This document shows, piece after piece, positions 1 through 64,000 of a stretch of 64,000 bases of DNA. Origin of the DNA: Lytechinus pictus (taxonomy: Eukaryota); NCBI RefSeq assembly GCF_037042905.1, contig NC_087250.1, positions 22,136,001-22,200,000 of the forward strand, given 5' to 3'. The notes under the pieces are model-generated. The model was not told the origin of the DNA. It did not search any database and saw nothing but the letters and a program-made list of their open reading frames with translations. Position numbers and translations under genes: made by a program. How positions within the stretch are numbered: position 1 is the first letter of the stretch; each line of letters opens with the position of its first letter.

Positions 1-2530
1 GTGGGTTATTAATGATAATAATGAGACATCACAAAAAAAGAAAGACAGAAATAAATATATAATTGATTATATAAAAAGACTGACCTTATGGATGCCAAAA
101 AAAAACCATTAGCACTAATTTTACAAAGAAGTTTTAACGCAGCAGTTATTTTTTTTTTGAATATTTTTCTTATTAAAATTATCACTTGTTTCAAAGAAAC
201 ATTGCCCTATTAAATATATGTTTGTTAAGATTGATGAACCGACATTTTGTAACTAGAATATAATTTAGAAACTAAATAAACGCGTCGTATTTCAGTCAAA
301 CGTAAGAGATGAAGTCTGTTTTTAAAATTCTGACATAAATTCTGGCGGACCAGAATTAAAGTTTTACATGGTCCAATATTTTACTTATACACTCTATCCC
401 TGGATTGCCACGAAGATCCATGATTTATAGATAACATCATTCTTGGTTCAAATATTACACATTACCATTCAATTCATAGCTTTGAAGTGAAAACAAATTG
501 GAGAAAATAAAGAATATTCTTACACCGCTCGAGGAAACCTAAAAATGTTGCTTCATAAATTCAGATTACCCATGGTATTTCAACATCAGCAAACAAACTC
601 TCTTTATGAATTAATGATCAATAATTCCACCCTCTCTCCACCTCTTCCTTCGCGCGATCTCTCTCTCTCTTTCACTCTTAGATAAGTTAAAAATTATTAT
701 TTTATTATTATCATCGTTAATATCATTATTATCATCATTTGTTATCATTATTATTGTTACTATTATTATTTATTTATATTATTATTCATTATTATCATTG
801 CTTGTTACTATTCATCATTATTATTATTATTATTTACTATCATCATTATTATAGTTGCTGTTGCTAATATTATTATTATTATATTCATTATTATTATTAT
901 AACTGATATATTATTGTTTTTGTTATTCAATATCAATACATTCAGTGAAAAAATGTATGTATTTCAATTTGCTTGATTTGAAACTTTATTTAGTATACTA
1001 GACATGCCTAGTAACTTGTTGGTTATTTTTCATAATGAGACAACACAAAAAATAAAGACAGAAATAAGTATATAATCGATTATATAATCACCAACAGATC
1101 TAGATGCTAAAATACCTAATCACCAATTTCACAGAGTAGTTTTAAAGCATCGTTTTCTTCTTTTAATATCGTTTTTAATAGAAATATTACTTGTTTGAAA
1201 GAATATTGCCCGATTGAATATATATTTCAGTAAAGATCAATGGACCTAATTTTTTTTAACTAGAATATAATATAGAAATTAAATAAACGTATCGCATTTC
1301 GATGTAAACAGTTCAGCGGCTTTAGGTTGTATTATAAAAGCACTTTTGGCAGACCAGAAACAAAAGTTCACATGTTCCAATGTTGTACACTTATGTCCCC
1401 TCCGATCCCCTGGAATGATACGAGAATCCATGAGTTAAAGATAACATTAATCCTTGGTTCAAACACTACAAAATACCATTCAATTCATAGCTATGATGTG
1501 AACACCAACTGGAGAAAATAAGAAACATTGGTACTCCGTTCCAGGAAACCTGAAAATTGCTTCAGATCTCACCCACATTGTTTCAAAATCGCCTAAATAA
1601 ACTCTGTTTACGAATAATGATTCATATTTCCACCCTCTCCCCCTCTCTTATACAAGTTAAAGATCATTATTATTATTATTTTATTATCATTATTATTAGT
1701 AGGAGTAGTATTATAATTGTTATGATTTTCATTATTATTATTATTATTATTATCTATTACATTATTATTTTTATTTATTCATGTCATTATTCATTATTAC
1801 TATTACTTGATACTATTTATTATTATCGTCATTTATTATTATTAAAATAATTATTTGTTATTATTAGTATTATTATTGCTATTTTTATTGCTGCTGTTGT
1901 TGTTGCTGTTGTTATTTCATAGCAATGCATTGCAGTGAAGCTATGTATTGCAATTCGCTTGAGTTGAAGCAGTATGTAGTGTATGAGACATGCCTTGTTT
2001 CTGTGATTTATTTATCATAACAATGAGACAACACACAAAATAAAGACAGAAATATGTATATAATCGATTATGTAATTTTCGACACCCTTATAATAATAAT
2101 ATTGTACTTATATAGCGCATAATATTCGTGATCTCTATGCGCTTAACAAATGAATTATTTATTACATAAGAAATCAAGCGAATGGATATTAAAATACCTA
2201 AGCACTAATTTCAGAAAGTAGTTTTAAAGTATCATCTTCTTTTCTTTAAATATCTTTTTTAAACAGAAAAATCACTTGTTTTAAAGAAATATTGCCATAT
2301 TAAATAAATTATTGTAAAGATTGATGGACCGACATTTTGTAACTAAAATATAGTTTAGAAACTAATACATATATAATATTTCGGTTTCGACCAGGTGATT
2401 ATAAATTTTGACATAAATTTTGGCGGACCAGTTTAAAGGTTTACATTGTATAATGTTGTACTCTAACATTCTATCTATCCCTGGAATGCCACGAAGATCC
2501 ATGATTTAGATATAACATCATTCTTGATTC

Positions 2531-2812
2531 CACTAGCGTACCTACGGGGGGGGGGGGGGGGCAGGGGGGCAGTCTGCCCCCCCTGATGAGTCCCAACCCA
2601 TGCAAAGTACGTATCCCTGCCCCCCTGACGAGCTTGAAAGACCTTTTTTGCTCCACCTGACGAGCTTGAAGACCTTTTTTTTTCTGGTACGAAATCCTAT
2701 ATTTGTGATTGAAGACCTTTTTTTTTTTTTTTTTTTTTTTTTTTGCTTGTCAAATTTTTTGGCGGACGGTTTTGCCCCCCCCCCCCTGTGGAAAATCCTA
2801 GGTACGCCACTG
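2531..2812. mobile_element. hAT-type MITE inserted in array unit 3
   Basis: Imperfect TIRs CACTAGCGTACCTA / TAGGTACGCCACTG; exact 8-bp TSD CTTGATTC at 2523-2530 and 2813-2820. Confidence 0.85.
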
Positions 2813-3777
2813 CTTGATTCAAATATTACACATTACCATTCAATTAATAGCTTTGATGTGAAAACAAATTGGAAAAAATGAATATTCCTACACCGCTCGG
2901 GAAACATAAAAATTTTGCTTTATAAATTCAGATTACCCATGGTATTTCAACATCACCAAACAAACTCTCTTTACGAATTAATGATCAATAATTGCACCAT
3001 CTCCCCACCTCTTCCTTCGCGCTCTCTCTCTCTCTCTCTCTCTCACTCTTAGATTAGTAAAAATTATTATTATCATCATTAAGGTCATTATTATTATTAT
3101 TTCTTATCATTATTATTGTTACTATTAGTATTTATTCATATTATTATTTATTATTACTATTACTGATTACTATTCATTAATATTAGTATTTACTATTATC
3201 ATTATTGTAGTTTTTGTTGCTGTTATTATTATTATTATTATCTTCATTATTATGATTACAACTGATATTATTATTGCTTTTGTTATTTAATATCAATACA
3301 TTCAGTGAAAAAAAATATATGTATTTCAATTTGCTTGAGTTGAAACTTGATGTAGTGTACTAGACATGCCTAGTGACTTGTGGGTTATTCATCATAATGA
3401 GACAACACACAAAATAAAAACAGAAATAAGTATATAATCGATTATGTAATTTTAGAAATTCTTATGGATAATGAAATACCTATGCACTAATTTCACAAGG
3501 TATTTTTAAAGCATCGTCTTCTTTGTATATATATTTTTTTTTTTCATAGAAATGTTACTTGTTACATAGAAATATCACCCAAATTAATATATTTTAGTAA
3601 AAACCATTAGACCAACAAATTTTAACTAGAATATAATTTGGAAAATAAAAAGTAAACTTGCATTTCGATGAAGATTGATAATTCTTGTGTTAAAAAATTG
3701 AAATAAAATTTTGGCGGACCAGAAACAAATGTTTATTTACATGGTCCAACGTTGTACTTTGACATTTAAATCTACTA

Positions 3778-6659
3778 CGGAGCCCCTAAGTTGACATGTC
3801 ATTATATTACTTTCGTAAGTCGTTCCCTCGACTTATTAACTCGTTACCACGACTTATAACTCGTTCCCTCGACTTACTAACTCGTTCCCTCGACTTACTA
3901 ACTCGTTCCCACGACTTACTAACTCGTTCCCTCGACTTGAATGCGCAGCAGACCGGCAGGAAGTTGGTTGGATATTCAGGTTCGATATTCAAACGCCTGT
4001 GAAGCTGGACCAATATTCGATATTCGATATTCAAAAATTAGGGGTTTTGAAAGCTAACTAGGGGGTTTAACAGGTGCAGCAAGTCTCGGGCAACCATAAA
4101 AACACTGGCTTGCCCAAATACGAGGACATTTAGGGGACAAACGTCAGTGAATAAAAGGGCATGACATTTTTTTTTTCGAGGGGCCCCCAGGGATTTCCCG
4201 ACGGCCTAGCCGGGGTAATGACGTATCCTAACTTGTAGAACTTTACTTGGGCAATCAGATAAACACTAGCATGACCCGGCGCATGCACATTTAGGGGGCA
4301 ACTCGGTAAAGCATCTCATGAGCAGATCTTATTCATCTATTATACTCAGTCCTAATTCCTCCACCACTAAAATAGTTCCGAAAGAGTGATACATGTATTT
4401 TTCTTTTATTCGCACAAAATATGTTCAGTGGTTGCCCATTCTTTGTTTCTAGAATCAGTCTAATCATTATACATACTCTTTTTTGTAATCAGCTTACAAC
4501 AAAAAATGAGAATGGGTTGGGTCGAATGAATATTTTCAGCCGTCTGTTGTATAGATCGTAATTTCTTGGAAAAAAAAGATGGGGGCGTATAACGATAGAA
4601 AACGTATTGTCAAAACATAAAATATGAGTATAAAGCTCCTATAATCTTCGAATGATTCTCAGGAGACTTTTTTTTTTGCATGTGTAGCCTTCAATTCAAT
4701 TAATCAACAACGAGTTATACCCCTACAAAATAAACGTTTCATAAACTAAAATGTCTCTTTTAGACGATATCGCGTGACTAATTTCAAAGCTATTGATTGA
4801 TTGATTGATTGATCGGCTAAATTTCCAAAGCGACTATAACATAATAAGAATTTAATTTCAAAATCATTTTTAAAGGCCAAAATTTTCTGGCTCGCTTCGC
4901 TCGCTGGCGACTTTTACAAATTTTTCCACATTTGCTATGTTGTGCTGCCTCAACATATTTCGTTTATTATCCGCAACTGCGTTGAACTTAATATAATATG
5001 CGGTGTATTTACCCGCAATTTGAAAAAAAAATGGCCATCTGCAATGTTTAAAAATATCACGAGGTTCCGGGGGCTCCGCCCCAGACCAGTGGTGGCACCA
5101 AAGGAGGAGGCCCCAGTGAGTTTCCCCCCTAAAAATTTTGGGGAAAAAATGTAAAGTGATTTCTCGAAAACTGTTTTTTGTTCTTTAAATTTTGAAAATG
5201 TTCTCATCCATTCACCGTAAACATTTAGCTCCCAACAATTTTGGTCACTAACATAAATCTTTGAGGTCATTATATAATATTCAAAATGTCGCTCGTGCTA
5301 CGCGCTCGCAGTTACTAATAATGGAGATAAGTAAATTATTTGTTCACATTGGGCTTAAAATCCAATGTTATTAGAGTTTTCATTATTCGTTTTAGCGAGA
5401 TACATATCCTACATATTCATAATTTTCATAAATGAAATATTTTCAGCGAATTAGATAGCCATTCAGTTCATGATTACAAAAAGTGCTTAGAACGTCCAGG
5501 TATCATCCCCGGATTTCAAAACTTTTCGCAATATAAATACCCTATATTATTATTATTATAGCACTGATCCCCCCAAAAAAGTTATACAACCGAGAACAAA
5601 AAAGAAATGATAAAAGGAAAGAAAGATGAAAGATATGATGTCATTTTTTGCATACCATTTTTTTTTCTCGCTCGCTCGAGACTTATTATTAAGCAAATTT
5701 TTGCTGCATGTGCCATGGTGTGCCCCCTCTTTTTGTTCTTATCACGCATTGAGCTTCGCCCTAATGCTCGGGGCACAATCATAAAACATCCTGTTCATAC
5801 AATGATATGACCCCTCCGTTCTCCCTTCTCTTTCTCTCCCGTCCCCCTCCTTTTCTTTCCTATCTCTCCCTTTCGCTTCTCTCTCTTCTATTTTGTATTC
5901 TCTCTTTCCTTGTTTTTTTTTACTCTACCCACTGGCGGCACCAAGAGATAGGGGAAAAGTCAGGATTTTCCTTTAATTTTGTTAATTTGAGCCCCCTAAA
6001 TGTTCATGCGCCGGGTCAAGCTAGTGTTTATCTCGTTGCCCGAGTCGAGTTCTACAAGTTAGGATACGTGGTTACCCCGGCTAGGCCGTCGGGATATCCC
6101 TGGGGGCCCCTCGGAAAAAAAAAAAAAAAAAAATGTCATGCCCTTTTATTCACTGACGTTTGTCCCCTAAATGTCCTCGTACTTGGGCAAGCCAGTGTTT
6201 TTATGGTTGTCCGAGACTTGCTGCACCTGTTTAACCCCCTAGTTAGCTTTCAAAACCCCTAATTTCTGAATATCGAATATCGAATATTGGTCCAGCTTCA
6301 CAGGCGTTTGAATATCAAACCTAAATATCCAACCAACTTCCTGCCGGTCTGCTGCGCATTCAAGTTGAGGAAACGAGTTAGTAAGTCGTGGGAACGAGTA
6401 ACAAACTTACAAGTCGAGGGAACGAGTTAGTAAGTCGTGGGAACGAGTTAGTAGGTCGTGGGAACGAGTTACAAACTTACAAGTCGAGGGAACGAGTTAG
6501 TAAATCGTGGGAACGAGTTATAAGTCGAGGGAACGAGTTATCAGTCGAGGGAACGAGTTATAAGTCGTGGTAACGAGTTAGTAAGTCGTGGTTACGAGTT
6601 AGTAAGTCGAGGGAACGACTTACGAAAAAAAATAATGACATGTCACCTTAGGGGCTCCG
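3778..6659. mobile_element. Non-autonomous long-TIR DNA transposon, copy 1
   Basis: Ends TA|CGGAGCCCCTAAG ... CTTAGGGGCTCCG|TA; ~500-650 bp inverted arms with tandem ~19-nt subrepeats AACTCGTTCCCTCGACTTA; no transposase ORF. Confidence 0.85.
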
Positions 6660-6809
6660 TAAGGCTCCGTACTTTGATGTGAAAACAAATGGAAGAAAAT
6701 GAGGAACATTGGTACTCCGTTTCAGGAAACCTAACAATTGCTTCAGATCACCCACATTGTTTCAACATCGCTTAAACAAACTCTGTTACGAATAATGATC
6801 CATATTTGC

Positions 6810-6850
<41 letters not shown>

Positions 6851-9800
6851 TCTCCCCCCTCTCTTAAAAGTAAAAAATCAATATTGTTATCATATTACTA
6901 TTATTATAAACATTATCATTAATATTATTATTATCATCATTATTATTAATACATACTTATTATCATTATTATCATCATTAATATCATTTTTATTATTATT
7001 TCTTATCATTATTATTGTTACTATTATTATATCTTTATATTATTATTCATTATTACTATTGCTTATTACTATTTATTATCATTATTTACTATTATCATCA
7101 TTATAGTTGTTGTGGCTGTTATTATTATCTTCATCATTATTATTACAACTGATATTATTGTTTTTTTTATAGCAATATTGCCCGAAATTGTATTTCAGTA
7201 AAGATCAATACTCCAAAATTATTTAAGTAGAATATAATTCAGAAACTAAATAAACCTATTGTATTTCGGTGTGTGTTGCTGTTGCTATTTTGGGTTTTAT
7301 TTTGAAAAAAAAAAAATTTGCGGGCCAGAAACAAAGTTTTACATGGTCCAATGTTGGACTCTTATATCCCCTTTCCTGGATTGTCAGTAGGATCCATGTA
7401 CTAAAGATAATAAAAATGAGACAGTACACAAAATAAAGACAGAAATAAGTATATAATCGATTATATACTCATCGACAAACCTTATGGATGCTAAAATACC
7501 TAAGCATTAATTTTACAAAGTAGTTTTAACGCATCATCTTTTTTTCTTTAAACATTTTTTTTAACGAAAATTTTATTTGCTTCAAAGAAATATAGCCATA
7601 TTAAATAGATTATTGTAAAAATTGATGGACCGACATTTTGTAACTAGGATATAACTTAGAAACTAAATAAGCGTATTGTATTTGGGTTTCAGCAAGTAAA
7701 TGACTTTTAAAGTCTGTAAACATAAAGTTTGGCGGACCAGAATTAAAGTTTTACATGATCCAATATTGTATTCTTATATCCTATCCCCTGGATTGCTACG
7801 AAGATCCATGATTTACCGATGACATCATCCTTGGTTCAACTGTTACACATTACCATTCAATTCATAGCTTTGATGTGAAAATAAATTGGAGAAAATAAAG
7901 AATATTCCTACACCGTTCGGGGAACCCTAAAAATGTTGCTTCATAAATTCAGATTACCCATGGTATTTCAACATCAGCAAACAAACTCTCTTTACGAATT
8001 AATGATCAATAATTGCACCCTCTCTCTCCCCCTCTTCCTTCGCGTGCTCTCTCTCTCTCTCTCACTCACACTTAGATTAGTTAAAAATTATTATTATCAT
8101 CAATATCATTATTATTATAATTTCTTATCATTATTATTGTTACTATTATTATCTATTCATATCATTTTTCATTATTACTATTACTGATTACTATTCATTA
8201 TTATTATTAATATTTACTATTATCATTATTGTAGTTGTTGCTGTTATTATTATTATTTTCATTACTATTATTACAACTGATATTAGTATTGTTTTGTTAC
8301 TTTATAGCAATACATTAAGTGAAAAAATATATGTATTTCAATTTGCTGGAGTAAAACTTTACGTAGTGTACTAGACATGCCTAGTGACCTGGGTTTTTTT
8401 ATCGTAATGAGACAGGTAAAAAAAATAAAGACAGAAATAAGTATATAATTTTAATTGATTGATTGGCCGATATGGCCTTTTATATGATAAAACAATATTT
8501 ACAAATATTATACAGAGGCAAAGGGATAAAAAAGCAAAATACAATTTTAGAGATAACAATTACAACAAATGAAAGCACAACATACATGTACCGGATGCAG
8601 GGGACCAGCGAAGGCCGAAGGCCTATCAAGGCTAGTCCCCGAACATAGCAATAAATAAAGTATAAACCAATACAAAAAAAGGGCAAAAAACAATCGATTA
8701 TATAAAAACCAACAGAACATATGGCAGCTGAATACCTAAACACCAATTTCACAAAGTGATTTCAAACAATCGTCTTCTTTGATTTTAATATCTTTTTTGA
8801 AACTTCTTTTTCAATAAAAATTTTACTTGTTCTAAAGAAATATCACCCGAATAAATACATTTCAGCAAAGATCAATTGACCCAAAAAAATTTAACTAGAA
8901 TATAATTTATAAACAAAATAAATATAATGTATTTCGGTACCAACAGAATTGAATTAGAAAACATTTATTAAACAATTTTGGCGGACCAGAAGTAATGTTT
9001 TACAAGGTCCAATATCTTACTCTTACATCTTATCCCCTGGATTACCTCGAAGATCTATGATGATGTAAAGATAACATCATTCTTGATTCAAATATTACAC
9101 ATTTAGCATTCAATTCATAGCTTTGATGTTAAAAGAAACTGGAGAAAATAGAGAATATTCCTACACCGTTCGGGGAAACCTAAATATTGCTTCATAAATT
9201 CAGGTTGTTCATGGTATTTCAACATCACCAAACAAACTCTCTTTACGAATTAATGATCAATAATTGCACCCTCTCTCCACCTCTTCCTTCGCGCGCGCTC
9301 TCTCTCCCCCCCCCCCCTCTCTCTCTCTGTCTCTCACTCTTAGGTTAGTTTAAAATTATTATCATCATTAATATCGTTATTATTATTCCTTATCATCATT
9401 ATTGTTTCTATTATTTATTTATTTATATTATTATTCATTATTTCTATTACTATTCATTATTATTAGTATTTATTATCATCATTGTAGTTTTTGTTGCTGT
9501 AAATATTATCATTATCTTCATAATCATTATTACAACTGATATTAGTATTGTTTTTGTTATTTCATAGCAATAAATTCAGTGAAAAAATATATATGCAGTT
9601 CAATTTGCTTGAGTTGAAACTTGATGTAGTGTACTAGACATGCCTAGTGACTTGTAGGTTATTTAACATGATGAGACAAGACACAAACTAAAGACAGAAA
9701 TAAGTATATAATCGATTAAGTATACACTAACAAACATTATGGATGCTAAAATACCTAAGCGCAAACTTCACAAAGTAATTTTAAAGCATCGTCTTCCTTT

Positions 9801-10462
9801 ACTTTAATATCTTTGAAATAAAATTAAATAAAATGTTATATGTTTCAAAGAAATATCGACCGAATAAACATATATTTTAGTAAAAATCAATACACCAAAA
9901 TATCTTAACTAGAATAGATTTTAAAAAGTAAATTAACTAATTGTATTTCGGTTTCTCATCGCTACTTTTGAATTTACTTTTTTTGTTGAAACAATTTTGG
10001 CGGACCAGAAATAATGTTTCATAAGGTCCAATTTTATATTCTTGAATTCTATCCCCTGGCTGGATTACCATGAAGATCCACTATTTAGAGATAACATCAA
10101 TTTTGTTCAAATACTACATATTAACAACCATAGCTTTGATGTGAAAACAAATTGTAGATAATAAAGAATATCCCTACACCGCTCGGGAAAACCTAAAAAT
10201 GTTGCTTCAGAAATTCAGATTACCAATGGTATTCCAACATCACCAAACCCTCTTTACGAATTAATGACCAATAATTGCAACGGGGAGCTCCCCCTCTTCC
10301 TTCGCATGCGCGCTCTCTCTCTCTCTCACTCTTAGATTAGTTCAAAACTGTTATTATCATTATTAATATCATTATTATTATTATTATTTATTTTCATTAT
10401 TATTGTTACTATTATTTATTTATCTATATTATTATTCATTATCACTATTACTTAATACTATA

Positions 10463-10629
10463 GGCGTTGTGGCGTGCGCCTGTAATCCAAGCTTTGTGCG
10501 GAAGTAACAAAGTGATGCAGAGCTTCGAGCCCTGGTCACGTCTTTCGGATGGTGACGTTAAAGGTCCGTCCCAGACGTAAATAATCATATCTAATTGACA
10601 CACGTCTGACAAAACTTAAATACACACAC
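10463..10629 (+). mobile_element. SINE with 7SL-like head, copy 1
   Basis: GGCGTTGTGGCGTGCGCCTGTAATCCAAGCT head, degenerate B box, (CA)n tail; near-identical to three other copies. Confidence 0.85.
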
Positions 10630-12073
10630 TATTCATTATTATTTACTATTATCATTATTACAGATCTTGCTGTTATTATTATCTTCATTACCATTATTAC
10701 AACTGATATTAGCATGGTTATTGCTATTTTGTAGCAATACATTCAGTGAGAAAATATATGTAATTCAATTTGCTTAAGTTGAAACGTCATGTAGTGTACT
10801 AGACATGCCTAGTGACTTGTAAGTTATTTACTATAATGAGACAACACAAAAAATAAAAACAGAAATAAGTATATAATCGATTATGTATACAATAACAAAC
10901 ATTATGGATGCTAAAACACCTAAGCACAAATTCCACAAAGTAATTTTAAAGCATCGTCTTCCTTTACCTTAATATCTTTTTAAAAAATTAATAAAAATGT
11001 CGTATGTTTTAAAGAAATATCGACCGAATAAACATTTATTTTAGAAAAATCAATTCACCAAAATATTTAACTAGAATAAATTTTAGAAATTAAATAAACT
11101 GATTGAATGTCGCGTTATCACTATGATACATTTTTACCTTTTTTAAAAACAATTTTAGCGGACCAGAAATAATGTTTCACATGGTCCAACATTATATTCT
11201 TACATCCTACCCCTGGATAGCCATGAAGATCCACTATGAAGAGATAACATCATTCTTGCTTCAAATACTACATATAACCATGCCTAGTGAATCATGAGAT
11301 ATTTATCATAAGGAGACCAAAAAAATAATAAAGACAGAAATTATATAATCGATCATATAAAACCTAACAGACCAAGAGGACACTAAAATACCTAAGCACC
11401 AATTTTACAAAGTAATTTTAAAGCATCGTCTTCCATTTTAAAATATTTTTTAAATATTTTTTAATAGCAATTATACTTGTTATGTTTTCAGAAATGTCAC
11501 CCAAATAAATATATTTTAGTAAAAATCTTTAGACCAAATTTTTTTAACTAGAATATATCTTAGAAAGTAAAATTATTATTGTATTTTTGTATTTAACGTT
11601 GTTATCAATTTATAATATATATCTTATTACAATTTTGGCGGATCAGAAACAATGTTTCACTTGGTCCATTACTTCACTCCTACAGCTTATCCCCTTGATT
11701 GCCACGAAGATCCAAGTTCTAGAGATAACATCATTCTTGGTTCAAATATTACACATTGCCATTTAACTCATTGCTCTGATGTAAAAGCAAATTGGAGAAA
11801 ATAAAGAGTATTCCGTCACCTTTCGGGGAAACTCAAAAATTGCTTCAGAAGTTCAGATAATCCATGGTATTTCAACAACACCAAACAAACTCTCTTTACG
11901 AATTAATGATCAATAATTCTCTTCCTTCGCGCTGTCTCTCTCACGCTTAGATTAGTTGAAATTATTACCAATATTATCATCATTAATATCATTATTATTT
12001 CTTATCATTATTATTGTTAGTATTATCATTTATTTATGATATTTATTATAACAATTACTTATTATTACAACTA

Positions 12074-12248
12074 GGCGTTGTGGCGTGCGCCTGTAATCCA
12101 AGCTATGTGGGGAAGTTACGAAGTGATGCAGAGGTTCGAGCCCTGGTCACGTCTTCCGTATGGTGACATTAAAGGTCGGTCCCAGACGTAAATAATCATA
12201 TCTGATTGATACACGTCTGACAAAACACATAATACACACACACACACA
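12074..12248 (+). mobile_element. SINE with 7SL-like head, copy 2
   Basis: Same sequence with B box GGTTCGAGCCC; same position in the unit as copy 1, so probably co-duplicated with the unit. Confidence 0.85.
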
Positions 12249-12924
12249 AACTATTCATTTTATTGTTTACTATTATCATTACTATAGATGTTACTGTTAT
12301 AATTATTATCTTCATTACTATTATTATAACTTGTATTAGTATTGTATTTATTATTTTCTAGCAATACATTCAGTGAGAAAATATATGTATTCCAATTTGC
12401 TTGAGTTGAAACTTCGTGTAGTGTACTAGACATGCCTAGTGACTTGTGGGTTATTTATCATAATGAGGACAACAACAAAATAAAGACAGAAATAAATATA
12501 TAATCGATTATATAAACAGCAACGGACGCTATGGATGCTAAATACCTAGGCACCAATTTCACAAAGTAATTTTAGAGCATCGTCTTCTTCTATTTTAATA
12601 TTTGTTTTAAATATTTTTTTTTCGATTGGAAAGGTTACTTGTTTCAAAGAAGAACTGCCCGAATAAATATATCTTAGTAAAGATCAATAGACAAAAAATT
12701 ATAACTAGAATATAATTTAAAAGCTTAAAAGTATAGTATTTTGGTACACTTATTGCTTAATTTATGCTCTAACTTATTTATAAACACAATTTTGGCGGAC
12801 CAGAGATGTTATACATGGTCCAATATTTATATTCTTACATCTCATCCCCTAGCTTTTAACTAGAATATAAATTTGAAATAAAATAAACCTATCGTATTTC
12901 GGTACATAGGCGCCTACATTAGTT

Positions 12925-13095
12925 GCTGGGCGTTGTGGCGTGCGCCTGTAATCCAAGCTATGTGGGGAAGTTACAAATTGATGCAGAGGTTCGAGCCCTG
13001 GTCACGTCTTTCGGATGGTGACGTTAAAGGTCGGTCCCAGACGTAAATAATCATTTCTGATTGATACACGTCTGACAAAAAACTCAAATACACAC
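12925..13095 (+). mobile_element. SINE with 7SL-like head, copy 3 (full 5' end), inside the variable window of unit 12
   Basis: GCTGGGCGTTGTGGCGTGCGCCTGTAATCC...GGTTCGAGCCC...TACACAC lies between GTATTTC and AGTTTTGGCGGACCAG. Confidence 0.85.
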
Positions 13096-14486
13096 GCTTT
13101 TACTTTCAAAACAGTTTTGGCGGACCAGAATTACTGTTTTACATGGTCCATTGTTTTACTCTTAATTCTATCCCCTGGATTGCCATGAACAACCATGATT
13201 TAGAAACATCATCCTTACTTCATATATTACATATTACCGTTCAATTCATTGCTTTGATGTGAAAACAAATTGTAGAAAATAAAGAATATTCCTACACCTA
13301 TCGGGGAAACCAAAATTTTGCTTCATAAATTCAGGTTGTTCATGGTATTTCAACATCACCAAACAAACTCTCTTTACGAATTAATGATCAATAATTGCAC
13401 ACTCTCTCCACCTCTTCATTCGCGCGCGCTCTCTCTCTCTCTCTCTCTCCCCCCTCTCTCTCTGTCTCTCACTCTTAGGTTAGTTTAAAATTATTATTAT
13501 CATCATTAATATCGTTATTATTATTTCTTATCATCATTATTGTTTCTATTATTTATTTATTTATATTATTTATTTATTTATACTATTTATTTATTTATAT
13601 TATTATTCATTATTACTATTACTATTCATTATTATTAGTATTTATTATTATCATTGTTGTAGTTTTTGTTGCTGTAAATATTATTATCTTCTTAATCATT
13701 ATTACAACTGATGTCATTATTGTTGTTGTTATTTCATAGCAATATATTCAGTGAAAAAATATATATGTATTTCAATTTGCTTGAGTTGAAACGTTATATA
13801 GTGTACTAGACATGCCTAGTGACTTGTAGGTTATTTACCATAATGAGACAACACAAAATAAAGACAGAAATAAGTATATAATCGATTATGTATACACTAA
13901 CAAACATTATGGATGCTAAAATACCTAAGCACAAATATCACAAAGTAACTTTAAAGCATTGTTTTCCTTTACCTTAATATCTTTAAAAAGATTGAATGAA
14001 AATGTCGTATGTTTCAAAGAAATATTGACCGAATGAACAGTTATTTAAGTAAAGAACAATACACCAAAATCTTTTAACTAGAATAGATTTTAGAAACTAA
14101 ATAAACTCATTGTATTTCGTTTTTATATCGCTATGATACTTTTTCACTTTTTTAAAAACAATTTTGGCGGGCCAGAAATAATATTTCACATGGTCCAATA
14201 TTATATTCTTACATTCTATCCCCTGGATAGCCATGCAAATCCACTATTTAGAGATAACATCAATTTTGCTACAAATACCACATATTAGCATTTAGTTCAT
14301 ACAGTTGTGCTCAGAAGTATTCATACCCCTTGGAAAATCAGTTTTTTGCATTAAAAAAAAAATAAGAGTAGAAATGGAGTCAGTTACAAATCAGTCAAAT
14401 ACATTTAGGTATCATGTACAAAAGCATGCCATTTTTATTTTCACCTCATTTGCATATCGAAAAGCTCCATCTTCATTTCATCAGAC

Positions 14487-17359
14487 AGGTCTCCTTTACA
14501 AAGATACCATTGATGTTCATGAGGTAAAGGCTGGTGAAACGAAGTCTTTGGTTCATGCCAACTCAGAATTGTTAATCTCTACAGACCACCATACTCCGAG
14601 AATCACCGCATCCCAATTTCTACGTTCTTATCTGAATTCAGCGAGTTTATTCAACCACACCTGATGTCAAACATTCCTATAATTTTGACTGGGGACTATA
14701 ACATTCATGTTGATGTTATTGATAATTATGACTCAAGATTGTTTCGAGATTTGTTAGAATCTCTTGGATGTGTTTAACATGTTAAAGTAGCTACTCGTGT
14801 ATCAGGTCATACCATAGATTTGATCATTACTCGACAGTCTGATGACATTGTTTTAGAGCCACCTTGGTCGGACTCCTTGGTGTCTGATCACATGTCCATT
14901 TTCTGTACCCTTAATGTTTGTAGAACTCCTTTGCCAGTGAATAAGGTGTCATATAGGAAGCTATCCAATGTTAGATTAGATGCACTTAATAATGACCTTG
15001 CCTCATCTGAACTTTGTTTAAATCCACCTGATTCTCTTGATGACCTAACCTCATCATATGATTTTACTTTAATACGGTCTATCCTTGATAAACATGCCCC
15101 TATGTGCTTAAAGAGTGTTAATAGTCGTCCTAGAGTTCCATGGTTTACCGATGGTATAAGGATGGGAAAGAAGAAGAGAAGAAAGGCTGAAAGGAAATGA
15201 AGAAAATCAAAATCTGTCTCTGACCTTAATGCTTTTAAGACAGCTAGAAATAGGACATTATACGTAATGAATAAGGCTCGTTCTAAGTATTACACTGACT
15301 GTATCACTGATAATAGCTCAAACCAAAAGAAACTCTTTGGCATAACAAAGTCTTTACTAAACATGAAAAAGAGTGATCTTGTCATACCTCCTAGTGTTGA
15401 CAACTATGATTTTGTTACTGGACTAGGAAACTTTTTTGAACAAAAAGTAGTAAAAATTCACTGTGAAATTGAATCATTGTTACATGAAGAGCAGGTCGGT
15501 GTTGATGGTTCGCAGGGATGCTTTTCTGCTTCTAACCAGCACGTACTCTCGAGCTTCAAGTTACTATCACTAAGTGATGTTAGGAAAATTGTTATGAACC
15601 TCAGTAAAAAATCATGTTCCCTCGATCCAATGCCAACAAATGAAGATTGGTTGTTGAATGTCTAGATACCTTACTACCTGTGCTTACAAAAATCATAAAT
15701 CTGTCATTACATGATGCCAAGTGTTATTCGGGTTGGAAGCTAGCGTTAGTTAGGCCTGTGCCAAAGAAACCTAATTCAGAAGTAAACTTCAATAACTTCA
15801 GGCCAATAAGTAACCTTCAATATGTGTCAAGTTGGTTGAAGGGGCAGTTACTGCCCAAATTCAGGAACACCTCGATCGTAACAACCTCTTCCCCTTAACA
15901 CAGTCAGCTTACAGGAAGTTTCACAGTACAGAAACAGCCCTACTAAAAGTTAAGAAGGATTTACTAATGGCTATGAACCAACAGAAAGTTACCTTTTTAG
16001 TACTCTTAGACCTTAGTGCTGCGTTCGACACTATTGACCATAGTATACTTGCTGAAATATAAGAAATTGATTTTGGGATAACAGACTCTGCTTTGTCTTG
16101 GTTGCAGTCTTACCTTTCCGATAGGCAGCAACAAATATCAATTGGTGACATTACCTCAAAGAAATTTGACGTTAGATGGGGTATTCCCCAAGGGTCCAGG
16201 CTCGGACCTCTCCTTTTTTCCCTCTATTCTAGTAGACTTTTTCGGTTATCAAAGCACACTCTGAAAAAATATCTTGTCACTGTTATGCAGATGACACTCA
16301 ATTATACATTTCCTTCAGCCCAGTCAGGGAACAAGAACAGTCCTGTGTTTTTGGCTCTTGAACACTGCCTACAGGAACTTCGTAGATGAATGTTGAGCAG
16401 TAAGTTGAAACTCAATGATAGCAAAACTGAGTTTCTTATCATTGAAACACCTAGACAAGTGTCTAAACTAAATATAGATTGCATAACAGTTGGAAATACT
16501 GTAGTCAAGCAGACCAGGGTTGCTAAAACCGTTGGTGTCTGGTTTGACTCGCAGCTAAACATGGAAACCCACATATCCAAAACATGCAAAACTGCCTTCT
16601 ATCATCTCTACAACTTACGTCATATCCGGAAATATCTAAACAGCACATCTATCAATACACTGGTCCATGCATTTGTAACAAGCAAATTGGATTATTGTTA
16701 CAGACTACTTTTTGGCTTACCAGATTCTCAGATAAACAAATTACAGCGTGTTCAAAATGCATGTGCCAGACTCATTTGTAATTCCCCCAAATTTTCCCAT
16801 GTAAGGCCCCTACTCCAAGATCTACATTGGCTTCCAGTACGTCAGAGAATCAAATTCAAAATAATGCTCCTAACATATAAAATACTACATCACATGGCCC
16901 CCACCTATCTCAGTGAACTCCTTAAATTAAAACCACCCACCCAGTCTTACAGGCTTCGTAGTTCCCATGACACAATGCTCCTCAGTCTCCCACCATGTAA
17001 AACAAAGATTACACTAGGTGACCGTGCCTTTATCAGTGCTGCACCCAAACTCTGGAATCGTCTCCCTTCCTCAATAAGAAATGCATCCTCTGTCAACTTA
17101 TTTAAAACTAAACTGAAATCCCACCTCTTTCAAGAGAGTGTTTGATAAGTCACTTTTTTGTTATGTATTTTGTAGAAATAATTAATCTTTACTTATTTTT
17201 CTTCGATTAATTTAGCGAGCTTAAATTTACTTCTAAATTTTTTGCGTATCCTGTTAATACTTGTTTTTCTGCATGCTTATCTGCTATGTATTGTAATGCG
17301 CAGTTGAGTATATCCAAGTAGAAATTGTGCAATATAAATTTACAATTATTATTAGTATT
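14487..17359 (+). mobile_element. 5'-truncated L2/CR1-group LINE with disrupted ORF2 (endonuclease end + reverse transcriptase)
   Basis: GDYNIHVD, GHTIDLIIT and SDH endonuclease motifs; QSAYRKFHSTETAL, LLDLSAAFDTIDH, GIPQGS, YADD (16284); LHWLPVRQRI; (TTA)n-like tail; 7-bp TSD ATCAGAC at 14480-14486 and 17360-17366; several frameshifts and stops. Confidence 0.95.
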
Positions 17360-17818
17360 ATCAGACCAAAGAACAGACCTCCAAAACGTTTCATCCTTTC
17401 CCAGATGTCTTCTGGCAAAGTCCAAACGTGATCATGTGTGGTTGGGTTTTAGGAGAGGAGTCTTCCGTGGCCGTCGTCCATTCAATCCTGCCTTATTCAA
17501 GGTCCTCTGGATGGTTTGCCTCGAGACCTTGGTCCCTTGGCCATTGAGATCTTTCAGCATCTCCTTTGTGGTGATTCTGGGGTTGACAGCAGCAGCTCGA
17601 ACTAAACATCTCGCTTGCCTTGCAGAGACTTTGGGCTTCCGTCCAGGTCTTTTAAGGTTCTCCACTTTGTTAAAAGTCTTGAGCTTCCTGATGATGCTCT
17701 GGACAGTAGCCACATGAACCTCAAAACGCTTGGATATTGCCTTGTAGCCCAAACCATCTTTGTGAGCATTCACTATTTGTGATCTCAGATCGTCACTAAG
17801 TTCCTTTCGCTTGACCAT
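17360..17818 (-). pseudogene. Tc1 transposase N-terminal part
   Basis: MVKRKELSDDLRSQIV...GYKAISKRF...RPGRKPK...GRRPRKTPLL, then a stop, then FARRHL...FWRSVLWSD. It continues as (SD)EMKMELF at ~14459-14485 on the far side of the LINE; the rest of the DDE domain is deleted. Confidence 0.9.
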
Positions 17819-20349
17819 GATGAAGTTTAAGCCGATTCCGATGAATTGACAAATATCTTGCCACTGATTCTCAATTTATAGAACCACTAAAGTTTCTGGA
17901 ATTCAAAGACTTTGATTTTCTCAACAAAATTTCATTTCAAAAAGGCAAAACGCCCCCCTCCCCCAATCTTTAATTGAATTGATTTTTAATCAATTTCATC
18001 AACATGGCAACTAACATCTGGACAAACCTCAGAAAATTGAAGATTTCTGAGATCTAAGGAACTTCCTCTTTCTGGATACCATGCAACATGGCTTAAATTC
18101 TTTTGTATTCATGTCTGGCATTATAGGGTCCAGCTTGAAACCATATGGGGGTAGTAAAATATTTGAACTATGAAATATATGGTGTCTTATAATTGAGAAA
18201 GACAGGGGTATGAATACTTTTGAACATTAGAAAATTCAGAAAAGTCATCTTCTCTATTATTATGCAAATGAGATGAAAATAAAATCAGCATGCTTTTGTA
18301 GATAATGTCTATTAGTATATAACTACTATGCAAGTTATCCAAGTTCTGCTTTCATTTTTATGAAAAGTGCAAAAAACACATATTTTCCTAGGGGTATGAA
18401 TACTTCTGACCACAACTGTAGCTTTGATGTGAAAACAAGTTGAAGAAAATAAAGAATATCCCTACACCGTTCGGGGAAACCTAAAAATGTTGCTTCAGAA
18501 ATTCAGATTACTAATGGTATTTCAACATCACCAAACAAACTCTATTTACGAATTAATTATCAATAATTGCACCCTCTCTCCCCCCTCTTCCTTCGCGCGC
18601 GCGCTCTCTCTCTCTCTCACTCTTAGATTAGTTAAAAAGTATTATTATTATCAATAATATCAATATTATTATCATTTCTTATCATTACTATTGTTACTTA
18701 TTTTTATTTATTTATATTATTTTTTATTATAACTATTACTGATTGCTATTCATAATTATAAGTTTTTACTATTATCATTATTGTAGTTTTAGTGGCTATT
18801 ATTATTATTATAATTATCTTCATTATTATTTTTACAACTGATTTTATTATTGTTTTTGTTATTGTATAGCAATACATTCAGTGAGGAAATATATGTATTT
18901 CATTATGCTTGAGTTTATAAAGAAAGAAATGAGTATATAATCGATCATAAAATCACCAATAGACCTTATGGATGCTAAAATACCTAAGCACCAATTTCAC
19001 TAAGTAGTTTTAAAGCATCGTCTTTTCTATTTAAATGTCTCTTTTTTACTATAATTTTTAATGGAACTTTTACTTGTTCCAAAGAAATACGGTCCGAATA
19101 AATATATTTTAGTAAAGATAAATACACCAAAAAAAAATAACTAGAATAGAATTTAGAAATTGAATAAACCAATTGTATTTCAGAACGTAGCGTTGGCTAT
19201 ATATTAGTGTTTGTTCTTGAAAAGAAAAATTGACGGACCAAGAATGTTTTACATGATCCAATATTTTACTCTTAAATTCTATCCTCTGGATTGCCACAAA
19301 GATTGATTATTTAGTGATAACATCATTCTTGATTCAAATACTACATATTACCATTCAATTTATTGCTTTCATGTGAAAACAAATTGGAGAAAATAAAGAA
19401 TATCCCTACACCGTTCGGGGAAACCTGAAAATGTTGCTCCATAAATTCAGATTACCCATGGTATTTCAACATCACCAAACGAACTTTCTTTACGAATTAA
19501 TGATCAATAATTGCACCCTCTCTCCCCCTCTTCCTTCGCGCGATCCCTCTCTCTCTCACTCTTAGATTAATTAAAAATTATTATTGTCATCATTTATATC
19601 ATTATTATTATTTCTTATCATTATTATTGTTACTATTAGTATTTATTCATATTATTATTTATTATTACTATTACTGATTACTATTCATTAATATTAGTAT
19701 TTACTATTATCATTATTGTAGTTTTTGTTGCTTTTATTACTATTATTATTATCTTCATTATTATGATTACAACTGATATTATCATTGCTTTTGTTATTTT
19801 ATAGCAATACATTCAGTGAAAAAAAAATATATGTATTTCAATTTGCTTGAGTTGAAACTTTATGTAGTGTACTAGACATGCCTAGTCACTTGTGGGTTAT
19901 TCATCATAATGAGACAACACACAAAATAAAGACAGAAATAAGTATATAATCGATTATGTAATTTTCAAAACTCTTATGGATAATAAAATACCTATGCACT
20001 AATTTCACCAAGTATTTTTAAAGCATCGTCTTTTTTCTATATATATTTTTTTTTTTAATAGAAATGTTACTTGTTCCATAGAAATATCACCCCAATTAAT
20101 ATATTTTAGTAAAAACCATTAGACCAACAAATTTTAACTAGAATATAATTTGAAAAAAAAATAATCATATAGTATTTCGATGGTAATAATGTTAGTTTTC
20201 TATATTTAAATTAGACTTATAATTTTGGCGGACCAGAAAGATTTACTTCCATGGTCCAATGTTGTACTCTTACATTCTATCATTGTGCGGAGCCCGTATG
20301 GTGACATGTCATTATTTCAAATTACAAGTCGTTCCCTCGACTTACTTGC

Positions 20350-21880
20350 CACATTTCGCAATAACGATTGGTGTATTTTTAGACTTATCTAAAGCATTCG
20401 ATTGTATAGACCATAATATTTTAATTGATAAGCTATCATCATACGGGTTTAGAGGGACAGTATTGAAGTGGTTAATCAGTTACTTAAGAAATCGAAAACA
20501 ATGTGTATGCATCAACAAAATTCATTCAGACTTTCAGGACATTAGAGTAGGGGTACCCCAGGGGTCTAACCTAGGCCCTCTTCTTTTTATATTGTACATC
20601 AATGACCTGCAACATGTAAGTAATATTTTAACTACTACCTTATTTGCAGACGATACAAGTTTATTTTTATCTGGTAAGGATCCCATTCAATTAAATAATA
20701 TTTTAAATTCTGAAATGGAAAAAGTTCACATGTGGTTCCAAGCCAACAGACTACAAATTAACACTAAGAAGACATCTTTTATGATTTTTAAGCCTAAAAA
20801 TAAGAAAATTGAAGAAAACTCAATAAAATTATATATAAATGATTTTGAAATTCAGAAAGTGCAATATACGAAATTCCTAGGTGTCACAATTGACGATAGC
20901 ATGAGTTGGAAACAACATGTAAATAATATTTCTATGAAGATTTCTCAAACCATTGGTGTACTTAATAGAATCAAAGGTGACTTACCATTGCATATTCGTG
21001 TTCAATTATACAATACAATGATACTCACGCATCTCAGCTATTGCAATATCGTATGGGGGGACTGTGCAAATTATTTAAAGCTACAATTATTTCGCTTACA
21101 AAAACGGGCAATAAGAATAATAACAAATTCCCCATATTTAGCTCACTCTCATCAATTATTCCGTAAATTAAAGATTCTAAAAATTTATGATATACATACC
21201 CTTCACACTGCAATTTTTATGTTTTCATACTACAAGAATCAGTTGCCTGACACATTTAACAGTTATTTTAAAACAAATCGCAGTGTAAACAAATATAATA
21301 CGAGAAATTCTGATAATTTATACATTCCTTTTTACCGCTTTTCTTTCTCAAGAACCGTCATAAGTTATAGTGGACCACTCATATGGAACAGTTTGCCCCC
21401 TGAAATAAAAGAAAGTCCTTCGCTAAATTCATTTAAAGTAAGATTTAAGTCTTACCTTCTAAATATGTATACTTCACCATGTTCTCAGTGAATAAGCTTG
21501 CTTGCTTTTATGTGTATGTTTTTTAAACATATTTTTTTGTAATGTAGTTGTTATTTTTTTTCTTCAAAATTTTCATTAGTTTGTTGATTTCGTTTATTTT
21601 GAAATGTGTGTTTCTTGCAATCTAATCAATTGATTGCAGGATGGTCTTTTTTCGGGAATGAATGTTAATCAGGGAGTAGCCTAGATAGGTCTATTTGGCT
21701 TTTGCTATCCCCCCACATCGCATTCATTACCCTATGTATTTTGTTATTTTTGTTAATTTGTCATTTTACTATATTCATTACTCCTTTACTCCTTTACTAT
21801 GGAATCATTTTGATTGATCTCGATATATTGTATCTTGTATGTTTTTTACAGATGTGAAATAAATGAATTTGAATTTGAAT
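20350..21880 (+). mobile_element. 5'-truncated CR1/L2-group LINE (open RT C-terminal half, 3' UTR, tail)
   Basis: IGVFLDLSKAFDCIDH, GVPQGSNLGPLLF, FADDT, KFLGV; open to the stop at 21491; AATAAA plus (TGAATT)n tail at ~21858-21880. Confidence 0.93.
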
Positions 21881-22495
21881 CCCCACGGACGCTAATATGA
21901 GGGTCCCCTAACACAAAAGTTGACGCTTAATCATTCACTTGATTTTTAAGATTGATTCTACATTATAGTCAATGCAATCAAACGTAGAAAACTGCTCTAC
22001 AATCAATGCTAAGATTTGTGTTTGGTTACAGGGGGGTTACAGGCCCCACAGATCTGCTTTTCGTGTGCAAAATTCTTTCCCGCGACACCCGCGCGCCATA
22101 CATGCATGTATTACGACTGATGGCTGGAGATATTCGAAATGCAGGACCTAAAATAGAATATGACATGGATAAGAAAGTGGTTTTTCAAACAAGTCGAGTA
22201 CATATTGAGCGAGGAAAAACTTACTAAATTAAGGCTTAGATATAGATCATTACAGTCCATCGAATCGATATTGCATTTAATGTGGATTATTGGTGGATGA
22301 CTGGCAATTGATTCCATGGGTCAGATCACCTCTCCAGCCGAACCCATTTCGCATATGTACACAGCGTATGCAATACGTTTGAAAATGCGGGTTTCTTTTG
22401 TTCACTCCTTCTACACAAACGATACGCCTCTAGCACACGATGTAAAGGGTATTATGTTTTACTTTCCTCAGAAATGGGGGGTTAGATTCAAATTT

Positions 22496-22795
22496 CGGGG
22501 GGACCACTTCCATTGATGAGTGGATATCAGGCACGACCATGGGGTTTCGAAAAGTACCCTGAACAAGGGAAGCAAGTCTTTTCCAGATTATGAAAATGCA
22601 TTTTTTAACAATTATTTGGCTTGTGAAACCCTACAAGTATTGGAAGTATGTCCCTTTTTTCAGTATTTTAATCATCGTTTTTGACACCTTTATAACGTTA
22701 CATAGGCCTATACGTAACGTACTTACCTGACTCTTTCCCTTTTTACGCGTTGTTGCGCCTGGTATCCACTCTTCAATGAAAGTGGGCCCCCTGGG
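22496..22795. mobile_element. MITE
   Basis: ~40-bp imperfect TIR GGGGGGACCACTTCCATTGATGAGTGGATATCAGGC / GCCTGGTATCCACTCTTCAATGAAAGTGGGCCCCC. Confidence 0.7.
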
Positions 22796-25700
22796 CGGCC
22801 TCTCGAGCTCTGGGAGGAACCAAATGTGGATTTAGAAAGTCGTCCTAAATCGGATATATCGCTGTTACCATAGTAGCAACCAGAATTTTGCACACGAAAC
22901 GCAAATTGAATGTTTCCGTTCAAGATGCGAAACGAAAAAAAAATCTCATGTCACACAATTTGCATTGCAGGACAGAGTTTTAAGACCATGACGACGGGCC
23001 CAAAAGTCTCTTCCAAATTCAACTAACGTCGTAAATAAGCGTTCGCGTTCTTCCAACGAAAGGTCTGGACTAACTCGTTACCACGACTTATAGCTCGTTC
23101 CCTCGACTTACTAACTCGTTCCCACGACTTACTAACTCGTTCCCTTGACTTGAATGCGCAGCAGCCCGGCAGGAAGTTGGTTGGATATTCAGGTTCGATA
23201 TTCAAACGCCTGTGAAGCTGGACCAATATTCGATATTCGATATTAAAAAAATAGGGGTTTTGAAAGCTAACTAGGGGGTTTAACAGGTGCAGCAAGTATC
23301 GGGCAACCATAAAAACACTGGCTTGCCCAAATACGAGGACATTTAGGGGACAAACGTCAGTGAATAAAAGGGCATGACATTTTTATTTTGTGATTTTTTT
23401 TCGAGGGGTCCCCAGGGATATCCCGACGGCCTAGCCGGGGTAATAACGTATCCTAACTTGTAGAACTTTACTTGGGCAATCAGATAAACACTCGCATGAC
23501 CCGGCGCATGCACATTTAGGGGGCAACTCGGTAAAGCATATCATGAGCAGATCTTATTCATCTATTATACTCAGTCCTAATTCCTCCACCACTAAAATAG
23601 TTCCGAAAGAGTGATACATGTATTTTTCTTTCATTCGCACAAAATATGTTCAGTGGTTGCCCATTCTTTGTTTCTAGAATCAGTCTAATCATTATACATA
23701 CTCTTTTTTGTAATCAGCTTACAAAAGAAAATTAGAATGGGTTGGGTTGAATGAATATCTTCAGCCGTCTGTTGTATAGATCGTAATTTCTTGGAAAAAA
23801 GATGGGGGCGTATAACGATAGAAAACGTATTGTCAAAACATACAATTTGAGTATAAAGCTCCTATAATCTTCGAATGATTCTTAGGAGACATTTTCTTTT
23901 GCATGTGTAGCCTTCAATTCAATTAATCAACAAGGAGTTATACCCCTACAAAATAAACGTTTCATGAACTAAAATGTCTCTTTTAGACGATATCGCGTGA
24001 CTAATTTCAAAGCTATTGATTGATTGATTGATTGATCGGCTAAATTTCCAAAGCGACTATAACATAATAAGAATTTAATTTCAAAATCATTTTTAAAGGC
24101 CAAAATTTTCTGGCTCGCTTCGCTCGCTGGCGACTTTTACAAATTTTTCCACATTTGCTATGTTGTGCTGCCTCAACATATTTCGTTTATTATCCGCAAC
24201 TGCGTTGAACTTAATATAATATGTGGTGTATTCACCCGCAATTTGATTTTAAAAAATGGCCATCTGCAATGTTTAAAAACATCACGTGGTTCCGGGGGCT
24301 CCGCCCCAGACCAGTGGCGGCACCAAAGGAGGAGGCCCCAGTGAGTTCCCCCCCCTGAAATTTTGGGGAAAAAAAATGTAAAGTAATTTCTCGAAAAATA
24401 TTTTTTGTTCTTTAAATTTTGAAAATTTCCTCATCCATTCACCGTTAGCATTAAGCTCCCAACAATTTTGGTCACTAACAAATCTTTGAGGTCATTATAT
24501 AATATTCAAAATGTCGCTCGCGCTACGTGCTCGCAGTTACTAATAATGGAGATAAGTAAATTATTTGTTCACATGGGGCTTAATAATCCAATGTTATTAG
24601 AGTTTTCATTATTCGTTTTAGCGAGATACATATCCTGCGTATTCATAATTTTCATTAATGAAATATTTTCAGCGAATTAGATAGCAATTCAGTTCATGAT
24701 TACAAAAAGTGCTTAGAACGTCCAGGTATCATCCCCGGATATCAAAACTTTTCGGCTCGCGCTTCGCGCTCGCATTATTCATTTGGTGAGATATCATCTT
24801 CATGGACCAATTAATGCAAACAGCTAGTCCTTGACAGGTCCCTTTTCAAGTCAGTATAGGGACTATACATTTGAAATAAAATTAGCTCGCGCTTCTCACT
24901 CTGTTTTAAAAAAATTGTGTGTCACCCCCCCCCCCCCGGCCCCAAAATGTTATTTTGCCTCCTCATAGGTTAAAAACTATGGTGCCGTCTTTGCCACGGA
25001 CCCGATCCGCATAGCACTGATCCCCCCAAAAAAATTATACAACCGAGAACAAATTAAAAAGAAATGATAAAAGGAAAGAAAGATGAAAGATATGATGTCA
25101 TTTTTTGCATACCATTTTTTTTCTCGCTCGCTCGAGACTTATTATTAAGCAAATTTTTGCTGCATGCGCCATGGTGTGCCCCTCTTTTTGTTCTTATCAC
25201 GCATTGAGCTTCGCCCTAATGCTCGGGGCACAATCATAAAACATCCTGTTCATACAATGATATGACCCCTCCGTACTCCCTTCTCTTTCTCTCCCGTTCC
25301 CACTCCTTTTCTTTCCTATCTCTCCATTTCGCTTCTCTCTCTTCTATTTTGTATTCTCTCTTTCCTTTTTTTGTTTTACTATACCCACTGGCGGCACCAA
25401 GGGATGGGGGAAAAGTCAGGACCGTGGTTCCCCATGCTTGAAATAGCCCTTTATTCCTTTAATTTTGTTAATTTGAGCCCCCTAAATGTTCATGCGCCGG
25501 GTCAAGCTAGTGTTTATCTGGTTGCCCGAGTCGAGTTCTACAAGTTAGGATACGTGGTTACCCCGGCTAGGCCGTCGGGATATCCCTGGGGGCCCCTCGA
25601 AAAAAAATCAAAAAGTAAAAATGTCATGTCCTTTTATTCACTGACGTTTGTCCCCTAAATGTCCTCGTACTTGGGCAAGCCAGTGTTTTTATGGTTGTCC

Positions 25701-27160
25701 GAGACTTGCAGCTGCACCTGTTTATCCCCCTAGTTAGCTTTCAAAACCCCTAATTTTTTAATATCGAATATCGAATGTTGGTCCAGCTTCACAGGCGTTT
25801 GAATATCGAACCTGAATATCCAACCAACTTCCTGCTGGTCTGCTGCGCATTCAAGTCGAGGGAACGAGTTAGTAAGTCGTGGGAACGAGTTACAAACTTA
25901 CAAGTCGAGGGAACGAGTTAGTAAATCGTGGGAACGAGTTATAAGTCGTGGGAACGAGTTAGTAAGTCGAGGGAACGAGTTAATAAGTCGAGGGAACGAG
26001 TTAATAAGTCGAGGGAACGAGTTAATAAGTCGAGGGAACGAGTTATAAGTCGAGGGAACGAGTTATAAGTCGTGGTAATGAGTTAGTAAGTCGAGGGAAC
26101 GACTTACGAAAACAAAAATGACATGTCACCTTAAAGGCTCTGTACTTTGATGTGAAAATGAGGAACATTGGTACTCCGTTCCAGGAAATGTGAAAATTGC
26201 TTTAGATCACCCACATTGTTTCAACATCGCTTAAACAAACTCTGTTACGAATAATGATCCATATTTGCCCCCCCCCCTCTCTCTCTCTCTCTCACTCTCT
26301 CTTCCTCTCCCCCTGTCTTAAAAGTAAAAAATCAATATTGTTATCATATTACTATTATTATAAACATTATTATAATATTATTATTATTATTATCATTATT
26401 ATTAATATCATACTTATTATCATTATTATCATCATTAATATCATTCTTATTATTATTTCTTATCATTATTCGTGTTACTATTATTATAAATTTATATTAT
26501 TATTCATTATTACTATTACTTATTACTATTCATTATCATTAGTATTTACTATTATCATTATTATAGTTGTTGTTGCTGTTATTATTATTATCTTCATTAT
26601 TATGATTATAACTGATATTATTATTGTTTTTGTTATTTTATAGCAATATATCCAGTGAAAAAAATATATGTATTTCAATTTGCTTGAGTTGAAACTTTAT
26701 GTAGTGTACAATGCATGCCTAGTGACCTGGGGTTATTTACCACAATGAGACAGGTAACAAAATAAAGACAGAAGTACATAATCGATTATGTAATTTTCGA
26801 CCCTCTTATGGATAATGATATACCGAGGCACTAATTTCACAAAGTAGTTTTGAAGCATCGTTTCCTTTTACTTAATATATTTTATCATGAAAATATGACT
26901 TGTTTCAAAGAAATATTGCCCGATTAAATATATTTTAGTAAAGATCAATAGACAAAAATTTTTAACTAGAATATAATTTAGAAACTAAATAAAACTATCG
27001 CATTTCGATAAACAAAGAGTTGCGGAATTTGGTTATATGTTGAAAATAATTTTGGCGGACCAGAAATAAAGTTGTACATGGTCTAATATTGTACACTTAC
27101 ATTCTAACCCCTAAATTGGCACGAAGATCCATGGTTTAGAGATAACATCATTCTTGATTC

Positions 27161-27572
27161 CAGCAGGACCGTTTTTTCTTCTTTACGTTCTACTTGTAAA
27201 TGCTCCATCAATTATATGTACATGTATATTTTTCTGTAACCCTGCCAGTAGGCCTACTCGTAATTACATGTAGCATCACTTCTAATAACCGCTTCCTTAC
27301 ACACACTCAACTTATCATTTCTCGTGTTTTGCAATCATTATTGTTCATTGAAATTATTACGGTTAATCGAAATTAGTATTGCAACTTAGAATCATTATTA
27401 TTGTAAACTTGAATTATCACTGGATATTTGAATTATTATGGTTAAATTGATATAAGATTATTATTGTAATTGAGATTGATTCATGTCTATGTGCAATTTA
27501 TATGTTTTTATTTGTAAACTCAACGGCAATTCAGCCTTCGTGGCTGCTACATTGAATAAATACATCTTGAAT
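27161..27572 (+). mobile_element. LINE 3'-end fragment in array unit 16
   Basis: CAGCCTTCGTGGCTG stem-loop, AATAAA and ATCTTGA-type tail; flanked by CTTGATTC at 27153-27160 and 27573-27580. Confidence 0.65.
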
Positions 27573-27779
27573 CTTGATTCAAATATTATATTTACCGTTC
27601 AATTCATAGCTTTGATGTGAAAACAAATTTGAGAAAATAAAGAATATTGGTACTCCGTTCCAGGAAACCTGAAAATTGCTTCAGATCTCACCCACATCGT
27701 TTCAACATCGCCTAAATAAACTCTGTTTACGAATAATGATCCATATTTTCACCCTCTTTCTCTCTTATACAAGTTAAAG

Positions 27780-27839
<60 letters not shown>

Positions 27840-27861
27840 GTTATTATTATTATTATTATTT

Positions 27862-27906
<45 letters not shown>

Positions 27907-28254
27907 ATTATTAGGTAAGGTAAATAGGGTATTCTCTGGTATCGATATAGCCTAGCATGGCAGGGTTACCTTGAGCATTTAACAAGTTGCTTTGTTCAAA
28001 AACATCTACATTGATATTCTTATTACTATTATTATTATTATAACTGTTGTTATTATTATTAGATTTTTATTACTATTATTATTATTAATATTATTATATT
28101 GTTGTTGTTGCTATTTCATAGCAATGCATTGCAGCGAACAAATATGTATTGCAATTCGCTTGAGTTGAAAGTACTAGACATGCCAGAATGGAAAAGTTTT
28201 ACATGGTCCAATGTTGGACTCTTATATCCCCTTTCCTGGATTGTCAGAATGATC

Positions 28255-28420
28255 GTGTATTTGAGTTTTGTCAGACGTGTATCAATCAGATATGATTATT
28301 TACGTCTGGGACCGACCTTTAACGTCACCATCCGAAAGACGTGACCAGGGCTCGAACCTCTGCATCAATTTGTAACTTCCCCGCATAGCTTGGATTACAG
28401 GCGCACGCCACAACGCCCAG
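28255..28420 (-). mobile_element. SINE with 7SL-like head, copy 4
   Basis: Reverse complement of 12926-13095. Confidence 0.85.
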
Positions 28421-28944
28421 TTCCATGAACTAAAGATGATAATAATGAGACAGTACACAAAATAAATAAAGTTAGTAAGTCGAGGGAACAAGTTATAAGT
28501 CGAGGGAACGAATTATAAGTCGTGGTAACGAGTTAGTAAGTCGAGGGAACGACTTACAAAAAAATAAAGACAGAAATAACTATATAATCGATCATCGACA
28601 AACCTTATGAATGCTTAAATATCTAAGCACTAATTTTACAAAGTAGTTGTAACGCATCATCTTCTTTTCTTTAAATATTATTTTAAACAAAAATATCACT
28701 TGTTTCAAAGAAATGTAGCCCTATCAAATGTATTATTGTAAAGATTGATGGACCGACATTTTGTAACTAGAATATAATTTAGAAACTAATATTTATATTG
28801 TATATCGGTTTCTAGGGCGGCGATATTTTTTTAATATTTTGACGTAAATTTTGGCGGACCAGTTTCAAAGGTTTACATGGTCCAATGATGTTGTACTCTT
28901 ACATCCCCTCCGATCCCCTGGAATGACACGAGGACCTATGAGCT

Positions 28945-29530
28945 AAGGGATGGTCCAGGCTGAGAGTATTTATAGCTTAATACATACAGTAGAATTCACT
29001 GAGCAAAATGCCGAAAATTTCATCGAAATCGGATAACAAGTAACAAAGTTAATGAATTTTAAAGTTTAGCAGTATTTTGTGAAAACAGTCGTCATGAATA
29101 TTCATTAGGTGGGCTGATGATGTCACATCCCCACTTGTTCTTTTGTATTTTATTATATGAAATTAGGTTTATTCAATTTTTTTCCTCCAAGAACTTGAAA
29201 AATTGGATTGACAACTTATTTAGTACATTAGATATTTATTGCTGCAACTTATTTCATTATAAGGTAGACATATTATTCACACAAGTATGAATTAATGAAA
29301 AAAATATGATTTTATGTAATAACATAAGAAAACGGAAAGTGGAGATGTGACATCATCAGCCCACCTAATGAATATTCATGACGACTGTTTTCGCAAAATA
29401 TTGCCAAACTTTAAACTTCAATAACTTTATTATTTGTTATCCGATTTTGATGAAACTTTCGGCATTTTGCTCAGTGAATTCTACTCTATGTATTAAAATA
29501 AAAATATTTTCAGCCCGGACCATCCCTTTA
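28945..29530. mobile_element. Palindromic MITE (possibly Kolobok-like)
   Basis: AAGGGATGGTCCAGGCTGA ... TCAGCCCGGACCATCCCTTT with ~200 bp inverted arms; partial copy at ~34119-34268 and a related fragment at ~32050-32593. Confidence 0.8.
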
Positions 29531-29756
29531 AAGATAACATCATTCTTGGTTCAAACACTACAAATACCGTTCAATTCATAGCTTTGATGTGAAAACAAAT
29601 TGAAGAAAATAAGAAACATTGGTACTCCGTTCCAGGAAACCTGAAAATTGTTCATATCACCCACATTGATTCAACATCTCTCTTTCTGTTATATTAATTA
29701 ACAATCTTTATAATATTGTTTTTTATTATTATTTATTGTTATGATTATTATTTAAT

Positions 29757-30008
29757 AATAATAATAATAGTTGGATGTATAAAGCGCTTTTTGCCTGGGG
29801 ATACAAAGCGCTGCTATTATTAACCCGGCTTTAGCTCGAGCTACCATCACCGGCGCTCAGTGCATGCAAGGAATTACTCCTGCCGGGTGCCCATTCACCT
29901 CACATGGGTCGAGTGCAGCATTTGTGGATAAATTTCTTGCTGAAGCCATGGCTGGGATTCGAACCCACGACCCGCGAGAGTCAGAACCACTAGACCACGA
30001 CGCACCCA
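29757..30008 (-). mobile_element. tRNA-derived SINE
   Basis: Minus strand: A box TGGTCTAGTGG, B box GGTTCGAATCC, (TTA)n tail; related decayed 3' part at ~62030-62230. Confidence 0.8.
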
Positions 30009-30475
30009 CCCTTTACCATCATTATTCAAATGCATTGCTCTGAATTTGCTTGAGATAAAACGTCAGTTCCTCGAGTATAGACGCACCTAGTAACCTATTT
30101 TATTGTTACTCATTATGACACACGATAGAAAACAATGACAACAAATAAATATGTAATCGTTTATGTATTTTCGATGAGCTATCATATGGAGACACGAATT
30201 CATAAAAAGTTAAGGAAGGCTTTTTCCCCCCTAATACTTACATATTTAATGAAAATATTTCATTTAATACACATTGCCTTATATAAAAGAGTAAAATAAA
30301 GTTTGATAGACCGACATGATTCAACTAGAATATATTTTACAAATTAAAGATATCAGTACATTTATGCCTTCTAAATATCAAAATACAATATTTGTCTAAG
30401 AAATAATTTCGACAGGACAGAAACAGAGGCTTTTTTTCCTATTGACCTTTTCTTGTTACAATAATCTGGTTACCT

Positions 30476-30623
30476 GGGGTCCGTTGCAGAAAGAGTTGCG
30501 TTTAAACGCAAGTAAAAAAAATCAATCGCAAGTCCCAAATTCGCGCTGTTGATTGGTTGAAAATCAAGTTGCGCATGATTTTTAGAGTTGCGATTGATTG
30601 CAACTCTTTCTGCAACGGGCCCC
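30476..30623. mobile_element. ~150-bp MITE (PIF/Harbinger-like), copy 1
   Basis: TIR GGGGTCCGTTGCAGAAAGAGTTGC / GCAACTCTTTCTGCAACGGGCCCC. Confidence 0.8.
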
Positions 30624-30706
30624 AGAATGAGTACGAATACCTTCCTTACCATGAATCAACCATCCTTGGTTCAAATACCACATGTTACCATTCTCTTCAT
30701 AGCTCA

Positions 30707-30853
30707 GGGGCCCGTTTCAGAAAAAGTTGCAATCAATCGTAACTCTAAAAATCAATCGCAACTTGATTTTCAACCAACAACAGTGCGCATTTGGGAGTTG
30801 CGATTGATTTTTTTGACTTGCGTTTAAACGCAATTCTTTCTGCAACGGGCCCC
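30707..30853. mobile_element. ~150-bp MITE (PIF/Harbinger-like), copy 2, inverted relative to copy 1
   Basis: Same TIRs; TCA/TGA flanks; interrupts the unit motif CATAGCT-TGATGTGAAAAC. Confidence 0.8.
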
Positions 30854-31327
30854 TGATGTGAAAACAAAGTGAAGGAAAGGAAGAATATTACTATACCGTT
30901 CAAGGAAACCTGAAAATAGTTCAGATCATATCACCCACGGTGTTTCAACATCACCAAAACAAATTATGTTTACGAATAATGATCCATATTTGCACCCTTT
31001 ACCCCCCCCCCTTTCTCTTTCTCTATCTCTCTCTCTCTCCCCCTCTCTCTCTCTCTTCCACCTCAGTATTATTATCATTATTGTTGCTGTTGTTATTATT
31101 ATTGTTGTTGTTGTAATCATCACTATTATATTACTATTATTATTATTATTATCACTATTACCATTGTTATCATTTGTTAAGTGTGTTGCTTTCCATCATA
31201 TGGTATGCTTTGTGGTATTTCAATACGGTTGTCAGATTTTATACTAAATTCCCTCTTATTCAGGTTTAAGAATGTATATAATGTAAAAATATCTTCCTCG
31301 CTTGTACTTGAAATTCTGTTATTACAG

Positions 31328-31440
31328 GACCGGGACTGGCATTTATTGCGTACCCTGAGGCTATAACCCAGATGCCCGTGTCACCTCTTTGGGCTGTCCT
31401 TTTCTTTCTATGTCTTATAGTCCTGGGCTTAGACACTCAG
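31328..31440 (+). CDS. SLC6 transporter internal exon (GPGL/TM8)
   Basis: ttacag|...|gtaagg, 113 nt: (G)[37 protein letters not shown]. Confidence 0.95.
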
Positions 31441-32656
31441 GTAAGGATACTCTTTCCTGGGGGGGGGGGCGTTTCACAAAGATGTAAGTATGACTAGAGT
31501 CGCACTGTTTATTGTTTGTTTGTTTGTTTATTTATTTTCCGATTATTAAAAAAAACATAATACATAATTATATATAACATAAATAAATAACCTAAATGGC
31601 ATCAATGGAAATAAACAAAATGAATTGCAAATATGTTGAATGGATAAAATTTATAGAATATTCGAAAGGATTGCCCATTTCAGAGTTATTTAAATGAATT
31701 ACTCTGTTCTTCCATAGGGTCCATAAAAATATTAAAATAGTTTACATTGCAATACAAAGGAAATTTGATATTGAAAAAAAAAATGGGGAAAGAAAAAAAG
31801 AATATAGCATACGTATAACTGAATGCATCAATTAACATTACCCACTTAAATGCCTAGTTGCGTACAATATTAAAGGCATGACCGCATTGGTCAGATAATG
31901 CGAAGAGGACGTGCACTAACTGCGTATTGATCAATAAGATTGCGCGTTGGATATCATTTACTCGTCGGCATTTAGTTATACTTAAATTTATGTGAAACAC
32001 CCCATACATGCCATACTTAAATCTTTATAAAACCCCACAAAGTCCACCCCCTCCCCCCCCAAAAAAAAAAAAATATATGACATTTTATAGTTTCGTTTAA
32101 TTTCACAAAATAGTTATTAGCACACTTTGGTCGGTATGCAAAATTAGGGGACTGATGATGTTATCCACTCACTATTTCTTTTGTATTGTATTATATAAGA
32201 AATATGAAATATTCTAATTTTCTCCTTATAATATGAAATATTCTAATTTTCTCCTTATTATCCTGTTAAACAATGTTTTTTCCTCCCTGAACATGTGGTA
32301 TTACCACTATTACAACATTTTATGGTTCAGTTATTGGTCCTTAATGTCAAATGACTTCAAGCAAAAATAAACATACAAAAGAAATAAGGAGTGATGGACA
32401 TCATCGACTCTCTCATTATTTTGAAAGTCACCGAGTTATGCATGTAACTGTATTGTGAAAAATAAGCGAAAGTTTAAAATGTCATAACTTTTTTATTTTA
32501 CATCCGGTTTTGATGTAATTTTCAGCATTAAGCTTGCTTGATTTTTCTCTAATGATTAAAATTAAAATTTTTCTGGTGTGGACTTGACCTTTAAGTGTGA
32601 TTGTAAGTCTTAACCTAACTCTTTGTGAAACGCCCCCCCCCCCCCCCCGACACTTG

Positions 32657-32886
32657 TCGTGCTTCACTCGTGTTATTTCGTGCATCACTCGATCACTCGT
32701 GTTATTTCGTGCTTCACTCGTGTTATTCCGTGCTTCAGTCGTGTTATTTCGTGCATCACTCGTGTTATTTCGTGCTTCACTCGTGTTATTTCGTTCTTCA
32801 CTCGTGTTATTTCGTGCATCACTCGTGTTATTTCGTGTTTCACTCGTGTTATTTCGTGCTTCACTCGTGTTATTTCGTGCATCACC
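32657..32886. repeat. 21-bp minisatellite, ~11 copies
   Basis: Tandem TCGTGCTTCACTCGTGTTATT. Confidence 0.95.
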
Positions 32887-33283
32887 TTTTACATTTCTGT
32901 ATTTTGCCTTTGTTTCTGCTTCAATGCTGTTGCTCCGGAGCTTTTTTTTGTCTTTCTTTCTTTATTTACATTTACTTCTGTGTTTCCCTTGTGATAAATG
33001 TTGCATAACAATATTATCAGTATCAATAATTAATAAACTGTATATCTCTATTTATTATAAAGACTCCCGGTTATCACTTTCATGTATAGTATTTATTTGT
33101 AATGTCTACCTTCCGATGTATGCATGTATATGGATGTTTTATATACCCAAAGAAATGCTTAAGGTATTACAAATGATAATTTGGCGCCGAACATTAAGGG
33201 CCCTGCAGGTGTCAACAAGTTGATCATAAACGACCCTCTGTTGGGGTTCCCGAAGGGTTGTTCTTACCCCATTGTTTTCTTAA

Positions 33284-36200
33284 CTCTTTAAATGCCGTTG
33301 GCAGCTATACGTGCCCTTAGCCCTCTAATGCCATTGGCACGTATGCGTGCCCAGAGAACCTTTTTTTTTTAAACCAATTTTACAGCCAGAAAATCAACAC
33401 CATATTTTCTGTTTTTTATGTTGTTATACTGGCCAGGAATTCACCATTCATTTTATCATATAAAAAATAGTGGTTTACATAGACATTTTTTGAGTAAAAT
33501 TGTATTTTTGCATCATTATTTTCAAGAGTTGATTTCGGATATTGCCGCGATCTGAATCAAGATTTCCCCTATTGACACGTGTGATATAACGGTTGTGTGT
33601 AGCAATACACGTACTTCTATGGGCAGAGCAACGGCGAATGTGTGAAGACATTCAGCTCGGAATTGACCAATGACCGAGCGGTACGATGTTCCTCACCCAA
33701 CACTACTCGCCCATTCGCTATTGTTACATGAATATTCATGAGCTATCGATCGGGTCTTTTGCAGGCCAGTATGGTAGTATTCTTGTGTCAAGGCTTTTTT
33801 CTGCCTGCAAATGTGCACTGTTTGGGGATTTTTTTTTTTTTTGGGGGGGGCGGGGGAAAGGTCTTATACATTGTTTTTAGCATTGTCACAAAATTGTTCT
33901 CGTTATAAATATATGAGTAAAGAAGCCTGTCATTTCCAACTCTCGTCTGCGCACTGCAATCATCACACTCATTATTTATTTATTCGTTTCTTATTGTTAT
34001 CAATATTATCATTATTAGTATTACTATTATTATAATTATTATTATCATTATTGTTATTGTTATTGTTATTATAATTATTATTATCATTATTCTTCTCTTT
34101 CACCTTCTTTTTTAGTATAAAAGGGATGGTCCCGGCTGAAAGTATTTATAGTTTTATATACAAAGCAGAATTCACTGAGCAAAATACCGAAAATTTCATC
34201 AAAATCGGATAACAAATAACAAAGTTATTGAATTTCAAAGTTTAGTAATATTTTGTGAAAACAGTCATAAATATTATAATTACATATTATGTCATAAAAA
34301 TTATTGTAATCATATTAATTGCATTTCTCCTGCAGCAAAACTCTCTCTTTATAAACTTAAGATCAGGTAAATAATGGTTCATATTCGTTTGTGTTTTTAT
34401 AGCCCTACCATTATAAAAAAAGAATTATTGATATTGTTACGCTTATTAATATCATATTCAAACTTCTCACAAAAATATGAATTGTTCAATTTTCTCCTCG
34501 AATAAAATAGGACGAAGCAAAAAAAAAGTGATAATTAACCTCTCCCTGCGGCGGAGCCGTTTTGGTACATTGCTGGTATTTGGATCTGTGGCGGTGTTTT
34601 CCGAATCAATTGCTAATTGCGCCAAACTGAAGTGTTTTCAGGATTTTTAGTAAATGTAAATATGAAAGAGCAGACATTTTTTCTTTCTAGAAACAAAGGT
34701 ATCGCTTCTCAAATCAACAGAATAGTTAAGAAATTTACGAGGAAAAAGTCGTGTTATTTTGTAAAATCTTCGCTTTTCCCCAAGTCAATAGGCAATGTGT
34801 ACAAAAATGTGTAAGGGCAATCAATGCCAGCAAAAAGATGATGGGTAAATTCCCCTACACGCTGAGCTCTTATGTCAAATGTGCATATACTACTAAACGA
34901 AAAAAATGAATCAAGCAAAATTGATAACAACACCAAATAATGTACAAAGTTTGGTGGAAAAAATAAGCATCAAATTTGCATCGGTTACGGAAAGAAACCT
35001 AAATATTATTTTGATCATCAACAAAATATATGATGTCAATGTGGCAAGGGCGAAATAAAAAGTATGATGTGTGTAAGGAAGAAAAAAAAGAGAAAATGGG
35101 AGTGAGCAAATCAAGCGAGTAAACGCACTTTTCATGATCTTTTATTTACAAAATTCTGTGAATGTCATGCATTTTCCGCAATGCGTTTTTTCCCCCATTC
35201 TTCATCATTTGTTTTATTAGCGGGATATAATTTATATTAATCAATGTATCATTTCTTCCGATGATCCGCTTTCTTTTGTTTCTCCCTTTTTGCCAGCAAA
35301 ACGATGATGGGTAAATTCCCCTACACGCTGAGCTCATATGTCAAATCTGATATCATATACTACTAAATGAAAAAAAAAATGGATCAGGAAAATTTGATAA
35401 CAACACCAAATTACGTACCAATTTTGGTGGAAAAAATAAACATCAAATTTGCATCGGTTACGGTAAGAAACCTAAATATTATTTTGATCATCAACAAAAT
35501 ATATGTTGTCAATGTGACAAGGGTGAAATAAAAATATGATGGGTGTAAGGAAGATTTAAAAAAAAAAAAAAGTGTGAGTGAGCGAATCAAGCGAGTAAAC
35601 GCACTTTTCATAATCTTTTATTTACAAAATTCTGTGAATGTCATGCATTTTCCGTAATGCGTTTTTTTTTATTCTTCCTCATTTGTTTTATTAGCGAGAA
35701 ATAATTTATATCAATCAATGCATAATTTCTTCCGATGTTCCACTTTCTTTTGTTTCTCCCTTTTTGCCAGCAAAAATATAATGGGTATATTCCCCTACAC
35801 GCTGAGCTCATATGGCAAATCGGGAAGCATAAACTGGATTACTACTAAATGGAAAAAAAATAATATATCAAGCAAATTTAATAATTGGAAATGTAAATTG
35901 TACTAACATATCGAGTATGTTGATTATGCATAAGTCCTACTGCATGAATATTGACAATGCACGGTATAAAGAAACTTAGTGGTGTCACTTATATATCATT
36001 TGAACAGCAAATAATGTCCATTTAATTTTTATTTCAGGGAAGGGGAAGTAAAATTAATCCTTACTAGATTGATATTTTTAATGACGGGGTAATTATAAAT
36101 ATCACAAATAAAGAGGTGTAGAAAATATAATTTCTGATATTGTCGAAAGCAATATCTTACTTTTCTGATAGATGATCCATTACAAACATATTATTTGAAT

Positions 36201-39044
36201 AAACAATCGTAAGGTTCAACAAATTATAAAGATCTAAATTTCTCCAAATTGTTAGTAATTTCTACCTTCAAACCCCATTGCTTCGTTATTTATGTTCCAT
36301 CTTTTATCTTTCAATTTCCTGTATTTTTGATTTGTCAAGGATTATATAGCCTATACATTTCTTCAATCATAAATCTTATCTTTATCCTTTATTTCTAAAT
36401 ATGCAAAATAGGCTTCAGCTACAAGGTGTGCTGTTTTCCCGTGATTTCTTGTTCTCATTCTCGACATTATCCATGCCATCTTTACCATCATCCCTATCAT
36501 TATCATCATCATCATTTAGATTACAGGAAATTTGACGTATATTGTCGATGCTAAATGTCTTAAAGTCGAAACAAATATTTGAATAAAAATTATGTACTTT
36601 AATGGCAATAAGTCAATGGAAGGTGTTGGGGAAAGAGACGGAGGAATCTTAATCTTGATCTCAACGGAGAGAAAAGCTATTGTGCGTATCGGAACCTTTG
36701 AAAGTATTCAAATCAAAAGACGCGCGCGTGGCCCGATTTCTATGAACATCCTGTGCTAAATTGCTCTCCTCGATAATAGGTCAGGAGGGAGTGCGGATTA
36801 GACATTCCACGTGAAAGGGAGTCTGGGCATCTATTGTTCATGACTTGGTGGCATGAACAATAAAAATGCAGTCGCTATCAGACAGGTGGCTACTTTGCTC
36901 GCTTGCGGAATGAATGAAGCCTAAAGTTTGAAAATAATCAATTATTCAAAGACATAATATGCAATGGGGCCCTTTTCTTGTCTAAAATTGCCATTATATT
37001 TTCATATTCATATTGCATGATATTATCCACACGAAAAAGAATATCCGGCATGTATTGTCCATTCCTTGGCATGTACGAGATGCATAGTTGGCCCAGATTA
37101 CAGTCTGTAAATTGTCAGAATACCAGTCTTATAATGACTGTAATCACAAAATTCTAATTGCGTAATTATTCATTATATTTATCTTAATTTTGGTTACCCT
37201 GGAAGCCGGGGGGGGGGGGTCTCTTACTTCAAAACGGATCAACCTTAACATTTAAAGACAGTTTAAGAATGAGTGTTCACAAATATCAACGTTCATAATA
37301 TTTTAAACGATTCATTTGTCCGACCAGGACACCCAGTTTTTGTACTGCTGTAAAAAGTAGTTGTAGTGTAGTAGTAGTAGTAGTAGTAGTAGTTTTGTTA
37401 CTCTCATTATAATTCATTAGCTCACTGTAAATTATCGTTTATCATTTAAGCACAGAATCTATGCAAAGATATAAAAGTAAAATAAAAGTGAAAAAAAAAC
37501 ACGGCATGAAAAAGAAAGGAGAGAGAGATCAGAGATTACGAGAGATGGATAGATAGATAGATGGAAAGAGAGAGAGAGAGAAAGAGAGATGTGAGATCAG
37601 TTATTTACGTAATAATGATAACGTATGAATATTATGCTAGAATTATGTTTTGTAATAAATACATTTAATTTTGTATTCAACCTTGGTCATCACAAAAAGG
37701 GCTAAAAATCAACATAAACATTTCCACCTGACCTCACTTTTTTTGTAAGGCGAGGGGGGGGGGGGGTCAGACCACAAATACAGAACAAATAGAACTAAAA
37801 TTTCTTTTTGAAAATTTGTATTGAATTTATTTTTAGTTTGTAACTGATCTGTATTTCCTCTTCTTGATTCACGAAAAATAAACATTTTTTCTTAGTTCTG
37901 TGTACTTTGCCAAAAACGCCCATATTATTTTGTGGGATTTTACACCCCAAACCCGTTAGTATTGAATCTGTCCGATCCCTCTTTATCTATATTTCAATAT
38001 ATCATCTTTAGTTTTCTATATTTTGTCTCCTTCTGACTGGCAATAACTTTGTTACAGTACGAAAGCCCGTATAGTATGTACGACGAATCGACCCTGACAA
38101 AATATGGCCAAACTTTACACTGATTCATGCTTTTGATCGATAGTTGAGAGGGTCGCAAATGTCTGTTGCCGACACTGGATAGAAATCGCCTACATTATCC
38201 AAAACAGTATATAGTTGAGTGCATCGCACACCACAAATCGTATCCAGGTTACGATTTTTCTAAAAACATGTTTTGCATTACGACAATATTGACAAGAATT
38301 GAAATGACATAAAATTTACACTGCGCTAATAATTTTGTTTCCCCCATAGCGGTTGTTTCGGAATACAGCGCATTCTGAAAAATTACAGGGTCTTGTTTTG
38401 AAGACTACACGAATGTAAGGGTACGGTTGGCTGCACTGTGAAGATACATGGCTCTAATATATTATTGTGTGTGTTTGCGTGGGGATCGCAGCTGTGTTGT
38501 GATTGGTCACTTGATCGACGGCAATGCCCTTTTTTGGAAAGGTCGGTTTCTATTTCGTGTGTATAAACCCTCTCACATTTCAGAGGAAATAACTTGAATA
38601 GCAAAATAGTATTTCATTAAAAAGAGCATTATTTTTCATATTTCTGTTTGCTCAATTTCATCAATAGATACGTCATTTGAAAGGGTAAACATTGAACTTT
38701 AATTTTATCCTCTTAATTTTTTGGTATCTCTACAATTACTCAGGTTATTTACTCTTTGAAATGTTCATGAAACCGTAATTTTCTAGGTTTTACTTATTGA
38801 AAAAAAACTATGTAAAATATTTCATCTTTTCTCAATTTTTCCGATTGCAAATATGAAAGGTCATAACATGATCATAAAGTTCATGAACCATGCATCATTT
38901 CATATGTAGAAGGTTTCATTATACAACGTACGAGTAAAGAGATATGACCGTTTTAAAATCGGTCTCTGCTTACGTTTCGGTCAATTTAGGATTCCCTCGA
39001 ATATCCCTGGCACTATAGGGGTATTGGGCATGGCATAGTAAGAG
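33284..39044. mobile_element. TTAA-flanked (piggyBac-like) non-autonomous element filling most of an intron
   Basis: TTAA|CTCTTTAAATGCC ... GGCATAGTAAGAG|TTAA (imperfect 13-bp TIR); no transposase seen. Confidence 0.55.
34826..35890. repeat. ~470-bp tandem duplication (about 2.3 copies)
   Basis: GCCAGCAAAA...TTCCCCTACACGCTGAGCTC recurs at ~34826, ~35292, ~35766. Confidence 0.85.
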
Positions 39045-39076
39045 TTAAGTATCATTTCTTTTTTCTATTTGATCAG

Positions 39077-39214
39077 TTTGTTGGAGTAGAAGGACTCATC
39101 GCTACGATTGTGGATTTATATCCTAATACTCTTCTCAAGGGGCTTCGTCGTGAATTGTTATGTGTCTTTGTCTGCTTGGTCTTCTGTTTAGCTGGAATAC
39201 CTATATGTACCTAC
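39077..39214 (+). CDS. SLC6 transporter exon (TM8-TM9)
   Basis: gatcag|...|gtaagt, 138 nt: FVGVEGLIATIVDLYPNTLLKGLRRELLCVFVCLVFCLAGIPICTY. Confidence 0.95.
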
Positions 39215-40309
39215 GTAAGTATGTCTTTGTATTATTTTAGTCATGCAGTTTCTGTTCCTTCGCCATTTTAATAATGAAATTTGATGGCTTAATATCCAAC
39301 TGTATTTATGTTGTATGCTTTTGCAGATAATATTTGTTTAACAACGAGTACATAGATGAATATTAATATTATTGTTATGATTTTTTTGTGTATGTGTGTG
39401 TAAATTATTTTATGAAACAAGGTTAGGTGATTCCTTTTCATACAAGCTTCACTTTTGTTTCAGCAAGCCCCTCCGTTTTACTCTAAAATACAAAAATCAT
39501 CTGAGCTAGTTTAATTGTATGAATTGTGTTTATAAAACCTAGAATTATGTTATATATGAAATTATATTGTGGAATATAATTTTGTTATGTCATCAATAAA
39601 TGAATTGCAATAATTTTTGTTTCACCTTTTTTGTAACTACATCGGATCTGAGATCTACATGGAATCTAATTTATTGTGTTAAAGCACGGCATAAAATGGT
39701 ATCAAATAATCAAAGGACATCATGTCTTTAAATCTGGAAAAACAAAAGGGAGTCTCGAGAAAAAAAACCCACAAAATAGGGGGCTTTCGAAGATGCACCG
39801 GGTACGGATTCTCGAGCATAGTAAACGCTTTGAAATACCCGTCAAATCACAAAGAAACTCTGAGAGGTCTTTGTCTAAACGTGGTGAACCGGGACAGTAG
39901 ATCGTCCTAAGATTCGAAGCTTACGAAAAATTGCAAATATGTCGTTTGTCCAGAGTCACAGACGACACTGCTGTTTTGATTTACCGACATTCGACGAAAA
40001 ACTACGTAGTCGAGAGTGCTTTTTGAAATATATTCTCTATGTTCCAGAAAGCTTCGGTGTAGTGTTGTGAAAACTCCCTAATGATTCTGTAGGTACAAAA
40101 TTTGCCGACATTAAGCATATCAACGTTCATCGTATGTTTCGGGCGCCCTCTCAACCGAGAGTCCAAGAGTCCATCCGAGAGTGCAACTTTGGGTCTTTTT
40201 ATTGTTTTTAACTCTTGATGGAAAAGGGGTTCTTGGAAAATAAGTCACGATTTTTGAAAAAAGTGTAATTTACTGCTATTGATATTTCCCCTTTTGTCAC
40301 GTTATACAG

Positions 40310-40412
40310 GGAGGCATGTATATCTTCCAATTGTTCGATTATTATGCAGCCAGTGGCTTTGTTCTTCTGTGGGTTTCTATGTTTGAAAGCTTTACCATCG
40401 GATGGGTTTACG
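40310..40412 (+). CDS. SLC6 transporter exon (TM10)
   Basis: atacag|...|gtacgt, 103 nt: [34 protein letters not shown](G). Confidence 0.95.
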
Positions 40413-40499
40413 GTACGTATACGATGTAGGTCACTACAGGTCGTGACCTTTGACATAATCGTAGAATAGGGTATTCTCAAATACCGATTATGTTGCAAA

Positions 40500-41080
40500 G
40501 GTAAATTGTCAATTCGTTAACTCGTCTACTCATCACATGATGTACTTCCATTTAGTCTTATTTATACAATTCCGTCCATCAGCATTTAATCTAATAACTA
40601 TTTGGTCTAATAACCATTTGGTCCAATTATCACTTCGTATAATTACAAGTTGGTCTATGACCATTTCCTACCATAACCAGTTGGTCTGACCAGTTCGTAT
40701 AAGAGTAGGGGAAACCCCGGTGTAGTGGTCCACCTGCATTCCCCCCAATCAGTTATATCGGGAGGAGAGACCTGCGGGTCATAGTGATTCAGTTCGCTTT
40801 TCGCCTCCCAGGCACTCCCAGGCACAGGTGACGCCAAACAAATAATAATAATAATAATAGCCATTTTATTCATTCATTTCGCCCAATTAACACTTCGTCC
40901 AATCAGACCAAGTGGTATATGGACGAAAGGACTATTGGACCAATTAGTTATTAGACGAAATTGTGATTGGACGAAATGGCAATTAGACCATACGGATAGT
41001 GGATGAACTGATGGTAGACCAAATGATAGTAGCCGAATCTACATTGACGCAATGGCATTAGAACAATTAAAAATAAACCG
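40500..41080. mobile_element. Decayed inverted-repeat element with a nested ~160-bp insert
   Basis: TTGGTC/TTCGTC subrepeats on the left mirrored by GACCA/GACGAA subrepeats on the right; insert at ~40700-40860 ends in (ATA)n. Confidence 0.5.
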
Positions 41081-41154
41081 TTGTAAAACCGTTCTCTCCA
41101 TTTGGTATCATGCTGAGTTTGATTTTTAAAGATTTTCGTAATCTACTATTGATT

Positions 41155-41441
41155 AGCCCTGATCAGACATGGAATATTATTCGGAGTAATATTCTATTAT
41201 GCATGCATTAAAATTCCAAAGATGTTTCTCTTGTCAAGACAAAGCTGTTTTTGTCGGGGGAAGGGTCGTATCGAGTAGTGCTCGTCTGGACAGAGAAACT
41301 CCGACCTTACTCCGACCAGGATACTCCTGGAAATCAGTCGGAGCATCTCAAGTGGTCGTGAGATGAGAAATATCTTTGCAATTTTAATCAATGCAAAATT
41401 TGATTTTACTCCTACTGGGATCCCACATCTGATCAAGGCTA
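41155..41441. mobile_element. MITE
   Basis: TIR TAGCCCTGATCAGA / TCTGATCAAGGCTA. Confidence 0.65.
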
Positions 41442-41949
41442 TTATCATGTTGATGTATCAGTGGTGACTGAGCAGGATTCTTGAAAGGGGGAGTTAAAGC
41501 TAAATGAACGTAGTTGCAGTAAAACACTGATTTCGTGAGAAAGTCTGTAAAACCAAGGTAAAGAATTGATATATCATCGTGGATCTAGATCTGGTACAGT
41601 TACATAAACTGAACTTTGTGAAATCATAATATCTAGCTAAAAAACGATCACACTGAAGATCGCCAACACAGATAGGCACACGTGGGACAGTGTATTATTA
41701 TTGCTGGAATAAAGACCCGACGGAAGTGACCGAATTCGCGCTTATTTTGCTTATTTCTCAGCAATTACACAATTTCTTCCAGAATCCTTTGGCACATATT
41801 TTGTATTCATACACACTTTGGTGATCATAATATTAAATTCTGTAAAAAGTCATTTTGAGATCGTTTCCACAACTGGAATTTATCTTTGAAGCTGAAAGAA
41901 AGGTCTTAAACGTTATTCAAAGGGGTGGTTGAATTCTTAGGGGGGTGGG

Positions 41950-42842
41950 CACGGGCGTCGATCCATTTTTCAGATTGGGGGGGGGGGCGAAATCATAATC
42001 AACGTTCCAAAGGCGCTCGATCACACAAAACAAACAAACTCACCCACACAGACACACACATGCATATATATGTATATATATTATATATATATATATATAT
42101 ATACACGTATATGTATGACTCATGAGAAACAGACACATATCTCATCAACAAATTAATGCAAGCGCGAAGCGCGAGCTGAAATTTTATACTATACTGACCT
42201 GAAAACAGGAAAGAGGTACCTGTTTAGGACTGTTTGTAGTAACTCATAAGGAGGATACATATCCCACTACACAGATATTGCGAGTGCGAGCTGAAATTTT
42301 TTTCATACTCTGACCTGAAAGCTTGACATTCTAAGCATTTTTGGTACCAATTATTAAGATGGGTATCTAAAAGAATAAATGCGAGCGCGAAGCGCGAGCT
42401 GAAATTTTGATATTTCAATCTGGAAAAAATTGACCGTTTATTAATAAAGAACAATATATATATCCAACAAAAGATTATTGCAAATCGAAGCGGGAGTTCT
42501 TTTGAGGTTTAGAACTGAAAACGGGACATTCTGTTCACCTATTTAATCATGAAAAATATGGGTTTTTGCTACAGAAATTATGCGAGCGCGAAGCGCGAGC
42601 TGAAATTTTTTTTATTCCAATCTGAAAAGCGGACATTTTAAGCACGATTTTAAATAAAATATGAGTTGTGTATCTCAATATCGCTTGCTGATATCTGAGT
42701 AACATTACAATCTTATTTTATTTTTTGCACATGCGGAATTATTGGGGGGGGGGCAAAACGATATGTTTGCCCCCCCCCCAATATTTTCATTGGTGGGGCG
42801 ATCGCCCCCTCCTGCCCCCCCCCCCCAGGATCGACGCCTCTG
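41950..42842. mobile_element. hAT-type non-autonomous element nested in an older CAGTGG..CCACTG element (~41459-42900)
   Basis: TIR CACGGGCGTCGATCC / GGATCGACGCCTCTG; 8-bp flanks GGGGTGGG / GGTGTGGG; internal GCGAGCGCGAAGCGCGAGCTGAAATTT repeats. Confidence 0.75.
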
Positions 42843-42925
42843 GGTGTGGGTATTTTAAGGGGGCGAACACCTGTAACCCCCTCCCCTGCATGCGCCACTG
42901 TGATGTATTGTGTTTTTGTATATAG

Positions 42926-43029
42926 GTGGGCGTCGATTTATGAAGAATGTAACAGAGATGTCAGGTGTTAGATGGATTGCTCCTTACATGATAGCATCGT
43001 GGATCTGTCTCTCTCCACTCTTTACCTCC
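42926..43029 (+). CDS. SLC6 transporter exon (TM11)
   Basis: tatag|...|gtgagt, 104 nt: (G)GRRFMKNVTEMSGVRWIAPYMIASWICLSPLFTS; phases match both neighbours. Confidence 0.9.
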
Positions 43030-43409
43030 GTGAGTATAACTGCAGAACTATGGTGTTAGTTTAACCATGTTAACGATAATATAAACGCTGTTACTTTTAA
43101 ATGACCCTACGAGATAAGTGATGTAGTAACGCCATTTTGGTTTGTAATACACGAAATACATTTATCAAGATGATTTTCAATCAAATATTTCTGAAAGTTC
43201 ATAGACAATCAAAATAAGGAATACCAAACGAAAGGCAAGATCCTAGACCCTCGTTTAATATTTGTTGGATTTTCCTCAAGACTTCACCAATTACCCTTTT
43301 GACACGCACTGTATTGGGGTTTCCCATGACTAGAAACCATCGTGGAAACAAAATGATAAATCCATATTCTTGGTAATAGCGAAATTCCGATCCCCCCCCC
43401 CCCATTGAT

Positions 43410-43565
43410 CGTCGGCCCGGCAGCCACTGTGCAGCGCCAGATCGACACAAAACAGGATAACAGCAGCTCCCATGTTTTCACGTTTTGGGGCTGGACTTGC
43501 CATGCAGGGTTTGAACTCTCGACCTCCAGGTTGTGAGCCGGTCGCTCCACCACCTGAGCCAACAC
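43410..43565 (-). mobile_element. tRNA-derived SINE fragment
   Basis: Minus strand: TGGCTCAGGTGG (A box) ... GAGTTCAAACCC (B box), followed by a non-tRNA body. Confidence 0.6.
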
Positions 43566-43641
43566 ACTGATAATGATTGTTACAATTTATTGTAATTAAC
43601 TTTTGTAATTTATACATTTTTATGATCTCCATCTTTTGCAG

Positions 43642-43815
43642 GCAATCTTTGTCTTTAGCCTGGTGAAATACAAACCCCTGACGTACAATAATACATACGT
43701 GTACCCATGGTGGGGCTATATGATCGGCTGGATGCTCGCCCTCGTTTCCATGGTCAACATCCCTATCGTCTTCTTCTATCAGTTGATCTTCAGCGCCCAC
43801 GGATCCCTGATTGAG
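43642..43815 (+). CDS. SLC6 transporter exon (TM12)
   Basis: ttgcag|...|gtaaca, 174 nt: [41 protein letters not shown]...GSLIE. Confidence 0.95.
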
Positions 43816-43833
43816 GTAACATTCAGTCATAAT

Positions 43834-44076
43834 CAGTGGCGGATCCAAGGGGGGTCCCGTCCCCTGCTCCCCCCTTGAGGGCCATAGTCAATATCATCAG
43901 TGTAAATATGTCATTCATATCAAGTGTGCCCCCCCCCCCCCCATCCCCGCCCCTTGAGAGTCACAGCAAATTTATTTGCTGGGAATATGTCATTAATACA
44001 CAAGTATTGTAAAATTGTAAAACATTTCTTGGAAAAATGTGCCCCCCCCCCTTTGAAAATCCTGGATCCGCCCCTG
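43834..44076. mobile_element. hAT-type MITE
   Basis: TIR CAGTGGCGGATCCA / TGGATCCGCCCCTG; flanks GTCATAAT / ATCATAAT. Confidence 0.8.
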
Positions 44077-44661
44077 ATCATAATTCGTTTTTGTATGCCC
44101 ATACTAGAAACTTCACGTTTTCTGGGTGACAATAGGGAGTTTTCTTCTTCTTTGCGATGGCAATGAGGACGGATTCTACATCATTGAAAATCTATTGTCA
44201 AATGCTGTTCATGACAAAGCAGTCTTTGTCGAAAATTGCTGAATTAAAGTGGCAATTTAGTCCGTGACTCTGGATAGATGACATATTTGCATTTTTTGTA
44301 TATCAGCTCAGAATTTTACGAGCAGTGTTACTCTAACAGAATATAAATGGTAATTTCGAAATCATTATCCCATATATCATGTAACGTGGTTGTTCCGTGT
44401 TGGACCTATATACACATCATGAATGTAGAATCTACATTAATGGGTCAATGTTAGGCCAATTTTATACCAGAATCTTTCATTTCTTTTTTATCATGATGAA
44501 AATGCATCTTATATATATAGATGCATTTCACTTAACTCTCACGATATGAATTACACGATAGTGCCAAGCGAAAATCAACAGTCTTTTTGATAAATCAAGA
44601 TTTAATTCAAGGTTTCCTTGTCTCATTGTGTCTTATAATTCACTTTTTATTAATACTTCAG

Positions 44662-44883
44662 CGGTGGAATGTCCTTACCACACCGTACCTGCCTCACTGC
44701 CGAAGCGAAACAGTCAACGCCCCCAACGTCCACGTGGTCGAGCCTAGCTTTCTAAATATTGAACTTGGCCTCAACAGCAAGGCCAACAGCGATGTGATAA
44801 AGAACTGTGACAGCGACATGCCTCCACCGCCTTACGATGAATCTGTTGGGGCTCATGATCACGATGCCATAAACAGTGTCTAA
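44662..44883 (+). CDS. SLC6 transporter last coding exon (cytoplasmic tail)
   Basis: cttcag|RWNVLTTP...DMPPPPYDESVGAHDHDAINSV*; phase 0 fits; AATAAA at 45091, ~45465 and ~45483. Confidence 0.85.
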   Translation, partial: RWNVLTTPYLPHCRSETVNAPNVHVVEPSFLNIELGLNSKANSDVIKNCDSDMPPPPYDESVGAHDHDAINSV

Positions 44884-47030
44884 TAACAAGACTTTCTCTG
44901 CATTCAACTGGTTGGTGATAAGATCATCTGACAATCACGTGATCTACATTGCTGTATACATGCATGATTGCGCATTAATTCGTCATTATGTTGTTATAAT
45001 TGATATGATGGTTTTATGTTGTATATGCGAATACATATTAATATGAAATTTTTTAGCGCGCCCCTTGGGTTGTTCTCATGGCCGCAGGTGAATAAAGACT
45101 GACGTAATCTCAAAGTCGCTTAGTATAATTTCTTCTTCTTACTCATGTAACTTGATATTTGCTCAATCCGTGGCGATTGCGAAATTGTTCTTATCGATAT
45201 CAAGGGGTAGCCAATTATAGTGGACATGGTATTACTTTGACTAGCAGTTGGCCCACAACTAGCGAGATGAAATATTCTTTCTTTAATTGCATTCCTGATC
45301 TTGGAAGAATACTCTCCAAATGCTTAACCATAAAATGATATGAACAGGGTATTTCTGAAAATCAATTAGATTTTTTGTTTTTATATATATATATATGACT
45401 TGTTTAATGTTTTTTGTAATGTATTACATGTATTTTGCATTTGAATGGTTTGTGGAGAAATATTGAATAAAGATTTTCTTTGAATAAAACATCCACATTC
45501 GCGTTGCAAACAACTTGTACTCTGTGCTGCAAGGGCAGCGATCTTGGGGGCACTGTGCCCCCACACTTTTTGAAGCACTGAAAAGGTGCCCTTTTACCCA
45601 AGAAAAATACCCGTTAATGAACGTATACTGTGCCCCTTTCACCTAAGGAGGACCCCTTTTTAGGTGTCACTAAGTGCCCTTTGCTCGTATCTGCCATTTT
45701 TTACAAAAAATGCCCCCCCCCCATAAACGTGTTCTGTGCCCCTTTCACTTGAGGAAGGGGCCCGTTTTATGTGTGAGAAAGTACCCCTTTGCCTATTCAT
45801 AGGTGCCCTTTTTCGTATCAGTACCCCCTTTTACCCCTCAAGTACGTTCCACCCTGTTACACCCACAAATGTAATAATCGCCCACAAATGTAATAACGCC
45901 CACAAATGTAATTACACTTTACCCACAAATGTAATCACGCCCACAAATGTAATAACACTTTACCCACAAATGTAATAATGCACTTTACCCACAAATGTTA
46001 TAATTTTTGATCGCCCACAAATGTAATAATGACTTTACCCACAAATGTAATAAATTTGAAGGGATTTTTTGCGAATCCGTTCTAAACTAAAGTCCTATAG
46101 TAATGCGTATCCCGCCACAAGCATATGCTTCTAGGGACCTACGCCTTCCTCTGTACACATAAGTTGTATATATTTATATTCTTTATGGAAATTGATTTCA
46201 TATGAATTATTGTTAACAAAAATGAAGAAATTTTGTAAAATGGAGGAAAATAAGTGTTTATTTGAAAAAAATTGAAATAAAGCACAAAAGTGTTAAGTCT
46301 TTTTCCAGACCCGGTTAATTCTAAAATTATAATATAAGTCCGAAGTCTTTTTTCCAGACCCGGTTGTTTAAAAAAATATAATATAAGTCCAACCTAAGAT
46401 ACGATAATGATATTCCAGTGGAATAAATGAGAATCGAGGTTAGTCTTTTCTCCAGACCCGGTTAGTTATAACGAAAAACTAAAACCCTTTACCAACAAAT
46501 GCAATAATGACTTTACCCACAAATGATATAAATTTGAAGGGATTTTTGGCGAATCTGTTCTAAACTAAAACCCTATAGCAATGCGTTCATATAGCACAAA
46601 GTCGTAGTCTTTTTTCTCTAGACCCGGTTATATAAAACATTTAAACAATCTTCCAAATAAAGATCCCAAAATTAATTCTTCTTAATGTTGAATAACATAG
46701 AAGTTTAGCGTAGTCTTTCCTCAAGACCCAAATATTTCAAATAGCAAATGAAAAATAATAAATAATAATAAAAAAACAACAAGACCCCACGATCTTATTA
46801 ATGTTGAACAAAATGTAAATATAACATAGTCTTTCCTCCAGACCCAGTAATAAACAAATCATTCAAAAACAAAGCAACAACAACAACCAAAAACAGACCC
46901 TGCAATGTTTTCAACATTGAATAGCATCGAAATATGGTGTAGTCTTTGTTCCAGCCCCGGTTATTTCAAAATAGCAAATCATAAAGAACGATATTAACAA
47001 AGACCCTACAATCTCATTGGTGTTGAATAA

Positions 47031-47083
47031 CTTCTTCTTCTTCTTCTTTCCTTGGTTGGCAACCAGTCAGGATTGACTATTTT
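47031..47083 (-). mobile_element. 3'-end stub of the same I-group LINE
   Basis: (CTT)n-TCCTTGGTTGGCAACCAGTCAGGATTGACTATTTT, identical to ~47330-47380. Confidence 0.85.
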
Positions 47084-48378
47084 AACTTAAAAATATAGCA
47101 TAGTCTTTCTTCAAGACCCAGTTATTTTTAAATAACAAATCATAAAAAACGATATATAAAAAGAATAAAACAAAGGCCCCACAATCTTATTGATGTTGAA
47201 TAACATGGAAATATAGCGTAGTCTTCCCTCCAGACCCACTTATTTTTTTAAAAATACAAATCATTTTTAAAGAGTCAACAAGTAACAAAGACCCCTACTA
47301 TCTTATTAATGTTAAAAATAGCTTCTTCTTCTTCTTCTTCTTCTTTCCTTGGTTGGCAACCAGTCAGGATTGACTATTTTTGCCACAGCTTTTGTTCAAT
47401 TTCAACAGCTTGTTATTCTTGTTATTTTTCTTTTCTTTTCTTCTGTTTTCTTTTCTTTTCTTGTTATTTTTCTTTTTTTTTCTTTTTTCCTCTTATTTTT
47501 TTTTTCTTTCTTTTTCCTTTTTCTCTCTTCTCTTTTTTTTCCTTTTCTTTTTCTTTTCTTTTCTCTTTTTTCTTTTCATTTCCTTTTTTTCTTTTCTTTT
47601 CTATTGTTCTCTTTTTTCTTTTCTTGTTTCATTCTTTCTCTTTTCTTTTCTTTTCTTCTTATATAGACATATTGTATTTTTTGTCCTTTTAAAATAAGAA
47701 TTTTCCTTTTTTTTTCTTTTTTTTTATGCGTTCTGTTTCTTGCAGCACGTTGTATTTCCTTCTGCTACATTAAGCTGCAATAGAGAAAACAAAAGTAAAC
47801 TGGATTTGTGGCCTGATAAAACTTCAGGTTTCGGGACACCGAAAACTAAAGTATGGGATGAAAGTGCAAAAAAAAAAAAAAAAAAAAAACAAGCAAACAA
47901 ACAAACTTGAAAACAAAACCAAACAAACCAACAAATAAACAACAAAACTTCTCTCTTCATTCTTAACTCCTTTCTGTCCCCCCTGACAAATCACCAAATT
48001 AAAGAACTCGGATAATTAGCAACGGGTAAGGAAGGGAAAAAAGAATATGGGGGAAAAAAAAAAAAAAGAGAGAAAAACAGGATCCACGACGATCGCTGAG
48101 CTCCGCGTTACGGGCTATCTGTTGTCGATGTAGTAAAATGACATATAATCAAAATGTATAGGACCATAGGAAAGTGAGTAAAAATCGACCATGTGTCTGC
48201 ATCTTCTTTTGCTTTGTGTCTCCCTTTTATAGATTTAACGCTTGTAGAAAAAAAAATTAATAATAATAATGAATAAATAAATAAATAAAAATACAAAATT
48301 AGGGGGCGGAGAAAATTCAGACTTTATAATCGTTTCGTTCTGAGAACGAAACGGACCAATGCAGATTGGGAGTCTACC

Positions 48379-51300
48379 TTAGTACTCTTCAAGAGATCCA
48401 TTATTTTTTGGGGGGGTTGATAGATTTGTTTCTGTAAGTAGCATGGCTCTCTCTATTATATATTTGGGACACTCGATTAAAAAATGCTCAACTGTTTCTA
48501 ATTTGTTGGGCTTACATGTATCACAAAGTCCCGTGGGGACGGTGGGGTGTATATTAAGTCTTTTTAAATCGTAGTTCAATCCTATTACACCAAAACGGAG
48601 TCTGTGGATAATGGTTTCATGGAATGTACTTAGGGAACAAAAAAAAAGGGAGAGTTAACAGTGGGATGGTATAATTTAAGTAGGCGATGGGATTCATTCC
48701 ATCTTTTTTGCCATTCTAGAGTGTATCTTTTGAAAATGAGATGTTTTATTTCTGTTAAAGATAATTTGTTGTTGACTTCAATTTTTTTCTGCAATGCATT
48801 TTTTGCTTTCGTGTCCGCCATCTCGTTTCCACTAATACCGCAGTGGCTGGGGATCCATTCAAAGTTTATGTCTATGCCTAAAAATGTTAAATTTGTTAGT
48901 AGGGTAAGAATTTCTGAGACAAAAGGTATTTCTTTTTGTTCTGATATTGCTACTAGGGAGCTTGATGAGTCACTAAAGATTACTACTCCTACGTATACAT
49001 CAAGAGTTTCTAACCAGTTGAGGGCTAAGATGATTGCTGCTAATTCAGCTCTATATGATGAAGTATAATCAGTGAGGCGTTTAGACTCGGAGTAATGGAA
49101 AGCTGGAACGAAAAGGAGGCAGCACATGCTCCAGTGACGGGTTCTTGGATCCATCTGTGTAAATATGGAGTTGATTTGACCATTTTGAATTAATAAGATC
49201 GAGGCTCGTTTGTTTTTTATATAAAGGATGGTCATGTTTATTTAGTTCCTTGTTCAGTTCTATTGAAACCTTCGGGTGTTGAAAAAGCCATGGAGGAAAA
49301 GCGTATCTACATGATTCTACAGAGTAGTTTATTTTCTCTGCTCTGATTCCAAAAGGTTTATTATTTTTTTGAGTTTTGGATAAATCGAATTGCCAGCACG
49401 GTTTTATATTAAGCAAAATTGGATGGTCTTCATGTGTTTCAATCTTTGTTCTGAACTTATCTGTGAGTGCTTTTCTTCTCAGGTCGAGGGGCATTTCCCC
49501 GAGTTCAGCCTGCAGGGCTTCTAGTGAGGTAAGAGGGAGCCCTCCAACGCAAATCCTTAATGCTTGATATTGAACTGCATCTAATTTTGCTTTTATTGTT
49601 TGGGATGCACTATCATAAGCCTCGCATCCATAATCCATTAGCGATCTTATTATTGCCCTATAAACAATGAGGAGGGATTTGGAGGAGCTTCCAAATGAAG
49701 TTCCAGTAAGGCTTCTGAGAATGTTAAGTTTCCTTTTACACCTTGTCACTATATCCTCGATATGGGCATGCCATGTAAGTCGGTGATCAAAAGTGACACC
49801 TAAAAACTTTTTAACAGAGTTGAAAGTTAGACGATTTTCTCCTAGTTTTATCTCAGGGCAATTATTTTTTTGGGCTTTTGTAAATAAAACCAGAGCAGTT
49901 TTATCAGAGGAAAGACGGAAACCCCATTTATTAAACCATACGTGTAATTTGTTAAGATATTCTTGAATTTTTTTTGAGGTTACATCTAATTGATTACCAG
50001 ACATCCAAACTGCTATATCATCTGCATAAATGGATGTGGTGACTGGATTGATGATAGGGATGTCCCTCATCATAATATTATATAATATGGGACTAAGTGT
50101 ACTTCCTTGTGGGAGTCCGTTTTGCATTACATATATTTTTGATTCACTCTTTCCAATTGTAACTTGGAATGTTCTATTAGAAAGGTAGTTGTAGAGAAAA
50201 GTTAGCATTTTACCTTTGATACCACACTGCAAAAGTTTGTAAATTAGACCTTTTATCCATAATCTATCGTATGCCTTTTCGACGTCTAAAAATAGAGCCA
50301 AAGTATGTTCTCCATTGTTGATAGCTTTTTGGATAGTGTTTTCCAAATCAACAATACTATCAGTGGTGTTGTGGTTTTTTCGGAAGCCGCTGATTATGGG
50401 AGGCAAAATATTATGTTTTTCAATGTACCATTCAAGTCTTCCTTTAACCATACGTTCAAATATTTTGGAAAAGCATGAAGAAAGAGCTATAGGTCTATAT
50501 GAAGAGACAAGTTTAGGATCTTTCTTTTTCTTAAGAATCGGAACGAGAGTAGAATGTTTCATTTCATGGGGTATATCTCCCGAGTTCCAAATTTTGTTCA
50601 TTATTTTCAACATTACTTTTTTAGGTTTAAGAGGAAGATTTTGATAAACGATATAAGGGATGTTGTCTTTACCTGGGGCTGAATTTTTGCAGGTTTTGAG
50701 AACCTTTTCTAGTTCCAAAATTGTGAAAGATTCATTTATTACATGATCTAAACCTTCAGATTGTGCCTGAGAAATCTCAAATTCAAGGTTGGGTAATTGG
50801 TTTTTTGTTGGAAAGGTAGATGAGCCCATTTCCTGAAAATGAGTACCTAATAATTCTGATTTGTCTGAATCTTTTGTTATTACCTTATCATTTTCAATAA
50901 GTGCCGACATTCTGTTAGATTTCTTGCTACTCAAGCCGTTCATCCGTTTGATTGTTGCCCATAGTTTGCCTTCGTGGACGAAACGGTTGAGTTTTTTGCA
51001 GAATGAATCCCAATATTCCTTTTTCGTTTTACGTAGAATTTTTTGTGCTTCTGCCTTTTTTTCCTGGAAAGAGGCAAGATTTTCTACAGATATATGTCTT
51101 GTTAATTTATTTTTAGCTCTATTCCTCGCTTTTATGCTTTTGGTAAATTCGGGAGTCCACCAAGGTATAGGATTATGCTGTCTTTTTGTGTTAGAAGGAA
51201 CTGTCTTAAGGATAGTATCTGTAAGACTTTTGATGAAAAAAGTATAAAATTCTTGAAAACTTTCAAAATTAATGAATTCATCCATCAATTCTTCACATTT

Positions 51301-52058
51301 CTTTGCGAAATCAGCCCATTTTGTATTTTTGAAAGACCAAAATTTCATATGACTAGAATTTTCTTTTTGAGGTGTGGTGTCTTTAGAGATATCCATAAGA
51401 AGCTCTATCGATATAGGGAAATGATCACTGCCAAAAGAATTGTTGAGGACCTCCCAGGCACATCGGTTCGATAAAGCTGGGGAAGTAAAACTAAGATCCA
51501 AATTGGACATTTTTCCAGAGAGAGGATCGAGTCTTGTTCCTGAAAGATCGTTTAATATAACTAAATGGTGTTTATTAATGAAATCTTCTATGATAAGTCC
51601 GTTATGATCATTTTTTCACTGCCCCAAAGGCTGTTATGGGAATTAAAATCTCCTAGTATGAGAAACCTATCAGTACCACAGGCTACAGTTAGTAATTTAT
51701 TTAAAATATTTTCGTCTAATTTTTGACAAGGATTATAAAAGTTGACTATGCCAATATGTGACTCACCAAAATACACTTTTATATGTTGGATTTCATATTC
51801 TTCATCAAAACGAGGGGTTAAATAGTCGGCCGTGTTGTGGATGTAAAATGCACACCCTCCTCTACTTTGATTTATACGGTTCCTGGGTATACATGTATAA
51901 TTGGGAATGTTAAAAATATGATCTTCCCCAAACCAAGTTTCTTGTATGCAAATAATGTGATAGAATAAGTTGTGAGGGTTACTTAGGTATCTTATAAGTT
52001 CACTGCCATGGCAGTGTAGGCCCTGTGCGTTCCACTGCAATATTGCTAGGGACGCCAT
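48379..52058 (-). pseudogene. LINE ORF2 (endonuclease, reverse transcriptase, RNase H, C-terminal Cys/His motif), frameshifted
   Basis: ILQWNAQG, CIQET, GDFNSH, SDHFP; YRPIAL, GLPQGS, YADD; IYTDGS, AELAAI, WIPSHCGISGNEMAD; CDTC...ETVEHFLIEC; frame breaks near ~51600, ~49120 and ~48640. Confidence 0.92.
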
Positions 52059-52071
52059 GATAAGAAAAAAA

Positions 52072-53427
52072 CTAGCTACCTCCTTCTGCCTGTGGGGTAG
52101 GGGTAGATCCACTTCTAAGCAATCGTCCAGTTACCGATTCGACCAGAGCTAAAACTTCTTTCTTTGTTTTTCCTTCCACAAAAATGAATATAAGATAAGT
52201 AATAAAATTTATAATCTGTTCATTGTGTGCTGTTGTTAAAAAGTTACTTTTCGTTTGAGGCTCGTATCTATGTTCTTCTTTTCTTGTTTGTTCATAATTA
52301 AAATCCATTGGAACTTCTGTTTGTGGTGCCGTCTTTTTTGGGAGGGGTTCTTTTGGACGGACCACCGGAGGGGCGGATTTAGTTTGAGCTACAAGGGGAT
52401 CAATTTGGTGCTTGTTGGTTGAGTCTACATTATGAGGCGTGGTCAAGTTATTGTCTGCTGTTTTTTCTTCGTTAGCGAGCATTTTTGCGGCGTTAGCATA
52501 GGTTGTGTTCTTTGTTACTTTTATGTGCTGTATTTTCTGTGCCTTTTTAGCCACGGCACATCCATCGTATGCTGCAGAATGTCTGCCCCCGCAATTGATA
52601 CATTTCCTATCTTCTTTCTTTTGACATTCCTCAAAGGTATGTGCTTCTCCGCACCTAACACAACGTATCTTTGCTCTGCATTGAGCTATGCCGTGGCCAA
52701 ACCGTTGACATTTGAAGCATCTTGAAGCACGGGGTACAAAGATCTTAACTGGGAAAATTTGAAAACACAAGTTTACTTGTTCGGGGAGATTTGTTTTATT
52801 GAATGTAAGAATTACACTTTTGAGGGGCACTTCTTCGATGGGACCATTTTCATTTTGTTTTGTTTTCTTATTAATTCTCTTTGCAAAAGAAACTCCCTGG
52901 GTCTTAAGCTCCTGCTTGATTTCCTCTTCTGAGATAGCTGTAGAGACCCCATAAATAACACCCTTCATTCCGGTTCTCTTTTCTTCTATTTTTACTGGGA
53001 TGTTGCCAGTTTGGGTTATTTGTTGAAGAGCGGTCATTTGCTTTTGGTTTTTGCACTTGACAATAATGCTGTGAGGGAGAGAGATAATATTGTCAATTGG
53101 ATTGGGACAAGTGCGTTTAATTGCTCTTGCTATTTCTATGGGATTTACGTTATTGAAATTCTTGTTTTTTTCTATTGGGCTAATATACAGAGTAAAATTG
53201 GCCCTTGTGTTTGTGGATGGGGTGCTGTGTATCGTAAAAGTTGTGTTGCTTGTACTATCTGACGAAGAGTCCGCCCTGGGCGTGATATTTTCCACGTCCA
53301 AGCTTCCTTCACGTCTTCGTTTGCCGCGAAATTTAATTTTAGGTGATCGTGCGTACGTGACAGTCCGGAATTCATCGTCAGTGGTATCTTGCAATGGCGG
53401 TCCCGTTTTCGCGTGACCCTCTGTCAT
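52072..53427 (-). CDS. LINE ORF1, gag-like nucleic-acid-binding protein
   Basis: Intact ORF from the first ATG; KGVIYGV motif and three zinc knuckles CFKCQRFGHGIAQC, CVRCGEAHTFEEC, CINCGGRHSAAYDGC. Confidence 0.9.
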   Translation of the reverse strand: MTEGHAKTGPPLQDTTDDEFRTVTYARSPKIKFRGKRRREGSLDVENITPRADSSSDSTSNTTFTIHSTPSTNTRANFTLYISPIEKNKNFNNVNPIEIARAIKRTCPNPIDNIISLPHSIIVKCKNQKQMTALQQITQTGNIPVKIEEKRTGMKGVIYGVSTAISEEEIKQELKTQGVSFAKRINKKTKQNENGPIEEVPLKSVILTFNKTNLPEQVNLCFQIFPVKIFVPRASRCFKCQRFGHGIAQCRAKIRCVRCGEAHTFEECQKKEDRKCINCGGRHSAAYDGCAVAKKAQKIQHIKVTKNTTYANAAKMLANEEKTADNNLTTPHNVDSTNKHQIDPLVAQTKSAPPVVRPKEPLPKKTAPQTEVPMDFNYEQTRKEEHRYEPQTKSNFLTTAHNEQIINFITYLIFIFVEGKTKKEVLALVESVTGRLLRSGSTPTPQAEGGS

Positions 53428-55159
53428 GATTGGTCCGCCGCTACAGGGCGGGGTTTTTGAAAACACGTGTTAACCTATGCGTTAGTGTGTGCGGAATGGA
53501 AATTAGTTAAAGGCCAACAAATCCTGCTTACCTTTGCTTTCTCTTTGCAGAAGAAATCCAAATATTGGTCCTAAAAGATCCGTAAAAGATGCGGCTTGAT
53601 GAAAATTAACAATTCTGATAAAGAAAACCCAAAAAAAAGGGAGGAAAGAAAGAGCTCCGCGAGAACCCTTCCTCTTCCGCGCGCGTGGCTAGTCTGCAGT
53701 CTGCAGTCTGCTATAAAAATATAGCGTAGTCTTTCATCCAGACCAAGATCTTTTAAATAACAAATGATGAATAATAATAATAAATAAATAATAATAGAAA
53801 AACAAACAAAGACCCTGCAATCTTATCAACATTGAATAGCATGGAAATATGGTGTAGTCTTTGCTCCAGACCCAGTTATTTCAAAATCGGAAATTATAAG
53901 AAACAATAAAAACAAACCAACAACATCAACAAAGACCCCACAATATCATTGATGTAGAATAACGTTGTTGTTGTTATCTTGGGTTTTAATGCGCGTATCG
54001 TTCAGATATGAATATTTACACCTATGATTAATTTGTCGTTTTTGTGGTATGCGTTATCACATGGTTTTTATAGTTTGGAAGATGCTGGGGTCTAAGTTTT
54101 AAGATTACTGTTTCGCTTAATTTGTACTTTTAAGAGAACTGGGTGTGGGGTAAAGACAACACTCTAAACCCAAGCATTTTAACTGGGTTTAATTGTGAAG
54201 ATTGGTCTTAGCTTAGATTTTTTTTCAATAAATTGTTTATCTTTTAAATAACCGGGTCTAGACGAAAGACTAAGCATAATACTCGTGTTATTCCACAGGA
54301 ATAAGAATATGACAAAGTCATGTTTTTAAGATTGTTTAAATTATCATGAAGACTGGGTCTGGAATTCTTGAAATAACTGTGTCTGGAGGAAAGTCTACGA
54401 TCGATATTCATGTTATTCCACAGTAATTAGACTATTGGGTATTCGTTTTAGAATATATGTAAAACTATTTTAATGTTTTCAAATAATAACCAAGTCTGGA
54501 GAAAGGATGTTTGCTTTACCAATGCATTATTACGATGTTTTGTAGGGGTCTTAGTATTATATAAAAAAAAATGGGTGTGGGGTAAAGGCGTATTTTTTTA
54601 CTGGGTGTAACTTTTGAAGATTGGTCTTAGATTTGAAGTTTTTTTTTATTAATTTTTTTTAAATAACCGGGTCTGGAGGAAAGAGTACGTTTTAAAACTC
54701 GTGTTATTCCACAAGAATAATATGATTTGATTTGATTTATTTTTTCTTCTGCATTTATATATTTATAACATTCGTATACAATACAATTTGTATTACGTAA
54801 CAAACATAATTTATCGGTAATTGATTTAGGTATGAATCACAAAGAAAAGAAAATAAAAAATAGAAAAGTCATTCTAAACAAATATGATCTACAATTAACA
54901 AAGACAATTTTAACATTTACAGTTTGCTGGAGGATTGTCATAAGAATATGATAGAGTTTTACGTTTAATAGAAGATTTTGTTTCGTAAATTTTTTAATGA
55001 TTAGGTCTGGAATAAAGACAACGCTCTAAACCTCTTTTTAAAACAAGTTCTTTGGTTGAAGGATTCTTTGGTCTTAGATTTGGGTTTTTTTATTATAACT
55101 ATTAGCGTTATTTAAAAAAAAATAACTGGGTCTGGCTGACAGACTACGCTATATGTCCA

Positions 55160-55254
55160 AAGAGAAGGGGGAAAAAAGCTGTGAAAATGAACAAAAGCTG
55201 TGGCAAAAATAGTCATCCTGACTGGTTGCAAACCAAGGAAAGAAGAAGAAGAAG
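55160..55254 (+). mobile_element. 3'-end stub of the same I-group LINE family
   Basis: AACAAAAGCTGTGGCAAAAATAGTCATCCTGACTGGTTGCAAACCAAGGAAA(GAA)n. Confidence 0.85.
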
Positions 55255-55891
55255 TGATCCAGCATTAATAAGCTCGATTTTCATTTTTATTCCACTGGAA
55301 TATCATTATGGTATCTTAGTTTGGACTTATATTATAATTTTTGAAATAACCGGGTCTGGAAAAAAGACTTTGGACTTATACTATAATTTTTTAATTAATC
55401 GGGTCTGGAAAAAAGACTGCACTTTTGTGCTATATGAACGCATAACCAGAGGGATTTAGTTTTTAGTTTTAAGTAATCGGGTCTGGAGAAAAGACTAAGC
55501 TTGATTCTCAATTTACACTTAGCGCATATATTCACAATATGCGCCGTATTTAAACAACAACAAATACATTTATTCCACCAGTTTTAATTAACTCGGTCTG
55601 GAGAAAAGACTAAGCTCGATTCTCATTTTTATTCCACTGGAATATCATTATCGTATCTTAGTTTGGACTTATATTATACACTTTAAAATAACCGGGTCTG
55701 GAAAAAAGACTTTGGGCTTATATTATGATTTTTGAAACAACCGGGTCTGGAAAAAAGACTTTGGACCTATATCATAAATTTGAAAAAATCGGGTCTGGAA
55801 AAAAGACTTTGGACTTATATTATAATTTTTGAATTATCCGGGTCTGGAAAAAAGACTTTGCACTTTTGTGCTATATGAACGCATTACTATA

Positions 55892-58800
55892 TAGTCCAGG
55901 AAAAATAAGGTTTGACCTCAAACAAATTGCAACAGAATTTTTTTCACCACAATGCATTTCCACGAAGTCCCCAAAATGACATACTAAAAGTCCAGAAAAA
56001 TCCAAGTGGTGGAAAGACGTCTAATTTGCATAAATCCAAAATGGCGGCCATCGTGAGAACTTTTCATAATTATTATCAGTAGTACAAACACTCATCTGCT
56101 CATAGCACTTTTAAAAATTATAATTTAAGCATTAAAAGTTCTCCAGTGTTATATCTTACCATAGGCTTCATTTTAAAATTATGATGGAAGTCAGATTTGA
56201 CCTCTGCTGACCTCTAGAGGCCAATGACCTTTAGGTCAATGACCTCAACATATCAGAAAATTGATGTTTTGCATCATTAGTTCATGATAAATATGGTTAT
56301 AATGCTAAAAAATATTCAATATTGATTTCAGGGTATCCTGATATTCTAGAATGAAGTTTGTGTATTATAAGTTTTGACCTCTGACCCCGGAGCACTGGCA
56401 AAGGTCAATGACCTTAACATATTGACACTTAGCATCAGTGGTTTATGAGAAATAGGCCTCTTGTGTAAAATTGCAATACAATTTATTTCAGTATGAAAAT
56501 ATTGTAATGCATTTCCATGAAGTCTAAAAAATGACATACTAAAAGTCCATGTCGTGGAAAGACGTCTAATTTGCATAAATCCAAAATGGAGGCCATCATG
56601 AGTATATTTCATATCTATTAATAGTAGTACGTATAGTGATCTGATCATAGTTCTTTCAAAAATTATTATTAAAGCATTAAACTTTCACCAACTGGTATTA
56701 TATCTCACCATGTATGCTTAATTCCAAAATTGGGATGCAAGTCAGATTTGACCTATGCTGACCTCTAGAGGTTACTGACCTTAAGTTCAATAACCTCAAA
56801 ATATCAGAAAATTGATGTTTTGCATCATTAGCTCATGATAAAAATGGTTTTAATGCAAACAAAATCATTCAATATTGACTTTCAAAGTAACCTGATATTC
56901 TATAAAGAATTTGATGGTTTATAAGATTTGAACTTTGACCCTGCAGAGCTAGAAAAGGTCAATGTCCTTAATATATTGGAGTATGGACGCTTAGTGCTCA
57001 TTGTTTTATGATAGGCTTAAATAGGCCTCTCTGTACAAAAAAATTGCAATACTACTTATTTCAACACAATGCATATCCATGAAGTCTCTAAAATGACATA
57101 CACGTACCAAAAGTCCAGGAAAAACCCAAGTGGTGGAAAGGCGTCTAATTTGCATATATCCAAACAGATACAAAATGATTAATCGTAGTAGTACAAACAC
57201 TGGTCTAATTATAACACTAAAATTATGATTAAGGCAATTAACTTTCACCAGTGGTATATTTCATCATAGGTTTCATTTAAAAATTCATTTCATATGAAAG
57301 TCAGATTTGACGTCTGCTGGACTCTGGAGGCAATGACCCAAATGATCATTGACGTCGAAATATCATAAAAATTGATGTTTTGCATCATAAGTTCGTTATA
57401 AACATTGTTAGTTTGTGAGAATAGTTAGTCTTAACTTGTAAGGTCCTTTGATTTTCATGAGAAAATAGGTGAGTATTAAAAGTTGTGACCTTTAACCTTG
57501 AGGGCTTCAAAGGTCACTGGATTTAAAATATGAAACTTAACTAGTTTACTAACCAGCTTCTGCTGAATAGAGCTACTTGAGCATCTCACCCTGAACAAAA
57601 GATCGTCCCATTATAGAACAGCATCCTTTTCCTAACCAGGCTGGTTTTTAACTTGGGAAATAATATACAGGCTAGGTTCTCAACCAGACTCAGTTAACTA
57701 ACTAACGGGTGTAGAACATTTTCTTGAATTAACAACTGCATCTGACACTGGTCTACTCATATAATGGTACAACACATTGAAGACATTCATCTGACCAAAC
57801 TCATCAAACTTCTACTAGAAAACAAACATCTCTTTATGGTGCTCAACAGGAAGACCAGCTGTGAAGAATTGAAAAGAAATGACTCTTTCAAGGTAGTGTT
57901 CTCGCTCGAGTCCCATGTTCTTCAAACCCAACCAAACCAATGTTAGCTTGTTTCATCCCCGCAATCCTCATGCTTGGAGGAAACTCAAAACAACCTATGG
58001 TTGGAATTGTAGGGCCTACATGTAAATGATGGGCAAAAAAATAACTTTTAAATAATCAGAATAATTAAGAGAGTGTTACTGAGTATGGCAGGTTTTGACC
58101 CTTGACATCGGAGGGCCTTCAGAGGTCAATGACCTCAAATTGTGATAATGTTGGTACTTAGCATCATTGGTTCATAAGAAATTATACAAATGATATAAAA
58201 ATGATACAGTTTTTTTTTTCAACAGATCATTTGGGTAAAGATCGCAGACCTCAGCATTTGACTGCTGAGAAAAGTGAAAGGTCAAATATCTCAAAATATC
58301 ATATCAACCAGTGATGCCGAGTACCAATATTTTTACATTATTTTTAAGGACAATTATCTTTAGAGGTCCTCAAATTTTAAAACTAAAAGCCTGTAGCAAT
58401 TATCTCTGGAATTTTCAGGCACATAAGCGTTGATATGACAAATATTTTAACATGCTAATCAAGAACTATCGATGCAAAACATCAATATTCTGATATTTTA
58501 AAGTCGTTGACCTTGAGGCCATTGACCCGTAGAGGTTAGCAAAGGTCAAATTTGACTTATACGCTAATTCTAAAAGGAAGTTTATGACAGGATATAACCA
58601 CAGAGCTACTGAGGCTTTTATTTTTAAAAGGGTTATGATAAGACCAGTGTTTATACTATACCTGGAATGGGATAATCATGTAAAATTGTAATGATGACAG
58701 CCATTTTTGGATTTAGGCAAATTGGCATCTTTCCACCTTTTGGATTTTACTGGACTTCAAGTATATCATCTTGGAAACTTGTATCGCAATATTTTTAAAT

Positions 58801-60632
58801 GAAAGTCTTGTATATCACTAATCAGTCAGTGTCAATATTCTAAAACTTATAGCTCATTGACCTTTGTCATCTCTCCAGACAGTGTCAGAGGTCAGAACTT
58901 CCAATTCACAAAATTCTCTCTAGAATATCAGGATCGATAAATTGAAAGTCAATAAAACATATTTATTTTTCATTTTATCATTGTTTTATGAAATATTGAT
59001 GCCTTATGCAAAACATCAATTGTCTGATATTTCAAAGTCATTGAATTATGATCAGACCAGTGTTGCAATGGAACGGCTAATATAGTAATCATGAACAATT
59101 CTAACGACGGCCTCCATTTTTTTATTTATGTAAATTAGATGTCTTTCCACTACATTGATTTTTCTGGACTTTTAGTATGTCATTTTGCAGACTTCATGAA
59201 AATGCATTGTGCTGAAATAAATTGTATTGTAATTTTTACACGAGAGGCCCGTTTATCATATACTACTGAAGCTAAGTATCAATATTCTAACATGTTAAGG
59301 TTATTGACCTTTGCCAGTGCTCCGGGGTCAAAGGTCAGAAGTTATAGTACACAAAATTCTTTCTAGTATACCTTGAAAATCAATATCGAATAATTATGTT
59401 TGCTTTATAACTATTATAATATTCATCATGAACTAAAAAATGTGAAACATCAATTTTCTGATATTTTGAGGTCGTTGACCTTAAGGTCATTGACCTCTAG
59501 AGGTCAGCAGAGGTTAAATCTGATTTTAATATGAAGCCTATGGTAAGATATAACACTGATGACCGTTAAATGCTTAAATCGTAATTTTTTAAAAGTGCTA
59601 TGATCATACCAGTGTTTGTACTAATCATGAAATATTTTCATAATGGCCGCCATTTTGAATGTATGCAAATTAGACGTTTTTCCACTACGTGGATTTTTCT
59701 GGACTTGTAGTGTGTCATCTTGGGGACTTCAGGGAAATGCATTGCGGTGAAAAATTTTTGTTGCAATTTGTTTGCAGTTCACCCCCCCCCCCCCAAATCA
59801 GTTATTTTTCCTGGACTATAAAGCTAAAACAATTTTTACAAATTTGAAATGAAATGGGGTTGCGTTTATTTTGATACACACCGTACAACATGATATAGCC
59901 AGGGGCGTGACTTCGACAGCCCCCCCCCCCCCGCACGAGAGGGCTAGGCCTTGATGTGCCAGGACTTTTTATGTAGCTAACAGAGAAACAGCTAATCTTA
60001 TCTCTCCAAGTGGTTAAAAAGGAGTATATAAATACATACAAGTTGTAACTATACACTATACATTATACATATAGTCTTCGAAAATGCATACAAAAGCGAC
60101 ATTTGTGAAATTTGAGTAGTCAACTTTGATACCTTGTAAATTTATTAAAAAGAAAGAGACCAAGTTAGAATTTCATACACATGCTAATAGTATATCAATA
60201 AAGTTTTCTGGAACATTTCAAGGTAATTGCTTTATTTTTCTTAGATTTATGTAAAATCATGTATTTCCAAAATTTTCAATTTTTGGTAAAAATGACAAAA
60301 AATTTAGTTTTCCACTGAAAATATCATCCAAATGACCTATTTATCCCCTATTAATAGTACCAAATTGTAGGAAATTTAATTTTCTTTCATATGACACCAA
60401 TTTTGTGGCAATTAGATGTTCATGTCAAAATCTATGTACAAAATATCAAATTTTGTGAAAATTTGGCGGCCATTTTGGATTTATGCAAATTAGGCGACTT
60501 TCCACCGCTGGGATTTTTCTGGACTTTTAGTATGTCATTTTGGGGACTTCAGGGAAATGCATTGTGGTGAAAAAAATTCTGTTGCAATTTGTTTGAGGTT
60601 GACCCCCCAAATCGGCTATTTTTCCTGGACTA
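55892..60632. mobile_element. Academ-like non-autonomous DNA transposon
   Basis: TAGTCCAGGAAAAATA ... TATTTTTCCTGGACTA; 3-bp TSD ATA; long inverted arms of ~550-bp subrepeats; a second right end at ~59818. Confidence 0.8.
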
Positions 60633-62479
60633 ATAGGATTTTAGTTTAGAACGGATTTGCCAAAAATCCCTTCAAATTTATTACATTTGTGGGTAAAGTC
60701 ATTATTACATTTGTGGGCGATCAAAAATTATTACATTTGTGGGTAAAGTGCATTATTACATTTGTGGGTAAAATTATTACATTTGTGGGTAAAGTGTTAT
60801 TACATTTGTGGGCGTTATTACATTTGTGGGTAAAGTGTATTACATTTGTGGGTGTTATTACATTTGTGGGTGCAACACACCCCCGTCTGATTCTCTTAGA
60901 CAGTAGCTCTTAAATACTCGAATTTCAAAGGAGTTTGAAATAATCTAATGATTTAGACTTGGGTAGCTTCATAAGCATGTCTTTATTAATAAAAAAAATA
61001 TTTATTAAATGGGTTGAAATGGCTAAGGCAACAATCAATTTCTTTATATCAAAATTTGATTAAAAGAGAGACCACATTCCGTAGTCAGACGTTATGAGTA
61101 TTCTTTGCCGAAAACATAATGTGATTCTAAATTTGTGAGATATTCATTTTGAGTTACATAATGGTGACACACATCATGTGCGAAAGCAAAATGTTGGCAG
61201 GAGTCCATGTAAACAAAACCTGTTCGGATTATCAGCAATTACCACAGACTATAACAATCTTATCTATTTCGTTTAAAATAATGATGAAAATGAAACGAGG
61301 AAAGTTTATAATTCCCCTATTCTATACATATATTTTACTTCTTTATTTCTTTTATAATGAATTTTTTCACGAGTAATTTTTACAATGACATTGCCATTTC
61401 AAGGATATACACTGCATGAGTAATAAGGCAATTGCGTATTTTGGGGAAAATCGTGTATGTTTCCCTAATTTTATAATACATACAAAAATAAATTGTTCGT
61501 ATATTTAATTTGATGCACATTATTTTGAAATAACGCAAACGCAACGGTATAAATATTGGAGAAATGTGTAACATGAATTAAACAGGTACACATAAATGTA
61601 TAATTCATGTTGTATGTTTTGTAACCATACTTATCCTGTGATACCGAGTTCATGTATTAAACAGAAATGCAGTAGTGACATTAAAAAAAACAGAACCAAA
61701 GGAACGCTATTTCCTATATTTAGTGTAAATGACCGATCTATCACAGTAATAGTGACAACACTGTCTCGGTTACGGAAGTTATTTATGGAAAACAGAGAAA
61801 AAAAACTTCGTGGTAATGCATTATTTCAATTCCATCAACAGTTCCAGCATTCAGTTTCCGGCCAAGTCTTATCCAAATTTTCGACGCAAGTTTCGCGTCC
61901 TCGTTAGGGATACAAAACTCACCATGAATAATACTTGGAAATTAACATTTGAAATACTTGAAAATAAACTTTTTTGGAACTGAATGCATTACCACTAAAA
62001 GATGCACTCTTTGAATCTGTTTTCTATAATAATAATTATTATAATAATAATAACAGTAATGCCCAATGTAGCATTTCAGTTCCGAAAACTGTTCTCCCCC
62101 AGCGGCCCTGCTACTACTATTACCCCGGCTGAGCTAGTCTACCAATTCAGGTGCACTCAGCTTTTTGAGGAATTACTTCCTGCCGGTATCTATCCATGCA
62201 TCTGTATCCAACACGCGGAATGCAATATCGCCATGCCTCAACTAAATGGAAGTTATTTATGTATATATACAAATAACAATAATGCATCATAATATACATG
62301 TTATGTTTCATTATAGGTATACAATATACAAGATTTTAGCTTATGTTTAAAAAGAAAAGAGCTGACAGACTGCCTGAGAGAATTGTCTAGAGAGTTCCAA
62401 TATTTCCTGTATGTTGGTCCAGTATAAAACTGAGTTAATTCTTCGCCGAGATCTGCTGATACATGGTATAAAGCAGCCT

Positions 62480-63330
62480 GTCTCGTTAATTGTCTGTGTA
62501 TTTATTCATTCTTAACAAAAATACATGCTATTTCCATGGGTACTCCACCCTTCTCTAACTGATTCATGAAACACCAGAGATATAGATGTTACATGTCTTG
62601 GACCTTCAGCATATTTTTTTTCATAAAAACAAAGCTTATCATTCTCAGCACGCATATCAACAGCCAAGATAATTCTCACTGCCCTGTTTTGGATAGCAGC
62701 ATTTTTCCTAAGTAAAATTTTACTTTGGGCCCCCGAACAAGTAGACCATAATTTAGGTAGAGCAAAATTAAGGAAGAGCACAAAGTTTAAGGTACACTCT
62801 TCGGGAATAAAAGCTCCAGGTTATTATAAATCACACAAACATTTCTAGAAAATGCTTTAAATACATCGGTTGCACGCATATTCCAAGACAACTCATCATC
62901 AATACAGAGAAATGGGTATTTAAAACATGGTCCTTTTCTCATTATTTACCTCATCAAATGCTCCATTTTGGGGCATAACTGTCTTAGTATTACTGAATAG
63001 CATATATTTTGTTTTCGTTGAAGCAAGCGACAGTTTATCTGCGTGAATCCATTTAGTCAGTACACATGTCTCTCTCTTTAGACTTCCCAAAAAAGGGCTT
63101 TGTTGTTTCTGTGTCAACATAATGCACTTAAAAATATAATATCCACATTAAAAAATACAATCTTTTTGAAGATTTTGGAAATTATTCACATAGCCACCGC
63201 ATGTGAGGGGTAGCATACCCGATGCACATTGTTGCCTGTCAAAGGCTTTGGAATAGTCCAGGAATATACAAATTGTAAGGTGCAAATCCAGTGCAGAAGA
63301 TTTTTTTTCTAACAGGCATAAACATCATGA
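62480..63330 (-). pseudogene. Decayed CR1-like LINE reverse-transcriptase relic
   Basis: ICIFLDYSKAFD, WIHADKLSLASTKTKYMLF and IQNRAVRII remnants. Confidence 0.7.
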
Positions 63331-63362
63331 GAAGTTCACTCTAAAAATTCGAATGTTAAATC

Positions 63363-63519
63363 AACATTTGAAAGGTTTGAGGAGTGACAACCTTTTCCAA
63401 ATGTTGCATCCAACCTTGTATAATGCTGAATCCAACATTTTAAGTGTTTGGTAGAACAATTTAAAGTGGTAAATGCAACATTTAGAAAATGTTATCACTC
63501 CTCCAACCTTTCAAATGTT
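63363..63519. repeat. Short inverted repeat / small MITE
   Basis: AACATTTGAAAGGTTTGAGGAGTGAC...AATGTTGCAT mirrored by ATGCAACATT...TCACTCCTCCAACCTTTCAAATGTT. Confidence 0.7.
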
Positions 63520-64000
63520 AAGTTAATATTTCTTGTTTTTAGAGTGTTGTATGTTAACTTTATCTTGAAAACAAATTGGGAACTTGAAAAACTTGACAAG
63601 ACTTCCAAAACTGTATCAATCTCGTATATACATTTGTTTTTATACCATAGAGAAGACTGTGAGTATAGAGACTGGTCTTCAATTATCCACTTCTTCACAG
63701 TTTTCTTTTATATACACGTATAGCCACAACTTTAGCCATTAACACTTTTTCCACGAACACTCCTCCACACTAAAGACAAGTTGAAAATGTGAGAGGTAAA
63801 CCACAAATGGAATTACATCTTTCACAAAAAGACCATTTACATGATAATAAAATACTATGTTGATTGACCATAAATAACCTTTAAACTTGGACATGTGACC
63901 TGAAACTCACGCAGGAAGTTAACTGATACTTGATTACTCTTATGTCCAATTATCACGAACTAGGTCCATATGATTACTTTCTAAGTTACATGTATGAAGA

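Follow-up and report, generated by a model that had tools for sequence, protein, structure and literature searches.

The first half of the window, the 64,000-nucleotide stretch of Lytechinus pictus DNA analysed here, carries a tandem array whose units resemble one another along their length except in one short stretch. An earlier note on this DNA regarded the units as a repertoire of guide-RNA minigenes with a shared promoter and RNA scaffold. The question raised by this locus is what kind of gene such a unit could be, and what the variable stretch (here the payload or, as the predicted 5' part of an RNA, the arm) contributes to it.

Organization of the array

The extent of the array was determined by blastn using unit 1 (window positions 1-1344) as the query. 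Matches to the rest of the array had 70-84% identity and lay on the plus strand, up to position 31174.

1 to 31174, plus strand: tandem array, 17 units each about 1 kb long, with transposon insertions

The left edge of the array is located about 165 nt before the start of the window; more array was looked for farther upstream of that edge and was not found. The right border of the payload, AATTTTGGCGGACCAG, was matched 15 times with three or fewer mismatches, from 338 to 28862 and always on the plus strand, compared to an expectation of 0.46; none of 100 shuffles reached 15 matches. All 17 payload starts listed in the earlier note were found at their positions, each behind a (G/C)(T/C)ATTTC-like border. 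Alignment and pairwise identities bear out its description of units that align except for one variable stretch, and the similar payload length that it reported was observed in 16 units as 35-49 nt, counted up to the Sm T-run. Transposons lie inside the array, and six of the 17 units are decayed or disrupted.

Sm site and 3' hairpin

The classical Sm consensus is purine-A-U(3-6)-G-purine. In the right border AATTTTGGCGGACCAG a canonical Sm site (AAUUUUGG) can be recognised, and a hairpin (GGACCA/UGGUCC) comes after it. The form AATTTTGG fits the classical RAU4GR and is without the U before G of the strict nonamer PuAUUUNUGPu. Ten of 17 array units and the four dispersed copies described below carry it unchanged; the other seven units show one or two changes. 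At least 13 family members, the four dispersed ones included, have an exact Sm site. The stem of the two-tier hairpin (GGACCA...UGGUCC) begins 1 nt after the Sm site. The individual cassettes are as follows.

250 to 374, plus strand: cassette u340, TAACTAGAAT box at 250, arm 294-337
338 to 345, plus strand: Sm-like site AATTCTGG of u340, with a C breaking the U run; hairpin stable
1257 to 1378, plus strand: cassette u1344, arm 1301-1341, Sm site ACTTTTGG, hairpin lost (-0.5 kcal/mol); probably decayed
2340 to 2451, plus strand: cassette u2418, decayed, box TAACTAAAAT, arm 2383-2415, Sm site AATTTTGG, stem broken on its 3' side, insertion of about 290 nt downstream (2530-2812)
3623 to 3747, plus strand: cassette u3709, intact, arm 3667-3706, Sm site 3707-3714, hairpin loop 4 nt longer, foldback transposon inserted about 35 nt past the hairpin
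7224 to 7349, plus strand: cassette u7316, decayed, box TAAGTAGAAT, arm 7268-7314 (payload start 7268), Sm site degenerate (AATTTGCG), hairpin intact
7641 to 7761, plus strand: cassette u7727, arm 7685-7724, Sm site AAGTTTGG, stem weakened by a C.A mismatch
8892 to 9010, plus strand: cassette u8976, intact, arm 8936-8973, Sm site AATTTTGG at 8974-8981, hairpin -9.5 kcal/mol
9906 to 10029, plus strand: cassette u9995, intact, arm 9950-9992, Sm site 9993-10000
11068 to 11187, plus strand: cassette u11153, arm 11112-11150, Sm site AATTTTAG, two-tier hairpin -10.8 kcal/mol
11545 to 11667, plus strand: cassette u11633, intact, arm 11589-11630, Sm site 11631-11638, U.G wobble in the stem
12702 to 12821, plus strand: cassette u12790, intact, arm 12743-12787, Sm site 12788-12795; unit truncated downstream, the next cassette beginning at 12857
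12857 to 13149, plus strand: cassette u12901/13115, disrupted, arm start 12901 separated by a SINE of about 170 nt (12926-13093) from the right border at 13113, Sm site AGTTTTGG at 13113-13120, hairpin intact as judged by eye
14075 to 14196, plus strand: cassette u14162, intact, arm 14119-14159, Sm site 14160-14167, G.U wobble in the stem
19138 to 19259, plus strand: cassette u19228, decayed, arm 19182-19225, Sm site lost (AAAATTGA), stem weakened
20135 to 20257, plus strand: cassette u20223, intact, arm 20179-20220, Sm site 20221-20228, inner stem retained with a different sequence
26963 to 27084, plus strand: cassette u27050, intact, arm 27007-27047, Sm site 27048-27055, G.U wobble in the stem
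28764 to 28883, plus strand: cassette u28849, intact, arm 28807-28846, Sm site 28847-28854

The transposon insertion site after u20223 is the same as that in u3709.

Folding gave -7.3 kcal/mol or better for the hairpin in 14 of the 18 copies folded. In the proposed 11-pair structure 87.7% of cells pair, compared to 22-55% when the partner column is slid, and six changes in the outer stem preserve pairing as G-U. Covariation in the hairpin was not above the shuffle control, with 87 to 251 of 500 shuffles reaching the observed values. An Sm site with an adjacent 3' hairpin is described as the feature recognised by the SMN/Sm assembly machinery (bioRxiv 10.1101/857334).

Promoter-like and downstream elements

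The most conserved block of the cassette is TAACTAGAAT, upstream of the payload (column identity 0.85-0.89 in the MAFFT alignment described below). Its core, TAAC(T/C)(A/G), is common to the proximal element of the U1, U2, U5 and U6 genes of the same genome; TAAC[TC][GA] was found 58-65 nt upstream in 12 of the 19 such genes examined. The box reads TAACCAGAAT, AAACTAGAAT (twice) and TAACTAGAAT in the four dispersed copies. It lies 83-89 nt from the Sm site in 18 of 20 family members, the two outliers being decayed copies. A weight matrix built from 11 real sites gave a score of at least 9 bits in only 2 of 16 cassettes; 18 hits at this level were obtained in the whole window on both strands.

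The best candidate for a start site is the conserved pyrimidine/purine step TTTC-G, 44 nt from the proximal box. The corresponding distance to the start is 58-60 nt in the U1, U2 and U5 genes and 65 nt in U6. With the U1/U2/U5 promoter spacing (59-60 nt), transcription would begin only after about 15 nt of the payload.

A second, distal box was found farther upstream.

8693 to 8708, plus strand: example of the distal box, AACAATCGATTATATA

In 17 of 20 family members the TAATCGAT(T/C)A box precedes the Sm T-run by 245-288 nt; in an eighteenth, u2418, the distance is 355 nt. The box is present in all four dispersed paralogues. The form TAATCGATTA is the same in the cassettes and at -295 in one genuine U6 gene. 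In two dispersed copies TGACGTCA precedes the Sm site by about 345 nt, and an element of this type is present at about -300 in four of six dispersed U1 genes.

9135 to 9165, plus strand: example of the downstream box, GATGT.AAAA.AAA.TGGAGAAAATA.AGAA, about 160 nt after the Sm site

This conserved box, a candidate 3'-end signal, is retained in three of the four dispersed paralogues and was not seen in the one designated L069. It is a weak match to CAAAGAAAGA, the 3' box of U1, U2 and U5, which sits 9-16 nt after those genes in the same genome. In the interval 30-260 nt past the Sm site, CAAAGAAAGA with one or no mismatch was absent from all copies; the best match reached had two mismatches, at +161 to +165 in 6 of 21 copies.

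Dispersed members and genome census

Bindin identifies the genome as that of an echinoid. Four dispersed paralogues have the same layout and other arms, and are present as single copies on two contigs. Between the paralogues on the contigs designated C9 and C6, identity is 72-84% for about 330 nt upstream and falls to about 50% in the arm; their Sm site is identical, and two A-to-G changes leave G-U pairs in the stem. The pattern AACYAGAATAN{60,90}ATTTTGGCGG gave 13 matches in 812 Mb, compared to 0 in a control. The cassette family is no dispersed repeat. No Rfam family matched the cassette at E values up to 10. The array and its relatives probably form an Sm-class snRNA-type gene family.

Alternatively, the array might be a satellite that is not transcribed, its conserved blocks being DNA motifs with a structural or protein-binding role and its Sm-like site and hairpin arising by coincidence. 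The promoter match confined to a short core, the absence of a 3' box and the lack of significant hairpin covariation agree with this. However, coincidence would have to explain a perfect Sm consensus beside a stem whose changes preserve pairing as G-U, a core that resembles a promoter element and stays at one distance, and a distal box common to a U6 gene, all of them kept in four dispersed single copies on two contigs. The earlier note had argued that a satellite should decay evenly, and this argument stands; decay of the array is uneven, as judged by both column identities and blast segments. Of the explanations considered, the satellite is the least probable.

The hypervariable 5' arm

Conservation along the unit was assessed in a MAFFT alignment of 16 cassettes (-330 to +130), divided into 286 windows of 20 columns with occupancy of at least 0.85. 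The five windows of lowest identity are all in the payload (0.23-0.33, compared to a median of 0.65). The lowest value outside the payload, 0.37, comes from the right end, where transposons break some units. In this per-column comparison, which the earlier note had proposed, the payload is the lowest-identity stretch. Over 120 pairs, mean global identity fell from 0.72 upstream to 0.54 in the payload and rose again to 0.71 downstream, and shuffled payloads gave 0.50 +/- 0.05 compared to the 0.54 of real ones. Blast comparison within the array gave 109 segments with 90% identity or more and a length of 60 nt or more, none of which reaches into the opening 30 nt of a payload.

The payload had been said to differ in every unit. 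A patch of about 40 nt at shuffle-level identity agrees with this, but the payloads are not all unrelated: the u11153 and u14162 arms are 79% alike, and u9995 groups with both. Payload positions 1-3 are G-G/A-T in most units, with a GGTTTC start in four, and nearly all units have an A-rich stretch of some 8 nt just ahead of the Sm site. Because the payload start and the A-rich end are partly shared and some arms are related, the truly scrambled core is reduced to about 15-30 nt. The arm is unstructured (fold z-scores -0.8 to +1.7), as would be expected of an arm that pairs. Its first 22 nt contain 23% G, 12.5% C, 36% T and 28% A, a G>C and T>A skew, with G at 23% compared to 9% upstream; the 3' half is A/T-rich and of low complexity. 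Mutational bias fits the skew as well as selection does.

The claim of guide-RNA minigenes fared differently in its two parts. From the sequence, the units look like minigenes with a shared promoter and RNA scaffold, but the target search found no targets: each of the three arms compared with the 812-Mb genome, allowing up to three mismatches, matched only itself, and in 187 kb of local sequence arm matches did not exceed chance.

These results bear on a second explanation, in which the genes are the same snRNA-type genes and the 5' arm is functionless, an unconstrained leader that is in part untranscribed promoter spacer. The arm would be scrambled by transcription-associated mutation and small indels, with selection acting on the boxes, spacing, Sm site and stem only; the orphan RNA would have little or no role, and the array would be in slow decay. 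At the U1/U2/U5 spacing of 58-60 nt the start falls about 15 nt into the payload, and real dispersed U1 and U2 genes are likewise variable in the last 20 nt before the start, which are also richer in G and C. The G+T excess on the coding strand in the first 22 nt, the change of subfamily arms by substitutions and indels rather than replacement (as in the u11153/u14162 pair), the six decayed or disrupted units and the unsuccessful target searches all agree with a functionless arm. There are also precedents: exceptionally elevated mutation through transcription is described for tRNA genes (PMC6130373), and Drosophila LU is described as a dispensable, fast-diverging Sm-class snRNA (PMC4053861). 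However, there is no obvious reason to keep at least 13 exact-Sm copies, four of them dispersed, for an Sm site and hairpin alone. The U5 array of the same genome is without a scrambled spacer, the promoter-to-start spacer in 25 U5 gene copies being among the best conserved parts of the flank (0.73-0.81), and the first 22 nt of the arm are more complex and G-rich than A/T-rich drift gives, unless the bias is mutational. A functionless arm is a possibility that we consider rather doubtful.

A third explanation, spliced-leader RNA genes, takes two forms. The variable stretch would be a polymorphic leader exon plus donor; or the conserved sequence upstream of the border would be the exon and the conserved G-GT at the border its donor, and the SL intron would begin with the variable stretch as an unconstrained 5' part. 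A 5' part, a GT, an interval of 20-60 nt, an AT4-6G Sm site and a stem-loop follow one another in the SLIDR working definition as given in PMC7986045, to which the layout corresponds. The same source describes arrays of about 1 kb as typical of SL genes and includes families with many leaders: Trichinella has 15 SLs, and Hydra has SL-A to SL-G, whose Sm sites include AAUUUUGA. GT occurs in the first 6 nt of the payload in 14 of 16 units, and 20-60 nt ahead of the Sm site in 16 of 16, a chance GT being likely in A/T-rich 45-mers (expected in about 90% by an arithmetic estimate). However, 4 of 16 units are without GT past position 3, and the arms differ between copies, so that a leader exon is not conserved. 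The 44 nt upstream of the border differ in every unit (the 3' half is about 65% conserved) and resemble two promoter boxes and a spacer rather than an exon. A 5' stem-loop is not predicted, the fold energy of the 5' part being no better than shuffles, and only the 3' hairpin is found; the Rfam SL families gave no match at E values up to 10. The array does not behave like a spliced-leader family, and we regard this explanation as very unlikely.

Proposed function

Our best reading, which we place just short of an even chance, is that the array and at least four dispersed paralogues would be an orphan family of snRNA-type genes with a U7-like architecture and diversified arms. The make-up of the cassettes, the way their conservation is distributed and the count of family members in this genome are observed, whereas transcription, polymerase, RNA ends, Sm binding and antisense action are all predictions from the sequence. 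RNA polymerase II would transcribe each cassette into an RNA of about 70-90 nt, and the Sm site and adjoining hairpin would recruit a normal Sm ring, as in spliceosomal snRNAs. The single-stranded 5' arm would be the sole part free to provide specificity, through base pairing as in U7 snRNA, giving each paralogue its own. Rapid turnover of the arm could have three causes: only its length would be constrained, snRNA-type genes would undergo transcription-associated mutation, and the recombination that homogenises the flanks would not cross it. That the arms act as diversified antisense elements is a tentative suggestion, and the genes may represent an undescribed family of antisense small RNAs. 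More specifically, and on balance unlikely, sea urchins would have a germline repertoire of some 15-20 programmable Sm-class antisense snRNPs, built on a common promoter and Sm/hairpin scaffold and each directed by its own single-stranded 5' arm to a different nuclear RNA, with arms renewed by duplication and fast turnover and protected from homogenisation.

Comparison with known systems

The earlier note knew of no described family with this layout. The layout itself is shared with Sm-class snRNA, U7 and spliced-leader genes; the hypervariable arm is what is unusual. Like U7 snRNA genes, the cassettes would be short Pol II snRNA-type genes with, from the sequence, the order single-stranded 5' pairing arm, Sm-type site, terminal 3' hairpin. 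U7 genes in sea urchins are reported as clusters, and their hallmarks are given as a deviant Sm site, RUUUNUCYNG, and a UCUUU box in the 5' histone-pairing region (PMC5054213). Identity with U7 was rejected: RUUUNUCYNG was found in none of 16 units and the UCUUU (TCTTT) box in none of 16 arms, and the Rfam U7 model RF00066 had no match in positions 1-31200 at E values up to 10. Unlike in U7, the site is of the spliceosomal type, with which a normal Sm ring rather than the Lsm10/11 ring would be expected, and the arm differs in every copy.

Spliced-leader RNA genes of nematodes, Hydra, flatworms and tunicates similarly encode a small Sm-class RNA with an AAUUUUG-type Sm site by a stem-loop, as described in PMC7986045, whereas the array units are without a conserved exon or predicted 5' stem-loop and appear to have no consistent donor. 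A published search for trans-splicing in embryos of another sea urchin was negative (PMC3460201).

The U1, U2 and U5 arrays of the same genome (units of 1405 bp, 1037 bp and about 1362 bp) resemble this one in a repeat of 1.0-1.4 kb with one small gene each, a TAAC(T/C)(A/G) element, and an Sm site with a 3' stem. Those arrays are homogenised, with identical scores along the array, an invariant RNA and the CAAAGAAAGA 3' box. Here, in contrast, identity between units is 70-84% and conservation within the unit is lowest in the 5' part of the gene, whereas the U5 spacer is conserved. Drosophila LU (Like-U) is likewise described as an orphan Sm-class snRNA restricted to one lineage, with an Sm site, stem-loops and the promoter elements of snRNA genes; its origin is attributed to a U5 duplicate that diverged rapidly, and it is not essential (PMC4053861). 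Unlike LU, the present family has about 21 copies, and its variable part is a single-stranded region.

The array can also be compared to systems of a different kind. In the 21U-RNA (piRNA) minigenes of C. elegans and in CRISPR-type repeat-spacer arrays, many small units combine a common flanking element with a unit-specific short sequence, and the cassettes share this combination. They differ in having an snRNA-like scaffold of Sm site and hairpin, in a spacing of about 1 kb, and in variable parts that are not copied from elsewhere in the genome (all three arms searched matched only themselves). Because related units carry related arms, the arms appear to have diverged where they are and not to have been acquired. 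U7 constructs engineered to carry a consensus Sm site serve as vehicles for antisense arms; if the reading as a repertoire is true, this family would be their natural counterpart.

Cassette anatomy

Each intact array unit of ~1 kb carries a cassette in which promoter-like boxes are followed by a short border, a variable arm, an Sm site and a 3' hairpin. A consensus was built from 16 array copies and two dispersed copies. Two conserved upstream boxes, TAACTAGAAT and TAATCGATTA, are candidate promoter elements. In 17 of 20 family members the distal box, TAATCGAT(T/C)A, is found 245-288 nt 5' of the Sm T-run; in another member this distance is 355 nt. TTAACTAGAATATAAT is the most conserved block of the entire unit and is followed by a less conserved spacer containing a TAAATAAA-like stretch. 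The spacer ends at the border TATTTC|G, and at the first position behind it 14 of 16 units have G and the other two A. The variable stretch that begins here is 35-49 nt long, and the Sm site, AAUUUUGG, which fits the classical Sm consensus, stands directly 3' of it.

A hairpin begins 1 nt after AAUUUUGG; its outer stem is GGACCA/UGGUCC, its inner stem has at most 5 pairs, and the hairpin is stable in 14 of 18 copies. The Sm core is described as assembling on such a module of Sm site and following stem-loop (bioRxiv 10.1101/857334). Six changes in the outer stem preserve pairing, all six to G-U, and eight other cells are unpaired. Covariation showed no excess over the shuffle control; the hairpin is thus conserved, yet unproven by covariation. 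The variable stretch folded no better than its shuffles. A further conserved box is located 25-160 nt downstream. A longer structured RNA, running from the Sm site to this box, was rejected, as the consensus folds weakly (-7.9 kcal/mol, with a covariation term of +0.5).

Variability of the arm

The earlier note had listed the starts of 17 variable stretches, one per unit, and all 17 were found at their positions; the right border that it had described occurred 15 times at ≤3 mismatches, compared to 0.46 expected. Its view that divergence is highest in this stretch was borne out in an alignment of 16 cassettes, where the arm was the least conserved part. The five least conserved of 286 alignment windows were all in the arm (identity 0.23-0.33, median 0.65). 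Mean identity over 120 pairs was 0.72 upstream, 0.54 in the arm and 0.71 downstream, and shuffled arms gave 0.50 ± 0.05 as compared to 0.54 for the real ones. None of 109 within-array BLAST segments of ≥90% identity touched an arm (first 30 nt), where rough arithmetic predicts ~20 overlaps at random placement; four segments ended 19-38 nt short of one. The best example is the pair u3709 and u20223 (units are named by window position), with ~96% identity across 550 nt upstream and about half of positions matched between just behind the promoter box and the Sm site. Their downstream flank is only ~80% identical, which places a boundary of recombination or conversion at the cassette and is no proof of hypermutation.

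That the variable stretch differs in every unit holds with restrictions. The arms form subfamilies (u9995/u11153/u14162 and u340/u2418/u7727/u28849) and their ends are partly shared: positions 1-3 are G-G/A-T and the final eight are A-rich. Low-complexity, A/T-rich sequence makes up the 3' half, and the first 22 nt are skewed towards G over C and T over A, which could be a transcription-linked mutational bias. Arms that are unconstrained and hypermutable, on an otherwise real gene family, are a possible reading, nearly as likely as diversified antisense arms. Fast mutation has been described for tRNA genes, which are small and highly transcribed (PMC6130373), and for Pol II snRNA genes (bioRxiv 10.64898/2026.10.12.758683). 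Were the arms unconstrained, the locus would show a small, heavily transcribed gene mutating far faster than its flanks, with selection seen holding only a few nucleotides and a length.

As a control, 25 U5 gene copies of this genome were aligned in the same way. The U5 gene is nearly invariant, its 3' box is conserved and the outer flanks are poor; the stretch from proximal element to start is conserved as well (0.73-0.81). The cassette array is the reverse, with good flanks and the lowest conservation in the promoter-proximal and 5' (predicted) transcribed part.

Family members elsewhere in the genome

The assembly (812 Mb in 368 contigs, the window being positions 22,136,001-22,200,000 of contig C6) was searched for the promoter box followed by 60-90 nt and the Sm site. 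This pattern matched 13 times, as compared to 0 in the control; nine matches are array units and four are single copies.

Single copies found by the pattern search
C6:20.158 Mb, single copy
C6:20.892 Mb, single copy
C6:20.901 Mb, single copy
C9:26.515 Mb, single copy

All four have an arm of their own, the exact AATTTTGG and the hairpin, and loop and inner-stem sequences differ in some. Box and Sm site are 83-89 nt apart in 18 of 20 members; between these two points, length is preserved and sequence is not. The dispersed paralogues L014 and L070, on different contigs, show the array's pattern again: they are 72-84% identical over ~330 nt upstream and about half identical in arm and loop. Their Sm sites are identical, the stem is retained via two A-to-G changes that leave G-U pairs, and the downstream box is conserved. 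The two copies do not lie next to each other, so homogenisation within a tandem array is insufficient as the whole cause of the contrast between flanks and arm. A metagenome scan for Sm site plus stem gave one match, in T-rich unrelated DNA, judged to be chance.

Comparison with the snRNA promoters of the genome

The cassette promoter was compared to 19 U1, U2, U5 and U6 genes from this genome. The motif TAAC[TC][GA] was found at -58 to -65 in 12 of the 19; its position is -65 in U6, and -58 to -60 in the other three. The cassette's TAACTAG has counterparts among the variants of this motif, CTAACTAGATT in a U6 gene and GTAACTAGTG in a U1 gene. With a weight matrix from 11 sites, only 2 of 16 cassettes reached at least 9 bits, and the window gave 18 such matches; the matrix is unselective, and the promoter match was counted as suggestive only. 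PSEs of sea urchins, to go by the title of one promoter paper, reportedly have minimal sequence similarity, and the TAAC core is therefore relied on with caution. Farther upstream, TAATCGATTA occurs at -295 in one U6 gene, and a TGACGT(C/A) element lies near -300 in 4 of 6 dispersed U1 genes and ~345 nt 5' of the Sm site in L014 and L070. By its sequence, the proximal box is suggestive of an snRNA-type promoter element.

The conserved pyrimidine/purine step at the border, a candidate start site, is 44 nt away from the promoter box. If the U1/U2/U5 spacing is applicable, the start would be ~15 nt into the variable stretch. With either start, the predicted RNA has a variable single-stranded arm of ~25-45 nt ahead of the Sm site.

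U1, U2 and U5 are themselves encoded in long, near-identical tandem arrays.

snRNA arrays of the genome
C2:31.96-32.01 Mb, U1, unit 1405 bp
C8:33.237-33.285 Mb, U2, unit 1037 bp
C13:21.634-21.679 Mb, U5, unit ~1362 bp, some inverted pairs

For this organism, then, a ~1-kb array of small Sm-class genes is the usual arrangement of its snRNA genes. A 3' box, CAAAGAAAGA, is common to all three arrays, 9-16 nt past the RNA end, and was not found behind the cassette hairpin.

Array layout and inserted elements

The tandem array occupies positions 1-31174 of the window in a single orientation (+ strand), and its first unit re-aligns along it at 70-84% identity. The array starts ~165 nt ahead of the window, with no further array-like sequence in the 40 kb upstream. 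Transposons interrupt it, namely LINE reverse transcriptases, a SINE with a 7SL-like head and a foldback element that contains 21-nt tandem repeats, and 6 of its 17 units are decayed or disrupted.

Inserted elements in the window
3776-6660 and 23069-26133, also 28470-28564, foldback-type transposon
10461-10625, 12072-12226 and 12926-13093 (+) and 28255-28420 (-), four SINE copies of ~165 nt, 93-98% alike
15201-17145 and 20223-21491 (+) and 48630-53469 (-), LINE-type ORFs
30481-30848, long inverted repeat, arms 30481-30623 and 30707-30848, 92% complementary
2530-2812, insertion of ~290 nt in u2418, containing a short internal repeat, CTGACGAGCTTGAAGACCTTTTTT, and long homopolymer runs of G, C and T

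The ends of the foldback transposon are inverted blocks of the 21-nt tandem repeat TAACTCGTTCCCTCGACTTAC, and two copies are ~95-97% identical internally. The insertion point is identical in u3709 and u20223, ~35 nt 3' of the hairpin, which may mean that the insertion was inherited or that the element prefers these genes as targets. Weak Rfam matches (E 0.0004-0.0016) liken the SINE head to the 5' domain of 7SL/SRP RNA; the SINE also has a tRNA-like B box, GGTTCGAGCCC, and one copy sits within the variable arm of unit 12901. The LINE at 48630-53469 (-) combines an ORF1-like frame of zinc-knuckle type with an endonuclease-like N-terminus, a reverse transcriptase of 844 aa and a tail similar to RNase H; the closest Atlas clusters to the LINE ORFs are RVT_1/RNase_H/Exo_endo_phos_2 families. 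At the array's decayed end, the inverted repeat probably represents a small foldback element or MITE, and its weak match to a plant microRNA family is surely spurious. Two short units (11153-11633 and 12790-12857), with only 480 nt and 67 nt from hairpin to next promoter box, point to internal deletions via unequal exchange between units. The window contains no tRNA genes. The Pfam bindin family has a strong match in this genome (E 1.5e-67), which marks it as that of an echinoid.

Comparison with known systems

Rfam at gathering scores gave no match in the 64-kb window. At E up to 10, window positions 1-31200 gave 11 weak matches, none on cassettes; two of them are the SRP-like heads of the SINE. 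A survey of U7 genes describes U7 by its 3' hairpin, its deviant Sm site (RUUUNUCYNG) and, within the pairing arm, a UCUUU box (PMC5054213). U7 was rejected, as all 16 units examined lack both RUUUNUCYNG and UCUUU and the Rfam U7 model has no match. A genome search for a U7 family found none among 65 scored of 190,597 candidates, a share so small that it says little.

SLIDR, as described, looks for a GT donor that is followed after 20-60 nt by an Sm site of the form AT4-6G, and for flanking stem-loops (PMC7986045). The cassettes formally have the donor, and a conserved G|GT coincides with the left border of the variable stretch. For this reason spliced-leader RNA genes were retained as a reading, but a very improbable one: in four units GT occurs only at positions 1-3, no 5' stem is predicted and no two units have a leader in common. 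Little if any trans-splicing was seen in a transcript-end search of another sea urchin's embryos (PMC3460201).

Captured spacers, as in CRISPR or piRNA clusters, were rejected, since the three searched arms are single-copy and related units have related arms. For these 3 of 16 arms no other genomic copy was found on either strand at ≤3 mismatches. Against 187 kb of sequence, exact matches of the 16 arms were never longer than those of shuffled arms; the arm searches are blind to pairings of 10-18 nt. No prior description of the family was found in Rfam or in literal-string or word searches, which left the older sea-urchin snRNA literature largely outside. The literal-string match examined is a C. 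elegans 35-nt satellite, irrelevant to the cassettes.

At least 13 copies, including the four dispersed ones, retain the promoter core at a fixed distance, the distal box, a perfect Sm site and the adjacent stem, from which it is argued that the cassettes quite probably specify an expressed Sm-class RNA. The earlier note had proposed guide-RNA minigenes with a shared promoter and scaffold; the scaffold could be specified further, as an Sm site and hairpin behind a putative snRNA-type promoter. No target was found for the three arms searched genome-wide. The 5' arm, single-stranded and of constant length, would be the only part of the RNA unused for assembly, and from this we infer that the RNA may act as a U7-like adaptor pairing with other RNAs, with one specificity per copy. 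The arms may, tentatively, be diversified antisense elements. Against this stand the low-complexity 3' half, the possibly mutational skew of the first 22 nt, the six decayed or disrupted units and target searches without a find. A Drosophila orphan Sm-class snRNA is described as having originated by duplication and rapid divergence (PMC4053861).

The family is probably of a known kind, Sm-class snRNA genes in tandem arrays, and lies outside every described family tested. Sm-class RNAs are few, old and highly conserved (spliceosomal snRNAs, U7, spliced leaders and a handful of orphans), and sea urchins count among the classical systems for studying snRNAs and U7. A hypervariable arm is unusual for genes of this class. 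If the antisense reading is true, a multi-copy family with fixed assembly signals and a free pairing arm would be a new use of the Sm scaffold, and a natural precedent for laboratory-built antisense snRNAs.

Follow-up and report, generated by a model that had tools for sequence, protein, structure and literature searches.

A tandem array of roughly 1-kb repeats in the sea urchin Lytechinus pictus appears to encode a lineage-specific orphan family of snRNA-type genes whose products look related to small RNAs of the spliceosomal type, with an Sm-class, U7-shaped layout and rapidly evolving 5′ arms, a reading of the sequence anatomy to which we assign a probability of about 0.6. The array lies on the forward strand at positions 176 to 30440 of the window (the whole 64,000-nt stretch analysed, from contig C6). 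As delimited by BLAST and anchor matches, it comprises 17 recognisable units and one degenerate unit, and it is interrupted by transposons. A BLAST search of the whole genome with one unit core returned 18 matches, all located at C6:22136176-22164904 (window 176-28904). The core of each unit extends from a PSE-like motif, AACTAGAA, whose first A we designate p, through a four-letter junction and a variable stretch to an Sm site and the end of a hairpin. The length of this core is 118–125 nt in 16 of 17 units.

About 85 nt past the motif, and directly after the variable stretch, we found a canonical Sm site, AATTTTGG, together with a GGACCA/TGGTCC hairpin, both overlooked in an earlier sequence-only reading of this DNA. 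The site is exact in 10 of 17 units, differs by one letter in five and is degenerate in two. It conforms to PuAU(4-6)GPu in a single-stranded context, and the distant relatives described below carry an Sm site too. When the anchor TTTGGCGGACCAG was searched with up to two mismatches, it occurred 17 times (0.67 expected), with 15 of the 17 occurrences falling inside units. The stem-loop immediately follows the Sm site on its 3′ side. Across 26 sequences, 85.2% of stem cells pair, whereas sliding the partners gives no more than 56%; for 10 of 16 units, the minimum-energy fold contains the hairpin. Covariation in the hairpin was not significant, since 292 of 500 shuffles reached the observed pairing, and RNAalifold returned no consensus pairs from the wide alignment. 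Searching the units against Rfam gave no family, either at gathering thresholds or at E values up to 10. An Sm site with a directly adjoining stem-loop is the minimal signal for Sm-core assembly. The 3′ box of this genome, AAAGAAAGA, lies 12–19 nt past 11 of 14 U1/U2/U5 loci at up to one mismatch. It is absent from the 120 nt past the hairpin in 15 of 15 units, while a one-mismatch copy occurs at +127 to +131 in four of the 15. The lack of a 3′ box near the hairpin suggests that the 3′ end of the unit may lie far from it.

All units are in the forward orientation. Unit 1 (251–374) has a CAGT junction at 293–296 and the Sm variant AATTCTGG at 338–345. Unit 2 (1258–1378) has a CGAT junction, the Sm sequence ACTTTTGG and a mismatched stem (AGACCA/TGTTCC) that may reflect decay. 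Unit 3 (2341–2461; motif AACTAAAA) carries its CGGT junction at 41 nt, its hairpin is broken in the 3′ arm, and a MITE-like insertion lies downstream of it at about 2530–2815. Unit 4 (3624–3747) is a segmental duplicate of unit 15 (20136–20257), and the same transposon follows both. In unit 5 (7225–7349; motif AAGTAGAA) the Sm site has degenerated to an A-run, AAAATTTG. Unit 6 (7642–7761; motif AACTAGGA), with a GGGT junction and the Sm sequence AAGTTTGG, did not figure in the earlier list. CGGT junctions and AATTTTGG are shared by unit 7 (8893–9010), unit 8 (9907–10029) and unit 17 (28765–28883), the last with its junction at 41 nt. Unit 9 (11069–11187) combines a CGCG junction with the Sm sequence AATTTTAG, and shares 82% arm identity with unit 13 (14076–14196), in which a CGTT junction precedes AATTTTGG. 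The Sm site AATTTTGG is also found in unit 10 (11546–11667; TTGT junction at 41 nt) and in unit 16 (26964–27084; CGAT junction), where the stem closes with a G-U pair. Unit 11 (12703–12821; TGGT junction at 39 nt) is cut off about 35 nt past its hairpin, at the start of the unit 12 motif, in a 155-bp internal tandem duplication. Unit 12 (12858–13149) is without the upstream promoter blocks, and its arm is split by a 7SL-like SINE (about 12908–13100). Unit 14 (19139–19259; CAGA junction) has lost its Sm site and is likely a pseudogene. The degenerate unit 18 (30323–30440) retains the motif, with an eroded Sm site and hairpin. As a separate observation, a Bindin (PF02084) match with an E value of 1.5e-67 is consistent with a sea urchin genome.

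The motif and its coordinates, as given in the sequence-only reading, were borne out. The window contains 16 copies of AACTAGAA, 15 on the forward strand (251 to 30323) and one on the reverse strand at 50707, compared to 3.28 ± 1.81 copies (maximum 8) in shuffled windows. When one mismatch was allowed, the window showed no enrichment (90 matches, 92.65 expected). The suggestion that this is a SNAPc-type upstream motif is supported by its match to the PSE core of the same genome. The pattern AAC[TC][GA][TGA], with a background rate of 0.0024 per nt, lies at -57 to -59 in 7 of 11 U1/U2 loci and, by a hand count of printed sequences, in all three U5 loci, and at -64/-65 in five of seven U6 loci. 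One locus each of U6 and U1 carries TAACTAG itself. Further upstream, the units share blocks around -200 (91% column identity) and at -140 to -101 (83–85%), as well as a GAAAYATTGCMC box about 55 nt before the motif that is common to units and distant relatives, and a TATA-like sequence at -33 relative to the motif. The region preceding unit 16 (26764–26963, forward strand) is an example, with both the column-identity blocks and the GAAAYATTGCMC box. Together with the 3′ box described above and the initiator described below, these data provide a PSE core, an initiator and a 3′ box for the snRNA genes of this sea urchin.

The family is not confined to the array. In addition to its approximately 17 units, we found about 10 diverged relatives elsewhere in the genome, with distant ones on C9 as well as outside the array on C6; a two-anchor pattern matched 16 times genome-wide, 10 of them in the window. 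What the distant relatives retain is limited to motif, Sm site, stem and the spacing from motif to Sm site, which is 84–90 nt in all eight that have a recognisable motif, while the sequence in between is unrelated.

The sequence-only reading had proposed a fixed 42-nt ruler from the motif to a Y-R-N-T start. The spacing is real, yet 42-nt windows elsewhere in the repeat are equally length-stable. Among 16 aligned units, the segment from p-2 to p+40 has its modal length in 12; for further conserved 42-nt segments of the repeat the number is 11–14, with 14 for the one at -142 to -100. Since the paralogous units are about 70–90% identical and other blocks keep their length as often, the spacing reflects shared ancestry rather than a ruler. 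Fixed spacing among paralogous repeats is, by itself, no evidence of a spacing rule. The junction sequence held up in part. At exactly 42 nt from the first A, Y-R-N-T is found in 10 of 18 units (CAGT, CGAT, CGGT, CGTT), and shifts of 1–3 nt bring in 2341, 28765, 12703 and arguably 11546, for a total of 13–14 of 18. The misfits are 7642 (GGGT), 19139 (CAGA), 11069 (CGCG) and 30323 (TGCC). The T positions listed as predicted 5′ ends were correct on checking. In the distant relatives, however, there is no junction at 42 nt, and six of eight have RGT at p+49 to p+56 instead.

Known snRNA genes of this genome suggest a different start. CGGT|A precedes +1 in four of four U2 loci and GGT|A in two of three U5 loci, and two distant relatives carry GGT|A at p+58 and p+59. 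The CGGT junction of the window units lies 46 nt from the motif, compared to 58–59 nt in the known genes. By analogy with the U1, U2 and U5 genes and the distant members, a start 53–59 nt downstream from the motif's first A is somewhat more likely than not, while one at the CGGT junction (p+43 to p+46) appears less likely. As a start about 56–59 nt past the motif is favoured over the YRNT junction, a mature 5′ U at p+45 is without support.

Between junction and Sm site, the arms (30–42 nt) are essentially random with respect to one another: their pairwise identity is 0.53, compared to 0.50 for shuffled arms, whereas the flanks reach 0.68–0.72 (0.52–0.53 shuffled). The column profile dips to 0.43–0.47 at p+40 to p+79 only. 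The arms had been described as T-rich after 20–28 nt; their second half is indeed A+T-rich (82%, compared to 66% in the first half), but T (0.45) is accompanied by A (0.37).

Accelerated divergence was seen in one recent duplicate pair, 3624/20136. Here a zone of about 210 nt has diverged 5–8 times faster than its surroundings. Identity within the zone, from p+17 to p+225, is 0.60–0.83 (also given as about 50%), compared to 90–100% in the flanks. The 720 nt upstream are mostly at 0.90–1.00, with three of 25 windows at 0.73–0.83, and the shared transposon is mostly at 0.93–1.00, with one window at 0.77. Within the diverged zone, the two copies agree exactly in the Sm site and lower stem. No donor for the zone was found among 24 known members. 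Acceleration is absent from another close pair, 11069/14076, with identities of 0.82 in the arm and 0.81–0.90 in the flanks. The most likely cause of the fast change would be transcription-associated mutagenesis of a stretch free of constraint, while purifying selection maintains the Sm site and stem. Alternatively, a base-pairing arm could be under diversifying selection. A comparable situation is described in a study of tRNA genes, which are short and heavily transcribed and together with their immediate flanks mutate far faster than their surroundings while functional positions stay fixed (PMC6130373). In both cases a short, presumably transcribed gene shows fast local divergence around fixed functional positions, although there the genes are Pol III tRNA genes and here the case comes from a single pair of duplicates of what is presumed to be a Pol II snRNA-type gene. 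The 3624/20136 pair offers a clean natural hypermutable zone of about 200 nt at such a presumed gene, with constrained islands marking the functional parts.

Could the array be the amplified relic of one snRNA-type gene, now neutral or decaying and largely non-functional, with its conserved blocks due to recent amplification and gene conversion and not to selection acting on an RNA? Five of 18 units bear obvious lesions (those at 2341, 7225, 19139, 30323 and 12858), the column profile shows 60–90% conservation over the whole unit of about 1 kb, beyond the gene core, and the hairpin has neither covariation nor a canonical 3′ box nearby, nor do the units belong to an Rfam family. However, neutral decay would not have spared the Sm site and lower stem as an identical island in the diverged zone of the 3624/20136 pair, and the relatives on C6 and C9 have kept motif, Sm site, stem and distance despite the turnover in between. 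We therefore regard this explanation as unlikely. Spliced-leader RNA genes are organised as tandem units of about 1 kb with a SNAPc-type promoter and a AAUUUUGG Sm site beside stem-loops, and give rise to an RNA of about 100 nt. As found in nematodes, tunicates, hydrozoans and others, they share the unit layout, promoter type and Sm site of the array. Such genes could either carry a 5′ splice site in the arm or have a conserved 44-nt leader exon from AACTAGAA to the junction GT. In the leader-exon version, the promoter would lie upstream (the GAAAYATTGCMC box at -55 and the TATA-like sequence at -33 from the motif) and the variable stretch would be an intron. A junction GT is present at fixed spacing in 9 of 18 units, and GTAAGA, GTAAAT and GTGATT occur within some arms. 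There is, however, no consistent donor: the four CGAT units are without a junction GT, 8893 and 12703 are without any other GT, no conserved 5′ splice site follows the putative leader exon and no common donor was found inside the arms. In addition, the upstream box differs from the PSE core of the genome, and the conserved 30-mer (up to three mismatches) occurs nine times in the genome, every time within the array, so that there are no dispersed, leader-bearing retrocopies. To our knowledge, spliced-leader trans-splicing is unreported in echinoderms, and a literature search gave nothing to the contrary. On balance, we consider spliced-leader genes improbable. Equally improbable are Pol III type-3 minigenes, in which a PSE and TATA element would drive RNAs of 15–45 nt that end at arm T runs or within the Sm site, at its TTTT, and leave the hairpin outside. 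TATAAT directly follows the motif, runs of at least four T lie in 9 of 16 arms, 14–30 nt past the junction, and most Sm sites themselves contain T4. However, in seven of the 16 arms no T run precedes the Sm site, and the conservation of Sm site and stem would be left unexplained. The TATA-like elements lie at p+8 and p+22 in the window units, short of the p+28 of a tandem U2 gene, and at p+26/27 (TATAW) in five of eight distant relatives; the latter position is nearer that of the U2 gene than the approximately 33–35 nt that separate TATA from the PSE in U6 genes here.

The sequence-only reading favoured minigenes of the kind that produce nematode 21U piRNAs, with a start at the R of YRNT, a capped precursor of about 26–30 nt and a 5′-U RNA bound by Piwi. 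According to PMC6436959, nematode 21U loci have an upstream motif descended from a SNAPc site (the Ruby motif), a YR start and A/T-rich downstream sequence that acts as a low-melting pausing signal; precursors are about 28 nt long, and no Sm site or hairpin module is described there. The array resembles these loci in its SNAPc-type motif, in the YRNT-like junction of 13–14 of 18 units and in its A/T-rich downstream sequence. It differs in that the motif matches the core of the genome's own PSE and is followed downstream by a conserved Sm site and stem-loop, retained while the arm was randomised. Moreover, the family comprises only about 27 loci, compared to the thousands of piRNA transcription units reported for C. 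elegans; the spacing is no more fixed than that of other repeat blocks; and the distant relatives have RGT at p+49 to p+56 in place of the 42-nt junction. Given the Sm module, the roughly 17 + 10 members and the snRNA-like start geometry, a 21U-like product is very improbable.

The preferred reading, a family of Sm-class snRNA-type genes, has parallels elsewhere. Herpesvirus saimiri encodes seven Sm-class RNAs, the HSURs, from snRNA-type promoters; these share a conserved Sm site and 3′ stem-loop and differ in A/U-rich 5′ arms that pair with host miRNAs and mRNAs. The array likewise combines a conserved Sm site and stem-loop with a variable A/U-rich arm, although it is a tandem array on an echinoderm chromosome rather than viral and has no sequence relation to the HSURs. 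U7 genes, as described in PMC5054213, are clustered in sea urchins, frogs and zebrafish and have PSE-type promoters; their Sm site is of a deviant form (RUUUNUCYNG), and their arm carries a UCUUU box. The array resembles U7 in its clustered genes with PSE-type promoters and in the order of free 5′ arm, Sm-type site and hairpin. In contrast to the deviant RUUUNUCYNG, the array Sm site is the canonical AAUUUUGG and reads AAUUUUGGCGG, and its arms vary between copies whereas the U7 arm is fixed. By eye, a TCTTT box was found in none of 16 arms. With the Rfam U7 model, window positions 1-32000 yielded nothing at E values up to 10, and a genome search yielded no matches among 65 scored of about 190,000 first-look candidates.

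We propose that each unit is transcribed by SNAPc-dependent RNA polymerase II from a promoter that would consist of the conserved distal blocks, the PSE core AACTAGAA as a presumed SNAPc site and an A/T-rich TATA-like sequence. The short transcript would begin with an unstructured, A/U-rich 5′ arm specific to the unit, followed by the Sm site AAUUUUGG and a GGACCA..UGGUCC stem-loop. An Sm core could then assemble at the Sm site beside the stem-loop, and the product would be a small nuclear RNP with a free 5′ arm, about 70–95 nt long if the hairpin is terminal, with the layout of U7 and an ordinary Sm site. A more speculative and rather unlikely extension is that these are natural "programmable" Sm-class guide RNPs, U7-shaped with an ordinary Sm core, whose free arms of 25–40 nt are diversified for individual RNA targets. 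A still bolder variant holds that the same promoters might also release short capped RNAs, like nematode piRNA loci.

If the units are expressed and Sm proteins bind their RNAs, a classic model phylum would have a hitherto unnamed Sm-class family, with a layout of variable free arm, canonical Sm site and stem-loop otherwise known from U7, the viral HSURs and engineered antisense snRNAs. The use of diversified Sm-class guide RNAs by animals would then become a directly testable question. U7-SmOPT antisense vectors use the same design artificially, and if the units do encode guide RNPs, cells would have invented that design themselves.

The window holds 16 copies of the upstream motif AACTAGAA, where 3.28 ± 1.81 would be expected. 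The + strand carries 15 of these matches, all between 251 and 30323, and one-letter variants are found in three further units of the tandem ~1-kb repeat (2341, 7225 and 7642, each unit being named by its motif start), of which 7642 was missing from the sequence-only reading. That reading described the units as nematode 21U-piRNA-like minigenes, with a fixed 42-nt interval between the first A of the motif (p) and a YRNT junction, and a predicted 5' U at a T of that junction. The T positions proved correct on checking, and the YRNT junction was recovered at exactly 42 nt in 10 of 18 units; the figure rises to 13–14 of 18 only if shifts of 1–3 nt are allowed. The ~1-kb repeat is conserved along its whole length among units. 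As a control, we aligned 16 units and asked in how many of them successive 42-nt windows kept their modal length. The motif-to-junction window kept it in 12/16 units, other conserved blocks in 11–14/16 and the variable stretch in 3/16. The fixed spacing is thus real, although not a special rule: it is what shared ancestry gives, because other blocks of the repeat hold their length equally often. Similarly, the sequence following the junction, said to become T-rich, is 82% A+T in the second half of the arm (the variable 30–42 nt preceding the Sm site) rather than simply T-rich. The feature is real and non-random, but it was misread.

Approximately 85 nt after the motif, every unit carries AATTTTGG followed by GGACCAG...CATGGTCC. 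A search with TTTGGCGGACCAG, allowing up to two mismatches, gave 17 matches versus 0.67 expected, 15 of them within units. AATTTTGG has the sequence of a textbook Sm site, with an exact copy in 10 of the 17 units, a one-letter variant in five and a degenerate form in two. The inverted repeat behind it (GGACCA/TGGTCC) is 85.2% paired over 26 family members, compared to at most 56% when partners are slid. This stem was scored by hand after an RNAalifold consensus fold of the 127-column wide alignment predicted no pairs. The hairpin shows no significant covariation across the same 26 members (292 of 500 shuffles paired at least as well), because the inverted repeat hardly varies. Measured from the motif to the end of the hairpin, 16/17 units span 118–125 nt, the one exception being the unit that holds a SINE.

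The assembly used for comparison (812 Mb, with the window at C6:22136001-22200000) contains the sea urchin sperm protein family Bindin (E 1.5e-67). We located the U2, U6, U1 and U5 genes of this genome and read their flanks for promoter features. The pattern AAC[TC][GA][TGA], with a background rate of 0.0024 per nt, is present at −57 to −59 in 7/11 U1/U2 loci; in the other four, inspection by eye of the same place showed CACTGT or AACTGC in three and AACGAG in the fourth. It is also found at the U1/U2-type position in 3/3 U5 loci, as counted from printed sequences, and at −64/−65 in 5/7 U6 loci, where a TATA box lies at about −30. TAACTAG itself is carried by one U6 locus and one U1 locus. Judged by sequence, AACTAGAA is the PSE core of this genome, since the pattern recurs at these positions in the U1, U2, U5 and U6 flanks; the earlier guess of a SNAPc-type motif holds to this extent. 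In addition, (C)GGT directly precedes the first transcribed A in 4/4 U2 genes and 2/3 U5 genes, and a 3' box, AAAGAAAGA, follows 11 of 14 U1/U2/U5 loci by 12–19 nt. The array units differ from this Pol II snRNA gene class in that no canonical 3' box was found near their hairpin, and a version with one mismatch lies at +127 to +131 in 4/15 units. Because of this arrangement, the primary transcript, and perhaps the mature RNA too, may extend well past the hairpin.

The U2, U1 and U5 genes (loci L031–L042, L055–L066 and L206–L208) form long tandem arrays (units of 1037, 1405 and ~1362 bp, respectively, some of the U5 units head-to-head) along with dispersed copies. Upstream sequences differ between dispersed and tandem copies, while the PSE core, the bases before +1 and the AAAGAAAGA 3' box are kept. 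Besides the canonical U6 gene, there are U6 variants with a different 5' stem-loop and a full PSE and TATA (L044–L047, on C2, C6 and C16). Three loci (L048–L050, on C7 and C21) carry the U6 promoter, a CACGTG box upstream of it and the initial 68 nt of U6, after which the sequence is unrelated.

The unit core gave 18 genome matches, all inside the array. A two-anchor pattern (the motif, 64–88 nt, the Sm anchor) gave 16 genome matches versus 0–1 for the control, ten in the window and six outside it, on C6 at 20.89–20.90 and 25.74 Mb and on C9. A search with the Sm anchor added a few members; the family has ~27 loci. Distant members resemble the window units in only a few features, namely the motif with an upstream GAAAYATTGCMC box, the Sm site, the stem, a downstream GATGTGAAA.CAAATTGGAGA block and the motif-to-Sm distance. 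This distance is 84–90 nt in 8/8 cases, the interval itself being unrelated in sequence. A GATGTGAAA.CAAATTGGAGAA block is conserved between the two groups but lies at different distances, at about +135 after the hairpin in window units (e.g. 27220–27260) and at about +45 in the distant relatives L012, L018 and L011; it may signal the 3' end, belong to a longer RNA or serve as a binding site.

These relatives also bear on the start site. Counted from the first A of the motif, GGT|A follows at exactly 58 and 59 nt in two distant members, RGT at 49–56 nt in 6/8 and TATAW at 26–27 nt in 5/8. On sequence grounds, the U2 and U5 genes have this same geometry. The window units have RGT at 42–43 nt in 8/17 cases and at 40 nt in 12703, and a second RGT at 52–54 nt in 4/17. 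If the PSE and TATA-like elements are spaced as in known genes, transcription would start near p+53 to p+59; the sharp conservation edge, together with a U2/U5-like CGGT, points to one at p+43 to p+46.

Pairwise identity of the arms is 0.53, compared to 0.50 ± 0.05 for shuffled arms. The upstream 60 nt and 190 nt reach 0.72 and 0.68 (shuffled, 0.52–0.53), and the Sm site plus hairpin 0.76. Over the region −440 to +200, the column profile drops to 0.43–0.47 only at p+40 to p+79. Minimum-energy folds of the 5' arms showed no common structure, and arm complementarity to U1, U2, U5 and U6 was as by chance (lowest z = −2.6 over 80 duplex tests).

Units 3624 and 20136 allowed the arm to be compared between recent copies. 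In both, a transposon bounded by inverted arrays of the 21-nt tandem repeat TAACTCGTTCCCTCGACTTAC (window 3816–3938, 6372–6622, 25853–26106 and 23071–24754) sits ~46 nt after the hairpin; its two copies are 91–96% identical, and unit and transposon were therefore copied together in a segmental duplication. Between the duplicates, the upstream 720 nt are mostly 0.90–1.00 identical (3/25 windows, 0.73–0.83) and the transposon mostly 0.93–1.00 (one window, 0.77). However, a zone from p+17 to about p+225, reaching the first tens of bases of the transposon, is only 0.60–0.83 identical; inside it the Sm site and lower stem are identical. Gene conversion was rejected as the source, as no known member resembles either arm (best local scores 17–21 of ~66); a 65-nt query from unit 1258 matched only itself in the genome, in a search insensitive to short matches. 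Since this position-bound zone crosses into transposon sequence, a mutational process acting locally is favored over selection confined to the arm. Such a process could be transcription-associated mutagenesis, as described for tRNA genes (PMC6130373), which fits the pattern, and the extent of the zone would agree with a transcript running beyond the hairpin. The acceleration is that of one duplicate pair, 3624/20136; the pair 11069/14076 shows none.

Other rearrangements and elements were seen in and near the array. A 155-bp internal tandem duplication (12703–13149), joined at a CTAG microhomology, begins at the PSE-like motif and ends ~35 nt beyond the hairpin; its product, unit 12858, has the motif and lacks the upstream promoter blocks. 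The arm of 12858 holds one of three copies of a short element (12068–12120 and 12925–13011, + strand; 28335–28421, − strand) with a 5' part similar to the Alu domain of metazoan 7SL (SRP) RNA; it gave below-threshold Rfam matches (E 0.00041 and 0.0017) and also matched the Alu-derived mir-1268 model. A 7SL RNA gene under the unit promoter at 12858 was rejected in favor of a SINE fragment, given the copies at 12068 and 28335. SINEs derived from 7SL are known from primates, rodents and tree shrews, so a sea urchin example may merit attention. The transposon copy at 20136 holds a further ~2.7-kb insertion with a reverse-transcriptase frame (20223–21491); site-specific insertion into the Sm site was rejected, as the unit remains intact to ~20290 and the open frame simply continues past the upstream edge of the insertion. 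In unit 2341 the spacer is broken by a MITE-like insertion (2530–2815) that has terminal inverted repeats and long homopolymer runs of G and C. At 30584–30746 lies a probable MITE hairpin, a long near-perfect inverted repeat with a below-threshold match to plant MIR859 (E 0.00013; 40.7 bits versus a gathering score of 130). A non-LTR retrotransposon at 48630–53469 (− strand) has endonuclease, reverse-transcriptase and RNase H frames (Pfam RVT_1, E 1.4e-35; RNase_H, E 1.1e-10).

Several other readings of the array were weighed. The most serious is a decaying repeat, because 5/18 units are damaged; decay leaves unexplained why the features retained by distant members are precisely the motif, its distance from the Sm site, that site itself and the stem. 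Spliced leader (SL) RNA genes would share with the array both the tandem layout and the Sm site, but the units have no common donor site and their conserved 30-mer has no copies outside the array (9/9 matches inside). Trans-splicing is not known in echinoderms, which we also count against SL RNA genes. Pol III transcription terminating at T runs (runs of at least four lie inside 9/16 arms) would not account for the conservation of the Sm site and stem, and the genome's U6 genes have a PSE-to-TATA spacing that the units do not match. A nematode-type 21U system is very improbable. The 21U motif is described as co-opted from a SNAPc site, and 21U loci as very numerous, with ~28-nt precursors that start two bases upstream of the mature U (PMC6436959); here there are ~27 loci, with a conserved Sm module.

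The predicted RNA has the shape of U7, as its A/U-rich 5' arm would be free and be followed by a canonical Sm site with a stem-loop next to it. The features that define U7 are the deviant Sm site RUUUNUCYNG together with a UCUUU box (PMC5054213); both are absent from the units. A genome search for U7 gave no match, with few candidates scored. Rfam at gathering thresholds gave no matches in the 64 kb, and at E up to 10 over 1–32000 the sole match inside a unit was the 7SL-like SINE piece in the arm of 12858; no tRNAs were found in the window. A metagenome scan with the 16-mer AATTTTGGCGGACCAG matched at least 119 stretches, and the 80 loci examined had none of the family features and were chance matches only. 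Our literature search on the unit strings and on sea urchin Sm-class or new snRNAs found nothing describing this family.

Each gene of the array would place distal blocks, a PSE and a TATA-like sequence upstream of a short RNA. Collectively, the sequence evidence suggests, with a probability of roughly 0.6, that the array is an orphan, lineage-specific gene family of Sm-class snRNA type with rapidly evolving 5' arms.

Follow-up and report, generated by a model that had tools for sequence, protein, structure and literature searches.

Short RNAs that carry an Sm site and a 3' hairpin are known outside the spliceosome, among them nematode SmY, the herpesvirus HSURs and Drosophila Like-U, and base pairing with other RNAs is the presumed role of their 5' part. 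A putative sequence-variable multi-copy snRNA family of zebrafish would presumably be nearest in layout to the locus described here, and our literature search found no description of a variable-payload snRNA-like family of this kind. The genes of the Sm-class RNA polymerase II snRNAs (U1, U2, U4, U5; PMC2582628) have an upstream box at a fixed distance of about -55, an Sm site of consensus RAU3-6GR, a hairpin 3' of that site and a multi-copy tandem arrangement, and it is their 5' part that is most conserved. U7 snRNA, as outlined in PMC5054213, is a short RNA of 57-70 nt with an unstructured 5' part, an Sm-type site and one 3' hairpin, and U7 clusters are reported there for sea urchins. The motif-dependent piRNA (21U) loci of nematodes (PMC6436959) consist of many small units, each of which has a conserved motif upstream, starts at YRNT, carries a 5' sequence of its own and shows a high-to-low melting step downstream; they are intronic in some species, and their promoters are described as derived from snRNA promoters.

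We find that the window, by which we mean the whole 64,000-nt stretch of Lytechinus pictus DNA that was analysed, holds an array of ~1-kb units in tandem, of which 17 carry an Sm-hairpin module and 2 are remnants. The earlier note placed these elements at 2416..28882, a span that lies inside the array, which itself runs from base 1 to about 31,200. The array is contained within a single intron, more than 31 kb long, of a gene for an SLC6 transporter, and its units lie on the sense strand of that gene. The 3' end of the intron is given by an internal exon at 31328..31440, upstream of which 58 unique ORFs include no SNF exon. Between copies the entire unit, spacers included, is 70-93% alike. In the following list, payload denotes the variable stretch of 33-46 nt that ends at the Sm-like site, and +1 the predicted start.

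1..31200, + strand: tandem unit array, broken up by transposon insertions; begins before the window
251..374, + strand: unit; box 251, +1 294, Sm variant AATTCTGG at 338, stem end 374
1258..1378, + strand: unit; box 1258, +1 1301, Sm variant ACTTTTGG at 1342, stem broken (likely decayed)
2341..2451, + strand: unit; box 2341, +1 2383, short payload, Sm 2416, stem broken (likely decayed)
3624..3747, + strand: unit; box 3624, +1 3667, Sm 3707, intact stem; segmental duplicate of the 20179 unit
7225..7349, + strand: unit; box 7225, +1 7268, Sm variant AAATTTGC at 7314, stem intact with G-U
7642..7761, + strand: unit; box 7642, +1 7685, Sm variant AAGTTTGG at 7725, mismatched stem
8893..9010, + strand: unit; box 8893, +1 8936, Sm 8974, 5-bp stem
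9907..10029, + strand: unit; box 9907, +1 9950, Sm 9993, 5-bp stem
11069..11187, + strand: unit; box 11069, +1 near 11112 (degenerate start motif), Sm variant AATTTTAG at 11151, intact stem
11546..11667, + strand: unit; box 11546, +1 near 11588 (degenerate start motif), Sm 11631, stem intact with U-G
12703..12821, + strand: unit; box 12703, +1 12743, Sm 12788, intact stem
12858..13149, + strand: unit with its payload split near +24 by a SINE; Sm variant AGTTTTGG at 13113, intact stem
about 12925-13096: SINE with a 7SL/SRP-like head, inside the payload of the preceding unit
14076..14196, + strand: unit; box 14076, +1 14119, Sm 14160, stem intact with G-U
19139..19259, + strand: unit; box 19139, +1 19182, Sm variant AAAATTGA at 19226, mismatched stem
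20136..20257, + strand: unit; box 20136, +1 20179, Sm 20221, intact stem; duplicate of the 3667 unit
26964..27084, + strand: unit; box 26964, +1 27007, Sm 27048, stem intact with G-U
28170..28215, + strand: unit remnant, with box, payload and Sm site all lost (E 0.1)
28765..28883, + strand: unit; box 28765, +1 28807, Sm 28847, intact stem
30323..30465, + strand: edge unit, strongly diverged, upstream box retained, Sm site and stem decayed (E 0.41)
31328..31440, + strand: internal exon, flanked by AG and GT, of the SLC6 host gene (sodium:neurotransmitter symporter); matches positions 325-365 of Pfam SNF (E 1.5e-15)

Rfam gave no match in the window at gathering score, and a relaxed search of 1-31,500 (E up to 5) picked up nothing beyond SRP-like SINE heads, a palindromic insert and a single chance snoRNA match, with none for the unit cores. 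A tRNA search found none, and relatives were found neither in metagenome contigs, searched with two patterns, nor in viral contigs, searched with one. We also considered a micro-exon reading and rejected it, given that an acceptor-like CAG stands at the start in only two units and donors are not enriched.

Sixteen units were compared for their upstream region. The box AACTAGAATA lies at -43 in 12 of them, at -42 in 3 and at -40 in 1, and is followed by an AT-rich stretch resembling a TATA box (about -35 to -27) and then by a purine at the start. This start reads Y-R-N-T in 12/16, +1 being itself taken from the motif; T stands at +3 in 14/16, and conservation stops right after it. The predicted length from +1 to the end of the stem is 75-82 nt in 15/16 units. 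No perfect octamer occurs upstream in the 16 units, and no GTTTC (Ruby) motif emerges from per-position counts over -70 to -1. A vertebrate-type 3' box (GTTTN0-3AAARNNAGA, about 10 nt past the end), a consensus that may not fit this lineage, is found near the stem in 0/17 units at up to two mismatches. A single match to that box lies at the junction of a deletion, 55 nt from the stem.

As had been claimed, the payload ends at an exact AATTTTGG in 10/17 units (2416, 3707, 8974, 9993, 11631, 12788, 14160, 20221, 27048, 28847), and the five variants named at the same time are all present (338, 1342, 13113, 7725, 11151); to these we add the variants at 7314 and 19226. The consensus RAU3-6GR is matched in 10 of the 16 units tested, and 7 of all 17 sites are off consensus. 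By itself the Sm-like 8-mer is a weak signal, because RATTTTGG is frequent in the window (28 versus 15.4 expected) and lies mostly outside units (18/28). The 6-bp stem GGACCA/TGGTCC, previously ascribed to most units, is perfect in only 7/17; G-U pairs preserve all six pairs in four more, so that the full stem is retained in 11/17. The pattern GGACCA-N10-22-TGGTCC is found 7 times where 0.02 is expected. Within the unit alignment 92% of helix cells pair in the main stem, and in 13/17 single-unit folds the lowest-energy structure is this stem with the Sm-like site unpaired; it is not formed in the units with Sm sites at 1342, 2416, 7725 and 19226. The alternative 8-bp hairpin AATTCTGG/CCAGAATT is indeed present at 338-357, but that unit's lowest-energy fold is the main stem. 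Covariation is found for neither structure: 119/500 shuffles reach the score of the main stem, in whose 6-bp helix no pair has changed on both sides, and 447/500 score as high as the alternative TTTTGG/CCAGAA hairpin. The lack of covariation in both stems is among the three outcomes that the earlier note named as refuting its model. The RNAalifold consensus is a weak alternative 4-bp hairpin, in which the Sm site would be partly masked. Units with broken stems are likely dead copies.

How do these units compare with the described systems? With the Sm-class snRNA genes they share the fixed-distance box, the consensus Sm site (10/16), a predicted hairpin 3' of it and the multi-copy tandem arrangement. 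They differ in having no Rfam match, no stem-loop 5' of the Sm site and no vertebrate-type 3' box; their box lies at -43, and their 5' part is the fastest-evolving, whereas that of the snRNAs is the most conserved. With U7 they share a short (here predicted) RNA, an unstructured 5' part, an Sm-type site and one (here predicted) 3' hairpin. However, the U7 Sm site RUUUNUCYNG and the UCUUU box are each found in 0/16 units, the predicted 75-82 nt exceed the length of U7, and the 5' part is different in every copy. Judged by their sequence, the units are not U7 and match no Rfam family. The U7-like model proposed earlier is supported in part: the units keep to the plan of an Sm-class snRNA gene but lack the hallmarks of U7 itself. 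The nematode 21U loci resemble them in their many small units, conserved upstream motif, YRNT start, unique 5' sequence, melting step and intronic location. Unlike those loci, the units lack GTTTC near the start, carry a conserved Sm site and hairpin after the variable part and are ~1-kb tandem duplicates.

The payload evolves at 4-7 times the rate of the spacers. With the spacer set to 1, and with block borders drawn after the alignment had been seen, rates are 6.7 for the 5' part of the payload and 4.3 for its 3' part, against 0.42 for the box, 0.63 for the Sm block, 0.57 for the stem and 1.4 for the loop. Within the payload the first 20 nt are the fastest segment (p=0.017). The slowness of the Sm block alone relative to spacer is not significant (p=0.14); Sm site and stem together are slower than spacer (p=0.01) and than loop plus 3' flank (p=5e-5), and the stem is slower than its own loop (p=0.005). 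The duplicated pair 3667/20179, whose common inserted element is 95.6% identical, mismatches at 12/223 positions upstream (5%), 17/37 in the payload (46%) and 3/39 in Sm site plus hairpin. Among close pairs the payload is significantly faster in only 5/8, and in the pair 11112/14119 it is as conserved as the flank. Related payloads remain colinear, which indicates point substitution and not replacement. The first ~18 nt of the payload are GC-richer and the rest is AT-rich: GC is 0.375 at +4..+18 versus 0.164 at +21..+35, with borders set after an earlier GC result and in a region near saturation, and the 5' part is the richer in 15/16 units and the poorer in none. Payloads show no more folding than shuffled sequence does (mean z +0.2 to +0.5). 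In several units the payload seemed on inspection to be closed by a stem, a structure that we rejected, as pairing with the own half does not exceed the foreign-half level (p 0.57-0.95). Eight motif tests on the payloads, covering splice, poly(A) and histone signals, are all at chance, and payload sequence antisense to splice signals is not enriched. When 17 payload 21-mers were compared with the rest of the 64 kb window, best matches averaged 0.2 base above shuffles, and 1/17 beat all 40 of its own shuffles.

The best explanation, which we hold tentatively, is that the units are RNA polymerase II snRNA-type genes for ~80-nt Sm RNAs with diversifying 5' guides. An Sm-class RNA of this size with a unique 5' guide had been suggested before. 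The box, the pyrimidine-purine start, the Sm consensus in 10/17 units, the 3' hairpin, the predicted 75-82 nt length, the slow Sm site and stem and the single-stranded payload are in its favor; the lack of covariation, of a 3' box and of a target signal is not. Each of the 17 intronic units would carry its own RNA polymerase II promoter, with SNAPc binding at the -43 box and transcription beginning at the purine after TTTC. The product would be a capped RNA of ~80 bases ending just past the stem, on which a ring of Sm proteins may assemble at AAUUUUGG in the manner known from spliceosomal snRNAs. The first 20 or so bases, which make up the GC-richer 5' part, could then act as an antisense guide for RNA targets and the AU-rich part as a linker, and payloads may diversify in response to changing targets, aided by transcription-linked mutation.

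Rates are raised also near the payload, to 1.9 times spacer in the 5' flank (-33..-10; p=8e-5) and 1.6 times in the 3' flank (p=0.007), as mutation without any selection would have it. This resembles active tRNA genes, where mutation is 7-10 times higher and the inner 5' flank is raised about 4 times (PMC6130373), and argues for an explanation that we regard as doubtful though serious: the units are transcribed Sm-class RNA genes whose target-less 5' part is scrambled by transcription-associated mutagenesis, and only promoter, Sm site and hairpin are maintained, by selection or because a selfish family is spreading. According to PMC4691750, mutation is higher where the nascent RNA is weakly folded, in line with the unfolded payload, and the absence of a target signal in the motif and 64 kb window tests fits as well. 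Primate Pol II snRNA genes are hypermutable, but the preprint that states this (bioRxiv 10.64898/2026.10.12.758683) ties it to primate APOBEC3 and describes it as much weaker in rodents and chicken. Against such mutagenesis, the position-specific GC step persists despite near-saturation, CpG is not depleted (observed/expected 1.4), and there is no transition excess in the payload (kappa 2.9 and 2.4 versus 2.5-3.5 in three of four spacer blocks).

It is unlikely, yet worth weighing, that the units are nematode-style piRNA genes. On this view an snRNA-type promoter would drive a precursor that is short and capped; its first two bases would be trimmed off, so that the U at +3 comes to lie at the 5' end, and Piwi would take up a guide of 21-30 nt. 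The Sm site and the hairpin would either stabilise a longer precursor or be leftovers of an snRNA ancestor. The short-precursor alternative offered by the earlier note survives in this form, favored by Y-R-N-T in 12/16 units, T at +3 in 14/16 and the end of conservation right after it. In snRNAs, too, a U commonly stands near the start, and this route to piRNAs is not known outside nematodes. The high-to-low GC profile resembles a pausing signal, and the first 20 nt are the fastest. Intronic placement recalls Pristionchus-type loci, but the available part of the source (PMC6436959) describes no comparable downstream module for nematode loci, and a ~28-nt precursor would not need an Sm site and stem that evolve slower than their neighbours.

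The array may instead be an untranscribed satellite or old tandem duplication in which the payload is a local patch of mutation or gene conversion, while the Sm-like 8-mer and the 6-bp stem arose by chance and were duplicated with the unit, which we hold to be improbable. Given that whole units are alike between copies, a single ancestral chance motif would appear in all of them, and the frequency of RATTTTGG in the window, the lack of covariation and the absence of an Rfam match at gathering score are as expected. Left unexplained are a patch 4-7 times faster with slower islands at fixed distances on either side, the preserved length and the GC step, and the colinear payloads speak for point substitution over replacement. 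Very improbable is a reading as genes of RNA polymerase III with their promoter upstream, whose transcript would stop at the first run of at least four T, at or before the Sm-like site: the TATA-like stretch, the purine start and the four T within the Sm-like site would suit them, but the first T4 run is scattered from +2 to +48 and missing from one of 16 units, and the stem, though beyond the terminator, is slower than its own loop. Spliced-leader RNA genes, laid out as leader exon, GT donor, Sm site and hairpin, can hardly account for the units, although GT at +2/+3 in 9/16 would make the conserved AT-rich stretch before the payload the exon and payload, Sm site and hairpin the intron part, since the donor reads AT in four units and otherwise in three, donor-like GT(A/G)A(A/G) is not enriched (3/16 versus 3.1 expected), the supposed exon (-33..-10) evolves at 1.9 times the spacer rate, and leader trans-splicing is not known from sea urchins.

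As engineered U7 RNAs demonstrate, RNA processing can be steered by an Sm scaffold whose 5' end has been exchanged, and our literature search found no natural repertoire of such guides described. With some hesitation, we propose from the sequence that the sea urchin may possess a family of programmable Sm snRNPs with a common snRNA promoter, Sm site and hairpin, each member having its own fast-diversifying ~20-nt guide that starts from the YRNT initiator. Such a family would amount to a repertoire of guides that follows the U7 plan, or to a missing intermediate between an snRNA gene and a nematode-style single-gene piRNA, in a deuterostome. If the RNAs are made, the array would represent a natural case of variable-guide snRNPs and would directly test whether single-gene piRNAs came from snRNA genes, as has been proposed. 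Even on a weaker reading, a 40-base patch that evolves 4-7 times faster between slower islands would be a clean model of transcription-linked mutation in an invertebrate germ line.

The array most likely takes up one intron, over 31 kb long, and runs in the sense direction of an SLC6 host gene whose upstream exons would lie outside the window. This placement is read from an SLC6 exon that comes directly after the array and from the array itself, where none of 58 unique plus-strand ORFs is an SNF exon (33 of 91 candidates, in transposon bodies, were left out). Four further SNF stretches follow that exon in order, up to 43.9 kb (134 of the 137 listed ORFs at 31.3-48.2 kb scanned; 75 ORFs past 53.5 kb left out), and a possible last exon of the gene is the open frame 44536-44883. 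The window is AT-rich animal DNA carrying LINE, Tc1-type and SINE insertions:

1 to about 31,200: array of ~1-kb units in tandem, which share 70-87% identity with the first of them (longest matches)
31328-31440, same strand as the array: internal exon of an SLC6 transporter, AG/GT-bounded (Pfam SNF positions 325-365, E 1.5e-15)
31328-44900, plus: SLC6 sodium:neurotransmitter symporter gene, five stretches near 31.3, 39.1, 40.3, 42.9 and 43.6 kb
3776-6660 and 20290-26150: composite element (inverted ends, 21-nt subterminal repeats), inserted at roughly equivalent places within segmentally duplicated units
12925-13096, 12068-12240, about 10460-10630, and 28260-28421 (minus): ~170-nt SINE, four copies, head matching the Alu domain of SRP/7SL RNA
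about 14.5-17.2 kb, plus: nested broken LINE, within 14457-18420, interrupting a unit
17432-17875, minus: Tc1/Sleeping-Beauty-type transposase fragment, within 14457-18420, interrupting a unit
30475-30850: ~370-nt palindromic insertion pair flanking a short piece of unit spacer
48300-53500, minus: LINE of nearly full length, carrying an ORF1-like frame, endonuclease, RT and RNase H but disrupted by frameshifts

Two of the four SINE heads match SRP/7SL RNA with E values of 4e-4 and 2e-3, and one copy lies within a payload near +24. The composite element copy at 20290-26150 also carries a LINE fragment (RT frame 20223-21491). A MIR859 match at 30475-30850 is spurious and stems from the palindromic insertion pair.

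The units appear to be laid out like Sm-class snRNA genes, with a box at fixed distance, a pyrimidine-purine start, an Sm consensus (RAU3-6GR, PMC2582628) and a terminal hairpin. With +1 assigned from the motif to the purine after TTTC, the box AACTAGAATA starts at -43 in 12 units, -42 in three and -40 in one (n=16). The start reads Y-R-N-T in 12/16 units and T occupies +3 in 14/16, conservation ending directly after +3. Payloads are 33-46 nt long, and the stem ends 75-82 nt from +1 in 15 of 16 units.

We find that the Sm-like site described in the earlier note, AATTTTGG, is exact in 10 of the 17 units, and the variants it named are present; by itself the 8-mer means little, because the window holds 28 copies against 15.4 expected. 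The main stem (GGACCA/TGGTCC), reported there for most units, is perfect seven times (0.02 expected) and is kept by G-U pairs in four more units. Folded singly, 13/17 units form this stem (z -1.5 to -3.2) while their Sm-like site stays unpaired; 4/17 do not. The mutually exclusive TTTTGG/CCAGAA hairpin is real in its 8-bp form at 338-357. Covariation, which the same note had named as a check, is absent from both: a score as high as that of the main stem is reached in 119 of 500 shuffles, and for the alternative in 447 of 500. The RNAalifold consensus, a weak 4-bp alternative hairpin (-1.36 kcal/mol), counts against the main fold. A search model for the Sm-hairpin module picks up 17 units and two weak remnants (28170 and 30405) and nothing past 31 kb; having been built from the same 17 units, it is independently informative in the remnants and the blank beyond 31 kb only. 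In the edge unit at 30323-30465 the upstream box is identical letter for letter, the Sm site and stem are decayed, and what is left of the stem has gained an outer A-U pair.

Payload sequences are indeed hypervariable. Identity over 120 pairs is 0.56 in payloads, 0.535 in shuffled payloads and 0.75 in the upstream spacer, the payload lying below that spacer in 108 of the 120; downstream spacers reach 0.83 (21 pairs, seven uninterrupted units). All rate and composition counts omit the SINE-split unit (12901) and the edge unit (30365). Relative to a spacer rate of 1, on a fixed tree with sparse alignment columns dropped, the first 20 payload columns evolve at 6.7 and the remaining payload at 4.3, figures from an uncertain alignment near saturation. 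Rates are 1.9 at -33..-10, 1.6 just 3' of the stem and 1.4 in the loop, and fall to 0.42 in the box, 0.63 in the Sm block and 0.57 in the stem. Sm site and stem together change more slowly than loop and 3' flank do (p=5e-5), and more slowly than spacer (p=0.01), p-values that are optimistic because block borders were drawn after the alignment was seen; the slower rate of the Sm block alone against spacer does not reach significance (p=0.14).

The pair with predicted +1 at 3667 and 20179 shows this most clearly; it is a segmental duplicate whose common inserted element is 95.6% identical over 1.7 kb. Here mismatches number 12/223 far upstream, 7/24 just upstream of +1, 17/37 in the payload and 3/39 in Sm site and hairpin (Fisher p=2e-9). 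Payload excess is significant in five of eight close pairs. In one close pair only (11112-11187 and 14119-14196) is the payload as conserved as the flank (3/35 vs 22/221 mismatches), so that rapid change either comes in episodes or has been undone in one of the copies by conversion. Related payloads are colinear, which argues for point substitution in the main rather than captured foreign pieces.

Payloads fold no better than shuffles and their halves pair with each other no better than with foreign halves, which makes the payload single-stranded. GC content is 0.375 at +4..+18 vs 0.164 at +21..+35, with borders chosen post hoc, and is greater in the first part in 15/16 units (11/12 once close relatives are thinned). 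The payloads show neither CpG depletion nor transition excess, and complements of splice, poly(A) and histone signals are not enriched in them. Elsewhere in the 64-kb window, a very small search space, no payload target is conspicuous.

How might such a pattern arise? Rapid change that has its centre in the predicted transcript and extends into the near flanks on either side matches the pattern of heavily transcribed small-RNA genes (PMC6130373); host-gene read-through cannot explain the profile because the spacers share that intron. The slower Sm site and stem, compared with the loop, suggest that the RNA reaches the hairpin. Every step from transcription onward is one we infer: each unit would yield a capped ~80-nt RNA with an Sm ring, the 5' part of the payload serving as antisense guide. 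We regard the production of any such Sm RNA as fairly probable. The guide role, suggested by a 5' part that is unpaired, fastest-changing and keeps its GC step, is our preferred reading, put forward tentatively. The same Sm RNAs could instead have a 5' part that lacks targets and is scrambled by mutation linked to transcription, a doubtful reading to which the raised flank rates lend weight, as do PMC4691750, where weak folding raises mutation, and bioRxiv 10.64898/2026.10.12.758683, where snRNA genes are hypermutable, though in a way tied to primate APOBEC3. Nematode-style piRNA genes would share the YRNT start, the high-to-low melting step, intronic placement and the promoters derived from snRNA promoters described in the available text of PMC6436959; yet the GTTTC motif is absent here and a 28-nt precursor has no need of a hairpin, which makes them unlikely. 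An untranscribed satellite, which would not account for the rate profile, is improbable. Pol III transcripts, whose ends would scatter from +2 to +48, are very improbable, and a spliced-leader RNA, failing on donor and on exon conservation, is hardly credible.

Other Sm RNAs include SmY, HSUR and Like-U, and zebrafish may have a family of multi-copy snRNAs that include a variable region. The portions available of 10.1101/869651 and 10.1101/858944 show no sign of that zebrafish family. No Rfam family matches the units, and no account of such a family was found in the literature searched, which left out most subscription papers. The 3' box, by the consensus in the available text of PMC2582628, is missing near the stem in 17/17 units; the accessible part of PMC1761439 shows snRNA promoters to diverge between lineages and gives no sea-urchin sequence. 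The hallmarks of U7, a deviant Sm site and a UCUUU box (PMC5054213, as far as available), are missing in 16/16 units, so these are not U7 genes. Nevertheless the units may work like U7 in plan without belonging to it. Judged by its sequence, the array is a real, odd feature of this genome, an apparently intronic series of units that have the anatomy expected of Sm-class snRNA genes and whose 5' part is measurably hypervariable.

Follow-up and report, generated by a model that had tools for sequence, protein, structure and literature searches.

A fast-changing patch in two young duplicate units of a predicted small-RNA gene array of the sea urchin Lytechinus pictus

The array described here raises the question of how two duplicated units can be nearly identical over most of their length and strongly diverged in one short part. 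The window analyzed is a stretch of 64,000 nucleotides (64 kb) of contig NC_087250.1 (positions 22,136,001 to 22,200,000, forward strand), and all coordinates below are counted from its first letter. Our reading, to which we give a probability of roughly 0.55, is that, since units 4 and 15 arose by a recent duplication, one patch of 200 bp has collected substitutions at about seven times the rate of the remaining sequence, the likely cause being transcription-associated mutagenesis at a predicted snRNA-type mini-gene.

The array and its setting are as follows.
1..30431, plus strand: array of 17 units of about 1 kb, with fragments and one degenerate unit (30039-30431)
31312..44883, plus strand: exons from the 3′ end of a transporter gene of the SLC6 (SNF) family, the earliest of them beginning at profile position 325
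Putative +1 of units 1 to 9: 294, 1301, 2383, 3667, 7268, 7685, 8936, 9950, 11112
Putative +1 of units 10 to 17: 11588, 12743, 12901, 14119, 19182, 20179, 27007, 28807

The +1 positions were placed by eye from the sequence alone. Unit 12, which carries a SINE within its variable window, was omitted from the alignments and unit 5 from the trees. Since the first transporter exon seen starts only at profile position 325, the array probably sits in a long intron of this gene, on the same strand. No description of such echinoderm arrays was found in the literature searched, which covered few subscription journals and older papers. A metagenome scan with the unit gave two matches, neither of them with the unit layout, and both were judged by eye to be due to chance.

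The two units belong to a longer duplicated segment that includes a transposon.
2813..7178, plus strand: first copy of the duplicate, with unit 4, the transposon and the beginning of unit 5
19328..26649, plus strand: second copy of the duplicate, with unit 15, the transposon carrying later insertions and the beginning of unit 16
3777..6660, strand unassigned: inverted-repeat transposon of copy 1, in place of about 82 bp of the unit; its left end (3777-3836) lies within the patch and serves as a neutral reporter
20287..26136, strand unassigned: inverted-repeat transposon of copy 2, interrupted at about 20347-23068

The initial annotation had proposed a segmental duplication sharing one transposon at the same site, and the alignment of 2813-7178 to 19328-26649, with identical junctions in both copies, bears this out. 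The loss of unit sequence at the transposon junction is also common to both, but it measures 81-86 bp in the five intact units compared and not about 95 bp as first estimated. Over the 4.4 kb of the duplicate, units 4 and 15 are 96% identical outside one 200-base patch. The near-identity seen by eye upstream (about 95% between 3361-3640 and 19873-20152) amounts to 267 of 280 sites, and the transposon bodies, likewise called near-identical, differ at 49/1585 and 24/801 sites. Copy 2 carries two extra insertions, one at about 20347-23068, which contains a LINE reverse-transcriptase fragment, and one at about 24755-25010. The left and right inverted repeats of the transposon differ at only 13-19 of about 320 sites (4-6%), and the duplicate therefore cannot be older than about 6% divergence.

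Within this background, the divergence is concentrated in the following stretches.
3632..3831, plus strand: fast-changing patch of unit 4 (−35 to +165), 50/195 sites differing from unit 15
20144..20346, plus strand: fast-changing patch of unit 15
3667..3706, plus strand: variable window of unit 4, predicted 5′ part of the RNA
20179..20220, plus strand: variable window of unit 15

The strong divergence amid near-identity is thus real, with 50/195 sites changed in the patch versus 150/3734 elsewhere in the duplicate; the worst 200-bp stretch outside the patch has 19/191. The corrected rate ratios are 7.6 for the patch, 7.1 for the patch without the variable window and at least 16 for the window itself, and units 4 and 15 rank first and second of 16 in their in-patch over background divergence. 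At a background of 4%, one or two mutations are expected per 40-nt window between the copies, and at least 18 differences are found. The windows had been said to match at about 60%. Indeed 18 of 40-41 sites differ (identity 0.625), but this is the level of chance, as shuffled windows give a mean identity of 0.55 with a 95th percentile of 0.65, and the pair ranks 55th of 120 unit pairs (z 0.9). The windows of units 4 and 15 are saturated, no closer than those of unrelated units. The in-patch divergence of the pair equals the mean of unrelated pairs (0.28-0.30 in the flanks, about 0.6 in the window).

The onset of the divergence, previously put at about 15 nt upstream of the window, lies near −26 and becomes dense from −17. 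The excess continues beyond the window into the loop (3/12), the linker (9/26) and the transposon end (11/59). The left ends of the transposon differ between the copies at 12/59 sites versus 7/315 in the inner left repeat (p 2e-6), and the left end of copy 2 (20287-20346) differs from the two right ends at 10/59 and 12/58. When the zones outside the window are taken singly, the loop alone is significant (p 0.013), the others having p values of 0.09-0.28. In the non-window part of the patch, A↔T changes are enriched (10/33 versus 7/75 in unit DNA, p 0.009). Since no C-focused deaminase pattern is evident in the spectrum and transitions and transversions do not differ significantly in the patch (p 0.12), no enzyme is named.

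The patch overlaps a set of features that are shared by the units.
3623..3638, plus strand: conserved upstream block of unit 4 (−44 to −29), candidate promoter element
20135..20150, plus strand: conserved upstream block of unit 15
3707..3714, plus strand: Sm-type site of unit 4, with the same letters in unit 15
3716..3747, plus strand: predicted hairpin of unit 4 with a 6-bp stem, 3′ of the Sm-type site
20221..20257, plus strand: Sm-type site (20221-20228) and predicted hairpin (20230-20257) of unit 15

This layout suggests an snRNA-type mini-gene. Genes for Sm-class snRNAs have a PSE near −55 to which SNAPc binds; in the array, conserved blocks are found at −83 to −66 and −44 to −29, and each of the 16 units measured has the core of the latter block 40-43 nt upstream of +1. 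The strict Sm consensus RAU3-6GR is present in 10 of the 17 units, including 4 and 15, and the other seven have variants. Between units 4 and 15, the Sm-type site and the hairpin arm within the patch are unchanged. Taken together, the Sm-type site and stems are altered at 1/27 sites (p 0.004, for a block picked after inspection), and array-wide they diverge at 38/463 versus 102/536 in loop and linker.

The 6-bp stem pairs in 90% of cells across 13 units, no better than shuffles, and neither hairpin has compensatory base pairs. The folding of the units gave a mean z of −1.0, similar on both strands, and an automatic consensus fold gave no convincing structure. The vertebrate consensus of the 3′ box, which in snRNA genes follows the mature end by about 10 nt, occurs in 0/16 units at one mismatch and in 1/16 at two; the echinoderm box may differ from it. 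There was no correlation of motif integrity with patch divergence (rho −0.19, p 0.48).

Known families were searched as well. Rfam gave no matches in the 64 kb at the gathering score and, at E up to 10, only weak unrelated matches and the SRP-like head of a SINE; no covariance model of U1, U2, U4, U5, U7, SL, SmY, HSUR, snoRNA or miRNA families matched. C/D snoRNAs, of which both boxes occur in only 1/16 units, were rejected. So were spliced-leader RNAs, for which a conserved leader with a fixed GU donor would be expected; conservation is lowest in the 5′ part, and at most 3/16 units have a GT at any one position. A tandem microRNA cluster was rejected as well, with 0/16 units having z below −2 (−40 to +50 or +1 to +135, either strand).

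A tree was built from the patch flanks (101 columns). Units 4 and 15 are sisters with long branches and a support of 86/93, which is moderate and open to long-branch attraction. Two states, at −27 and −22, are common to both and absent in the other 14 aligned units. A breakpoint joining the 3′ half of an unrelated unit at the window, which the initial annotation had named as a refuting case, is not seen, given the same transposon junction in both 3′ halves and the sister position of the units. The branches of units 4 and 15 measure 0.028 and 0.019 upstream and 0.19 and 0.10 in the patch flanks. The stem branch leading to the pair gains only a factor of about 1.3 in length in the patch; the speed-up is therefore recent and coincident with the transposon.

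Under the mutagenesis reading, each unit would have its own promoter, formed by the two upstream blocks, and a start at a pyrimidine-purine step. The predicted product would be a short RNA in which 40 nt of free 5′ sequence are followed by the Sm-type site and one or two hairpins. Frequent germ-line initiation would leave the DNA between −35 and about +165 open to damage or to error-prone repair, most of all at +4 to +23, and selection would purge changes in the Sm site and stem. The 5′ part would drift to saturation, and thus duplicated units would soon encode different 5′ sequences. The units are not equally hot, which is what activity of only some of them at any one time would give. The 4/15 patch is the only evidence at hand, and an indirect one, for past germ-line activity of the units.

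Similar patterns are known from human snRNA genes and from tRNA genes. De novo mutation is raised about 50-fold in human snRNA genes, and not in pseudogenes (PMC13484765); the increase is 32-fold in RNU genes with 6-fold at SNAPC4 sites (10.1101/2022.08.20.504670), and 7-10-fold in tRNA flanks, most strongly 5′ of the gene (10.1101/229906). The likeness lies in an excess of substitutions that is short, has sharp limits around the start of a small RNA and extends upstream of +1, in constrained parts being held and free parts diverging, and in only some copies being affected. By contrast, the mutations in those genes are a load on a conserved RNA body. In the array, about half of the predicted RNA is free and runs to saturation, and the process would therefore generate variety among paralogues. 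Apparently, this is a known mechanism acting on an undescribed RNA family.

Several observations speak against hypermutation. The stem branch is one of them. The substitutions are clustered and, when merged into events, the patch has 21/195 versus 148/3734, a 2.7-fold excess. Blocks distant from the RNA are conserved as strongly as the Sm block. The pair 9/13 shows little excess (flanks 5/55 versus a background of 0.105), the SINE within the window of unit 12 has 3 private changes versus 1-8 in other copies, and an element at +135 of unit 17 shows no gradient. When left and right transposon ends are compared, p is only 0.057.

The identity of the RNA allows a variant in which the hypermutation is the same and the units are piRNA-type mini-genes, each giving a short capped precursor that ends at an AT-rich stretch. 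This variant, which concerns only the RNA, seems unlikely. YRNT stands at the putative start in 12/16 units, T at +3 is conserved and variability begins at +4, but the YRNT count is partly circular, because the units share ancestry and +1 was set by eye. GC, taken as a melting proxy, is 0.36-0.39 at +1 to +20 versus 0.15-0.20 at +21 to +40, and the drop, also when counted from +4, occurs in 16/16 units. Nematode 21U loci (PMC6436959) are likewise separate units with an upstream motif at a fixed distance, a YRNT start, variability from the next base and a high-then-low melting signature with a GC drop after about +20, and in Pristionchus they are intronic. The 21U loci have no common downstream sequence and come in thousands, whereas the array consists of tandem paralogues in an echinoderm, tens of units seen, in which an Sm-type site and a predicted hairpin are conserved. 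That this site and the stem are unchanged in the hottest pair would be left unexplained. U7 snRNA and the herpesvirus HSURs share with the predicted RNA of the units a single-stranded 5′ part, an Sm-type site and a 3′ hairpin, and the U7 genes of sea urchins are also clustered (PMC5054213, PMC13158664, PMC2582628). The site of the array is of the spliceosomal Sm type rather than the U7 variant, with no Rfam match to U7 or spliceosomal RNA, its 5′ part is different in every unit, and no vertebrate 3′ box is found.

The transposon offers another source of mutation. Transposase cuts at its left terminus may have been repaired by an error-prone polymerase that introduced mutations into about 140 bp of flank and 60 bp of the terminus in both copies, an account which we regard as rather improbable. 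In its favor, the insertion is carried by the two units that rank as hottest, the acceleration is later than their stem branch, the changes are clustered and, at the right end, one copy has 10 bp duplicated and the other has lost 14 bp of flank. Against it, the right ends differ at only 4/58. Furthermore, the peak falls in the window, about 70-110 bp from the transposon end, and a block separating the two is unchanged. Units that lack the transposon have divergent windows too (mean pairwise 0.61 versus 0.17-0.24 in far flanks), and this general variability would need a separate cause.

Diversifying selection on the payload had been put forward beside hypermutation around a start site. As the main driver, in the form of a guide that follows its changing targets while mutation rates are ordinary, it is improbable. 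The window is the peak in every comparison, with an abrupt rise from +4, and the flanks in most other units are only about 1.5 times background (0.17-0.19 versus 0.125). However, selection on the payload is insufficient alone because the excess covers the spacer from −35 to −1, the loop, the linker and 60 bp of the transposon terminus, and the step from one or two expected mutations to at least 18 per window is hard to reach by fixation. In a search of the 64-kb window, 15/16 variable windows have no better-than-chance target. Selection may act in addition, at the peak. Hypermutation is better supported since its excess spans non-payload sequence around the putative start site.

Recombination patchwork, in the form of a short conversion tract from another unit or an old unconverted island between homogenised flanks, is about as improbable. 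It would fit the in-patch divergence, which is that of unrelated pairs with windows unrelated by score, the right edge of the patch, which is the site of the 2.7-kb insertion in copy 2, and the moderate support of the flank tree. The units of the 64-kb window include no close donor (the nearest is 22-30% different) and the unique states at −27 and −22 are shared by the pair. A transposon-free donor cannot alter the transposon end, an old island cannot exceed the 4-6% age of the transposon, and at least three separate tracts would be needed.

The payload families seen earlier were re-examined with the first and last three shared nucleotides trimmed. Families 9/13 (z 6.4), 2/16 (4.2), 3/17 (3.6) and 3/6 (2.4) stand, whereas 8/9, 8/13 and 6/17 lose their significance on trimming (z 1.3-1.9). 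The 4/15 windows are too saturated to tell point substitution from replacement, and the case for point substitution is drawn from the flanks and from such pairs as 9/13 and 2/16. A CRISPR-like array was rejected, as the windows form descent families and 15/16 lack a better-than-shuffle match elsewhere in the 64 kb. Units 5 and 16 were set aside as a second test pair, unit 5 having a deletion and looking chimeric (7/53, 4/35, 17/41, 4/19 and 23/79 by zone).

Sea urchins are highly heterozygous and a background of 4% is of the order of their allelic divergence, but alleles assembled in tandem, with the patch as a polymorphism peak instead of paralogue divergence, are very improbable, as identity is limited to 4.4 kb, the units on either side do not pair up (3 and 14 on opposite sides of a 100/99 split, 5 and 16 about 12% different upstream) and the peak would still want explaining.

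The pair 4/15 can be regarded as a dated natural experiment, with the transposon end as the neutral reporter and the inverted repeats as the clock. Hypermutation of snRNA and tRNA genes has so far been described as a burden on conserved genes; in a gene family with a free 5′ half, the pair suggests, it can act as a source of diversity. A wider view, which we hold to be doubtful, is that sea urchins possess arrays of independently transcribed mini-genes for small guide RNAs, either of the Sm class or similar to piRNAs through convergence with nematodes, and that mutagenic snRNA-type transcription makes their repertoire. On this view a duplicated and transcribed unit would have its 40-nt guide rewritten within a few percent of neutral divergence, and its protein-binding scaffold would be kept. 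If the RNAs exist, a standard developmental model group would have a small-RNA class that is as yet undescribed, and the origin of variable guide repertoires could be tested on it.

The window is animal DNA, and its repeats fit a sea urchin. Units 4 and 15 are young duplicates within a tandem array that comprises 17 units of ~1 kb, plus fragments, at 1-30,431; all sequence evidence is from the 64-kb window. The regions 2813-7178 and 19328-26649 are duplicates carrying one inverted-repeat transposon with identical junctions, as the initial annotation had proposed, and the element takes the place of 81-86 bp of the unit. Around the inferred start (+1), a patch extending from -35 to +165 has 50/195 sites changed between the two copies, against 150/3734 aligned sites outside it; the next-worst 200-bp stretch has 19/191. 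The +1 (3667 in unit 4, 20179 in unit 15) was chosen by eye as the pyrimidine-purine step closing the conserved upstream sequence. In detail, the differences are 9/35 at -35 to -1, 18/40 in the variable part, 3/12 in the loop, 9/26 in the linker and 11/59 in the transposon end, but 0/19 in the Sm-type site with its stem arm and 1/9 in the second stem arm. For the Sm-type site plus stems, this pair, the hottest of the array, has 1/27 sites changed (post hoc p 0.004). The substitutions occur in clusters, and merging them into events lowers the excess to 2.7-fold, with the transposon end alone at p 0.09.

The earlier figure of ~60% identity between the two variable parts is correct (0.625), but this is chance level (shuffled mean 0.55), and the pair ranks 55 among 120 unit pairs. 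The other amendment to the initial annotation, whose figures otherwise stand, concerns breadth: the zone of fast change spans five times the width of the variable part.

The leading 60 bp of the transposon, which fall at +111 to +170, serve as a neutral reporter, and its repeats as a clock. Between the two copies, the left ends differ at 12/59 sites and the inner left repeats at 7/315 (p 2e-6). The right ends differ at 4/58 and the inner right repeats at 11/325; left against right end gives only p 0.057. Within one copy, left and right repeats differ at 13-19 of ~320 sites, which caps the age of the insertion, and of the duplication after it, at ~6% divergence, provided that the repeats were not homogenised. 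Both copies have several of the left-right differences in common, which speaks against homogenisation.

A conserved block sits 40-43 nt upstream of +1, and YRNT is found at the inferred start in 12/16 units. The variable part is 33-45 nt long, its first half being GC-richer in all 16 of 16 units. The Sm consensus RAU3-6GR is matched in 10/17 units. The layout also includes a predicted 6-bp hairpin, to which intact units add another (7786-7815 and equivalents, +111 to +131; 85% of cells paired). Units 4 and 15 have lost this second hairpin, whose loop may resemble the U1A/U2B''-binding loops of U1 and U2. No covariation was found in the predicted hairpins, no vertebrate 3' box in the units and no match in Rfam, and blocks far from the candidate RNA are equally conserved, which counts against function. 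The array is assigned to no named snRNA or piRNA family. Any RNA that the units make would more probably be of Sm class than piRNA-type, the nematode features compared being those of PMC6436959; that the units are piRNA-type mini-genes, a question of RNA identity separate from the mutation mechanism, is unlikely.

An SLC6 transporter gene with the same orientation probably contains the array within a long intron. A rough filter found no earlier SLC6 exons in 1-31300, so this intron is probably longer than 31 kb. The neighbouring features are:

10463-10633, 12071-12239, 12928-13095 and 28255-28420: a SINE of ~165 bp in four copies, its head resembling SRP/7SL
14302-18420: Tc1/mariner-type element inserted after unit 13, with transposase helix-turn-helix pieces
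31312-44883, + strand: SLC6/SNF transporter exons (Pfam PF00209 in 4/5 pieces scanned)
32600-32900: short tandem repeat of ~18-bp unit (by eye)
34800-35830: tandem repeat, three copies of a ~480-bp unit (by eye)
46300-47320: degenerate tandem repeat of ~120-bp unit (by eye)
49081-53466, - strand: LINE-type element; reverse-transcriptase frame of 809 aa, plus a piece of an endonuclease

One SINE copy landed within the variable part of unit 12, and an apparent broken LINE is nested by eye within the Tc1/mariner-type element. At 28183-28470, there is a near-identical copy (93-97%) of the 3' part of unit 5, without upstream block and variable part.

Across 16 units, differences from the majority consensus amount to 604/4837 in the far flanks, 59/346 in the spacer, 33/170 in the loop, 69/366 in the linker and 38/463 in the Sm-type site and stems; +7 to +24 is the least conserved block. 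The units vary in their in-patch divergence (p 0.03), with no significant variation in far divergence (p 0.25). The top two ranks for patch divergence relative to background go to units 4 and 15, in that order; units 9 and 13 show little excess. The payload families of the initial annotation (8/9/13, 2/16 and 3/6/17) stand in part: common descent links the variable parts of 9/13, 2/16, 3/17 and 3/6, which counters a reading as captured spacers.

We attribute the patch, with a probability of about 0.55, to transcription-associated hypermutation at a predicted snRNA-type mini-gene. The unit layout would direct transcription, and transcription would raise mutation. Expressed human snRNA genes show de novo mutations ~50-fold over background, with pseudogenes not raised (PMC13484765), or a 32-fold excess, with 6-fold at SNAPC4 sites (10.1101/2022.08.20.504670); active tRNA genes show 7-10-fold rates, maximal just upstream (10.1101/229906), and R-loops are among the proposed causes (PMC12165836). 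A patch raised 7-fold, peaking at no less than 16-fold and setting in 35 bp before the start, falls in the range of these snRNA and tRNA genes.

Break repair at the transposon end has a small chance of being the cause. The stem branch leading to units 4 and 15 is only ~1.3 times longer in the patch, which indicates that the strong acceleration is recent; this fits episodic activity, and also a transposon effect. No excess is seen in two other elements inserted within predicted patches, the SINE of unit 12 and the inverted-repeat element of unit 17. Selection on the payload is improbable as the main driver: under the ~6% age cap, the 25% patch is neither an old remnant nor the work of such selection alone, and the excess extends into the left end of the transposon. 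Recombination is equally improbable, although the in-patch distance of units 4 and 15 is that of unrelated pairs. Both 3' halves carry the same transposon junction, so the joining of an unrelated 3' half, which would have overturned the earlier reading, is absent. The two units are sisters in the tree of upstream sequence (15 units; branches 0.028 and 0.019) and still so in that of the patch minus the variable part (101 columns; support 86/93; branches 0.19 and 0.10). At -27 and -22, both have states seen in 0/14 other aligned units, and no close donor for the patch exists among the units here. An allelic artefact is very improbable.

The mutational process is already known. Among the titles and listings searched, there was no echinoderm array of such kind, and the listings held no case of transcription-linked mutation diversifying paralogous genes for small RNAs. 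That such mutation generates a guide repertoire in this array would be a tentative and rather unlikely extension of hypermutation at these candidate mini-genes.
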